A stretch of DNA of 64,000 bases, taken from NCBI GenBank assembly GCA_965203805.1, contig OZ241917.1:4736001-4800000 (forward strand), in the 5' to 3' direction. The position numbers and the translations under genes were made by a program. The stretch comes from Candidatus Latescibacterota bacterium. GTDB taxonomy: Bacteria; Latescibacterota; UBA2968; GCA-2709665. Below, piece by piece: positions 1-64,000 of this stretch (its first letter is position 1; each line of letters opens with the position of its first letter). The notes under the pieces are model-generated. The model did no database searches, was not told the origin of the DNA, and was given only the letters and a program-made list of their open reading frames with translations.

Positions 1-454
1 GTTGGAGATAAATCTCGTCGAAAGCCGTTGCCAGATAATAAGCGCCGTTGCCCGGGCCGAACTCGCCGAAGGTCTCTGCGTAGGCAACCGCGGGTTTGCC
101 GCTCTCGCCGAAGGCATGCACGGCGTCTCGCACCTCCTGCAGGCGCGCGAGACCCATACCGCTGTTTCCCACCCTTGCCAGAAGCGCCACAACGCGTTCG
201 TCTGACGCGGCGCGGTGAAGGCCTTCGACCAGATCCCGTACGGTGATTGCATCGGGAAACAGAACATCTGCGATCGGATTGCCCGGAATGTATTCCGGGA
301 GATTCCGTTCAAGGTTCAATTCCAGGACCGCGAGTCCCGGTACCGTTTCTTCTTCCTTGTAGAGCAGCGCGATGGCGACTGCCACGATAACGATGACGAA
401 CAGGGTGGCCGCGCCGCCGATAATTGCAAACACCTTGATTGCGATCCGCTTCAT
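1..454 (-). CDS. sppA: Signal peptide peptidase SppA (protease IV), 5' part, runs off the window
   Basis: Not in the ORF track. Manual translation gives MKRIAIKVFAIIGGAATLFVIVIVAVAIALL...VLELNL...RAASDERVVALL...LQEVRDAVHAFGESGKPAVAYAE...YYLATAFDEIYLQ, typical of the 67K SppA N-terminal half. GGAGG RBS at 461-465. Confidence 0.9.
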   Translation of the reverse strand, partial: MKRIAIKVFAIIGGAATLFVIVIVAVAIALLYKEEETVPGLAVLELNLERNLPEYIPGNPIADVLFPDAITVRDLVEGLHRAASDERVVALLARVGNSGMGLARLQEVRDAVHAFGESGKPAVAYAETFGEFGPGNGAYYLATAFDEIYLQ

Positions 455-494
455 GGCAGACCTCCATCGGATAGACGTTCTTTAGACAACGGGC

Positions 495-755
495 TCAAAC
501 GCCACGGGGCCGTTCGATTTCCCAGCCGGGAAAGACCAGTACGGCAGGATGGCACATTAACGCACGCGCCAGCACCTTGGCGCGCTCTACGCCAAGTCTT
601 ATGCGCCCGTTCTCGATGGCCGATATTGTCGGCTGGGGAATCCCGGTACGCCTGGCGAGTTCATTCTGGCTGAGTTTCTGAAGTTTGCGGATCGTGCGGA
701 CGGATTCTCCAACGGACACGGCCACGCGTTTCGGCGCTTTTCGGTGTTTTTCCAT
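495..755 (-). CDS. XRE-family HTH protein, HigA-like antitoxin
   Basis: SVRTIRKLQKLSQNELARRTGIPQPTISAIENG HTH. Start reassigned to MEKHRK (GGGAGG upstream). Follows a RelE-like gene. Confidence 0.85.
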   Translation of the reverse strand: MEKHRKAPKRVAVSVGESVRTIRKLQKLSQNELARRTGIPQPTISAIENGRIRLGVERAKVLARALMCHPAVLVFPGWEIERPRGV

Positions 756-772
756 TTTATTCCCTCCCGCGA

Positions 773-1033
773 TCACTTGACCAGTATCGCCCTTACGCGG
801 ATCTCCCGCTCCCTGACTCTGTAGACGACACGACACCCGGCGCTGAACCGGGACTGACGCCGACCCTTTTTCTTCCCCGGCACGGCCTCGTCCACGAAGC
901 CTTCGATGCGCCTGACGCCTTCCGGGCCGGAAAGGGATACGATATCCTTCCATGTCTCGTATCGTATGAGGGCTTTCCGAGGGAGGGTGTCGATCTGCCT
1001 GCCAACCCTGCGATGTTCGACAATCGTCCACAT
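773..1033 (-). CDS. RelE/HigB-superfamily toxin
   Basis: 86 aa, basic, GFVDEAVPGKKKGRRQSR...RVVYRV pattern; toxin-before-HTH gene order. Confidence 0.7.
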   Translation of the reverse strand: MWTIVEHRRVGRQIDTLPRKALIRYETWKDIVSLSGPEGVRRIEGFVDEAVPGKKKGRRQSRFSAGCRVVYRVREREIRVRAILVK

Positions 1034-1107
1034 ATTAAATAATGTATAGTCTATAGACAATATGACAATGAAATTCGAAGTTGCGTTCTGTCCCGTAAAT
1101 CGATCGC

Positions 1108-1332
1108 CGAAGGCGGTGAGAGGGTAGACGGTAGATGAAGGCGGTGAGACGGTAGTTAAAGGGGGTGAGAGGGTAGAGGTTAGACGGTAGATGACGTCCT
1201 TGCCCGATTGGTTCTTCCACTATGCCTGCGGCAAGAGATGATACCGAACAGGGCACACAAAATCTCACGTCTCACGTCTACCCGTTCTTCCGGCACTCAC
1301 GGTATCTCCCGTCTCACGTCTTACGTCTCACT
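1108..1332. repeat. Dispersed intergenic element: ~65-bp core flanked by inverted heptamer arrays
   Basis: Core GATGACGTCCTTGCCCGATTGGTTCTTCCACTATGCCTGCGGCAAGAGATGATACC. GAGACGG-like heptamers on the left, CGTCTCA-like on the right. Related copies near 45170, 46800, 48835, 48927 and 56200. Confidence 0.8.
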
Positions 1333-1455
1333 GCTTTCAGTGTCTTCTTGTGCTGAAATCGTACATGATTCGCCCTTTTCGGTTGACAAGAGCGGATGGT
1401 ACCGTGCATGTTTATTATTGAGTCAGGACGTACGGCATTCGACGCTGAGGTTAAT

Positions 1456-2427
1456 ATGGGCGATATTCTCAAGGTGGAGCACCTGGAGGCCGGGCCGGGA
1501 CAGCGGAAGGACGGCTTTCTCACGGTGGGAGAGACGCAGGACAGCGCTCCCGCGCGCCTTCCGGTTGTACTGGTGAACGGTGCAGAGCCGGGTCGCACGT
1601 TGTACCTGCAGGCGGCGAGCGACGGCGACGAACTGAACGGTATCGCGGTGATCAGGCGGGTTCTGAACCGGCTGGACCCCGCCGCGCTTAAGGGCAGGGT
1701 GATTGCTACCCTGATTGTGAACTTTCATGCCTTTCACGCCGGCGAGTCCCTGAATCCCGTGGACGGGAAGAAGATGAACCGGTGTTTTCCAGGTCGCAAG
1801 GAAGGCACGTCGAGCGAGAGGGTGGCGTATCGACTGTTCCATCGCGCGGTGAAACAGTCAGACTTCTGTATCGATCTCCATCAGGGCGGCGTCCGGCCGA
1901 TGATTGACGAGGTCCGTGTGCGGGTGGACCGGAGAAAACGCATCCACAGAGCTTGTATGGAAATGGCAAAGGTATTCGACATCGGCTACATTCTGGACTG
2001 CCGGGGTCCCGACGGGCAGTTGGCGCGCGCAGCGCCCGATGAAGGGATTCCCACCATCGACCCGGAACTGGGAGGATGCCACGGATGGGATGAAGGCAGC
2101 ATCCGGAAGGGCGTGGCGGGCGTGGAGAATATCCTGAAGCACTACGGGTTCGTCGAAGGACGGCCGCGGACTCCCCGGCGTCAAACCGTGGTGGACGGCT
2201 TCCTCTCGCTCCTCGCGGCCAGGGGTGGCTTCGTTGAGTATCGGGCCGCTCTGTACGACCATTTGCAGAAAGGGGACCCCGTGGCCGAAGTGACCGACCC
2301 CTTCGGCACGGTGCTCGAAACGGTTTACGCCCCGCAGGAGTCCATTTTCTGGGCGCGGTCGCTGCGGCCGATGGCCGCTACCGGCGAACCGGTGGCTATG
2401 CTCGGGAAGAATATACGGTACGTATAA
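1456..2427 (+). CDS. Succinylglutamate desuccinylase/aspartoacylase-family (M14-like) deacylase
   Basis: AASDGDELNG, NRCFPG, IDLHQG and PELGG motifs; C-terminal biotinyl-like segment. Confidence 0.88.
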   Translation: MGDILKVEHLEAGPGQRKDGFLTVGETQDSAPARLPVVLVNGAEPGRTLYLQAASDGDELNGIAVIRRVLNRLDPAALKGRVIATLIVNFHAFHAGESLNPVDGKKMNRCFPGRKEGTSSERVAYRLFHRAVKQSDFCIDLHQGGVRPMIDEVRVRVDRRKRIHRACMEMAKVFDIGYILDCRGPDGQLARAAPDEGIPTIDPELGGCHGWDEGSIRKGVAGVENILKHYGFVEGRPRTPRRQTVVDGFLSLLAARGGFVEYRAALYDHLQKGDPVAEVTDPFGTVLETVYAPQESIFWARSLRPMAATGEPVAMLGKNIRYV

Positions 2428-2454
2428 GCGGCCGCGGGAGATGGCGCTGGCTGA

Positions 2455-2718
2455 CTATTCGGGCGCGGGTCTGACCTCGTCGATGCGTTCACGGACAAGG
2501 GGCCGGATGTAGACGTCGTCCAGCGAAAGCCGGGCGAATTCCCGGGCGAAGATCTCAATGTGGGTCCTGACGTCCGGGCCGCGGTTAAGGATGAAGCGCC
2601 GCTCTCCGCGTACCACGCACAACCCCCCTGCGCCGCCCTCGAGATCGGCATAGGTGACGGGAATATCCAGACGCTCGGCGAGGGCTTCGAATTCCTGCAG
2701 TAACTGGGTGTCGGTCAT
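2455..2718 (-). CDS. Small hypothetical protein
   Basis: MTDTQLLQEFEALAERLDIPV...GGLCVVRGERRFILNR. Loosely like the ImmA/IrrE N-terminus but has no HExxH. Confidence 0.7.
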   Translation of the reverse strand: MTDTQLLQEFEALAERLDIPVTYADLEGGAGGLCVVRGERRFILNRGPDVRTHIEIFAREFARLSLDDVYIRPLVRERIDEVRPAPE

Positions 2719-2908
2719 ATCGCGGTTGTGGTTGTAAGGCTTGCGCCAGACAGGAGGGGCAGGCGATAGGGAGTGCAGCGTTAGCCGCTGCAATATAACC
2801 CACCCGGAAACACCCTCCAATGGCGAAGCGCAAGGCCGGGGAACGGCATTCGAGGGCGAATACGTCCCGCGTTGCCTGCGCGAGCCAGCCGGATATTCCC
2901 TCAGGTAA

Positions 2909-3703
2909 ATGATGGACCTCAAGCCGTTTACAGGCCCGAAATCCTTCGGTAGAGCCTACCGGACGATGCTCGAAAACGATCCTCACGCCGCAGGAAGCGT
3001 CGATCGTGAGATCATGTCCGGCATGATCAGGCTCTGCCGCGAAACCGCTCCCTATCTTTATGGCGGTTTCTCGGACCTGACCGCAGGCTATCCGGCGGGT
3101 TCCCGACCGGTTCTGGAAAGGTTGCTCACTAAGGCCGGGTTACCAGTCGGAGATCCTGAGCGAAGGGTCGCCCGAATCGCTGCACTCACCAGAAGTCTGG
3201 ATCGCGAGGATGCCCCCGCAGGGTTGTCCGAAATGAGATTCGGAGGAACGGAAGAGGCGATCATCGCAAGGGGCACGGATTGGTGCACCGACGTGGCGCG
3301 GGTCGGCTGCGCGCTGTATCAGGTTGCCGGCTTCCCGAGCCGCATCGTGAGTCTTTTCAATCTGGATGCCGCCTATAGCGGACACGTCATCGTTGAAGTC
3401 CATCGACTCGGAGCCTGGGGCGCCGTCGACACGAATTCGGGGGTTGTCTATCGGAAGGACGACGGACGGCCTGCAACGACGTGGGACCTGATGAACGACG
3501 CGGAAGTGGTCAAACGGCACGATGCGCAGCCGTCTCAGTTCACCGGAGCCGGGATCGCCAACTACCGTGTGAGGGATTCGGATTTTCATGACTATACGGT
3601 GTCCGGGTTGAACGACTACTACCGCACGATTCTGTCCATGGCTGAACAGGGGTGGCCCGGCGGCCTTCGCTGGCTTCATGGAGAGGCTGGTGTACGATGC
3701 TGA
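2909..3703 (+). CDS. Transglutaminase-like domain protein
   Basis: Cys-His-Asp triad pattern: WCTDVAR, GHVIVEV, WGAVD. Confidence 0.8.
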   Translation: MMDLKPFTGPKSFGRAYRTMLENDPHAAGSVDREIMSGMIRLCRETAPYLYGGFSDLTAGYPAGSRPVLERLLTKAGLPVGDPERRVARIAALTRSLDREDAPAGLSEMRFGGTEEAIIARGTDWCTDVARVGCALYQVAGFPSRIVSLFNLDAAYSGHVIVEVHRLGAWGAVDTNSGVVYRKDDGRPATTWDLMNDAEVVKRHDAQPSQFTGAGIANYRVRDSDFHDYTVSGLNDYYRTILSMAEQGWPGGLRWLHGEAGVRC

Positions 3704-3843
3704 GGTCCGAATTCCGCGAGAATCCTTGACAATTCCACCCTGTTCTTCTACGTTATCGAAGGAGGTACCGAAGACATTTTTGTTTATGTTGAAGCGTACA
3801 AATCTCCGATTATCGCTTCTGTCATCATTGTTGGCGGGGCGGC

Positions 3844-4152
3844 ATGGATTCTTTGCAGACTGAACGCATCGCAGCCAAAGCCGCGGACATTGTCGTAACA
3901 GACGATAGTTTGACCGTTGATTTCGTCGACGGGAGGAGTATATCGGTACCATTGGCATGGTTTCCACGGTTGGTTCACGGCACTCGGCAAGAGCGGGATA
4001 ATTGGAGAATAATCGGAAACGGAGAAGGATTTCACTGGCCGGACCTGGACGAAGACGTTAGTGTTGAAGGTCTGCTTCTGGGCAGGCCTTCCGGTGAAAG
4101 CCAGCGATCTTTTCAACGATGGCTGGTCGAACGTGCGAAAGACCCTGAATGA
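3844..4152 (+). CDS. DUF2442-family protein (antitoxin-like)
   Basis: DGRSISVPLAWFPRL...GFHWPDLDEDVSVEGLL signature. Confidence 0.9.
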   Translation: MDSLQTERIAAKAADIVVTDDSLTVDFVDGRSISVPLAWFPRLVHGTRQERDNWRIIGNGEGFHWPDLDEDVSVEGLLLGRPSGESQRSFQRWLVERAKDPE

Positions 4153-4360
4153 TCTTAACTTGTCAAAAGGCGATTTCCCTCTGAACAAGACGACCCGGCG
4201 GTAACGTCATCACTCGTTGTTCTACGTTCATTCGGCGCCTCGATGACGCAAGACTATTCCTCGCGATTGCCGCCGAAACAGCTACTGCATAAGGCTTCAT
4301 ATTGATCTTACCCTTGATTACTCGCCTCGGAATAACTCCGCAACGTCTCAGTACTCCCGA

Positions 4361-4975
4361 ATGAAAAACCCGAGCCTTCCTCGCTGCGTCATCTTCGATC
4401 TGTCTGAAGTTTTCATCGCGGGGCTCCCCGGCGTCGAGAAGAGTATTTCGAAGAAACTCGGGATTCCCGAAGACGGTCTTTTGGAGAATTTCGGTGGAGA
4501 CCCGCTGTTCCAGGTCCTGGAAGGGCGAATTTCGGAAGCATCCTACCTGGGAGGGATTCTGGAACGAACGGGGTGGAACCTGGACCTGGTGTCGCTGAAG
4601 CGAATGTTAAGGGATAACTTTCATGTCCGGATTGCGGGTTCTCTGGACATCCTGCGCGAGGTGGCGAGGACCCATCCCGTCGCCATGCTGTCTGACCACG
4701 TACGGGAGTGGGTTCGATACATCGAGTCCATTCATTCGTTTCTGGATCTATTCGACGAAAGGTTCTATTCCTGCGATCTGGGCAAGACGAAGTACGACCC
4801 GACCGTTTTTCGGGATGTTCTCAACTTACTCGATTACGATCCTCACGAGTGTCTGTTTATTGACGATCGGATCCAGAACGTGAGAAACGCGGAGTCGGTT
4901 GGCCTGCCGTCCATCCAATTTCGCGACGCCGCGCAATTGCGCGGCGATCTTGAGAGCAGACAGGTACTGTGCTGA
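4361..4975 (+). CDS. HAD-family hydrolase
   Basis: VIFDL motif I, K.DP motif III, LFIDD...NV motif IV. Confidence 0.88.
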   Translation: MKNPSLPRCVIFDLSEVFIAGLPGVEKSISKKLGIPEDGLLENFGGDPLFQVLEGRISEASYLGGILERTGWNLDLVSLKRMLRDNFHVRIAGSLDILREVARTHPVAMLSDHVREWVRYIESIHSFLDLFDERFYSCDLGKTKYDPTVFRDVLNLLDYDPHECLFIDDRIQNVRNAESVGLPSIQFRDAAQLRGDLESRQVLC

Positions 4976-5098
4976 TGTCGCTGACGGAAATGCGGGCACA
5001 ACAACTGTCAGGGGCGACGCGAATCGGCTGAAACCGGCTCCCGGCGGGTTACCCGCAACCCGATTTACTATACCCACTCACATCGCAAAGGCAACGCG

Positions 5099-5986
5099 TT
5101 GATTGACATTATCTCCCATGCCAGCGCCGACGATCTGATTTCCCATACCGCCGCGTACCTGGAATTGCGCGAGAGTGAGCACAGCCTGCCGCTCGGCCTG
5201 ATGTACGGGCTTGCCGGGAGTCCGCAGCGCGACGACAATGGGCCGCCGCTGCTGGTCAGTATCGCGGATCGGGGCAGGGTGGTCGGCATGGCGATTATGA
5301 CGCACGGAAGAAAGCTCGTCCTGAGCAGAATCGACGCGAGCATCGAGGATGCGGTGGAACGGCTGATTCGCCATTTGCGCACGATCAAGGTCTCGATACC
5401 CGGTATTGTCGGTCCGACGGCGGAAGCTCGCGCCTTTTCCGACTGCTGGGTCGGGAACGCGCACGGCATATCTTCCAGCCTTGCCATGAGTATGCGCGTA
5501 TTCGAAATCAGAGAGGTCGCGGCCGTGCCTCTCTCCGAGGGGGAACTGCGGCTTGCGGGGATGGACGATCACGCCGTTATGTCGCGGTGGATTGCCGGAT
5601 TCTCCGAGGCGATCGGCGAACCGGCGGACTTCGAGGCTGCCGCTCGCGGCGCCACGCGGTATATCCAGGCTGAACAACTGTATATATGGGACTACGAGGG
5701 GCCGGTTTCGATGGCCAAGACCTCTCATTCGACCAGAAACGGCATCAACATCAATGGGGTGTACACGCCTGCCGAACATCGTGATAAGGGATATGCGACT
5801 TCCTGCGTTTGGGCGCTGACGAAAAAACTGCTTTCGGATCGCTATTCGTTCTGCAGTCTGTTTACAGATCTCTTGAATCCCACCTCCAACAGCATCTACA
5901 CCAAAATAGGCTACAGGCCGGTGGGCGATGCAATGGCGTTTGACTTTTCGGATTCCGGTTCCGAAAGGCCTGAATCGTCTGCTTGA
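5099..5986 (+). CDS. GNAT N-acetyltransferase
   Basis: GVYTPAEHRDKGYA acetyl-CoA motif; LFTDLLNPTSNSIYTKIGY. Confidence 0.9.
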   Translation: MIDIISHASADDLISHTAAYLELRESEHSLPLGLMYGLAGSPQRDDNGPPLLVSIADRGRVVGMAIMTHGRKLVLSRIDASIEDAVERLIRHLRTIKVSIPGIVGPTAEARAFSDCWVGNAHGISSSLAMSMRVFEIREVAAVPLSEGELRLAGMDDHAVMSRWIAGFSEAIGEPADFEAAARGATRYIQAEQLYIWDYEGPVSMAKTSHSTRNGININGVYTPAEHRDKGYATSCVWALTKKLLSDRYSFCSLFTDLLNPTSNSIYTKIGYRPVGDAMAFDFSDSGSERPESSA

Positions 5987-6046
5987 AGCGTCGATTCCGT
6001 GCATAACCGACTTGCGCGAAACAGATAACAGACACGATTCGAGAAA

Positions 6047-7213
6047 ATGGAGCCCGGTATGACGTTCGATCTACTCATCAGCGGAGGGACGCTGGTCGAT
6101 CCGGCGGCCGGCCTGAGCACTGTGAGGGACGTGGGTTTCTCGGCAGGGCGGGTAGCCGCCGTCGGGGAGTGCCTCGACCGGGGCGGGGCCCGGGAGGTGA
6201 TCGACGCCACGGGTTGCGTCGTGACGCCCGGACTGATCGATCTTCACGTGCACGTGTTTCCCGGTGTCAGTCATTATGGCATCGAACCCGATCCCACCTG
6301 TCTGGCTCGAGGAGCGACGACCGTGGTCGATGCGGGTTCCGCAGGCGCCGATATTTTTCCCGGTTTCCGGAAATACGTGATCGACGTGAGCGAGACGCGG
6401 ATTCTGGCGCAGATGAACATTTCGTCACAGGGGATGCTGACCGAAGAGATCGGAGAGTTCGAGATACCCGAATACGCGGACGTGGACAAGGCCTGCCGGA
6501 TGATCGAGCGGCACCGCGACATCGTTCTCGGCGTGAAGGTCCGGCTTACCCGGCACACAATTGTCAGTGAACGGTCCGGAATGCTCCCTCTCTACCGGGC
6601 AAGAGAGGCGGCAGATGCGGCGGGACTGCCCATTATGGTGCATCCGCAGGATGCGTGGTGCGATTCGATTGACGACATTCTGAGGGTGATGAAGGGCGGA
6701 GACATAATGACCCATTGTTATCACGACTTCCCGTGCGGGATTCTGGATGGCGAAGGTCGTGTTCGCGATTCGGTTCGGGAAGCGATTGAACGGGGCATCG
6801 TGTTCGACGTGGGGCACGGCGCGGGGTCCTTTTCATGGGAAGTCGTCGAGAAGGCGCTGTTACAGGACGTCCTGCCAACCACGATTTCATCGGACCTGCA
6901 CGTCTACAACGTGAACGGTCCGGTTTACGACCTGGCTTCCGTGGTGACGAAATTCCTGCATCTGGGTCTGCCTGTTGAAGATGCGATCTCCCGCGTGACG
7001 TCCGTGCCTGCCGGGATCGTCGGGATGCAGGGCGAGGTGGGTACGCTGGCGAAAGGTGCGTTCGGAGATGCCGTCGTGTTTGAACTGCGAGAAGGCGAGT
7101 TCATCCTGGAGGACTCGAGAGGGGTCGTTCGGACGGGCCGTCGAAGTCTGGTCCCGGTGACGGTCGTGAAGGGCGGCCGGATCTACACGTCCCGTCGCAA
7201 ACGTGGTAAGTGA
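6047..7213 (+). CDS. Amidohydrolase/deacetylase-family metallohydrolase (dihydroorotase-like)
   Basis: PGLIDLHVH, VVDAGSAG, GVKVR, FDVGHG and ISSDLH motifs. Confidence 0.9.
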   Translation: MEPGMTFDLLISGGTLVDPAAGLSTVRDVGFSAGRVAAVGECLDRGGAREVIDATGCVVTPGLIDLHVHVFPGVSHYGIEPDPTCLARGATTVVDAGSAGADIFPGFRKYVIDVSETRILAQMNISSQGMLTEEIGEFEIPEYADVDKACRMIERHRDIVLGVKVRLTRHTIVSERSGMLPLYRAREAADAAGLPIMVHPQDAWCDSIDDILRVMKGGDIMTHCYHDFPCGILDGEGRVRDSVREAIERGIVFDVGHGAGSFSWEVVEKALLQDVLPTTISSDLHVYNVNGPVYDLASVVTKFLHLGLPVEDAISRVTSVPAGIVGMQGEVGTLAKGAFGDAVVFELREGEFILEDSRGVVRTGRRSLVPVTVVKGGRIYTSRRKRGK

Positions 7214-7321
7214 CGTGAGATAGGGGGATGCAGATGTCGTCGCCGATCCATCCCTTACTTGACACCTAAACGATCCCCATCCTTCGGACAAATTCGCCCA
7301 ACAGATAAACTGGAGCAACCA

Positions 7322-7795
7322 GTGAAGCCAAGGGTTTACGTAGAAACGTCGATATTTAGTTATCTGACTGCCAGTCTGAGTAACGATCTCAGGGTTGCAG
7401 CAAATCAGAGTATAACCATTGAGTGGTGGGACACACGTCAGCCCGATTTCGAACTTTTCGTTTCCGAATTGGTTACTGTTGAAGCGCAATTTGGTGATCC
7501 TGATCTTGCGCGACGGCGGTTGGATGCCATTGGAACTTTACCCAGGCTTGATGTGACCGTAAATGGAAGAGAACTAGCCAGAAATCTGGTTTCCAAGGGC
7601 CCTATTCCAGACAGAGCTGAAATGGATGCATACCATATCGCAGTTGCAGCGGTTAACGGTATGGAATACTTGCTTACCTGGAATTGCACACACATTGCCA
7701 ACGCAGTCATGAGGCCACAAATAGAAGAAATCTGCCGTCAGCAAGGCTTTGAACCGCCCGTTATCTGTACGCCTCAAGAATTGATGGAGGGTTGA
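7322..7795 (+). CDS. PIN-domain (VapC-like) toxin
   Basis: VYVETSIFSYL...DAYHIAVA...LLTWNCTHIAN; GTG start after GGAG; locally lower GC. Confidence 0.88.
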   Translation: MKPRVYVETSIFSYLTASLSNDLRVAANQSITIEWWDTRQPDFELFVSELVTVEAQFGDPDLARRRLDAIGTLPRLDVTVNGRELARNLVSKGPIPDRAEMDAYHIAVAAVNGMEYLLTWNCTHIANAVMRPQIEEICRQQGFEPPVICTPQELMEG

Positions 7796-7798
7796 ATC

Positions 7799-7975
7799 AT
7801 GTGGAAAGATCCGATTGTGGAAGAATCGCGAAAGCTCCGTGAGAAATACGCCGTAGAATTCAATCATGATATCGACGCTATTTATGAAGATATTCAAAAG
7901 CGACAAGCTCGATTATCCCAGAAACCAGTATCATTTCCGTCTCGCAAACCAACTCAAACGTCCTCTGCTGTCTAA
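7799..7975 (+). CDS. Small protein coupled to the PIN gene, probable antitoxin
   Basis: Not in the ORF track. MWKDPIVEESRKLREKYAVEFNHDIDAIYEDIQKRQARLSQKPVSFPSRKPTQTSSAV (58 aa), GGAGG RBS, 3 bp after the PIN stop. Confidence 0.75.
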   Translation: MWKDPIVEESRKLREKYAVEFNHDIDAIYEDIQKRQARLSQKPVSFPSRKPTQTSSAV

Positions 7976-8202
7976 TTGGCGCGGTCATTACTCTCGGCAA
8001 GAAACAAGAGTGGTCTGTCATGTTGATTTACGAAAAACGAGGTATTCCGAATGGCGAGAATTTGGACGTGGTTTTTTGTGGGGGTGGTCCGGTAGGAAAC
8101 GTCGCTGCGTTCGTGAGCATGGGTTTTTTGCGTTAATCAGGATACAGAGGATGGGTTGGAGATTTCTATCGGAAAGCGAGCGCCCAAAGGATCGAGATAA
8201 AA

Positions 8203-8943
8203 ATGGGAAATCAAAGGAATCGGAAATCCCAAAGCGCGCAATTCGCGGCGCGCGCGGGCGACTATGACCGCCTCCAGCCGGTTCGCGTCGAAATGTACGA
8301 ATTCTACCACAATCTGGCCCTGGACTTCCTGCCTTTCGATTACGGGGACGAATTTCGTATGCTCGATCTCGGATGCGGAACGGGCACTTTTGTCAAACGT
8401 ATCCTCGATCGGTATCCCAGGGCAACCTGTGTCGCCGTCGACTATTCAGATGAGATGATGGGTATTGCCGAGGAGAAAACGCGCCGGCATCCGGACCGCG
8501 TGGAATTCGCCCGGAGGGATCTCAATGAGGGATTGCCCGGGGGCTTTGGGTCCTATCAACTGGTCAAATCGTTCTCGACGATACACCACCTGACCGATGA
8601 GAACAAAGCCCGGATCTTCAGGCAGATTCATAATGTACTCGAGACCGGCGGGTGGTTCTTCTTCATGGACCCGATGTCGAGTCGCTATGACGACGATGTA
8701 TTCAGGCTGGGTCGACGGAGACAACTACGGCGACGGAAGGAAAGATTCGAAAGCGCGGGGATTGATATTGAAGAGGCGGACCGGGTAGATGCAATCGTCG
8801 GTCAGACCGGCGAAGACAGCCCTGAAAAAGACAGGATATCTCCCTTAGCTGCCCAGATTGAATGGCTGAAGGAGGCGGGCTTCGGATCTGTCGATCACAT
8901 CTGGCATTTCTGGATGGAGCACTTTATCATCTGCCGAAAGTGA
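8203..8943 (+). CDS. Class I SAM-dependent methyltransferase
   Basis: MLDLGCGTG motif I; VDYS; L..GGWFF. Confidence 0.9.
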   Translation: MGNQRNRKSQSAQFAARAGDYDRLQPVRVEMYEFYHNLALDFLPFDYGDEFRMLDLGCGTGTFVKRILDRYPRATCVAVDYSDEMMGIAEEKTRRHPDRVEFARRDLNEGLPGGFGSYQLVKSFSTIHHLTDENKARIFRQIHNVLETGGWFFFMDPMSSRYDDDVFRLGRRRQLRRRKERFESAGIDIEEADRVDAIVGQTGEDSPEKDRISPLAAQIEWLKEAGFGSVDHIWHFWMEHFIICRK

Positions 8944-9019
8944 ATGTCGTGCAGCGGTTCGGGCTCAGCGAACGTGCCATTCCGATTTCTGGATTAAATG
9001 AGCCCGAAAGGAGTATCCC

Positions 9020-9364
9020 ATGATCATCAGACGATATCCCGGAAAGGCCATCGGCCGCAGCGAATCCGTCGAACACAATGGCATCGTGTATACAGCGGTC
9101 ATCGCGCCGGACCTGACAGCGGACTTCGGGGAGCAGACCCGGCAGGCGCTTGCGCAGTTGGACGCGAATCTCACTGAGGCCGGGACCGACAGAACGCGAC
9201 TCCTTTCCGCCACGGTTTACATCACGGATATGGGCAGGAAACCCGTCCTAAACGAAGTCTGGGACGCGTGGATCGGGCCGGACAACTGGCCGCAGCGCGC
9301 CTGTGTGGAGGTCGGATTGGAGGGAAATACGCTGGTGGAGATCGTCGCGGTCGCTGCGAAATAG
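9020..9364 (+). CDS. RidA/YjgF-family protein
   Basis: QTRQALAQLD..L..AGTD, NEVWDAW, PQRACVE, LVEIVAVAA. Confidence 0.92.
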   Translation: MIIRRYPGKAIGRSESVEHNGIVYTAVIAPDLTADFGEQTRQALAQLDANLTEAGTDRTRLLSATVYITDMGRKPVLNEVWDAWIGPDNWPQRACVEVGLEGNTLVEIVAVAAK

Positions 9365-9387
9365 GCGGAGCAATCGGAGCAGGAAGG

Positions 9388-10212
9388 ATGCGTGAAAGCA
9401 AGGTCATTGAAAAGACAAAGGAACCCGCGACGGTGGATTCTCTGCGGTCGGATCTCCACGCGCTTGGTGTAGAACCCGGATCTGTCGTGCTGGTTCACTC
9501 GTCTCTGAGCGCGATGGGATGGGTGTGCGGAGGGGCCGTGGCGGTCATTCTTGCCCTTCAGGAGGCGCTGGAATCCGATGGAACGCTCGTAATGCCCGCA
9601 CACTCATCCGGGCTCAGCGAGCCGGGCAAGTGGGAAAACCCTCCCGTACCCGAGTCCTGGTGGCCGGTGATCCGCGAAAACATGCCGGCGTACGATCCCG
9701 CGCTTACTCCGACCCGCAATATGGGCGTAATCGCAGAGAACTTTCGAATGCAGCGCGGGGTTCTCCGCAGTTCGCATCCGCAGGTCTCGTTCTGCGCGTG
9801 TGGGCCTCAAGCGTCGCATATCATAGATGATCATTCACTGGCGTTTGGCCTGGGCGAGGATTCGCCGCTCGCGAGAATCTACGATCTGAACGGTCTTGTC
9901 CTGCTTCTCGGTGCGAGTCATGGATCCAATACCTCCCTGCACCTTGCGGAATATCGGGCGGACTTTCCAACCCGGCGTATTGTGCAGGAGGGCGCTCCCG
10001 TTACCGTTTCCGGCTCGAGGCAATGGACGACCTTCGAAGAGGTTGAGCCGGACAGTTCCGATTTTGGACGAATTGGCGAGGATTTTCTGCGTTCGGACGC
10101 GGGGAAGGTCGTGCGTCAGGGCAGGGTCGGTCTGGCTGACTGCCAACTCATGCCACAACGCGACGTCGTGAACTTCGCGGTCGGCTGGCTGGAGGAGAAT
10201 AGAGGGAAATGA
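9388..10212 (+). CDS. AAC(3)-family N-acetyltransferase (YokD-like)
   Basis: LVHSSLSAMGWVCGG, GTLVMP, RSSHPQVSF, NTSLHLAE. Confidence 0.92.
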   Translation: MRESKVIEKTKEPATVDSLRSDLHALGVEPGSVVLVHSSLSAMGWVCGGAVAVILALQEALESDGTLVMPAHSSGLSEPGKWENPPVPESWWPVIRENMPAYDPALTPTRNMGVIAENFRMQRGVLRSSHPQVSFCACGPQASHIIDDHSLAFGLGEDSPLARIYDLNGLVLLLGASHGSNTSLHLAEYRADFPTRRIVQEGAPVTVSGSRQWTTFEEVEPDSSDFGRIGEDFLRSDAGKVVRQGRVGLADCQLMPQRDVVNFAVGWLEENRGK

Positions 10213-10261
10213 AACAACCCCAGTCTTACTATCTTTAGGCTTAAACACGTAAATCTGTGAC

Positions 10262-10290
10262 TTGACATAATACGGCATTGCCGTATTTTC
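10262..10290 (+). promoter_or_regulatory. Sigma-70 promoter overlapped by a palindromic operator
   Basis: TTGACA at 10262-10267; perfect inverted repeat AATACGGCA-T-TGCCGTATT at 10269-10287, just before the toxin ATG. Confidence 0.75.
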
Positions 10291-10294
10291 TATT

Positions 10295-10609
10295 ATGTAC
10301 ACTTTTGTTGAGACAAGGCTCTTCACGCGTCTTGTCCGAAGATTTCTCTCAGATCAAGAGTATAGCGAAATGCAATTGGCGTTGATCGCTGATCCGAACG
10401 CTGGCGATGTCATTCCTGGTTCAGGAGGCGTACGAAAGCTACGGTGGCGACAGCGGGGACTGGGTAAACGCGGCGGATACCGAGTCATCTATTTTGTGAA
10501 ACGAGCCTCCCGTGTATTCTGGATGCTCACGATGTATCCCAAGAATGTAACGGAAAACGTCCCCATCGATATCCTGCGACGGATTCGCAAGGAGGTACAG
10601 GATGAATAG
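10295..10609 (+). CDS. RelE/HigB-family toxin
   Basis: GDVIPGSGGVRKLRW...GKRGGYRVIY...LTMYPKN. Confidence 0.92.
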   Translation: MYTFVETRLFTRLVRRFLSDQEYSEMQLALIADPNAGDVIPGSGGVRKLRWRQRGLGKRGGYRVIYFVKRASRVFWMLTMYPKNVTENVPIDILRRIRKEVQDE

Positions 10610-10874
10610 TGTGAAACGAGACGTGGGCCGCGAGATTCTGGAAGGGTTACGAGAAATCAAGCGAGGCGAGCACGGCCGGGTGATCAATGTGCCGGATGTC
10701 ATACGCATACGGAAGGAAGCAGGTCTGTCACAGGCACAGTTCGCCCAAGTGCTGGGTGTTTCGGTGCGAACGCTTCAGGATTGGGAACAGGCCCGCCGTC
10801 GTCCATCGGGCGCCGCGCGTACTTTGCTGTTGGTCGCTGACCGGAACCTTCAGGCGGTCCTGGACGTGGCTTGA
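10602..10874 (+). CDS. HigA-like XRE HTH antitoxin
   Basis: IRKEAGLSQAQFAQVLGVSVRTLQDWEQARRRPSGAA; overlaps the toxin stop. Confidence 0.92.
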   Translation: MNSVKRDVGREILEGLREIKRGEHGRVINVPDVIRIRKEAGLSQAQFAQVLGVSVRTLQDWEQARRRPSGAARTLLLVADRNLQAVLDVA

Positions 10875-11021
10875 GTAGGCCGGGATAGAGGATCGCTCGT
10901 CGAATCGCCCGCGGGATCGCCGTCGAAGCGCGCGCTTCAGCGATATCTGATGTGGAAGGCGCGCGGCTGCTGCCGGTGCATCGACGACTAAGTCGGGACT
11001 CAATGCCAAGGGGGGCGAAAT

Positions 11022-12698
11022 ATGTGGGCCTCATTGCGGGAATTTCTACGAATTCCGCGTGAACTCACGGGTAGAAACGTTCGAATTGCCGTTGTCGACG
11101 GAGAATTCCCGAAGCACCCGGATATTTGCACCAATGACCGGCGCACTTCCTGCCTTGTTCCAGGCATGTCAGAGCCCGATGCGTCTCCCGAAGTGTTCAC
11201 CGCGGAACCGGGGCCGTGGAAAGGAGGCTTGCACGCGCTGTGCGCGGCAGCGGCCGCCGGGGGGTCTGGGGCCGAATCGGGAGGACTGTACACGGGCGCG
11301 GCGCCGGAAGCGGACCTGTTTCTCGTTGCGATGTATTCGAGAGAGCCGGGATGGGAGGGTGAAAAGGCACACATCAAAGCCCTGGAATGGGTTCGGGCCA
11401 ACTGGCGGAAATACGAAATACGCGGTGTGCTGTCATCGCGGAAGAGTCAGATCGGCTCGGGTGTTCTCCCGTGGCAGACCGACCGGCGCCGGATTCTGTG
11501 TGAGGAGTTGGTCGCCGACGGTTTGCTCGTGGTCTCCTCATCGGGGAATCGACCGGACGAGACCACTGCCATTGCCGAAGCCGCGGCCCCGTCCGTCCTT
11601 TCGGTTGGAGGCGTCACAATTCCGCCGGACGGGGACCCGGACCGGGCAATGATGTATCACGGGTGCCGGGGGACCACGTTCGAGGGCAAATGGGTGCCTG
11701 AGGTACTGGCCCCGGCGCAAAACGTCGTCCTTCCCCGCAGAAACGACGAAGAGATTGAAACCCATTACTATGGAAACATGGACGATCTGCCGGCCCGCTA
11801 CGCCCGGACAAATGGAACATCGTTTTCGGGTCCGGCGCTTCTCGGGGCGGCGGCCTGTGTCTGGCAGGCGCATCCGGACTGGTCGGCGGGCGAAATGAAA
11901 TCGGCCCTGATATCAACGTCGCTGAGAATGTCCGCCTGGTCCGGATTGCGCGCCGGCCTCGTGTCGGTTACCGGCGCCGTGGCTGAATACACTCCGGAAG
12001 CTGACCATGGATCCGTGATGAGTCCGTATCGGCACTGGTCGACGTTGCGGAAAATCTCTCATGAAGACAGGTTGAATCAGATCGAGAGCGACAATTCCGA
12101 TGACGTCCGGGAGGCCATCCTTTCGTTCATTGGCGACGATCTGCCAGATCGCACTTCCCGTGCGATTTGCAAACAGAAGAAACATCGCGTGCCCCATGTT
12201 CGCGCCGCGGCCCTGTGCGCGATTGCTCGCGGACGCAGGTCTCTAGTGAATTCGGCCTATGCTCTTGATGCGCTTCGGGATACTTCGCAGGTCGTCCGAA
12301 TGGCGGGTGTTTATCTGTTAACGCGACGTTCGGACCTCTGGTCGGAATGCGCGGAATGTCTTGCGGATTGCTTCGACGATTCAAGCCTTGACGTCAGAAT
12401 CGAGTCTCTTGTTCTCGCCAGGAGAATGGCGTATCCGGATTTTGCTGGGGAAATCGCCGCCGGTCTTGAAGAGGACGCCCGGACGGGGCGTGTCGCAAAT
12501 TTCGCCGCTCGAAGAGATGCGCTTGAGGCGATAACAGGACAGCGATTGCCGCTGCGACCTCCATATAAATTCGGGCAACCTTCGCAGGGGGATCCGCTGA
12601 AGGTTGCCCGGGTATATTTGGCGTGTCGATGGATGGATTGGTTAAGCGAGAATAGGGAGATGCAGCGCACGTCGTTCAATCGTACGCTTATTCGATGA
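11022..12698 (+). CDS. S8 (subtilisin-like) serine peptidase with C-terminal HEAT-like repeats
   Basis: Triad IAVVDG / HAL / NGTSFSGP and oxyanion SSGN. C-terminal helical repeats (DDVREAIL, PHVRAAAL, QVVRMAGV, LDVRIESL). No signal peptide. Confidence 0.8.
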   Translation: MWASLREFLRIPRELTGRNVRIAVVDGEFPKHPDICTNDRRTSCLVPGMSEPDASPEVFTAEPGPWKGGLHALCAAAAAGGSGAESGGLYTGAAPEADLFLVAMYSREPGWEGEKAHIKALEWVRANWRKYEIRGVLSSRKSQIGSGVLPWQTDRRRILCEELVADGLLVVSSSGNRPDETTAIAEAAAPSVLSVGGVTIPPDGDPDRAMMYHGCRGTTFEGKWVPEVLAPAQNVVLPRRNDEEIETHYYGNMDDLPARYARTNGTSFSGPALLGAAACVWQAHPDWSAGEMKSALISTSLRMSAWSGLRAGLVSVTGAVAEYTPEADHGSVMSPYRHWSTLRKISHEDRLNQIESDNSDDVREAILSFIGDDLPDRTSRAICKQKKHRVPHVRAAALCAIARGRRSLVNSAYALDALRDTSQVVRMAGVYLLTRRSDLWSECAECLADCFDDSSLDVRIESLVLARRMAYPDFAGEIAAGLEEDARTGRVANFAARRDALEAITGQRLPLRPPYKFGQPSQGDPLKVARVYLACRWMDWLSENREMQRTSFNRTLIR

Positions 12699-13491
12699 CC
12701 ACCAGGACGGCCTCTCCCTTCAGGAGGTCGTTGACCAGGGTGACGTGGGTGCCTTCAGCGCTCAGGCTGACTGTATAGTCCTTGTCTTTTTTAAGCTTTC
12801 CGGAACGGCCGATCAGCTCCTTCAGTTTCTTTCCGCGTTCCAGGGTCACGCGCTCGCCGATAGCGAAATACTTGACCTTCATATCCTTGTGTCCGGGTTT
12901 CTGGACCAGTTTGTACCCTTTGCGGAAGAACCTTCGGCCGGTCTCCAGGAATCCATCCGCCTTGAGACCATCCTCCGTGCCCACCACCACGCGCACGGCG
13001 TTCTTGGCCTGGTCGAGTTCGGCTTCCGTCTTTTCAATATTCTGTTGGGCCGTATCCAGGTCCTTTGACAACTTCATCGCAACGTCTCTCTGGTCGCGCA
13101 GCGCGACGGTGAGGCTGTCCGATTCGGTAATCAGACGGTCGATTTTCGCTGCGTCGGCCACCTTCTGCTCCTCCAGTTCGGTGATTGCTGCCTGCAACTC
13201 TTCGTTCTTGCGCCGGCGCTGCTCGGCGATGGCGCGATATTTCTTGACTTCCTTCTGGAGTTGTTGGTTTTTCTCCTGCAGGAGCATCTCGAACTTGGTA
13301 AGGCTGTCGAGTTGCGTCTTCAGGGTGACGAGCTCGGTCTGGGCGCTTCCCACCTCGGTCTCGAGGGAGTCGATGCTGGCTTCCTTCTGCGCGATGACCC
13401 GTTGCTGTCTCTCCACTTCACTTTCTCCGCATGCGCTCAGGCCGATGCAGAGGAGCAGTGCGAGGGAAAGACCCGAAAAAATCCTGTTCAT
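12688..13491 (-). CDS. Coiled-coil lipoprotein
   Basis: Lipobox LSAC, ~140-aa heptad region, small C-terminal domain starting VVVGTEDGLK. Confidence 0.8.
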   Translation of the reverse strand: MNRIFSGLSLALLLCIGLSACGESEVERQQRVIAQKEASIDSLETEVGSAQTELVTLKTQLDSLTKFEMLLQEKNQQLQKEVKKYRAIAEQRRRKNEELQAAITELEEQKVADAAKIDRLITESDSLTVALRDQRDVAMKLSKDLDTAQQNIEKTEAELDQAKNAVRVVVGTEDGLKADGFLETGRRFFRKGYKLVQKPGHKDMKVKYFAIGERVTLERGKKLKELIGRSGKLKKDKDYTVSLSAEGTHVTLVNDLLKGEAVLVVIE

Positions 13492-14223
13492 GCTATCATC
13501 TCCCGTGATAGGGTGAACGGCAAGGTCCCCGATACGTCACGCCGGGAACCGTTCTCCAACCTTGATTCGTCAGTTTTCGGCGACGTTAAATCGAATATAC
13601 GCAAGTTAACAAAGGCGATCTGACGTCGGAATTCCAGGAACCTTCATGTCGCTGGACGTGACCGGAAAAATGTCCATTCCGACGACCTTTTCGGCCCTAT
13701 TCTGAAGGATTTGTCGCGTCGCCTCGTTGCTGATTTGTCAAGTCAAGGTAAATGCATCATATCCCATGAATACCATGCATCTGGCGACCGCGACTGATTC
13801 GTCTGACGGTATGCGATGTATTCAACCCGTTCTGCTCACCCTTATACATAATGAATTCCGCCACTTTCTGCAAGGTTTATACCTGCAAAAAGAGGTGAAT
13901 TGATGCACACGCGGGTTACCGGACCGGCTGATGGAACCTGGATCAGGTTTCGAACGCAGTCGAAGAGAATTACGACGATTTCAAACGGGACAGACGCATC
14001 ACAGCCGGTTATGCTGCGGAAGCGGATGTGAGGGTGGCAGACGTTCCTGTCTGCCTGCTTCGATGACGACGATGTCTCCGCGCAAATGTGTTTTCTGTGC
14101 TATTGAGTCAAGGACAATCGAACGGAAGGTGATTCTTCATATGATCGACTTCGATAAAATGTCTCATTTCTTCCCAAACCTGTGGCGAAAATTGCATTTT
14201 CAGATACAACACGGACCTGCATA

Positions 14224-14745
14224 ATGATCTTATCGGGAAAAATGATCCACGAGCAAATGGGAAAAGGCATCATCATCGAGCCGTTCGATCAGGCCCGGCT
14301 CAATCCGAACAGCTACAATCTCTCGCTGGCCGATGAACTGGTGGTGTACGAGGATGGCGTTCTCGATATGAAAAAGAAGAATCGGACCCGGTCCATTCGG
14401 ATTCCCGAGGACGGGTACGAGATGCAACCCCGTAGGCTCTATCTCGGCCGAACGGCGGAATACACCAGAACGGATAACTTCGTCCCCATGCTCGAGGGCC
14501 GCTCCTCAGTGGGTAGGCTGGGGCTGTTTGTGCACGTCACCGCGGGTTTTGGCGACGTGGGCTTCGCCGGCTACTGGACGCTCGAGATGTTCTGCATTCA
14601 GCCCGTCCGGATCTATCCGAACGTGGAAATCTGCCAGATCTACTATCATACGCTGGATGGCGATTTCGAGACCTACAAAAGTGCAAAATACCAGAACAAC
14701 AGCGGCATCCAGCCCAGCCGCATGTATCTGGACTTCGTCGAATGA
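14224..14745 (+). CDS. dcd: dCTP deaminase
   Basis: NPNSYNLSL, EGRSSVGRLGL, TAGFGDVGFAGYWTLE, ICQI, KYQN. Confidence 0.93.
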   Translation: MILSGKMIHEQMGKGIIIEPFDQARLNPNSYNLSLADELVVYEDGVLDMKKKNRTRSIRIPEDGYEMQPRRLYLGRTAEYTRTDNFVPMLEGRSSVGRLGLFVHVTAGFGDVGFAGYWTLEMFCIQPVRIYPNVEICQIYYHTLDGDFETYKSAKYQNNSGIQPSRMYLDFVE

Positions 14746-14821
14746 AGATGCCCGTCCGGGATCCACATAATGCGTCCGCAATTCGCGGCAGGCCGTCTGA
14801 AGCGTACAAGCGATAATTCCA

Positions 14822-15379
14822 ATGTGTCGTGGCATGGATCGATCAGGAATGATACCGACGTTTCTTGCGGACAAGAGGCCCTTTCTTGAGGCGGAAGATG
14901 CGTGGGCGGACGGGGACATGCCTCTGCGGTTTCGCTATTTCCGTTCCGATGAACAGCCGCCAGAAGAGTACATAACTTCCGTTCGATGCCTCCTCTTTCA
15001 GGATGATTCCGTTCTGGTTGTCAGCAACCGGGAAGGCAGGCACATTCTGCCCGGGGGACGCCGCGAAGCGGGAGAAACCTTCGTACAGACGCTGCGCCGC
15101 GAAGTCGCGGAGGAGACCGGGTGGTCCATTGAATCCATCTCGCGTCTGGGATTCATCCACCTGCAACATCTCAAGCCGAAGCCGCCTGGATACCGATTCC
15201 CCCATCCTCACTTTTTTCAGGTTGTCTACGTTGCCCACGCTTCCACGCCTGTGCCGGAATCGGTCCGCGACGACGACTATGAAGAAGCAGCGGCGTTTGT
15301 CCCTATAAGCAAACTCCTCGGGCTGGGCATTTCCAAACCCGAGTTGGAATATGTCAGTTTTGCCTCAGAAAGGGCTTGA
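14822..15379 (+). CDS. NUDIX hydrolase
   Basis: Nudix box GGRREAGETFVQTLRREVAEETGW. Confidence 0.9.
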   Translation: MCRGMDRSGMIPTFLADKRPFLEAEDAWADGDMPLRFRYFRSDEQPPEEYITSVRCLLFQDDSVLVVSNREGRHILPGGRREAGETFVQTLRREVAEETGWSIESISRLGFIHLQHLKPKPPGYRFPHPHFFQVVYVAHASTPVPESVRDDDYEEAAAFVPISKLLGLGISKPELEYVSFASERA

Positions 15380-15819
15380 TCGTGTTCAGGATCGGTGTTT
15401 TCGGCATCATTACCGATGACGAGGACCGCGTCCTGCTGTGCCACCGGCGCGACTTCGATCTTTGGAATCTGCCCGGCGGCGGCGTGGAGGAAGGCGAGAA
15501 TCCGTGGGATGCGCTCGTGCGGGAGATAGAAGAAGAGACAGGTTTGAAGGCGGCGCCGGTTCATCTCAGCGGCATTTACAGCAAACCGGACAGGAACGAG
15601 GTTGTATTTTCATTCTACTGCCGGGTGACCGGAGGAGCGATCCGGCTCACGAATGAGGCGGACCGGATCGAATACTTTCACCAGAATCGCGTACCGATGA
15701 ACACGGTACCAAAGCAGGTCGAGCGCATCAGGGATTACTTCGCGGACAGGACGAGGACCCATTTCAATGTACAAACCGGTCCTTCTGCCATTGAATTGAT
15801 TAAGCAGGGTAAGATCTGA
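15376..15819 (+). CDS. NUDIX hydrolase
   Basis: Nudix box GGGVEEGENPWDALVREIEEETGL. Confidence 0.9.
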   Translation: MIVFRIGVFGIITDDEDRVLLCHRRDFDLWNLPGGGVEEGENPWDALVREIEEETGLKAAPVHLSGIYSKPDRNEVVFSFYCRVTGGAIRLTNEADRIEYFHQNRVPMNTVPKQVERIRDYFADRTRTHFNVQTGPSAIELIKQGKI

Positions 15820-15879
15820 GCCGACCGTCCATTGTTCAGATTCGCGTCAATGCCTCGCGTCTGACCGGTCATTAACGAA

Positions 15880-16488
15880 ATGGCAGATTCAATATTCATT
15901 GGTGTGGCGATCGTCCTTAGAGAGAAGGATGGTCTTCTCTTTGAGCTTCAGAGATCCGCGAAGTGGAAACGCGGTCTGGATGGGGTCCGGGAAATCGGCC
16001 TGAGTTGCATCGGCGGCACGGTGGAGGAAGGGGAGTCCCTCGAAGGCGCGCTGCAGAGGGAAGCGATGGAGGAAATCGGATGCAGGGTTTCCTTCGATCC
16101 ATCGCCCTGTCCCTTTTCGATGGACCCCGCCGGAAACGTGTCGCCGCTTGTGCCCGGTAGCGTGCCGGATGGCGTGCATTGTCTGTGGGAAGGAAACGAC
16201 CCGGGATATGTGCCCGGCGGGAAGGTGGCGGTGTATGCGGGCCATACGGTCGGCCGGGTAGCGCCGGGCGATCTGTCGGCCATCGCGACGCTGAAGCCGG
16301 ACCTGTTCCTCGAACTCGCCACAGAAAGTCTCACCGTCGAGGGCCTTCAGCAGCGTGGAGGCGTTCTCCAAGAACGGACGCCGGTCCCGCGCGCGGCTCG
16401 CCTTAAGCCAGTGGGTACGTCCGCCCGGCTTCTGGACCTGAGGCGACGACATCCTGATCTGCTGCAGCGCCTCTTGGGTGAAGTCTGA
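15880..16488 (+). CDS. NUDIX hydrolase
   Basis: Nudix box GGTVEEGESLEGALQREAMEEIGC. Confidence 0.85.
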   Translation: MADSIFIGVAIVLREKDGLLFELQRSAKWKRGLDGVREIGLSCIGGTVEEGESLEGALQREAMEEIGCRVSFDPSPCPFSMDPAGNVSPLVPGSVPDGVHCLWEGNDPGYVPGGKVAVYAGHTVGRVAPGDLSAIATLKPDLFLELATESLTVEGLQQRGGVLQERTPVPRAARLKPVGTSARLLDLRRRHPDLLQRLLGEV

Positions 16489-16504
16489 CCGTGAGGTCGT
16501 ATTC

Positions 16505-17299
16505 ATGAACGAGATACACGAAGCCAACCGAAAACGCTGGAATGAAATGGCCGGGGATTGGGAGGATCGACTTAACCGCGAAGGCCTCTGGCGCAGGTGT
16601 CACGAAGAACCGGGGTTGGCATTCGACGCGGGCGCGCTTGAGACCATTCGGGAGATGATGGGAACACTTCGCGGCAGGCGCGTCTGTGTGATCGGCAGCG
16701 GCGACAATCTGGCGGCCTATGCACTAGCGGGTCTGGGCGCCAGGGTGACCTCCACGGATATCTCCGAGGAGCGATTGAAATTGGCGGCGGATCGGGCGGA
16801 AGCACTGGGTCTCTCGATTGATTTCGTGCGTTCGGACGCAGCTAACCTCGATTCACTCCCGGGTTCGAGTTTCGATCTGGTGTGTTCGACAAACGGCTTT
16901 TTCGTGTGGATCGCCGATCTCCAGGGAGTATTCTCTGAGGTCGGACGTATACTGAAGTCAGGAGGCGCATACGTCTTCTACGACATTCATCCCTTCACGC
17001 GCCCGTGGAAAGAACAGGTGCCATCTGTCGAAATGGCCAAATCCTATTGGGATACCGGCCCTTTCCAAGGGACCGAAGAGGATTCGTATGAGCATCATTG
17101 GACCCTCGCCGACCTGCTCAATTCGTTGGCGCAGGCCGGATTGGTACTGAAGAAAGTCGTCGAGAGCCCGGCTCGTGACGCCGCATTTTGGCGCGGAAGC
17201 GATGAGATCGCTGATGCGGGCGATTCGTTACTCGATTGGCGGATCCATCCGCGCGCGGGCCTGCCGGTCTGGCTGACCGTCGCCGCATCGGCGCCGTGA
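16505..17299 (+). CDS. Class I SAM-dependent methyltransferase
   Basis: VCVIGSGD, VTSTDIS, SFDLV, RILKSGG...HPF. Confidence 0.88.
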   Translation: MNEIHEANRKRWNEMAGDWEDRLNREGLWRRCHEEPGLAFDAGALETIREMMGTLRGRRVCVIGSGDNLAAYALAGLGARVTSTDISEERLKLAADRAEALGLSIDFVRSDAANLDSLPGSSFDLVCSTNGFFVWIADLQGVFSEVGRILKSGGAYVFYDIHPFTRPWKEQVPSVEMAKSYWDTGPFQGTEEDSYEHHWTLADLLNSLAQAGLVLKKVVESPARDAAFWRGSDEIADAGDSLLDWRIHPRAGLPVWLTVAASAP

Positions 17300-17385
17300 C
17301 GAATACCGACAATCGATTCGCAACCCGTTCAAGGATAAGATTACTCCTGGTTAAACGTCATCCAACACAGAAAGGAATTCATCTT

Positions 17386-18060
17386 ATGCAATCACATCTT
17401 GCCCTTCTTCACACGACACCGGTGCTAATTGATACGTTTGATCGTCTTGTTGAGGACGCTGATCTGGAATTACCCGTCAGACACATTGTGGAAGAGGAAT
17501 TCCTGGCGGAAGCCCGCCAAGAGGGTATCAGCCAGGACCTGGATGACCGGATCGGCGGCCGCATTCGCTCCGCGGTCGAAGAGGGCGCGGCCGTGGTTCT
17601 CTGCACGTGCTCTTCCATTGGAGGAAGCGCGGAAAGAGCGAACGACACCACGGGTGGCGTGGTAATCCGGGTCGATCGCCCAATGGCCGAGAAAGCCGTC
17701 GAAATCGGTTCCCGGATCGTCATCGCAGCCGCGCTCGAGAGTACGCTCGCGCCGACTCGCGACCTCATTCTCGAAACCGCGGGCGCGCGCCAAAAGCGCG
17801 TCGAGCTCATTGAGGTGTTGTGTGACGAGGCCTGGAGCCGGCTGGAGGCGGGAGACCAGCGGGGATATTTGACTGAAATCGCGCGTAAGATCAAGGAAAG
17901 CGCGCCTGAGGGTGACGTCATTGTCCTGGCGCAGGCCTCGATGGCGGGCGCCGCGGACTTGTGCCCGGAAGTTTCAGTTCCTATCCTCAGCAGTCCCGGT
18001 ATCGGCCTGCAGCGCGCAATCGATATCTGGAAACAAAAAGGCGGAATCGAACACGAATAA
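17386..18060 (+). CDS. Asp/Glu/hydantoin racemase-superfamily protein
   Basis: LALLHT, VLCTCSSIG, RVDRPMA, DVIVLAQASMA; AAAGGA RBS. Confidence 0.8.
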   Translation: MQSHLALLHTTPVLIDTFDRLVEDADLELPVRHIVEEEFLAEARQEGISQDLDDRIGGRIRSAVEEGAAVVLCTCSSIGGSAERANDTTGGVVIRVDRPMAEKAVEIGSRIVIAAALESTLAPTRDLILETAGARQKRVELIEVLCDEAWSRLEAGDQRGYLTEIARKIKESAPEGDVIVLAQASMAGAADLCPEVSVPILSSPGIGLQRAIDIWKQKGGIEHE

Positions 18061-18115
18061 ACCTTTTGCGCCCTCCACAATGGCGTATCGACACGACGAA
18101 GAAGCTTGTGTGAGG

Positions 18116-18140
18116 GTGGGGCAGACATTCCTGTCTGCCC
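18116..18140. repeat. REP-like palindrome
   Basis: GTGGGGCAGACATTCCTGTCTGCCC; copies at 22953-22977 and 30333-30362. Confidence 0.75.
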
Positions 18141-18195
18141 TCCGCGCCTCAATAATAAAGGCAAGGTGAGACAAATCGCCCGCGCGATTCAACCC

Positions 18196-19041
18196 ATGGA
18201 TATCCATGAATCGATCGTCCTTAACGTCCTTGATGAGCCGGTCGAGTCGCTGGTGCGGGAGGATGGCGGCTGGACGAATGTCGTCCTGGAAGTGAACGGG
18301 AAGTGGATATTTCGTTTCGTTCGAGATTTCGCGTGTGCGCAGCTTGCCGTCGAGCAGGCATTTCTGCCCGTGTTCAAGGAATGGTCACCGCTTCCGATCC
18401 CGGAAATACGGTATTCGGGCGCCGGTTTCATTGGCTACAAGAAGATCAAGGGTGTCAAGTTTTCCGAGTCCGTTTTCCACGGTCTCGGCGCGAGTGAGAG
18501 GACAACCCTCGCAACGGCTCTTGGCGATTTTCTGTCCGGTCTCCACGCTGTTTCTTTCGAACACCGGCATCTCAAGGCCGCGCCATTCGGCGGCGGCGAT
18601 TTCTGGCGCGAGTTGTGGCCGTCGGTGGCGCCGCGCCTCCGGGACGACATTCGCCAGAAAGCTCATGACTACTTCCGGCAGGCAATTCCAAGAGTAGAAT
18701 CCGCCGCATACCGGACCGTCGTTACACATTCGGACTTCGGAACCAGCAACGTGCTGATCGATACGGTGCGTTCGAGAATCGCCGGCGTGATTGACTTCGG
18801 CGACATCAGCGTCGGCGATCCGGCGGCTGATTTCGCGACCCTCTATCGCAGGTTCGGGAAGCCGTTTGCCAAGGATATGGTCGATGCCTACAGGCTGCCC
18901 GTGGGGGACGGTTTCTGGACGAGGGTGGACTATGAGGCGAAGCGAAAGCTCTTTTTCGTTCTCTTCTTTGCTCTGAATCACGGATTCGACGAAGACGTTT
19001 CCGGCATTGTCCGTAGCATCGAGTCCCAATTTGCGGATTAA
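18196..19041 (+). CDS. Aminoglycoside phosphotransferase (APH)-family kinase
   Basis: THSDFGTSNVL, GVIDFGDISVGDPAADF. Confidence 0.9.
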   Translation: MDIHESIVLNVLDEPVESLVREDGGWTNVVLEVNGKWIFRFVRDFACAQLAVEQAFLPVFKEWSPLPIPEIRYSGAGFIGYKKIKGVKFSESVFHGLGASERTTLATALGDFLSGLHAVSFEHRHLKAAPFGGGDFWRELWPSVAPRLRDDIRQKAHDYFRQAIPRVESAAYRTVVTHSDFGTSNVLIDTVRSRIAGVIDFGDISVGDPAADFATLYRRFGKPFAKDMVDAYRLPVGDGFWTRVDYEAKRKLFFVLFFALNHGFDEDVSGIVRSIESQFAD

Positions 19042-19144
19042 TGGGTTTGACATCTACAGTGTTGCCGTTCCCGCGTTGGGGCAACCCGTGTGGTTGCCCT
19101 GGCGATAGCGCCGATATTCACGAGCAATCAACACAGGTATTGAA

Positions 19145-19693
19145 ATGCTACCTGAGCTTATTGAAACTGACCGGTTGAAACTCAGGCCGTACAGCCTCGA
19201 AGACGTCGAAGACGTTCTGTCGTACGCAACCGATCCCGAGTGGGCGTTTTATGTGCCTGTACCGAAACCGTATACGAGAGCAGACGCCGGAGAATTCCTG
19301 GCGCGCCAACTGTCACAGGACCGCAATAAGCGTGTGTCATGGGCAATCGAGTATACCGGATCAGCCGTCGGCGGCGTGAATATTGCGTTCGACTTCGGGA
19401 ACCGCGTTGGCACAATCGGCTACAGCATCGCCCGGCGTCTATGGGGAAGGGGACTGACCACGGAAGCCGCCGGCGCCGTGATAGAGGAGGCATTTGCCGC
19501 ATTTCCTGATTTGAATCGCATCCAGGCCACGACCGATGAACGGAACGTCGGTTCTCTGCGGGTCATGGAAAAGCTCGGCATGGTCCGTGAAGGCCTCCTG
19601 CGACAGGACCAATACCTGCGGGGAGAGTTCAGGAACACGGTGTGGTGCGGACTGTTGCGGTGCGAATGGGAGGCAAGCAGATACCGGACGTGA
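19145..19693 (+). CDS. RimJ/RimL-type GNAT acetyltransferase
   Basis: IETDRLKLRP, IGYSIARRLWGRGLTTEA, NVGSLRVMEKLGM.REG. Confidence 0.92.
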   Translation: MLPELIETDRLKLRPYSLEDVEDVLSYATDPEWAFYVPVPKPYTRADAGEFLARQLSQDRNKRVSWAIEYTGSAVGGVNIAFDFGNRVGTIGYSIARRLWGRGLTTEAAGAVIEEAFAAFPDLNRIQATTDERNVGSLRVMEKLGMVREGLLRQDQYLRGEFRNTVWCGLLRCEWEASRYRT

Positions 19694-19740
19694 ACCGGGT
19701 TTACCATCGTGCCGAGAGGATGCCTGATAACCGCCCAAAG

Positions 19741-19890
19741 CCGTTCCCTGAGCTTGCGGTGCCCAGAGCCTGTCGAAGGGTCGAAGGGCCGGCGAGGGGT
19801 GCGTGATGGGTAGCAACGCGCGGGCATTTCGACATTTCGACAAGCTCAATGCAGGCAAGCTTACTTCGGCTGGCTCAGCACAGGCAATGA
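19741..19890. repeat. Cluster of nested REP-like palindromes
   Basis: CCCTGAGCTTG[CGGTGCCCAGAGCCTGTCGAAGGG]TCGAAGGG followed by inverted TTCGACAAGCTCA-type copies. Confidence 0.65.
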
Positions 19891-19964
19891 CCGCGCCTGG
19901 ATCTAGAGCGATCAATTCCAGGAATTCAATTGATTCCTTTTGGGAATAATTGAAGAGAAATTCC

Positions 19965-20135
19965 ATGAGTGATCTCAAGAAATACGTTGAGAAGCGCAAA
20001 GCAGAAGACCCCGAATTCGACGAGAATTACGAAAGCGGATATCTGGATTTCAAGACCGGTGCCTTGCTCCGGGAAGCCCGAAAAGAGGCCGGACAGACGG
20101 GGGTTCGAGACCTCCAAACACCTCAGGATACCTGA
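19965..20135 (+). pseudogene. Truncated XRE-family antitoxin-like gene
   Basis: MSDLKKYVEKRKAEDPEFDENYESGYLDFKTGALLREARKEAGQT stops matching just as the HTH begins; no toxin upstream. Confidence 0.7.
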
Positions 20136-20172
20136 ACTCGGCTTCAGAAAAACCAACGGAGGACTCAACGTC

Positions 20173-20901
20173 ATGGTTGAACAGACCGGCAAACCGCTTG
20201 CTGGAAAGGGCGCTGTGATTACCGGCGCCGGGCGCGGCATCGGCCGGGCCATTGCGCTGGGCTACGCCCGGGCGGGCGCATCGGTCTGCTGCGCCGCGAG
20301 GACCGAAAGCGAGATCGAGGAAACCGTACAGGAGATCCGGGCGGAGGGTGGAACCGCGGTCGCGATCCGTACGGACGTATCGGATTGGGCCGATGTCCAG
20401 GCGCTGTTCGATTTTGCGGAATCGCAGCTTTCCGGAATCGACATTGCCGTCCTCAATGCCGGGGTGAACGTCGACCATGGCTCCGTTGAATGCGGCGATC
20501 CGGCCGCCTGGGAGGAGACCATTCGCATCAATCTGCTCGGCGCGTACTATTGCGCGCGGGCGGCGATTCCGGCATTGAAGCGTCGGGGCGGCGGAAAGAT
20601 CATCGCCATGGGCTCCGGCATGGGCCACAGGGGATTCGCGGAGAGCTCGGCCTACTGCTGTTCGAAGGCAGGCCTCTGGATGTTGACGCGCGTTCTCGCG
20701 CAGGAACTTCGGCAGCACAACATCAGCGTGAACGAACTCATTCCGGGACCGGTGCGAACGGATATGGACGCGGTCCTCCACATCGAGGGCGAGTGGTTCA
20801 AGTCTCCGGAAGACGTTGTGCCAATGGCGCTCTTCCTGGCGACGCAGCCCCACGTCGGCCCCACCGCGCAGAGTTACAGCCTGATGCGGCGGGATAACTG
20901 A
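20173..20901 (+). CDS. SDR-family oxidoreductase
   Basis: TGAGRGIG, NAG, YCCSK motifs. Confidence 0.92.
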   Translation: MVEQTGKPLAGKGAVITGAGRGIGRAIALGYARAGASVCCAARTESEIEETVQEIRAEGGTAVAIRTDVSDWADVQALFDFAESQLSGIDIAVLNAGVNVDHGSVECGDPAAWEETIRINLLGAYYCARAAIPALKRRGGGKIIAMGSGMGHRGFAESSAYCCSKAGLWMLTRVLAQELRQHNISVNELIPGPVRTDMDAVLHIEGEWFKSPEDVVPMALFLATQPHVGPTAQSYSLMRRDN

Positions 20902-21920
20902 TGGGCGCGGAACTGGCCTCAATGAAGGATATCCGGACCCTATTCCACGAAAAGCCGGATGTCTCGCGGTCCCGGATCGATGCGCTCCTCGAGAAACACG
21001 GCTTCAGTTCGTCCCGGTCTTTCAAGCGGCTGGATGCGACGAATTTCACCAACCAGATGTTCCTGGCGAATACCCTGCACCACGGTCGCATCATCCTGAA
21101 AACACAATTCCGGCAGACCTCCGGTTTCAGTCTGAAAAACGAGTTCATCGCCACGCGGGCACTTCAGAACGCCCCCGGGGTTCCTGTATCCGAGTCCGTT
21201 GTGTACGACGGCGACGGGAATCCGCTTCCGTTTGAATGTCTCCTGATCCCGCGCGAACCTGGTGAGCAGGGTACTGGCATCTACAATAGCGCGTCCCGGG
21301 CGCAAAGACTGCGGCTGGGCGCCATGCTGGGAGAGACCCTGGCGCGCGTGCACAACCAGCGGTGTCCGGAATTGCTTCAAGCTGAGAATACGAGAGACCT
21401 GGCGTGTTGGGAGGGGACGGTCCGGGACGCGCTATTCGGAGACGAAGCGCTGGCTTCTTCGATTGAGGCGACGCTTCCTGAATTGTGGAACAGGCTGCTG
21501 GCCGCCCTGGAGCCCGCGCCCGACGTCCGGATACACGGCGGCAACGTCTTCCTGTGGGGAGAACCGGGGCTGCATAACGTGCTCGTGGAGAACGGCGGTT
21601 CTCTGCGGATCACAAACGTCCGCGACTTCCAGTCGGCCGGATGGGGAACGGCGGTCCACGACCTGCAGCAGGTGGAAGGCGAAGCCGTGGCCGGGCCGGA
21701 TTCGGATCACTATGAACCCGGATATGTCGATGAATTTCGATCATCCTACCGGGCCGCTATCGAAAAACCGGTCGCGACCCTGTCAGCTGAAGAGGAAAAG
21801 CTGCTTGCAGTTGTCAAGAACATCTGCGGGATCAGGTTTTTCTGGGACTGCGGTCGCCTGCTCCACCCCGGGACGCCTGCATTCCTGGGCGCGGCGGTAA
21901 GCGATCTGGAGAGTCTCTAA
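20901..21920 (+). CDS. APH/kinase-like protein with an atypical catalytic loop
   Basis: ILK, LARVH, WGEPGLHNVLV, RDFQSAGWG....DL. Confidence 0.7.
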   Translation: MGAELASMKDIRTLFHEKPDVSRSRIDALLEKHGFSSSRSFKRLDATNFTNQMFLANTLHHGRIILKTQFRQTSGFSLKNEFIATRALQNAPGVPVSESVVYDGDGNPLPFECLLIPREPGEQGTGIYNSASRAQRLRLGAMLGETLARVHNQRCPELLQAENTRDLACWEGTVRDALFGDEALASSIEATLPELWNRLLAALEPAPDVRIHGGNVFLWGEPGLHNVLVENGGSLRITNVRDFQSAGWGTAVHDLQQVEGEAVAGPDSDHYEPGYVDEFRSSYRAAIEKPVATLSAEEEKLLAVVKNICGIRFFWDCGRLLHPGTPAFLGAAVSDLESL

Positions 21921-22049
21921 GGCACGGCATCGTCCACCGACAAGCCCCTGGGGCATGTATCCCCTCTGCCCGTCGACCTCCCCCCAGGGGGAGTCAAATA
22001 ACCTCGGCGCCGACTTCGATATTTCGGTCCCGTCGGAGACATCTGAAGG

Positions 22050-22856
22050 ATGTCCGAATTGCGGATAGGGCTCGTTTCCATCCCGGTGGAAGAGAATGCG
22101 TTTTCGGACAATCTGAATGCGGCCAGTGCCGTGCTTGAGGAGGGAGCGAACGACGGAATTGACCTGTTCGTTTTCGGCGAAGCGGCGTTGACCGGTCTGG
22201 ACATTGATAAAGCGCGGATTCGTGGCGCCCCGGATACGTCGGAAGCGTTACGGGCCGTCAACAGCCTGACGGAGGACTTTTCTACCTCCATATGCACAGG
22301 ATTTGTTGAGCGGGAAGCTGACCGATATTATCTGACACACTGCCTGTCGTCAGACGGGAGACTTTGCGGCATTCAACGGAAAGTCTTCGCGGGAAACCCG
22401 ACCCGTCCGCATTCTTTCGCATCCGGAAAGGAGATTCGTCCGATTCCCTTTCGCGGGTTCTATATCGTGATCCTGGCCTGTGCGGACTGGCTGTTGCCTG
22501 AAACCGTGATGGCGGCGGGGCAGCATGAGCCCGGCCTGATTCTGGCTCCGACGGATCAGTATTCCTGGACACCCCACAATCGGTCGGTCCTGCACAAAGC
22601 CGGTCAATCCGCATCCTTCTGGCTGCAGGCGCCGTTGATAGCAGCGTTCGGTTCCTATGCCGCGCCAGAGGCCGAAACGGGCGAAGTCTTCGCTTGTCTC
22701 GCGTTCGACAACCGGGGAGACGAATTGATCAAGACGTCGAGACAATTCGGGGAGATTACGGTCCACACCATAGACGTGGAAATCCGGAAAGCGCAACGGA
22801 AGTGGGGTGGGTTTCGGGAGCGGAAGAAATATCTCGACTCTGTCCGACCTGGTTGA
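22050..22856 (+). CDS. Carbon-nitrogen hydrolase (nitrilase superfamily)
   Basis: Glu-Lys-Cys triad: VFGEA, QRKV, LACAD. Confidence 0.82.
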   Translation: MSELRIGLVSIPVEENAFSDNLNAASAVLEEGANDGIDLFVFGEAALTGLDIDKARIRGAPDTSEALRAVNSLTEDFSTSICTGFVEREADRYYLTHCLSSDGRLCGIQRKVFAGNPTRPHSFASGKEIRPIPFRGFYIVILACADWLLPETVMAAGQHEPGLILAPTDQYSWTPHNRSVLHKAGQSASFWLQAPLIAAFGSYAAPEAETGEVFACLAFDNRGDELIKTSRQFGEITVHTIDVEIRKAQRKWGGFRERKKYLDSVRPG

Positions 22857-22952
22857 TTCGGGAGTTGTGACGGTTGGCTGCTTTATTCGGAAATCAATCA
22901 ACTCCCTTTCCGTAGAATGGCTCGTCGAGCCAATTAGAAAACGTCGTGAAAG

Positions 22953-22977
22953 GTGGGGCGGACATTCCTGTCTGCCC
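22953..22977. repeat. REP-like palindrome
   Basis: GTGGGGCGGACATTCCTGTCTGCCC, one mismatch to 18116-18140. Confidence 0.75.
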
Positions 22978-23048
22978 ATCTCATCGAGGTGAACACAACG
23001 CTTGATGCGCAGCGGCGAAGACCCGTATCACCTCCAGGAGATTCCTGA

Positions 23049-23789
23049 ATGGAACGCTACGACGCATACGACGCGATTGCCGGGGTCTACAACCGGCACT
23101 GGGGATACTTCGCGGACCGGATCTACCCGGTGCTGCACCGCCTGGTACTGCGGGACCTCCCGCCCGGTTGCGCCGTTCTGGATCTCTGCTGCGGTACCGG
23201 GCAGCTTGCCGCGGTGCTTTCCGATAGAGGGTACGTCGTTACGGGTGTGGATGGTTCCGAAGGGATGATCGAAATTGCGCGGAGAAACGCGCCGGACGCT
23301 GAATTCCTCGTCCAGGACGTACGCGACAGCTCTCTGACCGGCCGTTTTGCGGCGGTGTTCTCCACCTTTGACAGCCTGAACCACGTGATGAGCCTGGACG
23401 AACTGGAGCAGGTCTTTCGAAACGTGAACGCCGTGCTGGAAGACGGCTGCTGCTTCGTATTCGACCTGAACATGGAAGAGGCATATCTGTCGCGATGGCG
23501 CGGCAGTTTCGGCATGGTTGAGGATGACCTAGTGTGCGTGGCCCGATCGTCGAGAGACGAGAAGGAGAGGACCGGCCGGATGGACCTGACCGTGTTCGAA
23601 CTCATCGGAGAAGACTGGAAACGCACGGACGTTCCCCTTCTGCAGCGCTGGTATCCCGAGCGCGACATCAGAGAGCGGCTCCTAAACGCCGGGTTTGAAG
23701 GAAGCCGGACGTTTGACGGCGGCGACCCGAAATTGGAGGGATTGCCGGATTACTCGGGAAGGATGTTCTTCGTGGCGAGAAAACCGTAG
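23049..23789 (+). CDS. Class I SAM-dependent methyltransferase
   Basis: VLDLCCGTG, GVDGSEGM, FDSLNH, FVFDLN. Confidence 0.92.
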   Translation: MERYDAYDAIAGVYNRHWGYFADRIYPVLHRLVLRDLPPGCAVLDLCCGTGQLAAVLSDRGYVVTGVDGSEGMIEIARRNAPDAEFLVQDVRDSSLTGRFAAVFSTFDSLNHVMSLDELEQVFRNVNAVLEDGCCFVFDLNMEEAYLSRWRGSFGMVEDDLVCVARSSRDEKERTGRMDLTVFELIGEDWKRTDVPLLQRWYPERDIRERLLNAGFEGSRTFDGGDPKLEGLPDYSGRMFFVARKP

Positions 23790-23817
23790 GGTCTCCGGTT
23801 CCGATAATGTGCGGCAT

Positions 23818-23836
23818 GTGTCGCAATTTGCGACAC
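23818..23836. promoter_or_regulatory. Perfect palindrome, candidate sigma-54 activator binding site
   Basis: GTGTCGCAA-T-TTGCGACAC; similar to TGTGGCAATTTGCTAC at 26232-26247. Confidence 0.55.
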
Positions 23837-24050
23837 CAGGGTCGGAGAATATCGTACTCGATCCGGCCGCGTCGAATTGAGGATCGGTCAACGAAGCGTG
23901 TGCAGGGGTGAGCCTGCCCGCACGTGTGGGCGACAGCGGGAGACGCGTTGAATACCGGGCTGAGAGGGGAGAGGACCGCCGTCTGTGTCGAGGCCGAGAC
24001 GCCCTCCATACAGGGACGTTGGGGCTCTCAGCCCGGATGGCGCCAGTGGA

Positions 24051-26000
24051 TTAATCACGTACCTGGTTGTATTTCTTCAGTTTGCGGTGCAGGGTTGCGC
24101 GATGGATGCCAAGTGCATTCGCAGCGCGCGTAACATTGTTGCCGGCAACTTCCAGGGCCAGGAGTACTGCTTGTCGTTCAACCTCCGCGAGTGAAAGCGA
24201 CGCCGTCCTCTTCGGGCTGTCCTGTCCGGAAGTGATCGCGGGAGTTAGTTGAGGCGGCAGATTGCCAACCTGAATCACCGGGCTCGTTTCCAGAAGCACA
24301 GCTCGTTCGATGGCATTTTTAAGTTCGCGCACGTTGCCGGGCCAATCGTACTGCAACAGCAGGCGAAGGGCGTACGTGGAGATGCCGTCGAAGGATTTGT
24401 TCAGGCGATTGGCGAATTCTTCAATGAAATGTTCGGCGAGCGCTGGAATGTCCTCCTTTCGTTCCCTTAAGGGCGGAATCACAATGGGAAACGCCGCGAC
24501 GCGATAGAACAGGTCTTCGCGGAATTCGCCCGCCTTCACGGCACGCTCCAGGTCCTTATTGGTTGCCGCTATCACCCTGATGTCGACGGATACGGGAGCG
24601 GTTCCACCAATTCGCTGGATTTCGCGCTCCTGCAAAACGCGTAACAGCGTGCCCTGAAGCGGGTAGGGCAGGTTGCCAATTTCGTCGATAAGGATCGTAC
24701 CCCCGTCTGCGCGTTCGAAGGCCCCGACTCTCCTTGTGGTTGCACCCGTGAATGCGCCCTTCTCGTGTCCGAACAATTCACTTTCGATCAGCGTTTCGGG
24801 AATGGTAGCGCAATCCAATGCCACAAACGGACCACTCTTCCTCCAACTGTTGAAGTGAAATGACCTTGCCACGAGCTCTTTGCCGGTACCGCTTTCGCCC
24901 TGTATCAGCACCGTAATGTCGCTTTCCGCGGCCTGTTTCATCAGTGCGAACACGGTATGCATGCCCTTGCTGGTTCCTACCAAACCGGCAAACGAATACG
25001 TCGTTTCCAATTCAGTGCGCAGGCGCTGTACCTCGGCCTTCATCTGCTCGGCGTCGATTGCCGTGGATACGTCCCGATACAGAACGAGGTTGCCAATGAC
25101 GTGCCCGCGTTCGTCGGTCACAGGCGCGGTTGAGCGGTAGAATAGGCGCTGCCTGGGCAGTCCGTCGGCGCCGGTTGTTTCCACGACGTCCTCGCGGTCA
25201 AGGGGAAGACTGCCGTCCGTGCGGCTCAGGTCAGGTTTCCTGAACCGTTCCGTGAAACGTGCAAGAAGATCGTCCGGTGAAATCCTCTCCAGTTCGATAT
25301 TCTCCAGACCCATGAGTTGCTGGTACATTCCATTGGCGAATACCAGGCGTCCTGTGACGTCCTGCATTGCAATCGCATCGCCTGTGGCATTCAAGACTGC
25401 TTCCAGTCTTGAATTGCTGGTGGCAAGTTGCCGCCTTTGTTTCGCCAACTCTTGCTCGACGTTCCACTTTCCAACCAGCGACAAGGTAATTTGCTGAATT
25501 TCCTCGTGGGTAAATGGTTTTCTTATATAGAGGAGCTTATGCAGCAATTCCATGTCATAGACGACCTCAGGAAGAGACATATCGGTATACGCCGTCATAA
25601 TAACGATTTCGATGTCCCGATCGACTTCTCTCACCCTGCGCACCGTTTCGATGCCATCGATTCCAGGAGGCATTCGAATGTCTATATAGGCGACAGCAAC
25701 GGGTCGATTCGATTGTTTCCCCTCCCTGATTACGTCGTATGCTTCCTGTCCATTGCTCGCGTGCAGCAGTTCGAACTCTGGAAGATAACGCCCTTCCTGC
25801 TCGCGGACGAATGCAGCCGCCAGATCGTCGGCCGAACGGCTCGCAATACTTGAACCCAGCATTTCTACAAAGTCGTCGTGTATCTCGGGCTGATCATCGA
25901 CAATCAGTACCCGGTTGTTGCCGTGATTAAAGGTTTCCATCGACCACCCTGGTCCCCGACCGGTTGACAAGCTATCTGAAAACGGAGCATCCATATTCAT
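24051..26000 (-). CDS. Sigma-54-dependent activator (REC-PAS-AAA+-Fis HTH)
   Basis: IVDD/IDIRMP receiver, PAS-like segment, [47 protein letters not shown]. Confidence 0.95.
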
Positions 26001-26020
26001 CCCGCCCTACGCGCTTTTCC

Positions 26021-26063
26021 GCACAATTCGTGCCAACAACTCTCGAATGCAATCAATTTATTG
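26021..26063 (-). promoter_or_regulatory. Sigma-54 (-24/-12) promoter with adjacent IHF site
   Basis: Minus strand TGGCACGAATTGTGC (26035-26021), 20 bp upstream of the ATG. AATCAATTTATTG at 26051-26063 matches WATCAANNNNTTR. Confidence 0.75.
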
Positions 26064-26521
26064 AATATTAGGGAGTTAGATGGTTCGAACGACTTACGTC
26101 GAATTTCCTGGGTGTTGTACAATGCGCCGATTCGAGTCGCGCCAATGCGCATGCGCCATCCTCGAAGAATCGACTATAACTATTTGTTTTTTATTAATAT
26201 GTGAGGATTTTTCGCAACTCTTCTTATGGAATGTGGCAATTTGCTACTGAAGTCGTCTTTTGCAACGCCGCGGCGGGGGTTTTTCCCTCGCAATCCATTC
26301 AGCCATTCAGCGTCGATTGCCAACCCGTAGCGGACCGCTGTCGTTCAGATCCATGGGCGACGGTGACACGAATCCGAAAAAGGCGGAAGTGCGGAAATCG
26401 GCGACGCCTCCAAACGAGAATCCAGGACCGTACGTAATGCCAAAATTACCAACTCTGCAGTACTCGCCGGAGCGGTGGTTCCCTGCGGACCGGAACTGTG
26501 CACGGGGCGTTCCTTTAGTGG

Positions 26522-28639
26522 CTATCCGGTTTCCAACCGGGGAGCTACTGCCGTTAACGGCAGCATGACGCGCATGGTTGTTCCGTTACCCCTGCCTTCG
26601 CTGGACGGTTCGATTCGTCCACCGGAAGCAATGACGAAGTTGGCCGCCGAATGGAGACCGAGCCCGCTGCCCGATTTCTTCGTGGTATAACCGGGGGTAA
26701 AAAGCACGCGGGTGTCCTTGTGTTCAATTCCGATGCCGTTGTCGATGACTTCAAGGTTGAGGTAGCCGTCCACGGCGCTTGCCTTGATCCGGATGCTCGG
26801 GGTTTCCTGGAGACCGAACAAGACTGCATGTTCATCGATGGCTTCAATTGAATTCTTGACAAGGTTTACCAGCATCTGGTGAAACTGGCTCTCACGGACA
26901 CGAATCTGCTGTGGTGCATCCTCACAGTTGACGTCGGTCCGGATCCCTCTCCGGGCGAGTGATTCTCTCAAGACTCTGAGAGAGCCGGCGAGAGCATCGT
27001 AGAGGTCGACATCCTTGCTATCCATATCGGAACCGTCAAGCGCCTTCTGGGTTCGGATGATGTCCGCGATGCGATTGGCGCGGTCTCTAACGCGGGATAC
27101 CGTTTTCATCAACTCGTCGTTCCGTCTGCCGAAGTCTTCAGCCAGCTTGATGATGAACGGCATGACCTTTCGCCCCTGCGGATCTTTTGAAATGTAGTCG
27201 ATCCAATCGTCCCGGTGTGCGTCGATTGCGCTGGCCAGTGCGAATAGTCGCCGGCCGGCGCGGTCATTCGAGAGATTCCGTCGGACAGTTTCGATCCCGG
27301 TGGTAACACTGTTCATCGCGTTGCCGATATTGTGGAGAATGGTGTCGACCATCTCCAGCCTCCCCTGGTCGAATGCCCGCGCCAATGCCTCCTCGGCGAG
27401 CACCCGCTCCGTAACGTCGCGAAAGATAACCACGCCTCCCCTGATATCGCCCAGGTTGTCGAGCAAGGGCCGCGCGCTCATCCGGATGTAAACGCCTTCC
27501 GGCTTTTTGTCGTTGCGTACAAAGACATCCTCCTCGTCCGTAGACTCACCGCGGTTTATTGCGCGCATGAGCGGCAGGTCTTCCGTCTTCATTGGTGATA
27601 CGCGGTCGGGAAAGTACATACCGTGTTTTCCAGCACAATCGTCAGGAAACCCGTCTATGATGTCCATCCCGACGATCTGTGTGGCGCCCGGATTTACGTA
27701 AAGGAACTTCCCGTCGGTATCGGCAACGATGATGCCGTCACTCATGCTCTTGAGGATGGTCTCCATCAACTCGGCCTGTTCCTGCAGTTTGGCGAACGTC
27801 CGTTCCAACTCAGCTTCCGCCTGCTTTAATTTCGTCACGTCACGGATAACGGCCACTCCGCCTCTTGGCGATCCCAACCGGTCCAGCAGGGGTCTTGCGC
27901 TTATGTTCACGTGGACCCCGTCGGGCTTCAGTTCGTTGCGTATCAGGAACTCGGTTTCTTCGGTTGCCTGGCCTCTGAGGGCAAGCATCAGCGGATTCAG
28001 ATCCTCGCTGAGGACGGTCTGCCCGTCGGGCAGAAATACACCGTATCTTTCGGGCCACCTGGCGATGTCCTTTTCCAGCGGATGGCTACCGCCGATTCGA
28101 GGCCCGCTTGAATTTTGAAACAGGATCGTCCCGTCTTCGTCTACAGCCACCACGCCCTCACTCATGCTGTTGAATACCGTTTCCATGAGTTCCGCATGGT
28201 TCTTGTATTCACCGATTGTTCGTTCAAGGACAATCCGTGTTATTCGATGTTCGCGCTCCCCCTCGCGAATGGAGACGGCGGACTGGATATTCAAATGGAG
28301 CTGCCGTGCGTCGACAGGTTTGAGCACGTAGCCGTACGGTTTCGTCGTCTGTGCCTGTTCAATCAGGTCTCCCTCTACACCGTCGGTCATGTACATGACG
28401 GGAACGTCGAACCGCTGGCACAGGCGTTTGCCAACCGTCGGCCCGGTCACGTCGCCGAGAAGTCCGAGGTCGACCAGCGCCAAGTCGGGTCGCGCTTCAA
28501 CGGCGACAGTATCGACCTTCCGTCCGTCTGAAACGACCGCGGACACGATGTATCCCATCTCTTTCAGGCAGGCCTTCAGATGCGTTGCCAAAGACTCGTC
28601 GTCTGCTGCAATCAGGATTCGCGGTTCCGCGTTCATCAA
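26522..28639 (-). CDS. Hybrid sensor histidine kinase (REC-PAS-PAS-HK)
   Basis: N-terminal receiver, two PAS domains, H-box LHNIGN, NLVKNSIEA, DNGIG, GSGLGL. Confidence 0.93.
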   Translation of the reverse strand: MMNAEPRILIAADDESLATHLKACLKEMGYIVSAVVSDGRKVDTVAVEARPDLALVDLGLLGDVTGPTVGKRLCQRFDVPVMYMTDGVEGDLIEQAQTTKPYGYVLKPVDARQLHLNIQSAVSIREGEREHRITRIVLERTIGEYKNHAELMETVFNSMSEGVVAVDEDGTILFQNSSGPRIGGSHPLEKDIARWPERYGVFLPDGQTVLSEDLNPLMLALRGQATEETEFLIRNELKPDGVHVNISARPLLDRLGSPRGGVAVIRDVTKLKQAEAELERTFAKLQEQAELMETILKSMSDGIIVADTDGKFLYVNPGATQIVGMDIIDGFPDDCAGKHGMYFPDRVSPMKTEDLPLMRAINRGESTDEEDVFVRNDKKPEGVYIRMSARPLLDNLGDIRGGVVIFRDVTERVLAEEALARAFDQGRLEMVDTILHNIGNAMNSVTTGIETVRRNLSNDRAGRRLFALASAIDAHRDDWIDYISKDPQGRKVMPFIIKLAEDFGRRNDELMKTVSRVRDRANRIADIIRTQKALDGSDMDSKDVDLYDALAGSLRVLRESLARRGIRTDVNCEDAPQQIRVRESQFHQMLVNLVKNSIEAIDEHAVLFGLQETPSIRIKASAVDGYLNLEVIDNGIGIEHKDTRVLFTPGYTTKKSGSGLGLHSAANFVIASGGRIEPSSEGRGNGTTMRVMLPLTAVAPRLETG

Positions 28640-28710
28640 TGCTGTTCGCTTTCTTTACACGGGTGAGTGGCTGCAGGACAGTCTGACAAAACCGGTTCCC
28701 ATCCGCCCGT

Positions 28711-29943
28711 TCATTCCGCGGCGGCGTTCTCCCACGACACCCGCACTCCTTTCTTTCTGAATGCGGCGATATGCGCGCGTGCGGACTCACGTGAAAGGGG
28801 GTTTCCGCGTAAGGTCAGTCTGGTGAGTTTGCCGAGTGCGGCAAGGTGTGAAATGTCCGTGACCCGGTTTTGCGCGAGATTGAGCGTTGCGAGGTTAACC
28901 AGCCCGGTGAGCGGCTTGATGTTGCTGATGGCGTTATTGTGAAGGTGCAGGTGCCGGAGATTGGCCAATCCGGATATCGGCGATATGTTTGTGATGCCGT
29001 TGTGCCCCAGATGAAGCCGCTTCAGTTCACTCAGCCCCGCCAGCGGCCCCAAATCGCTGATCGCGTTCCTGTCAACGTAAAGGCGGGTCAGCCTGGCCAG
29101 CCCCGAAAGCGGCGTCAGGTCGTTGATCCCATTCCTGTCCAGGTCCAGTTCCTTCAGATTTTCCAGGGCTGACAATGGCCTCAAGTCACTGATTCCGTTG
29201 CTGTCCAGTCGCAGCGACGTCAGCACGGCCAGCCCGAAAAGGGGCGACAGGTCGCTGATTCCGTTGCTGTCGAGGTCCAATTCCTTCAGGTTTTCCAGAC
29301 CTGCCAACGGTTTCAAATCGCTGATGCCGTTGCCCTCAAGGCGGAGCCCCGTCAGGCTGGTCAGGCCCGATAGCGCCGATACGTCGGTGATGCCGTTGTT
29401 GTCCAGGTCCAGTTCCTTCAGGTCAGTCAGCCCTGACAGAGGCTGGATGTCACTGATGCCATTCCCTTCCAGGCGCAATCTGATCAGAGTTGTCAGCCCG
29501 GCCAGTGGCGAGACGTCGCTGATGCCGTTGTCGCCGAGATAGAGCCTCTCGAGGCTTCGGAGCCTTGAGAGCGGTGTGATATCGCTGATCCGGTTTCCAT
29601 CGAGCCGCAGCCTCTTCAGGCGGGTCAGTCCGGAGAGAGGCGCAAGATCGCTGATGGCGTTGTTGTCGAGACCCAGCACAACCAGGTTCTTGGCGTGCTC
29701 CAGCCCGTTGAGTTGGACGATTCTGTCATTCCGCGCATTCAGGCGCGACAATCTCGCCAGGTCGGCCGCCCTGAGCGGCTCGCCCTTCGCCATATTCAGA
29801 GAATCCCGGACAACCGATCGCAACCGTTCGTCGGGAATCAACAAGGGTCCGGAATCGGGTGCGGAAGGTCTCGCGGCCTGCCGCGGTCCGGCGCATCCGA
29901 TAAAGGAAATGACAACCACCAGGAATGTGAAGGCGCAACGCAT
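28711..29943 (-). CDS. Internalin-like leucine-rich-repeat lipoprotein
   Basis: Signal ending FIGC, cap IPDERLRSVVR, about 15 repeats of 22 aa (LxxLxxLxLxxNxIxDLxPLxG). Confidence 0.92.
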   Translation of the reverse strand: MRCAFTFLVVVISFIGCAGPRQAARPSAPDSGPLLIPDERLRSVVRDSLNMAKGEPLRAADLARLSRLNARNDRIVQLNGLEHAKNLVVLGLDNNAISDLAPLSGLTRLKRLRLDGNRISDITPLSRLRSLERLYLGDNGISDVSPLAGLTTLIRLRLEGNGISDIQPLSGLTDLKELDLDNNGITDVSALSGLTSLTGLRLEGNGISDLKPLAGLENLKELDLDSNGISDLSPLFGLAVLTSLRLDSNGISDLRPLSALENLKELDLDRNGINDLTPLSGLARLTRLYVDRNAISDLGPLAGLSELKRLHLGHNGITNISPISGLANLRHLHLHNNAISNIKPLTGLVNLATLNLAQNRVTDISHLAALGKLTRLTLRGNPLSRESARAHIAAFRKKGVRVSWENAAAE

Positions 29944-30091
29944 GCGAGACCTTCTTCATCGGCCGCCGGCGCGCGGCGGATGCTGGAAATGGGCGTAGTT
30001 GTGCCCATTCGATAGCGTAAACCTGGGTCGGTAAGATCACAGGTCCACTGCCGGTGGGTGAAAAAACGGTGATTCGTAAGATTCGGCCGTG

Positions 30092-30120
30092 AAGATAAGG
30101 CGAAAACAGCGTCTTTACAA
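30092..30120 (-). promoter_or_regulatory. Candidate sigma-70 promoter for the LRR gene
   Basis: TTGTAA-N17-TATCTT on the minus strand. Confidence 0.45.
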
Positions 30121-30332
30121 CTCAAAACGGAAACGGCCCGAGTCGTCAAGGATCGGGCCAATGGAGGAGTCGGCGACGGGTCGAAAGGCCGGCGACGGCT
30201 GATGCGGTAGGGGGATGTCAATTCCCATGCTCAGCCGTGACCGCAACCCACACGCCCGAACTCCAGGGAACGATGTGGGAAGGTGGGGCCTGCCTGCAGC
30301 GCAGGGCACTGCGCAGGCAGGCGTACACGCAC

Positions 30333-30362
30333 AGGCAGGCAGACATTCCTGTCTGCCTGCCT
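30333..30362. repeat. REP-like palindrome
   Basis: AGGCAGGCAGACA-TTCC-TGTCTGCCTGCCT, perfect 13-bp stem. Confidence 0.75.
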
Positions 30363-30616
30363 CGATGTCTTTCCGACGGGAAGGAGATACCTGAAGGGAC
30401 TATTCGAGCCATGGGGAGCGGGTAGAGGGATTTCCGCCGGGAAACGGAGATAGGCTTCCCGGATTCCGGACGCTTCGCAGGCGGCGGAATTCTGGCTGGA
30501 AACGCGCTATCGCGCGGATTACGACGAAGGAATTTTATGGCGCGGTCGCGATTGGTGTTCCACAGGCGCGGCGGTCTCCCAGGTTTTTTCTTTCGATTGT
30601 CTTCGAATTCAGGCGT

Positions 30617-31045
30617 TTAGAAAACGATAATTCCAGTACCGAAGTAACCCAATATCGTACCGATTGCAACGGCCACCCAAAAAATGGTTGAATTACGTAC
30701 CTGACGATATTCGATGTTGACGATGTCTGCATATTGCAGCGTAAACTCCGTTCCGCCATTTCCACGGGCATAGCCTTTGAAGGGGGTAACTGTGAACGAT
30801 GTCAGGCCGACCTCTTCGATTACACACTCTATAACCTGACCTTTGATCGGCGCACGGGAGCCCTCGCGGATTTCTATCCTTACGACCATACCCTCGGTAA
30901 GTTTGCTCAGAACCTGGTCTCGCATCGAAGCTTGTTTGCTAACCTCGGGGACCTCGTTCGCTCTCGTCAGGGGTCGCCAGGCGCTGCATCCAAACGTTTG
31001 CAGCGCAATCGCAAGAATCAGGACGATACTGATGGCGCGTAACAT
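30617..31045 (-). CDS. Paralogous lipoprotein L1
   Basis: MLRAISIVLILAIALQTFGC signal, shared ~75-aa beta domain, C-terminal hydrophobic helix. Confidence 0.85.
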   Translation of the reverse strand: MLRAISIVLILAIALQTFGCSAWRPLTRANEVPEVSKQASMRDQVLSKLTEGMVVRIEIREGSRAPIKGQVIECVIEEVGLTSFTVTPFKGYARGNGGTEFTLQYADIVNIEYRQVRNSTIFWVAVAIGTILGYFGTGIIVF

Positions 31046-31210
31046 TTGTCTGCCTCCTCATTATGTGACATCGTGACGGCAATGTTCGAGGCCGCACAAT
31101 CGGTTCGTCCAGGCGACGATGAGGAAACTCCGGAAGGCCGTTCATTCTGTGGTCCAAGTAGCGTTACGTGGACAGGACGGTACTTCAATTGTCCCGGGTA
31201 GGAAGTTCGG

Positions 31211-31690
31211 TCAGTCCAACGTGATCCCGGAAATTGCATGACTGAAGAGGTATAAACCCAGTGCCACTCCGACCGCAATGCCCGCCACAAAGACGCCAAA
31301 TCCACGTTTCGATTCGCTATATTCGATACTTTCGATATCTGTATAGTTCAACGTCAACTTCCGACTGACATTATCGGGGAAGACAAATCTCGCCCTGACA
31401 TTATCGGGAAAGACAAATTTCGCCGAAGCGGTTACTGTCAGCGACGTTGGACCGACTCTTTCAACAACACATTCGATAACTTGACCAACGGCCGGCGTAC
31501 GGGTACCGTCGCGGATCTTTATCCTTGCGCGCATACCCTCTTTGAGTTTACCGAAAACCTGGTCTCGCATCAGAAACTGTCTGGTTTCCTCGGGGACCTC
31601 GTTCGCACGGGCTAGTTGTCGCCAGGTGCTGCATCCGACGATTTGCAACGCTATCGCTACGATCAGGACAATATTGACGGCGCGAATCAA
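31211..31690 (-). CDS. Paralogous lipoprotein L2
   Basis: MIRAVNIVLIVAIALQIVGC; same domain; internal 10-aa tandem duplication. Confidence 0.85.
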   Translation of the reverse strand: MIRAVNIVLIVAIALQIVGCSTWRQLARANEVPEETRQFLMRDQVFGKLKEGMRARIKIRDGTRTPAVGQVIECVVERVGPTSLTVTASAKFVFPDNVRARFVFPDNVSRKLTLNYTDIESIEYSESKRGFGVFVAGIAVGVALGLYLFSHAISGITLD

Positions 31691-31910
31691 TTCGTATCCT
31701 CCTCAGATTCTGACACGGTGGCGGCATTGTCGCACGCCATCCGGGAATTCGCCCTCACGAGGATGAGGAGTCCGCGGACGGCCGGTGGAGGGGTGGCTAT
31801 GATGCGGGGGGTGGGTGGGGCAACACTGTCCCGGCATCGGACAGACTCATCATCGACACATGGTTCCATTCACTCTCTTCTAGAGCCTGTCTGGCGAATG
31901 GTGAGGCGAT

Positions 31911-32348
31911 CTACTTTGACACTCCCATCGCCCTTGCCCAAATCATTATCACAGTCGTTACCACGGCCAACGCAATATTGCCCTGTAGATCCGCTCTTCT
32001 ATATTCAATACTCGCAATATCGGAAAATGGTACCGTGAGTCGTTCTTTAGCCTGATTGGAACTACTGCGGAATCTATCCAGCCCTAATATTACAGTCAAA
32101 GAAATGTGCCCCACTGTTTCAATTGTACCTTCGATGACTTCACCTTGAACCAGCGCCAGGGTGCCCTCCCGAATGCCTATCCTTACAGCCATGCCTTCCT
32201 TGAGTTCACCCAGAAACTCGTCTCGCATCGATGCCTCTCTTTTTGCCTCTGGGAACTCGTTCGTGCGAGCGACCTGTCGCCAGGCAGTGCATCCGACCGT
32301 TTGCAACGCGATCACTGCGATCAGGACGATACTGATGACGCGAATCAC
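31911..32348 (-). CDS. Paralogous lipoprotein L3
   Basis: Start reassigned to GTG (VIRVISIVLIAVIALQTVGC) with GAGGAG RBS, by alignment to paralogs. Confidence 0.82.
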   Translation of the reverse strand: MIRVISIVLIAVIALQTVGCTAWRQVARTNEFPEAKREASMRDEFLGELKEGMAVRIGIREGTLALVQGEVIEGTIETVGHISLTVILGLDRFRSSSNQAKERLTVPFSDIASIEYRRADLQGNIALAVVTTVIMIWARAMGVSK

Positions 32349-32499
32349 TCTGTAGTCTCCTCGATTCGTGGTGGTGCGGCGACTGGATCGATCATGGAAT
32401 CGGCCCTCTGCAAGTGGCGCCCGTCGGCCATCGCGGTGTGAACGCCGGCTATTGGTTTGCAGACTCCGTGCGACGCTCTCGTTATGCAGCCGTTCGCCC

Positions 32500-32609
32500 C
32501 GGTTCGTCCGCCGAAACCCCGTACGACCCACTGGCAAATTCCCGGCGAACCCTTCTCCGATCATAGGACCGGCGCACAGCGCAATCAGGAAACAGCGTCT
32601 CATTTTCAT
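32500..32609 (-). pseudogene. 5' stub of a PorV/PorQ-like gene
   Basis: MRRCFLIALCAGPMIGEGFAGNLPVGRTGF aligns with LCAGPMVGEGFSQDFPERRTGF of 35239-36207. 32386-32436 copies the spacer 35179-35229 that lies downstream of the intact gene. Confidence 0.75.
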
Positions 32610-32870
32610 TCACCTTTTCGTTAGGTCGCCGACCTCAGCGTACGACATATGGTACCTGTTGATTATGACATTCTGCCCGATTACACGCCGATTGCGTTTG
32701 CCCAACTTTCGCGGAAGGGTGAAGGAGACGGCCAGTTTCACTTGCTTCGGGTCGGAGAGTGAGGGCCGTTGCGGCGTCCTGGCGATCACGGGTCAGGATG
32801 GGCAACACTGTGACGCACAGATTGGAGACGCAAGTAACGTCCTGAATGCCGGATCGAGCGTGGATTGAAT

Positions 32871-33308
32871 CTAATCCAAATAGATAGAATCCTTGATACC
32901 CACGATAAACAAGACAACCCCGACAACAGTTGCAACCACAAGAAGCGTTCGCAAGTTACGCTGGTCATCCGGTTCGTGATAACGAATGGTCATGATGTCG
33001 CTGTACGTGAATGCATACCTCCTGACGGATCCGATGGCAAGGTACTTTGGCTTGACCGTTACAATGAGGCTCTCCGTACCTGCTCTTTCGATTACACATT
33101 CAAGAATTCTTCCGCTGAAGGGCACGCGGGCATTTCGTCGGAGAAAGATTGTAGCTTGCATTCCCTTCTTAAGTATCTGCTGCGCGTCTTTCCGAATCTG
33201 ATCCTGAGAGCTATCCAGGGAAAACTCCCTCATTCGAATCGTTGGCGCACATCCAACCGTTTGCAGCGCAATCGCTACGATCAGGACGATAGTGATGACG
33301 CGTGTCAT
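32871..33308 (-). CDS. Paralogous lipoprotein L4
   Basis: MTRVITIVLIVAIALQTVGC; same domain, more divergent. Confidence 0.85.
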   Translation of the reverse strand: MTRVITIVLIVAIALQTVGCAPTIRMREFSLDSSQDQIRKDAQQILKKGMQATIFLRRNARVPFSGRILECVIERAGTESLIVTVKPKYLAIGSVRRYAFTYSDIMTIRYHEPDDQRNLRTLLVVATVVGVVLFIVGIKDSIYLD

Positions 33309-33476
33309 TTTGTAGTCTCCTCGATTCGTGGTAGTGCGGCGTAGGTCTCATCGAAGCCACAGGATCGGTTCGCCTGCGTGACGAATTGGGAATTCCTTTA
33401 GAATACTCGTGGCGTGGTCGCGATTGGCGTTCCTCAAGACCTGGCGGCACTTCAGGTGTTCAGGGTCGTAGTTCTG

Positions 33477-33929
33477 TTAATCCAACTGCGCCTGCGAGAG
33501 TCCAGAATATAGGATTATCAGACACAAAATAGCTGTAGTCACCAAGTACACCACATATTCATTGGGTTCGTGATCCGATTTACGGTATTCGATGCTCATT
33601 ATGTCCGCATAATGTAACGTGAACTCCCTTTTGACCGTGCTGCGGATGTAGTCATCAACGGGGGTTAGTGTTAGCGACGCCTGACCGATCTCCTTAATAA
33701 TACACTCGATGACCTGACCCTTGATCGGCGCAGGGGTACCCGCCCGAATTCTTATCCCGACGTGCATGCCCTCTTTGAGTTTCCACTGAACTTGATCTCG
33801 AATCGATGACGATGATTGACTGTCATCCTCTGCGACTGCGTTCGCGCGGGCAAGGGGTCGCCAGGTGCTGCATCCGACGGTCTGCAGCGCAATCGCTGCG
33901 ATCAGGACGATACTGATGACGCGGATCAT
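33477..33929 (-). CDS. Paralogous lipoprotein L5
   Basis: Start reassigned to MIRVISIVLIAAIALQTVGC (AAGGAG RBS). Confidence 0.85.
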   Translation of the reverse strand: MIRVISIVLIAAIALQTVGCSTWRPLARANAVAEDDSQSSSSIRDQVQWKLKEGMHVGIRIRAGTPAPIKGQVIECIIKEIGQASLTLTPVDDYIRSTVKREFTLHYADIMSIEYRKSDHEPNEYVVYLVTTAILCLIILYSGLSQAQLD

Positions 33930-34093
33930 CCGTTGGTCTCCTTGCATTACAACGTCGCGGTGAAATTGCCCGAGGTCACAGGAGCAGTTATCCTTCCCGA
34001 CAATTGGAACCCCCGGACTCACCTACATACGTTGGCCGCTATTGTCAAGGATCGCCACATATGCTCTTCTGGAGTCCGTGGGCAGTCGTGCCG

Positions 34094-34546
34094 TTATTCA
34101 TAGTTAGAGAATGCACGCAGAAAATATACGAACACATATGCGAGGCACAACGTGGCTCCGGTTATCACGCCTATCGTGAAAGTAGTCAGCCCACGATTGA
34201 ATTCACGATATTCAATGCTCACGATGTCAGTGTAATGTAACCTGAACTTCCTCCTCGCCGCACCTCGGACATGGTCCGTAATGGGGATTAGTGTCAACGA
34301 GGTTTGCCCGATTTCTTCAACGATACATTCGAGAACCTGGCCTTGGATCGGCGCAGGGGTACCCTCGGGGATTCTTATCCTTACTGCCATACCTTCCTTG
34401 AGTTTCTCCAGAACTTGCTCTCGCATTGACGAATGTCTGTCATCCTCGGAGACCTCGTTCATACGAGCCAGGTGTCGCCAGGTACTGCAACCGACTGTCT
34501 GCAGCGCAATGGCTACGATCAGGACAATAACGATGGCGCGCATCAT
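34094..34546 (-). CDS. Paralogous lipoprotein L6
   Basis: MMRAIVIVLIVAIALQTVGCSTWR; same domain. Confidence 0.85.
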   Translation of the reverse strand: MMRAIVIVLIVAIALQTVGCSTWRHLARMNEVSEDDRHSSMREQVLEKLKEGMAVRIRIPEGTPAPIQGQVLECIVEEIGQTSLTLIPITDHVRGAARRKFRLHYTDIVSIEYREFNRGLTTFTIGVITGATLCLAYVFVYFLRAFSNYE

Positions 34547-34709
34547 ATCAGAGGCGCCTCACATCTTGAGACCGTTGCGGCATTGTTTAAAGCCACAGGT
34601 GCGGTTATCCTTCCCGTCGATTGGAAATGCCGGACCGAAATTGACATGGTGATTGCAGATGGGGCACCACTCCATATCGGCTCCCAAAGTGCTCCGGACC
34701 GTTGTTTTT

Positions 34710-35141
34710 CTAGTTCCATGGCGGAAGAAAAACTAAGCCAATGGCAAAGAAACCCAACATAGCACCAGCAACAAAAACAGGTAGTAAGTCGTGCGATTCA
34801 CGAAATTCGACGCTGGCGATGTCAACATAACGGAGCGAATACTCCTTGCGGTTATTACCACCAGCATAAGGTATGAATGGGATTACCGTCAGCGTCGTAT
34901 GCCCGATCTCTTCAATAGTGCAGTCAATAACCCGTCCCTTGATGGGCGTGCGGATTCCCGACCAAATTCTAATCCTTACACGCATGCCCTCTTTGAGTTG
35001 CTCCAGAGCTTGTTCACGTATCGAAACCTCTCTGTTCGCCTCCGGGACCTCTTTCATCTGGACCACCTGTCGCCAAGTCGTGCAAGCCACTGTTTGCAAC
35101 GCAATCGCTAAAATCAGGACGATACTGATGGCGCGTATCAT
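34710..35141 (-). CDS. Paralogous lipoprotein L7
   Basis: MIRAISIVLILAIALQTVAC; same domain. Confidence 0.85.
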   Translation of the reverse strand: MIRAISIVLILAIALQTVACTTWRQVVQMKEVPEANREVSIREQALEQLKEGMRVRIRIWSGIRTPIKGRVIDCTIEEIGHTTLTVIPFIPYAGGNNRKEYSLRYVDIASVEFRESHDLLPVFVAGAMLGFFAIGLVFLPPWN

Positions 35142-35238
35142 TCTAAGGCCTCCTCATTTCCCACGAGTGATATGGCTTGATCGATCATGGAATCGGCCCT
35201 CTGCGGGTGGCGCCAGTCGGCCATCTCGGCATGGTCAC

Positions 35239-36207
35239 TCACAGATTCAGTGCAACGCTGAAGACATGTATCCTCTGGTCCGACATAGACCTGCTGAGAT
35301 CCCTGTTGGCATAATCCACCGAGATTCCGCGGCCGCCAGCCGTTCTGAATTCGAGCCCGCCGCCAAACACCATCGGAACCGAAGATTTCTGACCTCCCCG
35401 CAACGAGATCGCAAGTGAATTGCCTGTGCCGATCGTTGTAACGTGGGTATACTCCACGCCGACGTTCAGGCCGTTACTCGCATTCGGATAGAACGGACTG
35501 ACCACGTCGATGGCAAGGTCCACGTGGTGCGCGAAGGGCTCCAGGCCCAACGTCGAGACCAGATCGACGAGTACGCCGGCCCTGATCTGCTTCGGAACAG
35601 CTATGTTCTCGGGCTCGCTCAATGCTTCGAAGCTGAGGTTTCGGACTCCCAGTCCGAATACTGCATTGGCGGACTTTGTCGCAAAATATGCGCCAAGGTC
35701 GAAGGCAAAGGTACTGTGGATCTGGTCGCCGTAGTCCTCGCGCATCCACTTGAGTGCGGCGCCCAACGTGACGTGGTCGGCAATGCCCGTACCCCACGCG
35801 CCGGTTACGGCGTAGTCGGATCTGTCTGCCGTCCCGCTGCCTCCGATATTCGAAACGACAAATTCCTCGAAGGCGAATTCCTGGACGGAGAATCCAATGA
35901 CGCCCCGGTTCGGTAGCCTCGCGGCAAAGCCTGCTACGTGTTTTTTGGTACTGCTCGACCAATCCACGTATGTATAACTTGCGTCCATCCTCTTCACAAA
36001 GGCCAGCCCCGCCGGATTGTACATCATGGCTGCGGCGCTTCCGACGGATCCGACGCCGGTTGCTCCGAGCGCTTCGTCCCGTGCGTTGGTGGGTAGCAGC
36101 AGAAAGGTGAACCCCGTACGTCGTTCGGGGAAATCCTGGGAGAATCCTTCGCCAACCATAGGACCGGCGCATAGCACGCAGAGTCCAAACGCGATGAATC
36201 GCCACAT
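35239..36207 (-). CDS. PorV/PorQ-family outer-membrane beta-barrel
   Basis: Signal peptide, GFTFLLLPTNARDEALG, YNPAGLA, FAFDLG, GVEY, VDYA; amphipathic strands. Confidence 0.85.
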   Translation of the reverse strand: MWRFIAFGLCVLCAGPMVGEGFSQDFPERRTGFTFLLLPTNARDEALGATGVGSVGSAAAMMYNPAGLAFVKRMDASYTYVDWSSSTKKHVAGFAARLPNRGVIGFSVQEFAFEEFVVSNIGGSGTADRSDYAVTGAWGTGIADHVTLGAALKWMREDYGDQIHSTFAFDLGAYFATKSANAVFGLGVRNLSFEALSEPENIAVPKQIRAGVLVDLVSTLGLEPFAHHVDLAIDVVSPFYPNASNGLNVGVEYTHVTTIGTGNSLAISLRGGQKSSVPMVFGGGLEFRTAGGRGISVDYANRDLSRSMSDQRIHVFSVALNL

Positions 36208-36303
36208 AGTCTGCTCTCCTTTCAAATGGAAAACCGCATCAGATACTCCAAGAGTCAAACAACCAGGAAGAGGGAGTCTTCCGTCGCCTGCGGCCAGGTC
36301 CCT

Positions 36304-37338
36304 TCACAGCTCAAAGGAAACGCTTACCAACTGCGTGCGGTCGTCTTTGATCGCCTCATTGATGAATACGCGAATATAAGGCTCGCCGCCCCCAACCCCC
36401 AGACCCCTGTTGGCGTAATCCACGGCGATCCGCCGTCCGCTCGCCGACCTGAATTCCAGCCCGCCTCCCCATCCGATGGGATTCGGTGACGCGTGCCCTC
36501 CTCGAATGGAAAAACCGAGTGTATGCCCGCCTGCACGTCGCATCAGATACGTATATTCGACTCCAGTGCGCAACGCGGTGTGCCCGAACGAACGGATGGG
36601 CTTGTAGTAGTCCATGGCGAGATCCAGGTAATGCGGAGACGGCTGCAGACCAAGGGTAGAGACCAGGTCGATGAGTACGCCGGCGCGGATACGCTTTGGT
36701 ACGACGTAGTCTTCCGGTTCGCCGAGGACACCGCCGGTTAAATTCCGCGCACCCAGTGCGATGATTGTACTGCCGGACTTCGACACGAAATACGCGCCCA
36801 GGTCGAAAGCGTAGACATTCTCATTCCTGTCCGAAAACGCCTCATGGATGAGCTTGAGGGCGGATCCAATCGCAAATTGATCGGCAATCTTCCAGCCGCA
36901 GGCGCCGGAAACAGAGTACTGGCTCACGTCTTCATTTTCGAATCCGTGATCGTAAGTCTGGACGGAAAGACCGAGAGACAAACTTCGGCCTGCATTCGCG
37001 GCAATCCCTGCGACGTAGTTCCTCTCATCCCAGTCAAGGTTCGCGGATCTGCGCTCCTCGGGGATCCAGACGCTGTCGGACTTTCGATTCGTGTTCGCTA
37101 ACGTGAAAACCGCATCCATTCCTTCTACGAAGGCGATGCCGGCCGGATTGTACATAATCGCCATGGCGGTTCCGACAGTACCCACACCGGTGGCGCCGAT
37201 CGCTTCGTCACGGGCGCTGAAGGGCTGCCACAGGAAGTTAAAACCCGTTTGCGGGGTAGGCGTCTCCTGGGCGAATACACTTTGTGTCAACGGCCCGGCG
37301 CAGAGCGCACATAGCATGATCTGAACACAGCCTCTCAT
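36304..37338 (-). CDS. PorV/PorQ-family outer-membrane beta-barrel
   Basis: GFNFLWQPFSARDEAIG, YNPAGIA, YAFDLG, GVEY, VDYA; paralog of its neighbour. Confidence 0.85.
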   Translation of the reverse strand: MRGCVQIMLCALCAGPLTQSVFAQETPTPQTGFNFLWQPFSARDEAIGATGVGTVGTAMAIMYNPAGIAFVEGMDAVFTLANTNRKSDSVWIPEERRSANLDWDERNYVAGIAANAGRSLSLGLSVQTYDHGFENEDVSQYSVSGACGWKIADQFAIGSALKLIHEAFSDRNENVYAFDLGAYFVSKSGSTIIALGARNLTGGVLGEPEDYVVPKRIRAGVLIDLVSTLGLQPSPHYLDLAMDYYKPIRSFGHTALRTGVEYTYLMRRAGGHTLGFSIRGGHASPNPIGWGGGLEFRSASGRRIAVDYANRGLGVGGGEPYIRVFINEAIKDDRTQLVSVSFEL

Positions 37339-37460
37339 CGTTCATTACCCTTTCGGCAAGGTTGCCTTACAGTCTGTGTAACGTTGAACTACACAAAGCC
37401 TGCAGGTCACATGGCATGCTGAGAAACAGCGGTGTCAAAAATCGCGTCACATGGTAAGGG

Positions 37461-38720
37461 CTACCTGCCGCCGAGTACCGTGCCAACGTTCAGCAGGAGT
37501 TCAACCTGGTTTGCCTGCTCGTATTCTTCCCCCAACCATCGGACGTACTGCACCTCGTACCTGAGAACGAGAGCATTACGGAAGACGTGGCGAGTGCCCA
37601 GGCCGATTCCGGCGCCGAATCGGGAGGCAATTATATCACCATCAAGAGTCGTGGCCAGAATCCGGCAATACGACGAACCCGAAGCCAGGCCCCTTGTGTA
37701 CAGGCCGAAACCGCCTTGTGCGACCCGTAAGTTCGCATTGCGACTGCCCGCTGTTGCCTGGTAAGTGAAGGCAATTCCAAAATCGAAGGAGATTCTCTCA
37801 GCAAAGAAGGAGGACATATAGAAGGTCGGCGTGATTCGAGCCATACCGCCCCCGCCATTGACCAACGTCACGGTATCATCGGATTGGCCCTTCAGGATTG
37901 AGACCGAAAGCAGGTTTGCACCGATTTCGCACCATGGTCTCTTCCTGGCTTCAAGTCCTGAGGCCAACCGGGCTTTCGGCCAGGCTTCGACGTCGCCGCG
38001 GTCTTCGGCGGCAACGATCACTTCGATATCGTCGAACGCGATCCGGAGGCTTCTGCGTCTGGCAAGTCCGCGCCGCCGGACGGGTGGCGTGTACTGGATC
38101 TCGAGACCGTCCGCTTCCAGGGAAGTAATCGCTCCGGTTGCGGCATCTTCCTTCCCTTCCGACGTGTAGACAACGTATACGTACATGCCTGCTTCGAGTC
38201 TCGATGGATCCAGGTCTTCGCGCCGCATCTCGATGACGCTCTGCGCGGCCTGAATTGCCCTCAGCCATCGTTCGAGCGTTCGCCGGTCCGGCGCTACGGC
38301 GAGTGATTCGATCGTTGCGTAGACGATATTCCGTTTGTCCCAGAGTTCGGACCTGACGACAATGCCCTCAGCGTCTTTGCCGATAATCTCACCGGTTGCG
38401 GTTTCCGCGACGCCTTCCGACGCGTAGACCACGTGCGCGTACCACCCCTCGACGAGCTTGGAGGTATCCAGTTCCGCTTGCGACATTACCAAAACGCCCA
38501 TCTCACGCGCCCACTGGCCGGCCGGTTGTCCCCCGCCGGCGACGATTGACGTTTCCTTTGGGTCTGTGCTGTCTTCTTCGGCGACCGCGGCGCCGGCAGA
38601 TTCGGGCGGCGCGCTGTCTGCGACCTGTATTTCGTCGGCCTGCTGTCCGGCATTAACATCGCTGGACCAGAAAACACCGGATACGATGCATACGATCAGA
38701 ACTGATGCGACGTGTTTCAT
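37461..38720 (-). CDS. Secreted repeat protein R1: two repeats plus a probable beta-barrel C-terminus
   Basis: Signal peptide, two VMS..ELD.SKL..G.YAHVVY repeats, ~155-aa alternating hydrophobic/Gly C-terminus. Confidence 0.8.
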   Translation of the reverse strand: MKHVASVLIVCIVSGVFWSSDVNAGQQADEIQVADSAPPESAGAAVAEEDSTDPKETSIVAGGGQPAGQWAREMGVLVMSQAELDTSKLVEGWYAHVVYASEGVAETATGEIIGKDAEGIVVRSELWDKRNIVYATIESLAVAPDRRTLERWLRAIQAAQSVIEMRREDLDPSRLEAGMYVYVVYTSEGKEDAATGAITSLEADGLEIQYTPPVRRRGLARRRSLRIAFDDIEVIVAAEDRGDVEAWPKARLASGLEARKRPWCEIGANLLSVSILKGQSDDTVTLVNGGGGMARITPTFYMSSFFAERISFDFGIAFTYQATAGSRNANLRVAQGGFGLYTRGLASGSSYCRILATTLDGDIIASRFGAGIGLGTRHVFRNALVLRYEVQYVRWLGEEYEQANQVELLLNVGTVLGGR

Positions 38721-38844
38721 GTTTACCTCCCGGATAGAGAATGTTCAGGTTACTCCCACGTCTCACCACTGCTGGAGTACTGTCGGATTGGTCGATTGAG
38801 GCGGAGTTTGCGGAATCCCGGAATACGGGCCGTAGGGCAAACGC

Positions 38845-40560
38845 TCAGAATTCAAGTGACACCGCGGCCTGCAGATCTCCGTTCCGCGTGGGTGCGATGC
38901 CCAGCTTGAGTCGTTGGGGGGATAATTCAACCCATCTTTCAGTTTCTATCGACGCGCCGATAAGCGTCGAACCGAGAATGACGGGACCATACAAGTATCC
39001 CAACCGCCGCATCAGGACAGGAATAATCTCAGAGTCGAAACCGCCACGCGCTGCGACAAACATTCGCGGAACAAGGTCGACAAAGCAGATAATCAGCCCG
39101 ATTTTCCTGCCCAGATCCGTATTCCTGAAACGTCCGGTGCTTACGGCGAATTTGTCAATAGAAGATAGAGGAATCCGGTCGATGCCACGTTCGGATACGA
39201 CAACCAGTTTGTCTCCGTTCACACCGGAGAACCTGCCGATGACACGCCGTCTCGAAATTGACCGTGTATTCAAACGCACTCTTGGTTGCTTTTCCTGAAC
39301 CCAACTCTTAATGTGCGCCAGTGATTGCCCCACGACCACCGTGTCTATGTCTCCCAATGCGATCTTACGCTTCTTCCGGAAACCGGACTTTATCAGGATA
39401 TGATCCGCTCCCTTTTCGACAATCTTTCCGGAGACGGCCTTGCCGATGCCGTCAGTTACATAGCGGACGTTCGCATACGTTCCCTCTTGCAACATTGTCG
39501 CATCCAGCTCACCTCGTCCCAGCACGGTCAAGGTCGTTTCGTAGAGTTGTACGACAGCCCGTCTCTTTTCCAGCCATTGCCTGATGTGGTCACGGTCCGA
39601 CCAGGTGACGATTGTCTCAATTTCGCCGCGGGAGATCCTCCAGTTCTCCCAGGGTTTCGGGACGGATTGGAGCCGGATTCGATCTGCTTTCCGGTCCACG
39701 ATCCTGCCGGACACGATTTTCCTGACGCCCTCTGAAGTATAGACGACGTGTGCATACAGTCCCTTCCTCAGTCTGTCGTATTCCAGGTCATTGCGTGAGA
39801 AATAGGATACGTCCGCCTGCCGGAGCTGTAGAATGTCCGTTCTCTCCCTTAACCAGGACTCCAGGGGATTCCGATCCCGGTAGCCGACGATCACGTCAAT
39901 GTCCCGATGCAGGATTTCCCATTTTTGCCACTCGTTTGAAACAGATCGGATCACGATGCGGTCGGGCTTTTTGTTCGCGACCTTACCGCTCACAATTGTC
40001 CTGGCGCCTTCCAATCTGTAGATGGCAAACGCAAAATGACCCTTCGTAAGTCTGGTCAGGTCGAGTCGTTCGGGTGCTATCAGGACGATATTGCCATCCG
40101 CCCAGTTCAGCCAACTCACGACAGCCCGCCGTTCCTCTGCGACAGCCACAAAGTCAAGTTCGCTGTACTTTATTCGCCGTCGCTCCATCGGTCTTTCCGT
40201 GGATTTCAGTACGATGCCATCCAGGTCCTTTACATGGATGACGCCGTTCGCGGTTCTCTTCACCCTTTTCGAGCCGTATTTCACGTGCGTATACCAACCC
40301 CTTATCAGCTTTGAGATATCCAGGTCGCCACGTGACATCAGCACGACGTCTTTCTCGTAGAACTGTCTGATCGCCCGTTCGACGATTTCTGCGGGGGTGT
40401 CGTCATCCGACGCCAGTTTTTCGCTTTTGTCGATAGCCGAATCCGCCCTAGCGGCGCGTTCTTCATTCCAGGCCTGAAGTCGGCCGGAGGCGTGGGCCAG
40501 ACCTGGCGCAATGAATTCACTCAGGAGACATGCGATCGGAACGAGTGCGGCAGGTTTCAT
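38845..40560 (-). CDS. Secreted repeat protein R2: four repeats plus conserved tail
   Basis: Four repeats, PRVRL domain, two hydrophobic helices, ends LGIAPTRNGDLQAAVSLEF. Confidence 0.85.
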   Translation of the reverse strand: MKPAALVPIACLLSEFIAPGLAHASGRLQAWNEERAARADSAIDKSEKLASDDDTPAEIVERAIRQFYEKDVVLMSRGDLDISKLIRGWYTHVKYGSKRVKRTANGVIHVKDLDGIVLKSTERPMERRRIKYSELDFVAVAEERRAVVSWLNWADGNIVLIAPERLDLTRLTKGHFAFAIYRLEGARTIVSGKVANKKPDRIVIRSVSNEWQKWEILHRDIDVIVGYRDRNPLESWLRERTDILQLRQADVSYFSRNDLEYDRLRKGLYAHVVYTSEGVRKIVSGRIVDRKADRIRLQSVPKPWENWRISRGEIETIVTWSDRDHIRQWLEKRRAVVQLYETTLTVLGRGELDATMLQEGTYANVRYVTDGIGKAVSGKIVEKGADHILIKSGFRKKRKIALGDIDTVVVGQSLAHIKSWVQEKQPRVRLNTRSISRRRVIGRFSGVNGDKLVVVSERGIDRIPLSSIDKFAVSTGRFRNTDLGRKIGLIICFVDLVPRMFVAARGGFDSEIIPVLMRRLGYLYGPVILGSTLIGASIETERWVELSPQRLKLGIAPTRNGDLQAAVSLEF

Positions 40561-40775
40561 GTAACGTCCTTTGGCTGAGTGGATTCCGGCGCACTTATCG
40601 GGTCAGTACTATCGCACAGGGCATTCAGTCTGCCGCCGCGCCGTATCAATGAAATCATCCCTGGGAAGCGGCGCATCACCTGGATCGCCCGTGAGGACGT
40701 TCTTCCTGCGCTTGTGGTTTTTTATCCTGCCCATCCTGTCCATCCATGTTTATTCCGGTCGATAAATCAGACGGA

Positions 40776-42140
40776 CTAAAACCGAAGCGTGGCGAGGGCC
40801 GAAAGGCTCCCGTTTCTCCTGGGCGCCAGGCCGACTGTGAAACCGGGCGCGTCAGGCGGTTTTCGTGAAATCTCGGACGCAATTGTTGCAGCGAGAGTCG
40901 TTGCCGAGATGTACCCAAGCCACGCCACTGCGGGGCCCTGGTACCCATTCAGATCGCTCAGCAGAATGGCAGAGGAAACAGCAGCACACCCGAGCACGCT
41001 CCCCGCAAATACAGGCCCATACCGGGCGGGGGGATCCACCTTGCAGACGACCCAGGCCGTTGCCGCGGCATGAAGGATTGCGAGCGGAACGAAATCAAAC
41101 TCCCCGGCATCCGGATCATCCCGATAGTGGTCCGGAAAGTGGCCCAATGCCACTGGCGCAGCCGAGAGGGCGCCAAATACCGTCCCGAATATTAACTTCA
41201 GGGCAACGCGGGGTCGTCCCTCGACGTTGTGCTCTCCGGAGTATCCGAAGTAGGATCTCGCCCGCCCCAAGGCCTGAAGGTCTTGTCGATCCCTGGCTAC
41301 TGTGACAGTCTCGACGTCGCTATATGCCACTTCCAGATTTTCCGGGTGCGCCCACGTGGCCTTGCCCCCGACCCGGTACTGAATCACCACGTTATCGCCG
41401 TAACTGTCGACGATTCTTCCGACCGCCTTTCGCTTTCTGCCGCGAGAAGTGTAGACGACGTGAACGTATAGACCTTCCTCTAACATCGACGGGTTCAGGT
41501 CCCAGCGTGACATGCTGAGGATGCCGGATTGCGTCCACCGCCGCCACCGATCCAGGGCCTGTGAGGTCCTGGAGAAAGCGACCGTGTCGATTTCAGCAGG
41601 CGCAATTGTCCAGGTTTCCGGAGGTTCGGCGTCAGACTTGATTGTGATACCATCCCCGTCGATTGCTACAACAGTCCCCGACGTTCGCCTATTGAGTCCC
41701 CTCGAAGTAAAGACCACGTGCGCATACCTCCCAGCCTCGAGCTTTGAAGAGTCGAAATGTCCGCGAGGCATCACAGTGACTTTAGCCGCGGCCTTTCTTG
41801 CCTCCCGCCACCTCTCCAGGGAGGTCCGGTCAACCGACACTGCAAGCAGGTCTATGTCTCCTAAGGCTGTTTTCTGAGTCGTCGACGGTATCGCTGTGGA
41901 CTCAATCAAAATACCATCCGGGTCGATCTGCTCGATGAGGCCCCATGCTACCCCTTCGATGCCATCGGATTTGTACTCCACGTGCGCATACGATCCCTTC
42001 TTCAGCATTTCGGGTTCGATTTCTCCTCTCAGCATCACCGTGACGTCCATCCTAGGTGGCTTCTGTGCGGCGTACGAACCGGACGGAACGCACAAGGTTG
42101 TCACGATGGCTGCGAACAACAACAGTGGGTTTGATTTCAT
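40776..42140 (-). CDS. Secreted repeat protein R3: three repeats plus variant tail
   Basis: Start MKSNPLL; three repeats, several Gly/Ala-rich helices, ends VGLAPRRNGSLSALATLRF. Confidence 0.85.
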   Translation of the reverse strand: MKSNPLLLFAAIVTTLCVPSGSYAAQKPPRMDVTVMLRGEIEPEMLKKGSYAHVEYKSDGIEGVAWGLIEQIDPDGILIESTAIPSTTQKTALGDIDLLAVSVDRTSLERWREARKAAAKVTVMPRGHFDSSKLEAGRYAHVVFTSRGLNRRTSGTVVAIDGDGITIKSDAEPPETWTIAPAEIDTVAFSRTSQALDRWRRWTQSGILSMSRWDLNPSMLEEGLYVHVVYTSRGRKRKAVGRIVDSYGDNVVIQYRVGGKATWAHPENLEVAYSDVETVTVARDRQDLQALGRARSYFGYSGEHNVEGRPRVALKLIFGTVFGALSAAPVALGHFPDHYRDDPDAGEFDFVPLAILHAAATAWVVCKVDPPARYGPVFAGSVLGCAAVSSAILLSDLNGYQGPAVAWLGYISATTLAATIASEISRKPPDAPGFTVGLAPRRNGSLSALATLRF

Positions 42141-42189
42141 CGATAGACCTCGTTCAAAGACTGTCAATATTGTCCATCCCACGGAAGGT

Positions 42190-42335
42190 AAGAAGGAAGA
42201 ATGAAAAAGGAAGAATGAAGAACAAAACGCGGTATTTTCGAGACGCAAGACGCATGAGCTTTCTCTCGCTCCTTTCGTTTTGGATTTCTCTCGCGTCTCA
42301 CGTTTCGCCGCCTCTCGGGTTTTTCTAACGTCTAC
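42190..42335. repeat. Second intergenic repeat family (GAAGAAT heptamers plus core)
   Basis: GAAGAATGAAAAAGGAAGAATGAAGAA..AAAACGCGGT....CGAGACGC; copies at about 43620-43728 (shortened) and 46605-46750. Confidence 0.8.
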
Positions 42336-42425
42336 CCTCTCCCGTCTCACCGCATTCAGCGCCTTGCTATGTAATCTGTAGGCCTACATACATAGTATTC
42401 GCGAAACCCGGTGCCTTGGCAGACG

Positions 42426-43580
42426 CTAAAGGTCAAATGTGAGCGCGGCTCGGAGGCCTTTATTTTTCGTTGGTGCGATGCCCAGATTGAGTCGGCCGGG
42501 TGAAACTTCGACCCACCTTTCGGTCTTTACCATAAAACCGATAAGCGTGGAGGCGACAATTCCAACTCCAAAACCGTAGCCCGCATTGGGATCATAGACA
42601 TTCAGGTCAAAATCCCAATCAAGCACCATGTAGCTCAACCCGCTCAAGCATCCGATCAAAAACCCCTTCAGTGTGTGCCTGCGCCGACCGATGTTTATTT
42701 CGAGGTCAGTGAATGAAGAGACGGGCACCCGATACATACCCCCTTCGGTTAAAATGCCGAACGTGTCGTCACTCGTAGGCACCATCCTGCCGACGACCCA
42801 CCCCCACTTCGGGCCGTCGTTTGCGATTGTTCGTGCCTTACAACGAACTCTCGGCTCCTGCGGCAGTTTCTGCACGGCGCGAATTACCTTTCGCCATGCC
42901 GTGATGTCTCGAAAGTTTTGTGCCGCAACGATGTAGACAATTTCGTCAGACATTATCGTGTCTATCGATCCCTTGTTTCCACGAATCCCGTAACCTGACT
43001 TGACAACGACGTTTCTCTCGTTTCCATCGACAATCTCGGCTATAACCGCTCTATTGCGATTCCTGGATCTGTAGACAATGTGGGCGTGCCATCCAGAGAG
43101 GAGCTTCGACAGATCCAGGTTGCCCGGGGTCATAATGACCAGTTGTCCATCCGCCTGTTTTTGCCAGATTTCCAGGGCCCCCCGACGCCTGGCGACAACG
43201 AGTGTGTCGATGTCGTCTTTCGCGATTGCCTGCTTTTCCATCGGTCTGGCTGCAGATTTTACGACAATTTCGTCCGGCTTATTTGCCGCGATCACTCCGG
43301 CCGTAGCGCCTTTGACGCCGCCGGTTGTGTAAATCACATGCGCCTTGTGGCCGATTTCTGCCTTAGACAGGTTCAGAGTCCGTCGTGACATCACCAGGAC
43401 ATCCATGCCATAACGCCATGCAATTGCGCGCACCCCCAATTCCAGGGCTGTATCCTTCTCTGATCCCGGTGTGCTCCCTCTACGAAGGTCTCGCGGGCGT
43501 ACGGAATCAGCGACTGCAGCACCCGGTGCGAGGACTTCCAACAGCAGACTTGCCACCAATATCTGGACAATTGACGTCAT
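42426..43580 (-). CDS. Secreted repeat protein R4: two repeats plus conserved tail
   Basis: Ends TERWVEVSPGRLNLGIAPTKNKGLRAALTFDL. Confidence 0.85.
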   Translation of the reverse strand: MTSIVQILVASLLLEVLAPGAAVADSVRPRDLRRGSTPGSEKDTALELGVRAIAWRYGMDVLVMSRRTLNLSKAEIGHKAHVIYTTGGVKGATAGVIAANKPDEIVVKSAARPMEKQAIAKDDIDTLVVARRRGALEIWQKQADGQLVIMTPGNLDLSKLLSGWHAHIVYRSRNRNRAVIAEIVDGNERNVVVKSGYGIRGNKGSIDTIMSDEIVYIVAAQNFRDITAWRKVIRAVQKLPQEPRVRCKARTIANDGPKWGWVVGRMVPTSDDTFGILTEGGMYRVPVSSFTDLEINIGRRRHTLKGFLIGCLSGLSYMVLDWDFDLNVYDPNAGYGFGVGIVASTLIGFMVKTERWVEVSPGRLNLGIAPTKNKGLRAALTFDL

Positions 43581-43830
43581 TTATACACCTCGCTGAAGTA
43601 CTCTGCGTACTGTCTTCATTGAAGAAGGAAGTAATGAAAAAGGAAGAATGAAGAACGTAAAAACGAAAAACGAAGAAGGAAGAAGGAAGAGGAAAACGCG
43701 GTTTTTTCGAGACGCCTCTCGGGCTTTATCTGACTACTACCCCCTTCCGTCTCACCGCTTTCAGCGTCGTGCCACCTGGGCTGACGATCTACCGTCATCG
43801 TAGTCACGACACCCGGGACCCTGGCAAACG

Positions 43831-45036
43831 CTAAAAGTGAAACGACAGCGCGGCTTGAAGGCCTCTGTCTCGGGTAGGTGCGACATTCAGATTCGATCGA
43901 GGGAAAGGCGCGTCGATCCATCGGTCGGTCTTGGTCCCATAGCCAATCAAAGCACCGAAGGTGCCGCAACCAATCGCTAACGAAAATACCCTCAGCGCCA
44001 CCACGGCTTGTGCGAAACTCACATCGGGATCATAGTATCCGGGATCGTGCGGCGCCTCGTACAACGTGCTCCCTATTATTAAACCAAGCACCAGCCCGAT
44101 CAATAGACCCTTTCCCGTATGTCTTCGCCTTTCGGCAGTGAATTCCAAGTCAGTGAGTGCGTCACCAGGCACACGATGGACGTCCCGTATGGATGGTCCC
44201 ACGCCAATAACGAACGTATCCTGGTTTACCTCGACCAGCCTGCCAACCGTCCACTTCGGTTTTTCGCCGTATCCCATCACAGAGGGAGCCTTGAAACGAA
44301 CACGGGACTCCTTTGTCAGGCACTGAATGACCTGCCTCGCGTGTCTCCATCCCACAATGTCACCACGAACTTGACCCGCAACGATGACAAAAATGTCGTC
44401 CCGGCCAATTACTCTGTTCGACCAAGGCAGTCTTCCGCCCGCAAATTCGGATCTGATCACAATTCGCCGTTCGTCGCGTTCGAGAATCCTGGCGACTTCC
44501 GCTCGTTGGCCGTCCTTGTGCCTGTATACGACGTATGCATACCACCCCGGATCGAGCTTGTCGAGGTTGAGCTTACCGCGTGACATCACGAGGAAGCGAC
44601 CCTCGGCACGCCTTTGCCATCTCTCCAGCGCGCGCCTGTCACTGGCAACAACCAGAGTGTCGATATCTGCATACACTATTTTATTTCTTTCCGCAGGCCT
44701 TTCCGAGATCCGGAGCGCAATGCCATCCTCGGCAATTTGCACAATCTTACCGATTGTCGATATTCTTGAACCCTCGGATGTATGGACAACCTGCGCAATC
44801 AAACCCGTCCTTAATTTCGAAATATCCAAACCCCCGCGCGACATGACCCTGACATCGAGCGCATAGAGCAATTTGATCGCACGTTCAGCAACAATGGTGG
44901 CGCGGTCCTGCGCGAATTCCGGCCTGTCTGCACGATGCGCTGTCTCTGCGCGCGGTTGCCCGGAGGCATAGGACAAACCAGGCGACAGGATCTGCAATAG
45001 CAAAGCCGTGATTATTGTCATTGAGGTGAGCTTCAT
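43831..45036 (-). CDS. Secreted repeat protein R5: two repeats plus conserved tail
   Basis: Ends NLNVAPTRDRGLQAALSFHF. Confidence 0.85.
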   Translation of the reverse strand: MKLTSMTIITALLLQILSPGLSYASGQPRAETAHRADRPEFAQDRATIVAERAIKLLYALDVRVMSRGGLDISKLRTGLIAQVVHTSEGSRISTIGKIVQIAEDGIALRISERPAERNKIVYADIDTLVVASDRRALERWQRRAEGRFLVMSRGKLNLDKLDPGWYAYVVYRHKDGQRAEVARILERDERRIVIRSEFAGGRLPWSNRVIGRDDIFVIVAGQVRGDIVGWRHARQVIQCLTKESRVRFKAPSVMGYGEKPKWTVGRLVEVNQDTFVIGVGPSIRDVHRVPGDALTDLEFTAERRRHTGKGLLIGLVLGLIIGSTLYEAPHDPGYYDPDVSFAQAVVALRVFSLAIGCGTFGALIGYGTKTDRWIDAPFPRSNLNVAPTRDRGLQAALSFHF

Positions 45037-45256
45037 GTTTACGCCTCATTGAAACACTACGTACTGTATCTCTTGATGCTGGTAAGACGTTAGACGTGAG
45101 ATGATATCAGTGCCCTAAAGACGGGGAGAGGGTAGAGGTGAGACGGTAGAGGATGTGATTGCCTGGTGCCGTTTCATTTCTCGCCGGAGGCATAAAGGAA
45201 GAACCAAACGGGCAAGGATGTCATCTACCGTCTCCCGTCTCCCTTCTCACCGCTTT
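44999..45256. repeat. Duplicated leader segment containing the heptamer-flanked element
   Basis: 44999-45195 is nearly identical to 48678-48862, apart from 2-bp and 14-bp indels and a substitution. Confidence 0.85.
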
Positions 45257-45325
45257 CAGCGTCGTGCCACCTGGGCTGACGATCTACCGTCAAAGTAGTC
45301 ACGACACCCGAGAACCTGGCAGTCG

Positions 45326-46564
45326 CTAAAAATGAAACGACAGCGCAGCTCGAAGGCCCTTGTCTCGTGTCGGAGACACGCTCAGGTTGATTCGAGATGG
45401 GGAAACTTCGACCCATTGTTCGGTAACTGTCCTGGCACCTAACACAGCGCCACAGATGGTCGCGATAGGCACAGCCACCACAGCGAGCACGACTCGGTCA
45501 AAGCCTTCCCAGCCGTCAATTTCCTCATATCTGTAGTCGTCAAATACATCATGAGGATATATCAGAAATGCAGCGCCAAGTCCGACAAAAAACCCGATCC
45601 CCAGGCCCTTGATCGTGTTTCGATGGCGACCTATGTAAATTTCGAAATCGCGTATCGAAGAAATAGGTAACTCAAAAATCTCGTTTCCGGATAGGCCGAC
45701 GCCCATGACGAGCGTATCCTGATTCACGTCGAACAGCCTGCCAACCACGGAACCCGATCTTGACGCGCCCCTTCGGGTGGAAGGCGACTTTAATCGGATT
45801 CTGGGATTTTCCGGCAGATGTCGCAGGATCTGCCTCGCGTGTCGCAATGCGACGATGTCTCTCCGGTCTTCGGCGGCGACGATGAAGACAATGTCGTTCA
45901 ATGCAATCTCTCCACCGGCCCAGAATTGGTTCCTGCCTGCGAAACTGGACCTGATTACGAGATGCCGCTCGCGGGTATTCAGAATTCTGACCAGTTCGCC
46001 TCGTCTTCCATCTTCGAATTCATAGACAATGAATGCATGCCACCCCTTCCTCATCGCAGATAGGTCGATCGTCCCACGCGACATGACGACGAAACGACCA
46101 CCGACGCGTCTCCTCCACCGTTCCAGCGCCGGACGCTCTTTTGCGACGACAATCGTGTCAATTTCGGCATAGTGGATATGGGTTTTTTCCGGGACCGTCG
46201 CCGTGGATGTGATTTCCATACCAACGGGGTCAATGTTGCGAATGACGCCGGCTGCCGTGTCGGATGCGCCTTCAGACGTGTAGATTACGTGCGCGTAGAA
46301 GCCCTTCGCTATTTTCGATAGATCCAGGTGCCGCCTCGGCATCACCCAAACGTCCATTTCATAAAGCATTCTGATTAGCCTTGCGGCACTCTCCGCAGCG
46401 CGCTGTTCCTCCGACGGCTGCGGTTTCCACGTACTGCCGGCAGCTTTTCGCCAATTAACGCGCGTCGTCCTGTTGCCACGAAGTTCTTGCGCGGCAATCG
46501 ACAGGCTTGGCATCAGGATCTGAAACAGGAGTGTTGCAATCAATAATACGGCGGTTGGCTTCAT
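45326..46564 (-). CDS. Secreted repeat protein R6: two repeats plus conserved tail
   Basis: Ends WVEVSPSRINLSVSPTRDKGLRAALSFHF. Confidence 0.85.
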   Translation of the reverse strand: MKPTAVLLIATLLFQILMPSLSIAAQELRGNRTTRVNWRKAAGSTWKPQPSEEQRAAESAARLIRMLYEMDVWVMPRRHLDLSKIAKGFYAHVIYTSEGASDTAAGVIRNIDPVGMEITSTATVPEKTHIHYAEIDTIVVAKERPALERWRRRVGGRFVVMSRGTIDLSAMRKGWHAFIVYEFEDGRRGELVRILNTRERHLVIRSSFAGRNQFWAGGEIALNDIVFIVAAEDRRDIVALRHARQILRHLPENPRIRLKSPSTRRGASRSGSVVGRLFDVNQDTLVMGVGLSGNEIFELPISSIRDFEIYIGRHRNTIKGLGIGFFVGLGAAFLIYPHDVFDDYRYEEIDGWEGFDRVVLAVVAVPIATICGAVLGARTVTEQWVEVSPSRINLSVSPTRDKGLRAALSFHF

Positions 46565-46950
46565 GGATTCACCTCACTGAAATACTCTGCGTAATGTCTT
46601 CATTGAAGAAGGAAGAATGAAAAAGGAAGAATGAAGAATAAAACGCGGTTTTGTCGAGACGCAAGACGCTTGAGTTCTCTGTCGCTCCGTTGGTTTTGGA
46701 TTTCTCTCGCGTCTTGCGTCTCACGTCTGGACGCCTCTCGGGTTTTGTCTAACGTCTACCCTCTTCCGTCTCCCGTCTCACCGGTTTTATTGCCCCGTGC
46801 GGTTTCATTTCTTGCCGGAGGCATAAAGGAAGAACCAAACGTGCAAGGATGTCATCTCCCGTCTCCCCTCTCCCCGTTTCCAGCGTCTTGCCACCTGGGC
46901 TGAGGATCTACCGTCACAGTATACGAGACCCCTGGCGCACTGGCAGACGC

Positions 46951-48027
46951 CTAAAATTCGAATGACACCGCGGCTCGAAGGCCCTTGTCTCGTGTCGGAG
47001 ACACGCTCAGGTTGATTCGAGATGGGGAAACTTCGACCCATTTCTCGGTTTCTATCGCGGCCCCGATGAGCGTCCCGGCAAGTGTCGCTGCAGGTACGAT
47101 CAATAGCGCGGTGAGGCCGTCGATCATTTCTTCCGCTTGTTCTGATTCGTATCCACGTGCGTCGTCACGAACGTCTATCCAAATAGATGCAACCGCCCCC
47201 GAAACAAGCCCGATCACCAAGCCCTTTTTTGTGTTGGATTGACGTCCGAAGCTGACGTCGAATCTGTCAATCGAAGAAATCGGAATCATCGTGGAGCCCT
47301 CTGTGGAGAGCATCAACAGCGTATCGACTGTTGCCCGGATAATCCTGCCCTTGATCCATCCCTTCAAAATCGAAGGTGCCTTAATTCTAACTCTTGAATC
47401 CGGTTCCTCGAGTCTATGCATGGCCTTTTTTGCACGTCGCCACGTGTCTATCTCACGCCAGCTATCATAAACAGCGAGTATTTCAATGTCGCCGTACACA
47501 ATTTTCCACTTCTTCCACGGTGTCGCCGCGGATTGAACCACGAGATGATCCGGCTTGTTGGCCACAATCTTACCGCTGGAAATTTTCCGAACGCCTTCTG
47601 ACGTATAGACTACAGACACGTACGATCCTGGGGACAGCATCGAGCGATCAAGCTCCGAATGCGACATTTCCCGGATCGAACCCGCTGCTTCCATTTTCCG
47701 AATATAGGACTCGACCTCGATCATTCCTTGTGCGGGCGTAGTTGCCTTCTGGCTGATGATGAGCCAGGACACGTTGGCAAAGGCGATGGTGATTCGCCGG
47801 TCGCCGTCCCGAATGGAAAAGGACTCGGTTCCAATGGCGTCGATCCACCCCTTGGACGATCTCTCCTGGCGTTTGCCGTAGCGATAGGTGACGACAACGT
47901 ACGCGTCCAGCGCCAGGCTGTCGGGTCCAACGTCCGTGCCGCGAAGTCGCGTGGCGGCGTGCGCCAGGGCAGGGTCCATCGCGTTGAACGTCAGGACCGC
48001 GGCAAGAGTGAGTGCGGCTGTCTTCAT
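46951..48027 (-). CDS. Secreted repeat protein R7: one divergent and one typical repeat plus conserved tail
   Basis: N-terminus close to R8; 3' end shares a 70-bp identical tract with R6; ends AAVSFEF. Confidence 0.85.
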   Translation of the reverse strand: MKTAALTLAAVLTFNAMDPALAHAATRLRGTDVGPDSLALDAYVVVTYRYGKRQERSSKGWIDAIGTESFSIRDGDRRITIAFANVSWLIISQKATTPAQGMIEVESYIRKMEAAGSIREMSHSELDRSMLSPGSYVSVVYTSEGVRKISSGKIVANKPDHLVVQSAATPWKKWKIVYGDIEILAVYDSWREIDTWRRAKKAMHRLEEPDSRVRIKAPSILKGWIKGRIIRATVDTLLMLSTEGSTMIPISSIDRFDVSFGRQSNTKKGLVIGLVSGAVASIWIDVRDDARGYESEQAEEMIDGLTALLIVPAATLAGTLIGAAIETEKWVEVSPSRINLSVSPTRDKGLRAAVSFEF

Positions 48028-48090
48028 GATTTCCCTCCCGGTTCTCTCATGTGACGAATCGCTGAGCAGTTCAAAGAATTCTACGGAAGT

Positions 48091-48559
48091 TCACCCCTGT
48101 TGCAACGGTGCCGGCGATTCCATCCGCTTGAGGCCGTCGTCATTCTCTTTCGTAGCGCCGAACCGTATCGTGCCGGACCCGAGCAGGAGCAGGAGCAACC
48201 CGAGCGGCATCCAGAAGATCATCCGGATCCGCCGGATAATGCCCACGGCCAGTCCGGTCCCCGGCTCCAGTCCCATTAAATGAAAGAGGAACACGTGCCC
48301 GCCTTCGAAGACCCCCATGCCGTAGGGAACGAAGCCGAAGATCACGTTGATCACCATCATCAGTGAGTGGAACAGATAAACCGAAACGAACGGCAGCGGC
48401 TCGCCCAGCACGTGTAGAATCACGTATATCTCGAGGGTGCCCAGGGCCCACGTCACCAGATGCATTCCCAGCAGGCCGGCCAGCCGCCACCCGTTCAGGC
48501 GGTAGAACGCGGCCAGATTCCGGTCGATCTCAGCGGCCCGGTCGCGGTACCGCTCCAGG
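48091..48559 (-). pseudogene. 3'-half duplicate of the flippase-like gene
   Basis: Matches 50600-51068 at offset 2509; lacks the N-terminal ~190 codons. Confidence 0.9.
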
Positions 48560-48715
48560 GTCGTCAGGGCCGTCTCCATATAAAGGTGGGCACCCGGTCC
48601 GCCCCGAAGTCCGGACCGGCAGTTCGTTCTGCTGATGCTCGGACGCGTGCAAGAGACCCGGCGCTAGGATCTCCAAAAGCAAAGCCGTGATTATTGTCAT
48701 TGAGGTGAGCTTCAT
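48560..48715 (-). pseudogene. 5' stub of a ninth R-family gene
   Basis: MKLTSMTIITALLL identical to the R5 start, continues EILAPGLLHAS, then joins the flippase fragment. Confidence 0.75.
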
Positions 48716-48761
48716 GTTTACGCCTCATTGAAACACTATACGTACTGTATCTCTTGATGCT

Positions 48762-49087
48762 GGTAAGACGTTAGACGTGAGATGATATCAGTGCCCTAAA
48801 GACGGGGAGACGGTAGAGGATGTGATTGCTTGGTGCCGTTTCATTTCTCGCCGGAGGCATAATGGAAGACTCAATCGAGCAAGCACGTCATCTCCCGTCT
48901 CCCTTCTCACCGGCTTTGTCGCCCCGTGCGGTTTCATTTCTTGCCGGAGGCATAAAGGAAGACTCAATCGAGCAAGGATGTCATCTCCCGTCTTCCGTCT
49001 CACGTCTCACCGCGTTCAGCGTCTTGCCACCTGGGTTGACGATCTGCCGTCATTGTAATCCCGATATCCGCTCGCCCTGGCATTCGC
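48762..49087. repeat. Two tandem copies of the heptamer-flanked element plus the post-stop block
   Basis: GTTTCATTTCT(C/T)GCCGGAGGCATAA(T/A)GGAAGACTCAATCGAGCAAG occurs at about 48838 and 48931. Confidence 0.8.
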
Positions 49088-50536
49088 CTAGAAATCTAAC
49101 GACAGCACGGCCCGAAAGCCATTGTCTCTTGTCGGAGACACGCTCAGATTGATCCGTGAAGGGGCGACATCGACCCATCTTTCGGTTTCAATCGCGGCCC
49201 CGATAAGCGTCCCGACAAGTGTCGCTGCAGGCACGCCGACCATTACGGAGTAGGCGCCGATGAGAGCTTCCTGACCGCGTTTATCAGCGTCTGTCGTGTC
49301 ACTGGGTCTATTATTCAATATCGCGACAGTGGCGCCCAATAGAAAACCGATTGCCATGCCTTTCTTTGTGTGTCGATGGCGGCCCATGCTGACTTCGAAA
49401 TCGTCGACGAAGGCACGACGGATCCTGACGCTCCCGTGTTGGGCCAGTACCTCCACCATGTCCCCGGTCTCACCCGCAAACCTGCCAATGATCCATTCAG
49501 TTGAGATCGAGGGCGCCTTTAGCCGTACCCTCGGTCCCTGTAGTTCACGCATCGCGTCTCTCGCTTTCCGCCAGCGTTTCATGTCGCTACGTTTGCGGGT
49601 CACGAGAACCCGTACGATATCGTCCGAACGGATTGTCCTTCGGTCGAAGCTGCCCGACTCGATCATCATGTGATTCGCATCCTTGCGTGCGATCACTCCC
49701 GTAACGGTGCGGCTGACGCCGGAAGATCGGTATTCTACGTGTGCATGCCATCCGAGGTTCAGGGATGCGAGGTCGAGTTCGTCACCGGACATCGCATGCA
49801 TCGCGGTCTTCTGAAGCTCCAGCATCTTCCGCCTTGCCGTTCGCCATTGCTCGATACCCCCCGGTTCATTCGAGACAGCGATGATTTCGATTTCTTTCCG
49901 TGCGATTTCCCATCCCTTCCCGGCGCCTGGCACAATGACGACGCGATGCGGGTCGAAGTCGACGATTCGGCCCGATGCCGCATTCTCCACACCGTTTGAA
50001 CGGAACACCACGTACGCATACAATCCAGGCGCGAGCCTTTTCAGATCAAGTTCCTTGTCGGTCATTACCTTAACTGACTTCGCATGGAGTCTCCGCAGGG
50101 CCTGCCGGTTACGCTGCCATGTGTCTATCTCACGCCAATTTGCTGCAACGGCAAGTGTCTCGATGTCCGCGTACATTATAGTCCGGCTCTCAAACGACCC
50201 TACAGATTGAACCACGATACGATCTGGCCTGGTGTCCACAATCTTCCCGCTGGCAATTTTCCGACTGCCTTCCGACCTGTAGACGACGTACGCGAACGAT
50301 CCCCGTGACAGCTTCGAGCGATCAAGCTCAGAACGCGACATTTCCATGACCGCAACTTCCTCTTCCTTGACTGCAACCGCAACGACCGTTTCCCGGGAAA
50401 AGGACTCGACCACGTTCATCCGGTGTCCGGAACCTCCGACGTCCGCGCTGCGAAGTCGCGTAGCGGCGCGCGCCAGGGCAGGGTCCATCGCGTTGAAAAG
50501 CAAGGTCGCGGTCAGGATGAGTGCGGCTGCCTTCAT
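49088..50536 (-). CDS. Secreted repeat protein R8: three repeats plus conserved tail
   Basis: Start MKAAALIL (GGGAGGG RBS); ends NLSVSPTRDNGFRAVLSLDF. Confidence 0.85.
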   Translation of the reverse strand: MKAAALILTATLLFNAMDPALARAATRLRSADVGGSGHRMNVVESFSRETVVAVAVKEEEVAVMEMSRSELDRSKLSRGSFAYVVYRSEGSRKIASGKIVDTRPDRIVVQSVGSFESRTIMYADIETLAVAANWREIDTWQRNRQALRRLHAKSVKVMTDKELDLKRLAPGLYAYVVFRSNGVENAASGRIVDFDPHRVVIVPGAGKGWEIARKEIEIIAVSNEPGGIEQWRTARRKMLELQKTAMHAMSGDELDLASLNLGWHAHVEYRSSGVSRTVTGVIARKDANHMMIESGSFDRRTIRSDDIVRVLVTRKRSDMKRWRKARDAMRELQGPRVRLKAPSISTEWIIGRFAGETGDMVEVLAQHGSVRIRRAFVDDFEVSMGRHRHTKKGMAIGFLLGATVAILNNRPSDTTDADKRGQEALIGAYSVMVGVPAATLVGTLIGAAIETERWVDVAPSRINLSVSPTRDNGFRAVLSLDF

Positions 50537-50599
50537 GATTTCCCTCCCGGTTCTCTCATGTGACGAATCGCTGAGCATTTCAAGGGATTCTCCGGTAGC

Positions 50600-51634
50600 T
50601 CACCCCTGTTGCAGCCGCGCCGTCGTTTCCATCGGCTCGAGGCCGCCGTCTTTCTCCTTCGGCGCCCCGAACCGTATTGTGCCGGACCCGAGCAGGAGCA
50701 GGAGCAACCCGAGCAGCATCCAGAAGATCTTCCGGATCCGCCGGATTATGCCCACGGCCAGCCCGGTCCCCGGTTCCAGTCCCATTAAATGAAAGAGGAA
50801 CACGTGCCCGCCTTCGAAGACCCCCATGCCGTAGGGAACGAAGCCGAAGATCACGTTGATCACCATCATCAGTGAGTGGAACAGATAGACCGAAACGAAC
50901 GGCAGCGGCTCGCCCAGCACGTGTAGAATCACGTATATCTCGAGGGTGCCCAGGGCCCACGTCACCAGATGCATTCCCAGCAGGCCGGCCAGCCGCCACC
51001 CGTTCAGGCGGTAGAACGCGGCCAGATTCCGGTCGATCTCAGCGGCCCGGTCGCGGTACCGCTCCAGGAACGTGATCCTTAGCCGAAGCAGCAGGTTCAC
51101 AAGCCCGGTAAACGGATTGCGGCGCTGCCGGATCACCGTCAGAACGGCGCCAACGACGGCGATGGCCAGTGCGCCGAAGAGGGTCCACCGGATCTCATCG
51201 GGAAACACGAACCGATGAAGGCCTGCCAGAACGCCGACCATGACGAAAATGAGGCCGCTGATCATCTCGCCCGTTTTCGTGAGTACAAGCGACGACACGC
51301 CTGCGGTGACGCCCATGCGCTGCCGAAGCATCATCACTTTGGCGAATTCCTTGCCGATCTGTGACGCCGGCATGACGTTTCCGAGCGCCTCGCCAACGAG
51401 TTTCACCCAGAGTAGGGGTTTCAATGGGGGCTTTGCGATCCCGTCGTCGAAACTTCCCCGCCATGCGCAGACATTATTCACGTAGGCGGCCAGGGTGATT
51501 CCGATTATGGGGACATATCCCCATCCCATCATCACCACGTGCCGCCATACCTCCGGTTCGCCAAGCTGATGGAGCAGCACGCCGAGGCAGGCGAGGCCCA
51601 GCAGCCAGAGCAGTACATATACTTCCTGTTTCAT
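50600..51634 (-). CDS. Lysylphosphatidylglycerol-synthase TM-region (UPF0104, flippase-like) membrane protein
   Basis: About 8 hydrophobic helices; GEALGNVMPASQIGKEFAK, VPYGMGVFEGG, IIRRIR patterns. Confidence 0.82.
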   Translation of the reverse strand: MKQEVYVLLWLLGLACLGVLLHQLGEPEVWRHVVMMGWGYVPIIGITLAAYVNNVCAWRGSFDDGIAKPPLKPLLWVKLVGEALGNVMPASQIGKEFAKVMMLRQRMGVTAGVSSLVLTKTGEMISGLIFVMVGVLAGLHRFVFPDEIRWTLFGALAIAVVGAVLTVIRQRRNPFTGLVNLLLRLRITFLERYRDRAAEIDRNLAAFYRLNGWRLAGLLGMHLVTWALGTLEIYVILHVLGEPLPFVSVYLFHSLMMVINVIFGFVPYGMGVFEGGHVFLFHLMGLEPGTGLAVGIIRRIRKIFWMLLGLLLLLLGSGTIRFGAPKEKDGGLEPMETTARLQQG

Positions 51635-51659
51635 CACGCTCTCCTCAAATACGGTTTCG

Positions 51660-52307
51660 TTAGACGACAACCCTTTTGGCCGCGGTGATTACTGGAATTC
51701 CCCTGATCGCGCAGAGGGCGACGGTCAGGTAGGTCGCCGCGAGAGCGACCGTCTCGAACTCCGGTCCGAACCCGGACGCCACGTTAGACGGGTGTTGCAA
51801 CGCGTTCAGGATGAACAACGTCACGAATGCGATCACTTTCGCAACGCCGTACGCGGCCCTGCTCGCCCGTGAGGCGACCAGGGCGTGTCCGATGCGCGAC
51901 CGCATCATCGTCTGCTCTCCGAACGCGGTCTCGCCGTTCGACAGCGCGCAACTCCGAATCGCGTCCGTCACGAATCCCCGGCTGAGCACCACCAGGGGCA
52001 CCCAGAGGGGGATCAGATGCAGCCACGCGAACACCACCCACCACACGTTCTCCGCGATCCGGTCCCCCACGATGTCGAGCAATCCGCCGACCTTGCTCTC
52101 GCATCCCAGCCGCCGCGCGGCGTACCCGTCCAGCCAATCCATCAACAGCGTGGCGAACGCAAGGGGTACCGCAATCCAGGCCAGCACGGAGTCTCCCGTG
52201 ACCGCAAAGGCCGATGCCAGAAAAAGGCAGACGACCCTGAAGGCGGTAATCAGGTTGGCGACGTGACGCTGAAGGGTGGCTGCGAACGTCAATGTGTGTG
52301 CAGACAT
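51660..52307 (-). CDS. CDP-alcohol phosphatidyltransferase (PgsA-like)
   Basis: ANLITAFR and the signature DWLDGYAARRLGCESKVGGLLDIVGD; AAGGAGG RBS. Confidence 0.92.
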   Translation of the reverse strand: MSAHTLTFAATLQRHVANLITAFRVVCLFLASAFAVTGDSVLAWIAVPLAFATLLMDWLDGYAARRLGCESKVGGLLDIVGDRIAENVWWVVFAWLHLIPLWVPLVVLSRGFVTDAIRSCALSNGETAFGEQTMMRSRIGHALVASRASRAAYGVAKVIAFVTLFILNALQHPSNVASGFGPEFETVALAATYLTVALCAIRGIPVITAAKRVVV

Positions 52308-52337
52308 AACATCCTCCTTTCTTGCGGCACACATTGC

Positions 52338-52352
52338 GCAAACCCCGTGCCA
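52338..52352 (-). promoter_or_regulatory. Consensus sigma-54 promoter
   Basis: Minus strand TGGCACGGGGTTTGC, an exact TGGCACG-N4-TTGC, 30 bp upstream of the ATG. Confidence 0.88.
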
Positions 52353-52415
52353 TAACCGATTTCGCCCTTTATCAGGCGGATTCGACGGCAATTCGCACGG
52401 AAAACGTGTGACAGA

Positions 52416-52453
52416 TGCCAAAGGAAACTTGCACCTGCAAGCACGGGCTTGCA
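52416..52453. promoter_or_regulatory. Tandem upstream activator sites
   Basis: TGCCAAAGGAAACTTGCA and the palindrome TGCAAGC-ACGG-GCTTGCA, 20 bp apart and 65-100 bp upstream of the -24 box. Confidence 0.65.
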
Positions 52454-52474
52454 GGAATCCGGAGTGGACGGAAT

Positions 52475-52508
52475 AAAAAAAAACCGGCGACACAATGTGT
52501 GTCTCCGG
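52475..52508 (-). terminator. Intrinsic terminator after the response regulator
   Basis: Stem CCGGCGACACA/TGTGTCTCCGG followed by a 9-nt U tract on the minus strand. Confidence 0.7.
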
Positions 52509-52593
52509 ACTCAAGGGGGGGAAGGGGTCCCCGCTGGCGTCACCCGATGCGGTTATGGCCGTTTGCTTTTGGCTGACGGCTGAAGGCTGACAG

Positions 52594-53991
52594 CTATCTG
52601 TATATCTTCGGATCGATCCCGAGTTCCCTGACTTTCTGCTGCAGCGCCTGCCGTTTCATGCCAATGGCGGGGGCCGTGCGGCTCATATTGCCGTTGTGGC
52701 GTTCCAGCGCCGATCGAATGAAGGCGGCTTCAAAAGCCTGAACGACCTCCTGTTTTGTATCCTGAAACGACACTCCGTCCCGCCAGTTCGGTGCTCTTGA
52801 GGCGACGGATTCCGTACCGACCGAACGGACTTCCTCCGGAAGCAGGTCCCTGCTCAGGACCGTGTCCTCCGCGAAGATGACGGCACGCTCGACGGCGTGC
52901 ATCAACTCGCGAATATTGCCCGGCCATCCGTAGCCCGCCAGGAGTTTCGTCACATCGGCCGGCACTTCCGAAACAGCCTTTTCGTGCCTTCGATTGAATC
53001 GATCCAGATAATACTGTACAAGCAGGGGAATATCCTCACGGCGGTCACGAAGCGGCGGCAGGAAGACATCCACCACTTTCAACCGGTAATAGAGGTCCTC
53101 CCGGAACCGTCCACGCGCAATTTCACTCGGAAGGTCACGGTTCGTGGCGCTGATCATCCGAACGTCCACCGAAACCGTCTCCGAGCCGCCCAACCGCTCG
53201 AATTGCTGCTCCTGGAGTACGCGCAGCAGTTTCGCCTGGGTCTCGGCGTGCATGTCTCCAATCTCGTCCAGAAACAGGGTACCACTGTCCGCGAGTTCGA
53301 ACTTGCCCTGCCGCCTTGACGCGGCTCCCGTAAAGGCGCCCTTCTCATGGCCGAACAGTTCGCTTTCGATCAACTCGTTGGGAAGCGCCGCGGCGTTCAC
53401 CGCGACGAAAGGGTGTTCTTTTCGTACGCTCTGCTCGTGAATTGCCCGCGCCACGAGCTCCTTGCCGGTTCCGCTCTCACCGTGAACCAGCACGGCTGCG
53501 TCGGTTCCGGCCACCTTGCCAATCATGTCGCAGACCCGCTCCATGGTCCGGCTCCGGCCGATTAACAACCCGAATCCGGATTGCCGGCGAATCTCGTTGC
53601 GCAAGGACTCGTTCTCCCTCCGCAGCCGCACCGTTTCCAGGGCATTCTGGACCAGGCAGCGCAGTTCGTCCACGTCGTACGGCTTGCTCACGTAGTCGTA
53701 CGCCCCCGCCTTCATCGCCTCAACCGCAATCCTCTCCGAGCCGAAAGCGGTCATCATGATGACAGGAGGGGCGTCACCTTGTTCCCCCAGCAGCCTCACC
53801 AGCGTCAAGCCGTCCATTCTGGGCATCTGGATATCACAGATCAACAGATCGGGAACGCTGCGTGCGATCTCGTCCAGCGCCGCCTCTCCGTCGGCCGCTT
53901 CCACAATCTCGCCGGACAGCGCCGCCAGCGCCCGCTTCAGCCCATGCCGCGCGGCGGGATCGTCGTCTACAACCAGAATCTTATGCCGCAT
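52594..53991 (-). CDS. NtrC-family sigma-54 response regulator
   Basis: LVVDDD/CDIQMP receiver, [23 protein letters not shown]-terminal HTH. Confidence 0.95.
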   Translation of the reverse strand: MRHKILVVDDDPAARHGLKRALAALSGEIVEAADGEAALDEIARSVPDLLICDIQMPRMDGLTLVRLLGEQGDAPPVIMMTAFGSERIAVEAMKAGAYDYVSKPYDVDELRCLVQNALETVRLRRENESLRNEIRRQSGFGLLIGRSRTMERVCDMIGKVAGTDAAVLVHGESGTGKELVARAIHEQSVRKEHPFVAVNAAALPNELIESELFGHEKGAFTGAASRRQGKFELADSGTLFLDEIGDMHAETQAKLLRVLQEQQFERLGGSETVSVDVRMISATNRDLPSEIARGRFREDLYYRLKVVDVFLPPLRDRREDIPLLVQYYLDRFNRRHEKAVSEVPADVTKLLAGYGWPGNIRELMHAVERAVIFAEDTVLSRDLLPEEVRSVGTESVASRAPNWRDGVSFQDTKQEVVQAFEAAFIRSALERHNGNMSRTAPAIGMKRQALQQKVRELGIDPKIYR

Positions 53992-56104
53992 GGTCCCCTC
54001 CTGGAAGTTGCACTTCGAACACGACCCCTTCCGGGGTCTCGTTCGAAACCGCGATCGATCCGCCCATGCGCTCCACGTCCCGCTTTACAATGGCAAGTCC
54101 CAACCCGGTTCCCGAAGCCTTGGTCGTAAAGAACGGTTCGAAAACGTGCGGGAGGGCCTCCTCCGATATCCCCGGCCCGGTATCCGAAACCCGCACCGCC
54201 ACGCCCCCGCCCGAGGGTCCTGCCCGTACGGACAGACGCCGCTTTGCCGTCCGCTCCGCTTCTTCCATCGCCTGGATGCCGTTCAATATGAGGTTGAAGA
54301 ACACTTCCTTCAGGTCTTCGGGGTCCCCCTTGACGACCAGGCCCTCGCCAACTTCCGTCCGGATATCCACTTGTCGTCGTTCCGCCTCGTGCGACAGGAT
54401 CAACACCACGTCGTCCAGCACGGCCTTCATATCAACCGGATGAAAGGCATCGCACTGTTTCGGCTGCGCAAATCTGAGGAGCCGGTCCACCACGCGGCCC
54501 AAACGGTCGATTTCATTCAACACGACCGTCAGGTCGCCGGACTTCGCCGCGTCGTCTGCCAGTTCTTCCCGCAGCACGGTGGTAATCGCCTTGATGGAAC
54601 TCAACGGATTCTTGACCTCGTGCGCGATGCTGGCCGATAGCAGGCCCAGGGCCGAAAGCCGCTCCGCTTCGAACATGCGACGCTCCATCTGCATCCGGCG
54701 TTCCACCAGGCGCGTGTTCTCCACGGCCAGCGCAATCTGATTGCAGAGCGTACCGAGCAGGTCCCATTCCTCTGAAGAGTAGGGCACGCTTCGTTTTTTC
54801 TCTCCGAGGCACAGAAACCCGGTAAGCTTTTCCTCCTGCAACACCGGTATGCACAACCGGACGCTCTGTTCCGCCAGGACCCCTGCAAGACCCGGACGAT
54901 GCAATTCCCCCACGTCCAGTGCCCGCCGGTGGGTCAGCATCCAATCGGCCACCAGCCGGACCCGATCCTGACTCCGACCATTCCCGCTGAAGGGCGCGGC
55001 CGGTGGATCGAATCCCGGCAATCCACTGCCCGAGATCACCCGTACGTCATCCGCGCGGTCGTCCTCGTTTTCGAGCAGGACCAGCGAGACGAGGTGTACC
55101 TTGAGCACCGTTCCAACGGCGTCCACAACGGCTTTCAACCGGCTTTCCAGCGCGTCCGGCACGTTCAGCGTCTGGCTCAGCGTACCGAGCAGGTGCTGAT
55201 ATTCGAATCGCGCTTTGAAGAACAGTCGATTGATCGCGCCCTGCAGCTTATTCTTGACCGGTTGGAAGAGAAAGATCAACAGGGAGATCAGCACAGCCTC
55301 AACGACTTCCACCCGGAAGCCGCCGCCCAGGCGTCCGAGCTCTTCGGCGACGCGACGGATCACGAGCAGATAGACCGTGAGGACGATCCCCGTCAGCGCG
55401 GAATAGAGCAGCGCGGGATTCACCACGATCCTGAAAAAGCTGTATCGATAAATATAGTAACCGAGAATGTAGGCCGGCGCGATGGGTGAAAGAAACAGCG
55501 CGAGGTCCAGGGCCGGTCCGACAACTGCCAGTCTGATTCCCCCCATCGGATACGCGGCGCCGGCCAGAACCGCGATTCCGGTCAGCGCGAGCGCCGTCAG
55601 CCGGTAGAACGACCGTTGCACCTCCGTTGCCAACTGCGCGGCGAACTCCCGGCACAGCCACGCCGAATACAGAAGCGCCGGAATGGCGTACAGGCTGAAG
55701 CCAACGCGCTTCAGCGGTATGTCCCACAGACCTGTAAGGAATACGATCAGCCCGGGAACCACCGCGAACGGAACCGGATTGCGGCGCAGCCACCCGGCGA
55801 TTCGCGTGGTTTGTTCATCCGCCGAAATCAGCACCGTGGCCAGCAGCGCGGAAGGCAGAAAGCACATCCCGAATCGCGCGACCTGGGCCGCGTAGACCGC
55901 CGCGCGAGCGCCTGGGGACGCCTGTTCGATCAGAATCCGCAGCGCGTCTCCCGTATACCAGAACGCCCCTGCCAGAATCAGCAGCAGCAACGGAAGCGGC
56001 GTGCCCCTGCGCTTTATCGCGGAAACGAAAATGCCCCAGAGCAGCCCGGCGGCGACCGCGCCGCCGACCAGCCAGATCGTGTCATATAGTGAGAGGTCCA
56101 TCAT
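53981..56104 (-). CDS. Membrane sensor histidine kinase (multi-TM, GAF, HisKA, HATPase; PrsK-like architecture)
   Basis: About 9 N-terminal TM helices, GAF (LCIPV..EEKLTGFLCLG), AHEVKNPL, NGIQA, DTGPG, GTGLGL. Confidence 0.93.
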   Translation of the reverse strand: MMDLSLYDTIWLVGGAVAAGLLWGIFVSAIKRRGTPLPLLLLILAGAFWYTGDALRILIEQASPGARAAVYAAQVARFGMCFLPSALLATVLISADEQTTRIAGWLRRNPVPFAVVPGLIVFLTGLWDIPLKRVGFSLYAIPALLYSAWLCREFAAQLATEVQRSFYRLTALALTGIAVLAGAAYPMGGIRLAVVGPALDLALFLSPIAPAYILGYYIYRYSFFRIVVNPALLYSALTGIVLTVYLLVIRRVAEELGRLGGGFRVEVVEAVLISLLIFLFQPVKNKLQGAINRLFFKARFEYQHLLGTLSQTLNVPDALESRLKAVVDAVGTVLKVHLVSLVLLENEDDRADDVRVISGSGLPGFDPPAAPFSGNGRSQDRVRLVADWMLTHRRALDVGELHRPGLAGVLAEQSVRLCIPVLQEEKLTGFLCLGEKKRSVPYSSEEWDLLGTLCNQIALAVENTRLVERRMQMERRMFEAERLSALGLLSASIAHEVKNPLSSIKAITTVLREELADDAAKSGDLTVVLNEIDRLGRVVDRLLRFAQPKQCDAFHPVDMKAVLDDVVLILSHEAERRQVDIRTEVGEGLVVKGDPEDLKEVFFNLILNGIQAMEEAERTAKRRLSVRAGPSGGGVAVRVSDTGPGISEEALPHVFEPFFTTKASGTGLGLAIVKRDVERMGGSIAVSNETPEGVVFEVQLPGGDHAA

Positions 56105-56175
56105 ATCGGACAAAGTGCCTATAGATGACCGGCAAGCGACGTTTGCCTTTTCTCCCCCTCTCCTCGAAGAGCGGG

Positions 56176-56302
56176 GAGACGTGAGCCGGTAGACGGGAGA
56201 AGACGTCCGTGCCTGGTCGGTTCTTGCTTTATGCCTCCGCCAAGAAATGAAACCACACCGGGCAGACAATATCTCACGTCTCACGTCTACCCTCTCACCG
56301 CT
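56176..56302. repeat. Heptamer-flanked element, same orientation as the copy at 1190
   Basis: GAAGACGTCCGTGCCTGGTCGGTTCTTGCTTTATGCCTCCGCCAAGAAATGAAACC...ATCTCACGTCTCACGTCTACCC. Confidence 0.78.
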
Positions 56303-56498
56303 CTTGAGGGGCCGGGGGAGAGGTCTGCGCAGGCACCACCTGATTCTGTCTTGCTTGTAGCTGGCGACTGACGGCTATCGGCTGGTCTTCAGGTGTGGAA
56401 ATTAGCCAAAATCCGCGGTGATATCAACTCAAACCGCCGACAGTTCCAGCCGGGAGTGCCCCCGAAAGACATCCCCCGATCCGCTGGAACTCAAAGCG

Positions 56499-57332
56499 TC
56501 AACTCCCCGTGGACCGATAGTGACGCACGCCTGGATTCCAGACGCGGAGGGCGATGTACAGGAATGCCGGACCCGCCAGCGGGGACAGGAACTGCATCCA
56601 TTCGGAGGAGCCGAGCGGATCCGGACGGTCCAGGATCGCCAGGGCGGGGAAGTACGTGATACCGGCCAGAGGGACGACGTAGGTGAAGAAACGGCGGAAC
56701 CACAGGGGGTAGATCACCAGGGGGTATTGGGCCGTTTCGGTCCCGCCGTTGGTGAGCGCATTGGCGATTTCCAGGCCGATGGTGGGTTCGTCCAGGAAGA
56801 GGAGGGGGGGAGAGTGGAGTAGCGCCGCGGCCAGATCGCAGCGCATTCTCTGGCCCAGGGAGAGTTGCCGCACCGGGGTGTCCAGGAGCCGGTCAAGGTC
56901 CAGCAGGCCGATCAGTTCATCGCGACTTGAGATGTATTCCGTGCCGGGGATTCTGTAAATGTCGCGGAGCAGATCGAATGATTCGATGACGGGCAGATCC
57001 CACCAGAGTTGCGTGCGTTGTCCGAAGACGACGCCAATGTCCCGTACGTGTGAAATGCGCTCCTTCCAGGGGACGCGACCCGCGATTTCGCAGCGGCCCG
57101 AATCGGGAACGAGGATGCCGGAGAGGACCTTGACAGTGGTGGATTTGCCCGCGCCATTGGGGCCGATGTAACCGACGAGTTCTCCCGGTTGGATGCAGAA
57201 CGAGACGCCGTCCAGTGCGCTGACGGTGCGGTGTCGTCGTTGAATCACGCCTTTGAGCGCACCCCACGTACCGGACTCGCGTTCAGCGATGTGGAAGGTT
57301 TTCACAATATTCGCTACGACTATGTGGGGCAT
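56499..57332 (-). pseudogene. ABC ATPase fused in frame to the end of an ABC-2 permease (deletion product)
   Basis: GPNGAGKST, LSLGQ and LFLDEPTIGL, then an abrupt switch to EIANALTNGG..AQYPLVIYPLWFRRFFTYVVP...RHYRSTGS. The H-loop and ATPase C-terminus are missing. Confidence 0.8.
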
Positions 57333-57381
57333 TTCGGGTCTCCTTCTCGGGTGACGGGCTGCCCAGCTTTAGAGAAAAACA

Positions 57382-57418
57382 AAAAGCCCGTTGTCGAGAT
57401 AACCTCGACAACGGGCTG
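57382..57418 (-). terminator. Intrinsic terminator in the leader of the ABC gene
   Basis: Perfect 14-bp stem AGCCCGTTGTCGAG/CTCGACAACGGGCT with a U tract on the minus strand, about 50 bp before the ATG. Confidence 0.85.
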
Positions 57419-57592
57419 TAGCCGGCAACCGGGCCTGGCCTGCGAAAGGCCGCCTTATGATTAGCCTCCGGGGCACTCGGGTTTTTCCCGGAAGGCGCGG
57501 GTTTGCAATTTCATATTGTTTATTTTCAAGGACTTATATGTAAATTCCTGTTTGTAAGCCGCATATATAGACCTCGGTCCGGAAGAGAAGAA

Positions 57593-57621
57593 AATATAAT
57601 ACAACGAGAAGTCTGGGTCAA
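57593..57621 (-). promoter_or_regulatory. Sigma-70 promoter of the ABC leader
   Basis: TTGACC-N17-TATATT on the minus strand. Confidence 0.65.
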
Positions 57622-57926
57622 GAAACTTCATCACCGAAACGTCGGCACAGCTTTCCCGTCCCGGTTGTTCGTGAGCCATCCTGAGGCCCGGGCGAAGACA
57701 CGTCGAGACCGCGGAAATCCGATGCCCTGACACGGCCTCACACAACCGGTATTCGGTCTAAATACCGATAAAGAAATCACTTGCGCGTATGATTCAGTCA
57801 AATTATAATTGTTCGCAAATCAGATTGATAGACACCGCTGAAGGCGGGACTGAGCCGTTGCCATTTCCCCCGTCTCCGGTCCTGACGAAAAGACGAACGG
57901 CAACGGAAGCCCGTCGTTGATATGGA

Positions 57927-58940
57927 ATGACAATGAACTACCACGCGTACATCACCGTATCCAGCGAAGACAGGATTCTGAAATACCGGATGGATCCGGA
58001 CACGGGCGATCTCGCTTTCGAGCACAGTATCCATGCCGGGGGCGGGCCGGGCCCGCTTGCGGTCGACCCTCGTCAGGAATGCCTCTATCTCAGCAGGCGA
58101 GGCGCGCGCGAGATTTCCGCCTACGCCATCGATTCCGCCACGGGTGACATCGCCTTACTGGGTTCGGTCTCCGTGGACGCCGACGCCTGTTACGTGAGCA
58201 CGGATCGAAACGGAAGATTCCTTCTCTCCGCTTCGTACGGCGGAGGGGTGGCGGCCGTCCACGCGATTCGGGGGGACGGGACGTTGAGCGATTCGCCGGT
58301 CCAGACCATCAAGACCCTGCCGAAAGCCCACTTTATCCTGACGGATCCTTCGAATCGCCTCGCGTATCTGCCCCACGTGGGAGAATCCAACACCATCATC
58401 GGATTTCGTTTCAATGAAGACGCCGGAACGCTCCGTGAGGTCTCGCGGACCTCTCACGAACCCGACGTCGGTCCTCGTCACCTGGTCTTCCATCCCAGGC
58501 TGGATATGGTATATGTCTCCAATGAGCAGGGCAGCAGCGTGACCGCCTATATGTGCGACACCGTTTCCGGCGTTCTGGATCCCGCGCAGACGCTTTCCAC
58601 GCTGCCTGACGGCTTCAAGGGCGAAAACACGTGCGCGCAGATCCATATCCATCCCTCGGGCAGGTTCCTTTATGTTTCCAACCGGGGTCACGACAGTATT
58701 GCGTGTTTTGCGATCGACCGGGCGGGCGGCCTCGCCGCTAACGGTATTCAAGGCACGGAACCCGTCCCCAGGGCGTTCGGGATCGACCCGACGGGTTGTT
58801 TTCTTTACGCCGGCGGCCAGGAATCCGGCAAGCTGGCCTCATACCGGATTGACTCGCAGACCGGCCGGTTGTGTCCCCTGAAGACATACGCCGTCGGCGA
58901 ACAGTCCATGTGGGTCCTGATCCTGGCGATTCCCGGCTGA
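57927..58940 (+). CDS. 6-phosphogluconolactonase-family beta-propeller lactonase
   Basis: GPRHLVFHP, YVSNE, QTLSTLP, GRFLYVSNRGHDSIA, PRAFGIDP. Confidence 0.92.
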   Translation: MTMNYHAYITVSSEDRILKYRMDPDTGDLAFEHSIHAGGGPGPLAVDPRQECLYLSRRGAREISAYAIDSATGDIALLGSVSVDADACYVSTDRNGRFLLSASYGGGVAAVHAIRGDGTLSDSPVQTIKTLPKAHFILTDPSNRLAYLPHVGESNTIIGFRFNEDAGTLREVSRTSHEPDVGPRHLVFHPRLDMVYVSNEQGSSVTAYMCDTVSGVLDPAQTLSTLPDGFKGENTCAQIHIHPSGRFLYVSNRGHDSIACFAIDRAGGLAANGIQGTEPVPRAFGIDPTGCFLYAGGQESGKLASYRIDSQTGRLCPLKTYAVGEQSMWVLILAIPG

Positions 58941-59129
58941 TCGTCGAAGGATTCGACATTTGACCGATCCGGAGTTTCCCGTCGGTTCGTATTCCAAGGC
59001 GCGGACGATCCAGACAACAACTGTTGCAATTCACGGCGCCCATTGCGACAGAAGGCGGCCATCCCTTGCATGAGAACCCAATAACGGCCCTAAATGCCTT
59101 ATTTCCCGTGAATAATAACAATAATCCTA

Positions 59130-59159
59130 TTGACAAACCCGAAGTTGTACCGTTATATA
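59130..59159 (+). promoter_or_regulatory. Sigma-70 promoter of the cell-wall gene cluster
   Basis: TTGACA followed 17-18 bp later by TTATAT/TATATA in an AT-rich spacer. Confidence 0.6.
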
Positions 59160-59188
59160 TAGTATAGTACATTATACGAGATAACAAG

Positions 59189-59971
59189 ATGTTGGGATGT
59201 CTGGCAATGGCTTGTTCGATCTCACCAGGATTTGGACGCCTTTTCGCGGTAGGGTTGCTGTTTTTGTTGGCGGCGTGCGCAACTCCCGGCCGGAGAACAG
59301 CTCCACCGGCGCCGGCCGCCGACGAGCATTTCGATCCGCAAAGCGTCGGCGACGATGACTTCTTACTGAAACCGCCGGCAGGGGCAGAAATCCCCCCTGT
59401 CGATCCGACTCCCGCGGCAGCGCCTTCCGTCGTCCGTCTCGACGGATTTCGGGTGCAAATCGCGGTGGTATCGAGTCTCGAACGGGCGGAGAGGGTCAAA
59501 AGCGAAGCGGAGCCGAAATTCGGGATTCCGGTTCATATCTACCGCGACCCGGACACCGGGCTGCATAAGATACAGGTGGGAAACGGGAGGACTGCAACAG
59601 AGGTCGAGCCCCTGCGTGACCAGGCAAAGAACCAGGGGTACCCTGAGGCGTTTATCGTGCGAACCGCGATTGAACTCCCTCGCGCCGCAGTTCACGGTCC
59701 GGAATCAGTGGTTGGCTTCCGCGTTCAAATATTCGCGGCTTCAAGCCGAGTTGCCGCCGAAAGCGAGGTGGCCAGGGTCCGGGACACCCTGGGACAGGAC
59801 GACGTTTATATAAAGTACGAACCCCCGTACTTCAAGGTCCGTATCGGGAATTTTCGAACCCGAGAAGCCGCAGAAGGGCTGATGGGAAGACTTAAGGCAT
59901 ACGGATACGATACCACCTTTGTGGTGGGGACACACATCGAAACATCCACAGAAGAGACAACCGGCAACTGA
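59189..59971 (+). CDS. SPOR-domain lipoprotein (two SPOR domains)
   Basis: Lipobox LAAC; two GFRVQI...KV.(I/V)GN...A repeats. Confidence 0.85.
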   Translation: MLGCLAMACSISPGFGRLFAVGLLFLLAACATPGRRTAPPAPAADEHFDPQSVGDDDFLLKPPAGAEIPPVDPTPAAAPSVVRLDGFRVQIAVVSSLERAERVKSEAEPKFGIPVHIYRDPDTGLHKIQVGNGRTATEVEPLRDQAKNQGYPEAFIVRTAIELPRAAVHGPESVVGFRVQIFAASSRVAAESEVARVRDTLGQDDVYIKYEPPYFKVRIGNFRTREAAEGLMGRLKAYGYDTTFVVGTHIETSTEETTGN

Positions 59972-60112
59972 ACGCGTACGGGGTTGACCGCGACGGTGAC
60001 GCTGCCGCAGCCGCCGCGAACTCAGGCCTGCATTGCGCGACCGATCCGTTGCCCGTTCCAACGGCATTTCCCGGTGGCCGGGCTTCCGGATCGACTTCTC
60101 CAGAATATCCAG

Positions 60113-61978
60113 ATGAGAGTTAGCCCGTTGACCCCGAGAGTCGCGACTTGCAGCCTTTTGGTTCTGTTTCTGTTCACGGGATGTTCGACGACCAGACAGG
60201 TCGCGAAGATACCCGAAGTCGAAACGCCGACTCTGACTGAGAAGGCGCCGGAAGCCGGCGAGGATTCCACGGCAGTCAGAGCAGTCAGAAAGGAACGCCC
60301 GCGTCCGGACAGGAGACGTATTCAGCGGGATGCAGAGACACTTGAGAAGGCCCTGGGCGACGAAACGGCGTTATCCGTGGAACGCCTGTGTATTCTGCTC
60401 ACCGATTCCGCGATAACCGGAACCTTTGCGAAGGAGCGTCACCTCGAATTGCTTCGCACGGCGTTCAAGCGATATCGGGGGAAGATCCCGCCGTCCGGGC
60501 TCCTGCGGCCAAACTCCGTCATGGCGCGGCTGCTCGACGCCATTCCCGACAGCCTCCGTTCGCAATTGCGCGAAGACGTTCATTTCAGAGAACTCTATGT
60601 CCGCAAGCTGGCGGGCGCCGCCGATGTTCCGGTCGACTACAATTCCGAGGTCGTCAAGACGATCCGTTATTTCCAGACCACCGCCCGGAAGGCATTCAAG
60701 GCCTGGCTTTCGCGTTCACCTCTCTATGTCCCGATGATTCGAGAAGCACTGCGTGACGCGGGTCTTCCGGAGGACCTCGTCTATAAGGCCATGATCGAGA
60801 GCGGCTTCAACCCCAGAGCCTATTCGCGTGCAAGGGCGGTTGGTATCTGGCAGTTCGTTCGGGGCACGGCCAGGCTTTACGGTCTCAAGAACAACGGCTG
60901 GATCGATGAACGGCGGGATCCGGAAAAGTCGACGCGTGCCGCGATCCTGCATATCCGCCACCTTTACGAACTGTTTGGCGACTGGCGTCTTGTTATTGCC
61001 GCGTACAACTGTGGGCAGGGCCGTCTACAACGCATTATTCAGCGTTCGAGAACGGACGATTTCTGGAGACTGAGGGGCTTGCCCAGGGAAACGCGGAGAC
61101 ACGTCCCAAGATTCATGGCTGCCCTCATCATCTCCAAAGATCCCGAGTGGTTCGGGTTTAACGATGTGGTCTATCAGACACCTGAGACATACGACTCAGT
61201 ACCGGTGATGGAGTGTGTCGACCTTCGTGTGGCCGCCGAATGTGCGGGTACGACCTACACGCGGATGCGAGTGCTGAATCCTGAACTCTATTCGGGCTAT
61301 ACGCCGCCGGGCAGGCGGACGCCCTATTATCTGAGAGTTCCGGCGGGCGCGGCCGACCGATTCAGAGTCAACTACGCGCGTGTTCCTGCGAGTCGGAAAT
61401 CTCGAATGGTCGAATACCTGATGCGTTACGGCGATACGATTTCCGGAGTTGCCCGCCGGTTCGGTACGTCGACCGAAGCGGTGCTCGCGGCGAACAACAT
61501 AACGAATCCAAGGCGCGTTCGAGCGGGCACAAGGCTGAAGATTCCCATTTTCCCGAACGGGAGACCCACGCGGTCAGCGAGGAAAACTGCGCGCGTGTCG
61601 GCGCCCGATTCGGACACGCACCGGAAAGTCGCGCATCGTGTAAAGAAGGGAGATACCCTGTGGGAAATCGGACGCCTTTACGGTGTCACCCCGAATCAGA
61701 TCAGGGCGTGGAATGACCTCAAGCGGCATATTGCGCCGGGTGACCGCCTGGTCATCTGGAGGCCGGAGGCGCGTCAGATAGCCCTGGCCAATTCTTCGGA
61801 CCAGCGACGCGGCGAATTCTATATAGTCCAATCGGGCGATACGCTCTGGGACATCGCGCGCAGTTTCAGAGTCCGGGTCAACGACCTCAAGAAATGGAAC
61901 CGCATCCGCAAACCCGGCAGTTTGCGGGTGGGCGCCCGGCTACTCATACGACCGACCGTGTCCCGGGCTGTCGACTGA
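60113..61978 (+). CDS. mltD: MltD-like lytic transglycosylase with three LysM domains
   Basis: FTGC lipobox, MIESGFNP, AVGIWQF, AAYNCGQG; three LysM (GDTISGVA, GDTLWEIG, GDTLWDIA). Confidence 0.9.
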   Translation: MRVSPLTPRVATCSLLVLFLFTGCSTTRQVAKIPEVETPTLTEKAPEAGEDSTAVRAVRKERPRPDRRRIQRDAETLEKALGDETALSVERLCILLTDSAITGTFAKERHLELLRTAFKRYRGKIPPSGLLRPNSVMARLLDAIPDSLRSQLREDVHFRELYVRKLAGAADVPVDYNSEVVKTIRYFQTTARKAFKAWLSRSPLYVPMIREALRDAGLPEDLVYKAMIESGFNPRAYSRARAVGIWQFVRGTARLYGLKNNGWIDERRDPEKSTRAAILHIRHLYELFGDWRLVIAAYNCGQGRLQRIIQRSRTDDFWRLRGLPRETRRHVPRFMAALIISKDPEWFGFNDVVYQTPETYDSVPVMECVDLRVAAECAGTTYTRMRVLNPELYSGYTPPGRRTPYYLRVPAGAADRFRVNYARVPASRKSRMVEYLMRYGDTISGVARRFGTSTEAVLAANNITNPRRVRAGTRLKIPIFPNGRPTRSARKTARVSAPDSDTHRKVAHRVKKGDTLWEIGRLYGVTPNQIRAWNDLKRHIAPGDRLVIWRPEARQIALANSSDQRRGEFYIVQSGDTLWDIARSFRVRVNDLKKWNRIRKPGSLRVGARLLIRPTVSRAVD

Positions 61979-62051
61979 GTCAACCGGCAGAACAAGGAGG
62001 GAGGGCTCGCCCACGCCCCAACTGTCGCTCCTGAGAGTCCTTCGAGACCTT

Positions 62052-62540
62052 TTGCTGATCGCCCTGGCGCTGCTCATCCAGACTTCCTGGGCGCATTCGG
62101 TCCGAATTCTGGATGTCGGCCCGGATTTTGTGATCATCGTGCTGGTATACCTGGCCATAAACAGAGGGCAGATTGAAGGCACATTATACGGGTTCGCATC
62201 CGGCTTCCTGCTGGATGTCTACAGTCCCGAGACGATGGGCATCAACGCGCTTGCAAACAGCGTGGTGGGATTCTCCGTCGGCCATTTCCGATCGGGCGTC
62301 ACTATCGAAGATTTCCGCATGCAGGCCCTGCTGCTCTTCGTGGCGGTTCTGCTGCACGACGTGATCTATTTTGTTTTCGCGAACATTTTCTCGAATCCGG
62401 ATGCGATTCTGGCATTGATCGTCCGGTTCGGGATCGGGACGGCACTTTACACCGTGGTCGTTGGAGTCGGCATTTCGCTGGTATTGTCCATTCGCTTCAA
62501 CAAGGGAATTTACCTTGATGCGCGACGACTTTATGGATAA
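62052..62540 (+). CDS. mreD: Rod shape-determining protein MreD
   Basis: Hydrophobic, PDFVII...GF..GFLLDVYS...GINAL; immediately upstream of mrdA. Confidence 0.88.
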   Translation: MLIALALLIQTSWAHSVRILDVGPDFVIIVLVYLAINRGQIEGTLYGFASGFLLDVYSPETMGINALANSVVGFSVGHFRSGVTIEDFRMQALLLFVAVLLHDVIYFVFANIFSNPDAILALIVRFGIGTALYTVVVGVGISLVLSIRFNKGIYLDARRLYG

Positions 62541-64000
62541 CGGCTTTCGGAAGACGCGGGGACGATGGATGATGTCGGTGGTCATCGTCCTGTTCGCCAT
62601 TCTGTTTGTCGGCGTGTTCCGGCTGCAGATTACAGACAGCGAACGCTACAGCATCCAGTCCAAGAAAAACACGATGCAGGTGGTGCCCATCGAAGCCGGT
62701 CGAGGACTTATTACGGATCGCAACGGCGTCGTCCTCGTAGACAATCGGCCTTCATACACCATCTCCGTGCTTCCACAACGACTGCGTGGAAATACCGATC
62801 CGACGGTTCGCGGGCGCGTGGTCAACCGGCTCAGCCAGGTTGCGGGCCTGCCGGTACTGCGCATTAACCGAAAACTCGAAGACCGAAACCGCCGTATTCA
62901 CGAGCCGGTAAGACTGATACGAGACGTTGGATTCAACATCGTGTCTGTCGTGGAAGAAGAACGCCACGATCTGCCGGGTGTGGAAATACAGTATGAAGCC
63001 CGCAGGGGATATCTCAGCCTCAACGGCGGCCCCCCTCTTGCGCCTCATATCGTCGGATATGTCGGATTGATCGACCCTGAGACCTATAAGCATAAGCGGG
63101 AGATGGGTTACCGTCTGGACGATCAGATCGGCAAACGGGGGATTGAGCGCTTGTGCGAGCCTGTTCTGAGGGGCCGGGAAGGCTTGAAATTCATCGAGGT
63201 CGACGCCTTCGGCAGAGAGGTCGGCAGCTTTCCCGAAAAGACAACCCTGCCGCAACGGGGTATCGATGTCCAGCTGACCCTGGACTGGCGATTGCAGCAG
63301 GCTGCGGAACTTGCGTTTGCCGATTCGCTGAGAGGCAGCCTGGTGGCGATGAATCCAAACAACGGAGCGATCCTCGCCATGGTCAGCAAACCCGGATTTC
63401 ATCCGCAATCGATCCGCGACCTGCGCCAATGGCGAGCCCTGAAGGCCGACAAGTCAAACCCCCTGCTGAACCGGAGCATAAAGGGCGAATACCCCCCTGC
63501 CTCGGTTTTCAAGATGGTTGCTGCGATTGCCGGTCTTGAAACGGGCTTGATCGACTCCGAAACAGCGCGATTCCGGTCCTGTACGGGCAGGATGAAGTTC
63601 GGAGACAGGGTTTTCCGCTGCCACAAGGCCACAGGGTGTGGGCGGCTGTCGCTGCGTGGCGCGCTTATCCGCTCCTGCGACGTCTACTTTTACCAGCTGG
63701 GACGCAAGGTAGGGATTACCAACTGGAATCGTTACACCAGAATGCTCGGATTCGGTCAGCCCACTGGAATCGACATCGCTGCCGGAGGCGATGGCGAGGC
63801 TGCGGGACTCGTCACCGACCGTTCGTACTACAGAGAACGTTATGGACACTGGGCGGAAGGGTACATGCTGAATCTCACAATCGGCCAGGGCGAGACCTCC
63901 GTGACCCCCGTACAGATTGCCCGTTACATCAGCGCGCTGGCTGTCGGCAAACTGCCGCGCCCCCGTGTCCTGAAGAGTACGGCCCCCGAGTCCACCCCGG
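62533..64000 (+). CDS. mrdA: Penicillin-binding protein 2, runs off the window
   Basis: Not in the ORF track. MDNGFRKTRGRW, TM helix, RGLITDRNG, GKRGIE, YPPASVFK (SxxK), SCDVYFY, IGQG...TPVQ. Confidence 0.93.
   Translation, partial: MDNGFRKTRGRWMMSVVIVLFAILFVGVFRLQITDSERYSIQSKKNTMQVVPIEAGRGLITDRNGVVLVDNRPSYTISVLPQRLRGNTDPTVRGRVVNRLSQVAGLPVLRINRKLEDRNRRIHEPVRLIRDVGFNIVSVVEEERHDLPGVEIQYEARRGYLSLNGGPPLAPHIVGYVGLIDPETYKHKREMGYRLDDQIGKRGIERLCEPVLRGREGLKFIEVDAFGREVGSFPEKTTLPQRGIDVQLTLDWRLQQAAELAFADSLRGSLVAMNPNNGAILAMVSKPGFHPQSIRDLRQWRALKADKSNPLLNRSIKGEYPPASVFKMVAAIAGLETGLIDSETARFRSCTGRMKFGDRVFRCHKATGCGRLSLRGALIRSCDVYFYQLGRKVGITNWNRYTRMLGFGQPTGIDIAAGGDGEAAGLVTDRSYYRERYGHWAEGYMLNLTIGQGETSVTPVQIARYISALAVGKLPRPRVLKSTAPESTP

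Follow-up and report, generated by a model that had tools for sequence, protein, structure and literature searches.

In an uncultivated marine bacterium, a conserved gene cluster under the control of a sensor couples two genes for membrane lipids to expanding arrays of unnamed envelope proteins and may remodel the outer membrane. We tentatively read the locus, at a probability of roughly 0.4, as a two-component, sigma-54-dependent envelope-remodeling regulon that would make and flip a phospholipid and install scaffolds resembling SlyB and YfgH. Judged by its recurrence in relatives, the core of the locus (kinase, regulator, promoter with palindrome, a CDP-alcohol phosphatidyltransferase, CDPPT, and a flippase-like membrane protein, FLIP) is a real unit, and a chance order is rejected.

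Gene content of the locus

The window analyzed here is a 64-kb stretch of DNA from Candidatus Latescibacterota bacterium (GCA_965203805.1, contig OZ241917.1, positions 4,736,001-4,800,000, forward strand), and coordinates below are positions within it. An open reading frame listing, together with Pfam and NCBIfam scans of the window, places 22 genes between 30617 and 56284, exclusively on the minus strand, as are all features of the locus described below. The single-strand order given in the initial annotation is confirmed: kinase, NtrC-type regulator, CDPPT, FLIP, eight R genes, two PorV/PorQ-family barrels, and seven L genes. That account overlooked three partial genes, namely a FLIP fragment, an R N-terminal remnant, and a PorV remnant before L3. 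Its remark that no named system was recognizable agrees with our own searches: R and L have no match in Pfam or NCBIfam profile scans, and literature searches found no named system of such composition. The bacterium's genome, 99.8% complete, encodes rpoN. LRR proteins also neighbor the locus, and near-identical DNA is present in runs labeled coral metagenome.

A sigma-54 promoter between the two-component genes and the lipid genes

The sensor histidine kinase (53981-56104) has about nine hydrophobic segments by hydropathy and GAF, HisKA, and HATPase_c domains by Pfam; its orthologs align from the methionine at 56104 in 19/19 relatives' loci covering that part. The gene for the NtrC-type sigma-54 activator (52594-53991; Response_reg, Sigma54_activat, AAA_lid_14, and HTH_8 by Pfam) overlaps the kinase stop by 11 nt, and the top NCBIfam matches of this response regulator, AtoC, NtrC, and PEP_resp_reg, are all under cut-off. 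An intrinsic terminator follows at 52480-52503 (hairpin GACACACATTGTGTC, then a T-run), and the same element likewise lies 3' of the regulator gene in one relative (G030). Beyond it are a candidate upstream activator site at 52435-52454, the perfect palindrome CTGCAAGC-N4-GCTTGCAG, and a sigma-54 (-24/-12) promoter at 52338-52352, TGGCACGGGGTTTGC, 45 nt before the CDPPT gene, which starts with ATG at 52307 behind an AGGAGG ribosome-binding site. Both signals had been proposed in the initial annotation and both hold up, neither having a second exact match in the window: shuffles average 0.28 matches to the palindrome at up to three mismatches, and TGGCACGGGGTTTGC is the sole exact TGGCAC-N5-TTGC in 64 kb.

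These signals are retained in relatives. The promoter is exact upstream of the CDPPT ortholog in 20/20 loci (10 of genus g1, the window included, and 10 of genus g6) and in three further loci, or 23/23 examined, and a related inverted repeat stands about 100 bp upstream of it in all 20, keeping the outer bases TGCAA ... TTGCAG and showing 0-5 mismatches to the window's palindrome over its 16 specified bases. Across 772,546 bp, both strands included, there are 33 exact TGGCAC-N5-TTGC sites, 20 of them at the CDPPT position; our own arithmetic with base frequencies of 1/4 gives an expectation of about three overall. Within the window, R1-R7, both PorV-like genes, and all L genes lack a preceding sigma-54 site at up to one mismatch, and lone R genes at other places in g6 genomes (L080, L087) have no exact site within 7 kb upstream.

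The promoter precedes a predicted operon of CDPPT, FLIP, and one R gene, with the kinase and NtrC-type activator adjoining it. CDPPT (51660-52307; 215 aa; PF01066, 61 bits) has an intact catalytic motif, readable in full as D-x2-DG-x2-AR-x8-G-x3-D-x3-D. It misses every curated NCBIfam cut-off, the closest named models being pgsA (57 bits, cut-off 109) and ClsA (38 bits, cut-off 240), and its best solved relative is Staphylococcus aureus PgsA (7DRJ, E=8e-4). An identity as PssA was rejected (21.8 bits, cut-off 107). The FLIP gene (50600-51670; LPG_synthase_TM / HpnL-like; PF03706, 89 bits) overlaps the CDPPT stop, and its score of 142 bits to TIGR03476 HpnL is under the cut-off of 196. Only R8 had been thought plausible as a further member of the lipid operon, which fits what we see: FLIP and R8 are separated by 63 nt that contain a GGAGG ribosome-binding site and no terminator, against spacers of 124-509 nt preceding the other R genes. 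One RNA library yields near-identical contigs (0-3 differences over stretches of 235-653 nt) for kinase, regulator, CDPPT, FLIP, and R8, a weak hint of expression, since these are assembled contigs from a library that may contain DNA and they show neither strand nor a joint transcript; 52308-52974 is covered by no contig of the library.

Linkage in relatives and turnover of the arrays

The core block recurs in g1 and g6, which belong to two different families of Candidatus Latescibacterota and in which its chromosomal surroundings differ. Kinase, regulator, CDPPT, and FLIP are all present in 9/9 g1 loci covering the site and in 10/10 g6 loci, and are contiguous in eight of the latter. The proposed synteny survives in part: the kinase-regulator pair, promoter, and lipid genes are linked across both families to one R gene or more, whereas PorV-like and L genes, which the initial annotation included in the system, are not constant parts, PorV being absent from the locus in 6/9 same-genus (g1) loci and L being found in 11/41 genomes. 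By this distribution, PorV-like and L genes count as accessory, differing among genomes. Nor are R arrays always tied to the lipid genes: 9/41 genomes have R matches without an ortholog of the block, including one (G016) with 13 matches.

A credible but doubtful alternative is that the locus reflects accretion at a recombination hotspot, where the lipid operon would be functionally separate from R, PorV-like, and L genes and the arrays would accumulate by tandem duplication and insertion. The R arrays that exist without the block fit this account, as do the widely differing copy numbers that species show at one and the same chromosomal position (R 1-8, PorV 0-2, L 0-9) and the other variable genes, for example those for LRR proteins, held in the same arrays. 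It is also favored by scars: at 48091-48740, between R8 and R7, an R5-like N-terminal remnant (48623-48715) adjoins a FLIP 3' fragment (48091-48579; 162 aa, 92% identical to FLIP residues 199-356, the C-terminus), with a direct repeat, D8, at a spacing of 2509 nt and 87% identity; and at 32514-32609 a PorV-like N-terminal remnant forms an in-frame fusion upstream of L3, 16/25 residues matching PorVb residues 9-33 (pairwise E=3e-9). In addition, a CDPPT 5'-end remnant lies at the point of array insertion in G030, and the G016 array contains an IS481-type transposase. However, accretion does not readily account for R matches in 28/28 relatives with a FLIP ortholog at least 61% identical, or for an R gene directly 3' of FLIP in 16/19 loci (9/9 in g1, R8-like, and 7/10 in g6) from two families with differing flanking genes. 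In three genomes (G029, G030, L092), R or R/PorV genes inserted between regulator and CDPPT are preceded by a second, identical copy of the promoter, and the unrelated R array of G016, which lacks the lipid block, likewise has an exact sigma-54 site, 177 nt upstream of its first R gene. The short, terminator-free FLIP-R8 gap also counts against accretion.

Architecture of the R proteins

The R proteins are built of two to four Sm/SH3-like beta-barrel repeats and then a C-module. In the C-module another small barrel, the third, is joined to a helical hairpin of the glycine-zipper type and to a highly conserved tail whose last residue is Phe. R8 (49088-50536) has a putative signal peptide, three repeat modules, and the C-module; R7 (46951-48027), R6 (45326-46564), R5 (43831-45036), R4 (42426-43580), R3 (40776-42140), and R2 (38845-40560) have 2-4 repeat modules apiece plus the C-module, with homologous spacers between their genes (38845-48027). 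The paralogs align at 27-40% identity to R8. The count of eight stands, with the amendment that R1 (37461-38720) has two repeat modules and then departs from the others, with a beta-rich C-terminal domain of about 150 aa whose last residues are VLGGR.

The C-module defines a large unnamed family of 5083 representative clusters and matches no solved structure by sequence. GxxxG glycines are invariant in the R hairpin, and a glycine-zipper motif occurs in 58/60 stand-alone members of the family, although Pfam glycine-zipper models reach no cut-off on R and match stand-alone members only below cut-offs. Conservation within R peaks in the tail (mean commonest-residue frequency 0.82) and is lowest in the hairpin loop (0.30); in the wider family the final residue is aromatic in 113/144 representatives. 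A lipobox is absent from R and present in 4/60 stand-alone members. The AlphaFold2 model of R7 (mean pLDDT 74) has three small beta-barrels, which resemble RimP-C, Hfq, and LSm (Z 6-8), a helical hairpin (266-324), and a tail modeled with low confidence.

As modeled, the hairpin would fit the outer and the cytoplasmic membrane alike. It could therefore be that R proteins are periplasmic proteins anchored in the cytoplasmic membrane (spacers, peptidoglycan or polymer binders, or kinase partners), with the hairpin in the inner membrane and the tail back in the periplasm. Two hydrophobic helices of about 20-25 residues suit a bilayer-spanning hairpin, structure comparison pairs it with ordinary inner-membrane hairpins, for example those of ATP synthase c subunits (Z 6-7), and R8 shares its operon with two inner-membrane proteins. 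We consider this placement improbable: on the exported side the first helix follows a basic GRxRNTxKG motif, and the inter-helix loop is acidic, which we read as contrary to the positive-inside rule; a terminal Phe with an alternating hydrophobic tail pattern is typical of outer-membrane targeting; the R1 type has a beta-rich domain in place of the hairpin; and R genes are paired with outer-membrane barrels.

PorV-like barrels and L proteins

The two PorV/PorQ-family (FadL-like) barrels straddle the family threshold, PorVa (36304-37338) scoring 51 bits on NF033709, under the cut-off of 90, and PorVb (35239-36207) 97.6 bits, over it; their joint profile matches Flavobacterium PorV (6H3I, E=3.7e-8). 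The nearest upstream same-strand homolog of PorV-like genes is an R gene in 20/24 cases, six genomes (G002, G008, G013, G026, G030, G040) have an R1-type gene ahead of a PorV-like gene, and R/PorV pairs overlap or lie 38-50 nt apart in G016 and G030.

The L paralogs (30617-35141; 31-49% identity by alignment) are L7 (34710-35141), L6 (34094-34546), L5 (33477-33929), L4 (32871-33308), L3 (31911-32348, GTG start), L2 (31211-31690), and L1 (30617-31045), and the family has no member outside the locus in this genome. Alignment, a structural model of L6, and hydropathy point to a single Sm/SH3-like barrel flanked by a hydrophobic N-terminal segment, in which a Cys is conserved, and a transmembrane helix at the C-terminus. 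Seven paralogs were correctly counted; their description as lipoproteins is less secure, the consensus lipobox (ALQTVGC) being marginal in our reading.

PorV is the cargo shuttle of type IX secretion, and R, perhaps with L, could reach the surface via the PorV-like barrels and form variable structures for host contact in a symbiont of marine invertebrates. The tight R/PorV-like gene pairs would suit such display, as would the type IX translocon SprA and 13 PorV-family matches encoded in the genome, a hairpin loop that is the most variable part of R and whose region contains at least two Cys in 25/60 stand-alone family members, the LRR protein neighbors, and the coral-labeled runs. Even so, surface display seems quite unlikely, since all 13 matches in the genome to TIGR04183, the type IX C-terminal domain, are outside the locus, the R tail is unlike that domain, and most g1 loci keep R without PorV-like genes. 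The locus barrels are, moreover, the lowest-scoring of 11 full-length PorV_fam matches, two still lower matches spanning only 39 and 74 profile positions, and one of the barrels is under the family cut-off.

Proposed mechanism

In the envelope-remodeling reading, an envelope signal would lead the activator to switch on phospholipid synthesis on the cytosolic side of the inner membrane. Given the weak likeness of CDPPT to PgsA and ClsA, this lipid may have a phosphatidylglycerol- or cardiolipin-type head group, and FLIP would transfer it to the leaflet facing the periplasm. R proteins, exported via signal peptides, would be anchored by the glycine-zipper hairpin, probably in the outer membrane, with the tail ending in Phe having a role in insertion or subunit contacts and the two to four Sm/SH3-like modules extending into the periplasm. 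In many genomes each R may be partnered with its own PorV/FadL-like barrel, and L proteins, with a single barrel and a single helix, may be architectural relatives of R. Tandem duplication and unequal crossing-over would constantly alter how many R, PorV-like, and L genes a locus carries.

Comparison with known systems

Three analogies drawn in the initial annotation fail. A PEP-CTERM/exosortase or ArtA/PssA-kind system for sorting and lipid anchoring would draw on the adjoining CDP-alcohol transferase gene and on partial matches of the kinase to PrsK (127 bits, cut-off 300) and of the regulator to PrsR (405 bits, cut-off 503). Both scores are under the curated cut-offs, the PrsK match covering the GAF and kinase part only; the 99.8%-complete genome has no exosortase; alignments of R and L contain no motif-helix-basic-tail sorting signal; and CDPPT falls short of the PssA model, as given above. 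This explanation is largely refuted and very improbable. The parallel with type IX cargo does not hold either, R and L being without the type IX C-terminal domain.

A precedent is offered by SlyB and YfgH, glycine-zipper outer-membrane proteins that, according to a preprint, stabilize lipid nanodomains and outer-membrane proteins, YfgH being genetically tied to cardiolipin synthase (10.64898/2025.12.22.696046). Unlike R, SlyB and YfgH of Escherichia coli have a lipobox. R may nevertheless act as they do, as a scaffold keeping lipid and beta-barrel proteins together.

Gene organization of the locus

Every sizeable open reading frame (ORF) listed between 30617 and 56284 lies on the minus strand, and the gene order and promoter described in the initial annotation were borne out by ORF, Pfam/NCBIfam, and regulatory-signal scans. 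A histidine kinase gene (53981-56104, minus strand), with GAF, HisKA, and HATPase_c domains and about nine hydrophobic segments N-terminal to these, is followed by an NtrC-type response regulator (52594-53991, minus; Response_reg, Sigma54_activat, and HTH_8), a CDP-alcohol phosphatidyltransferase gene (CDPPT; 51660-52307, minus, with its ATG at 52307; PF01066 at 61 bits, cut-off 22), and a flippase-like LPG_synthase_TM/HpnL-like gene (FLIP; 50600-51670, minus; PF03706 at 89 bits, cut-off 33). The same strand carries eight paralogs predicted to be secreted (R1-R8, with R8 adjoining FLIP) that align with R8 at 27-40% identity, two PorV/PorQ-family barrels (PorVa and PorVb), and seven single-barrel paralogs with an N-terminal hydrophobic segment (L1-L7) that are 31-49% identical in alignment. 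Pfam and NCBIfam scans assigned no family to R or L. Within the host genome (5.87 Mb, single contig, 99.8% complete), the R family, the L family, and the R C-module, comprising the third barrel, glycine-zipper hairpin, and Phe-ending tail, are confined to this locus.

The spacers between R genes are mutually homologous, so the array grew by duplication of whole gene-plus-spacer cassettes. A 162-aa ORF (48091-48579) repeats the C-terminal 158 residues of FLIP at 92% identity; an R5-like N-terminal remnant lies before it, and the duplicated unit behind it is 2.5 kb long. R1 differs from the other R proteins in having a beta-rich C-terminus, and the ORF in front of L3 opens with a PorV-like N-terminus, with L3 itself starting at a GTG that has its own ribosome-binding site. 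Purine-rich repeats (GAAGGAAGAATGAAAAAGGAAGAATGAAGAA...) occupy the spacers upstream of R3, R4, and R6 (42184-42246, 43617-43715, and 46600-46662), and just past the last L gene a perfect palindrome with a 13-bp stem, AGGCAGGCAGACA-TTCC-TGTCTGCCTGCCT (30333-30362), may be a bidirectional terminator closing the array.

Conservation and synteny

We used tblastn to place the window proteins on 40-kb stretches of related genomes. In the window's genus (g1), the locus occupies a single chromosomal site, between lactonase/SPOR/SLT genes and LRR/PAS-kinase/second-activator genes, and all nine covering loci have the kinase, regulator, CDPPT, and FLIP genes followed by an R8-like gene. Across g1, identity is 81-92% for the enzymes and regulators and 52-78% for the FLIP-adjoining R gene. 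The remainder is variable, with 1-8 copies of R and 0-9 copies of L (nine in G011; none in G007, G009, G010, and G014). In g6, a genus of another family in the same order, the four core genes are found in 10/10 loci at 60-80% identity and are contiguous in eight, an R gene directly follows FLIP in seven, and the flanking genes differ from those of g1. FLIP orthologs of at least 61% identity occur in 13 of 14 g1 genomes and 15 of 16 g6 genomes, and R is present in all 28 genomes with such an ortholog. Among 41 genomes of the order, 38 contain R, and nine have R matches without the block of kinase, regulator, CDPPT, and FLIP genes; weaker FLIP homologs in other genera (30-51% identity) are solitary, with no block genes beside them. 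Searches for related loci from narrower alignments returned only loci of same-order genomes and one 3.5-kb metagenome contig. Judged by gene order, an R gene almost always completes the predicted lipid operon. The linkage of arrays to lipid genes initially proposed thus holds in g1 and g6 for the series from kinase through R and breaks down for the PorV-like genes, present in 3 of 9 g1 loci, and for L, present in 11 of the 41 genomes. The main rival explanation, that accretion at a hotspot brought the arrays to lie beside the operon, fits the many recombination scars and the variable array content, but sits poorly with a FLIP-R adjacency that is kept across families.

Between g1 and g6, identity is 69-79% for the kinase, regulator, and CDPPT; the best matches of g6 flanking ORFs in the window's genome are mostly 52-68% identical, and a single one reaches 82%. 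The block's surroundings differ from one genus to the other, and no further genus of either family was found to carry it, a distribution compatible with lateral transfer or selective retention. In 8/10 g6 loci, the immediate upstream neighbor of the kinase gene is an ORF of about 460 aa; its best match in the window's genome is distant, at about 2.08 Mb, and 38-40% identical. An IS481-type transposase (rve and HTH domains) lies within an R/PorV array of one relative (G016; L041, 8078-9214).

A conserved predicted sigma-54 promoter

The interval between the regulator gene and CDPPT contains, in order, a terminator made up of a hairpin and a T-run, the perfect palindrome CTGCAAGC-N4-GCTTGCAG, a sigma-54 site, an AGGAGG ribosome-binding site, and the ATG. 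We looked for GG at -24 and GC at -12 within TGGCAC-N5-TTGC, for a bacterial enhancer-binding protein encoded next to the site, and for rpoN in the genome. The site upstream of CDPPT is the sole exact match to this motif in the 64-kb window, the NtrC-type regulator gene adjoins it, and the genome has rpoN, making this site a predicted sigma-54-dependent promoter. The strongest evidence in our analysis is the conservation of this promoter: the exact motif precedes CDPPT in 20/20 loci, plus three further loci, and of the 33 exact sites in 772,546 bp (both strands), where about three in total are expected by chance, 20 are at the CDPPT position. About 100 bp upstream of the promoter, all 20 loci also have an inverted repeat akin to the window palindrome (0-5 mismatches), with its outer bases TGCAA ... 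TTGCAG kept throughout. A conserved circuit of a predicted sigma-54 promoter and an enhancer-binding protein stands before the lipid-gene operon.

The same predicted promoter fronts R/PorV arrays in several genomes. In G029, G030, and L092, a second identical copy precedes R or R/PorV genes inserted between the regulator gene and CDPPT, and in G030 a remnant of the CDPPT 5' end lies downstream of the second copy; in G016, which lacks the lipid block, an R/PorV array has an exact site 177 nt ahead of its first R gene. The duplication of promoters before inserted R arrays is a second argument against simple accretion. Single R genes elsewhere in g6 genomes (L080, L087) had no exact sigma-54 site within 7 kb upstream, and in the window R1-R7, the PorV-like genes, and the L genes all lack a preceding site, even with one mismatch allowed; sigma-70 and terminator scans across the arrays gave only shuffle-level signal. 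Francke et al. (2011; PMC3162934) argue that sigma-54 controls the cell exterior in general.

An LRR gene with a lipobox-like N-terminus (FIGC; 28711-29943, minus) comes next after the L array, both in the window and in G002, G008, G011, and G013. In g6 arrays (G030, G040, L084), exact sigma-54 sites lie 82-328 nt upstream of LRR-like genes, and the LRR genes may belong to the same sigma-54 regulon. Just past the LRR gene is a second signaling pair, kept as a flank across g1, of a receiver-PAS-HATPase hybrid kinase (26522-28639, minus) and a receiver-PAS sigma-54 activator (24051-26000, minus), the latter with a one-mismatch sigma-54 site, TGGCACGAATTGTGC, directly upstream (26021-26035). At the other end of the locus, a 277-aa ORF (56499-57332, minus) fuses the N-terminal part of an ABC ATPase to the C-terminal end of an ABC-2 permease; these parts are about 1.7 kb apart in G009, G010, G012, and G014, so the ORF seems to be internally deleted, that is, a pseudogene.

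Predicted lipid enzymes

The CDPPT translation has a readable D-x2-DG-x2-AR-x8-G-x3-D-x3-D motif, so that the catalytic motif shared with PgsA and ClsA enzymes is intact, and pgsA is its best named model; however, it falls below every curated equivalog cut-off (pgsA 57 bits against 109, ClsA 38 against 240, pssA 22 against 107, PIP synthase 23 against 170). The sole solved relative found by sequence is S. aureus PgsA (7DRJ). Because CDPPT orthologs of at least 72% identity are limited to g1 and g6 among the 101 phylum genomes searched, we regard it as an accessory enzyme rather than the housekeeping one. FLIP shares its membrane domain family, PF03706, with the flippase domain of MprF and with HpnL. 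Unlike MprF, it has no lysyl-PG synthase domain; the HpnL model (TIGR03476) scores 142 bits against a cut-off of 196, and, unlike the case of HpnL, no hopanoid genes adjoin it. Relatives hold a second, unlinked FLIP paralog of 43-51% identity. Together, CDPPT and FLIP would make and flip a phospholipid.

Architecture of the R and L proteins

The AlphaFold2 model of R7 (57-row alignment, mean pLDDT 74) has three small beta-barrels (residues 25-92, 119-187, and 213-264) with helices between them, then a helical hairpin (266-290 and 296-324), a strand, and a low-confidence tail. Its barrels are akin to RimP-C, Hfq, and LSm (Z 6-8, rmsd 2-3 Å over 55-75 residues) and its hairpin to ordinary membrane hairpins; Foldseek against the PDB gave only generic tandem Tudor/KOW matches (E ~1e-3, TM 0.1-0.25), and PDB sequence searches with R1 and C-module profiles gave none. 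DUF5749, considered as an identity for the third barrel, scored 14-21 bits, below its cut-off of 28.2. A repeat HMM finds two to four modules of about 82 residues in each R protein. Conservation is highest in the 34-residue tail (...KWVEVSPxRLNLSIAPTxxKGLRAALxFxF) and lowest in the hairpin loop, a pattern opposite to that expected of a structural core. The GxxxG glycines of the hairpin are invariant.

The L6 model (mean pLDDT 75) has an N-terminal hydrophobic helix with a conserved Cys, a further helix, a small barrel, and a C-terminal transmembrane helix. Foldseek returned nothing for it at E<=0.001, the rows being Hfq/LSm/SH3-like only. Profile-profile comparison of L with R gave a probability of 7%, and the R repeat HMM matched no L protein, so the two families are alike in architecture and a common origin is not demonstrable.

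A wider family sharing the C-module

At E<=0.001, a profile of the C-module matched 5083 representative clusters out of 1.84 billion; 864 of them passed E<=1e-10. Many members stand alone, as proteins of about 180 residues that carry a signal peptide. Among the best 144, the C-terminal residue is aromatic in 113, and 60 are stand-alone (150-215 residues), of which 58 have a glycine-zipper motif; by pattern check, a lipobox-like motif is found in 4/60 and at least two Cys in the loop region in 25/60. C-module relatives in the ESM Atlas belong only to 'hypothetical protein' clusters, from Acidobacteriota, Gemmatimonadota, and Bacteroidota. Pfam glycine-zipper models are sub-threshold on the wider family (16-26 bits, cut-offs 24-29), as they are on the R7 C-module (PF05433, PF13488, and PF13441; YMGG 12.8 bits, cut-off 28.9). 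The locus offers an entry point to this very large and unnamed family of small envelope proteins.

PorV-like barrels

PorVb scores above the PorV_fam cut-off (NF033709; 97.6 bits against 90), with PorVa below it (51 bits), and their joint profile matches the solved PorV 6H3I (E=3.7e-8). The genome has 13 PorV-family matches, 11 of them full-length; the locus pair are the lowest-scoring of the 11, and their alignment covers just the first two thirds of the model. The initial annotation called the barrels PorV-like, noted that PorV shuttles cargo in type IX secretion, and suggested that the paralogs may be exported or assembled at the outer membrane. The translocon protein SprA is present in the genome and PorVb passes the family cut-off, but the neighbors of the barrels lack the type IX C-terminal domain: no domain of the TIGR04183 type was found on R or L, all 13 matches in the genome lying outside the locus, and the cargo analogy fails.

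The barrels do keep company with R genes. For 20 of the 24 PorV-like genes in all mapped loci, the nearest upstream homolog on the same strand is an R gene; R/PorV pairs in G016 and G030 are 38-50 nt apart or overlapping, and in g1 the barrels are confined to loci with an R1-type gene (G000, G002, G008, and G013). A complex prediction for PorVa (24-344) with R1 (66-419) scored 0.02, which speaks neither for nor against a complex. FadL-like barrels are known to bind other proteins (PMC12578637, PMC10994853), cargo in the case of PorV and BamH in that of BamG, a member of the Bacteroidota BAM complex.

Expression

One RNA library labeled as a coral metagenome contains contigs near-identical to the kinase, regulator, CDPPT, FLIP, and R8 genes. 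These are a weak hint of expression, as the contigs carry no information on strand, level, or joint transcription and the library may include DNA. RNA runs X6 and X7 contained almost none of the window sequence. Two RNA libraries otherwise devoid of the locus have 37-nt contigs at depths of 4429 and 1836 matching 46604-46639, which probably come from an unrelated low-complexity source.

Interpretation and comparison with known systems

We rate the cluster as a candidate for stress-regulated envelope remodeling with glycine-zipper scaffolds, a process known in kind, joined to a large uncharacterized protein family. The R proteins would act as membrane scaffolds of the SlyB/YfgH type, holding together barrels and the phospholipid supplied by CDPPT and FLIP. 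A bolder proposal, to which we give a probability of only about 0.15, is that the R proteins are founding examples of a large unrecognized class of non-lipoprotein glycine-zipper envelope proteins (barrel, hairpin, and Phe-ending beta-tail; about 5000 clusters in Acidobacteriota, Gemmatimonadota, Latescibacterota, and Bacteroidota) that ring cognate FadL/PorV-like barrels and a dedicated, regulated phospholipid to form programmable outer-membrane nanodomains, with loops and module numbers diversified by cassette duplication in host-associated bacteria. The cluster comes from a phylum without a cultured model. Because promoter, palindrome, and regulator are conserved, the control circuit could be tested directly in a heterologous host, and the two enzymes could be assayed by lipidomics. 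R, PorV-like, L, and LRR genes turn over quickly at this single site, in genomes from marine-invertebrate samples, which may bear on how such symbionts tune their surface.

As the initial annotation held, no named system with this composition was found in Pfam, NCBIfam, or the literature searched. Its analogies to PEP-CTERM and to ArtA lipid anchoring did not survive defined tests. Like PrsK/PrsR systems, the locus has a multi-transmembrane GAF kinase, an NtrC-type sigma-54 activator, and secreted paralog families nearby. However, the kinase scores 127 bits against the PrsK cut-off of 300 (TIGR02916), aligning only in its GAF and kinase part; the regulator scores 405 against 503 for PrsR (TIGR02915), with AtoC and NtrC higher; and pssA, as noted for CDPPT, is likewise below its cut-off. 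No exosortase (PF09721) was found in the 99.8%-complete single-contig genome. The PEP motif, transmembrane helix, and basic tail are absent from R, which ends in the hairpin and Phe tail, and from L, which ends in a plain helix, with no NCBIfam match to either. Unlike in PrsK/PrsR systems, the window's sigma-54 site precedes the lipid operon rather than each paralog.

The closer comparison is with SlyB and YfgH, E. coli glycine-zipper outer-membrane proteins that, according to a preprint, stabilize lipid nanodomains and outer-membrane proteins, with a proposed role in envelope stress, and of which YfgH is genetically tied to the cardiolipin synthase gene clsA (10.64898/2025.12.22.696046). That work offers a precedent for R as a scaffold: R too has a two-helix glycine-zipper membrane hairpin joined to a predicted periplasmic beta domain, and here a predicted phospholipid synthase gene shares an operon with R. 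The differences are equally plain. Whereas SlyB and YfgH are lipoproteins, the R N-termini have, by pattern check, a plain signal peptide with Ala-x-Ala-type sites without Cys and no lipobox, and the periplasmic part of R is two to four Sm/SH3-like repeats plus one more small barrel in place of the SlyB domain. R also differs from both in its conserved 34-residue tail ending in Phe, its paralog arrays, and its predicted sigma-54 control. If the scaffold reading is true, a sigma-54-controlled, lipid-linked module would join SlyB and YfgH among the few known stabilizers of the diderm outer membrane under stress.
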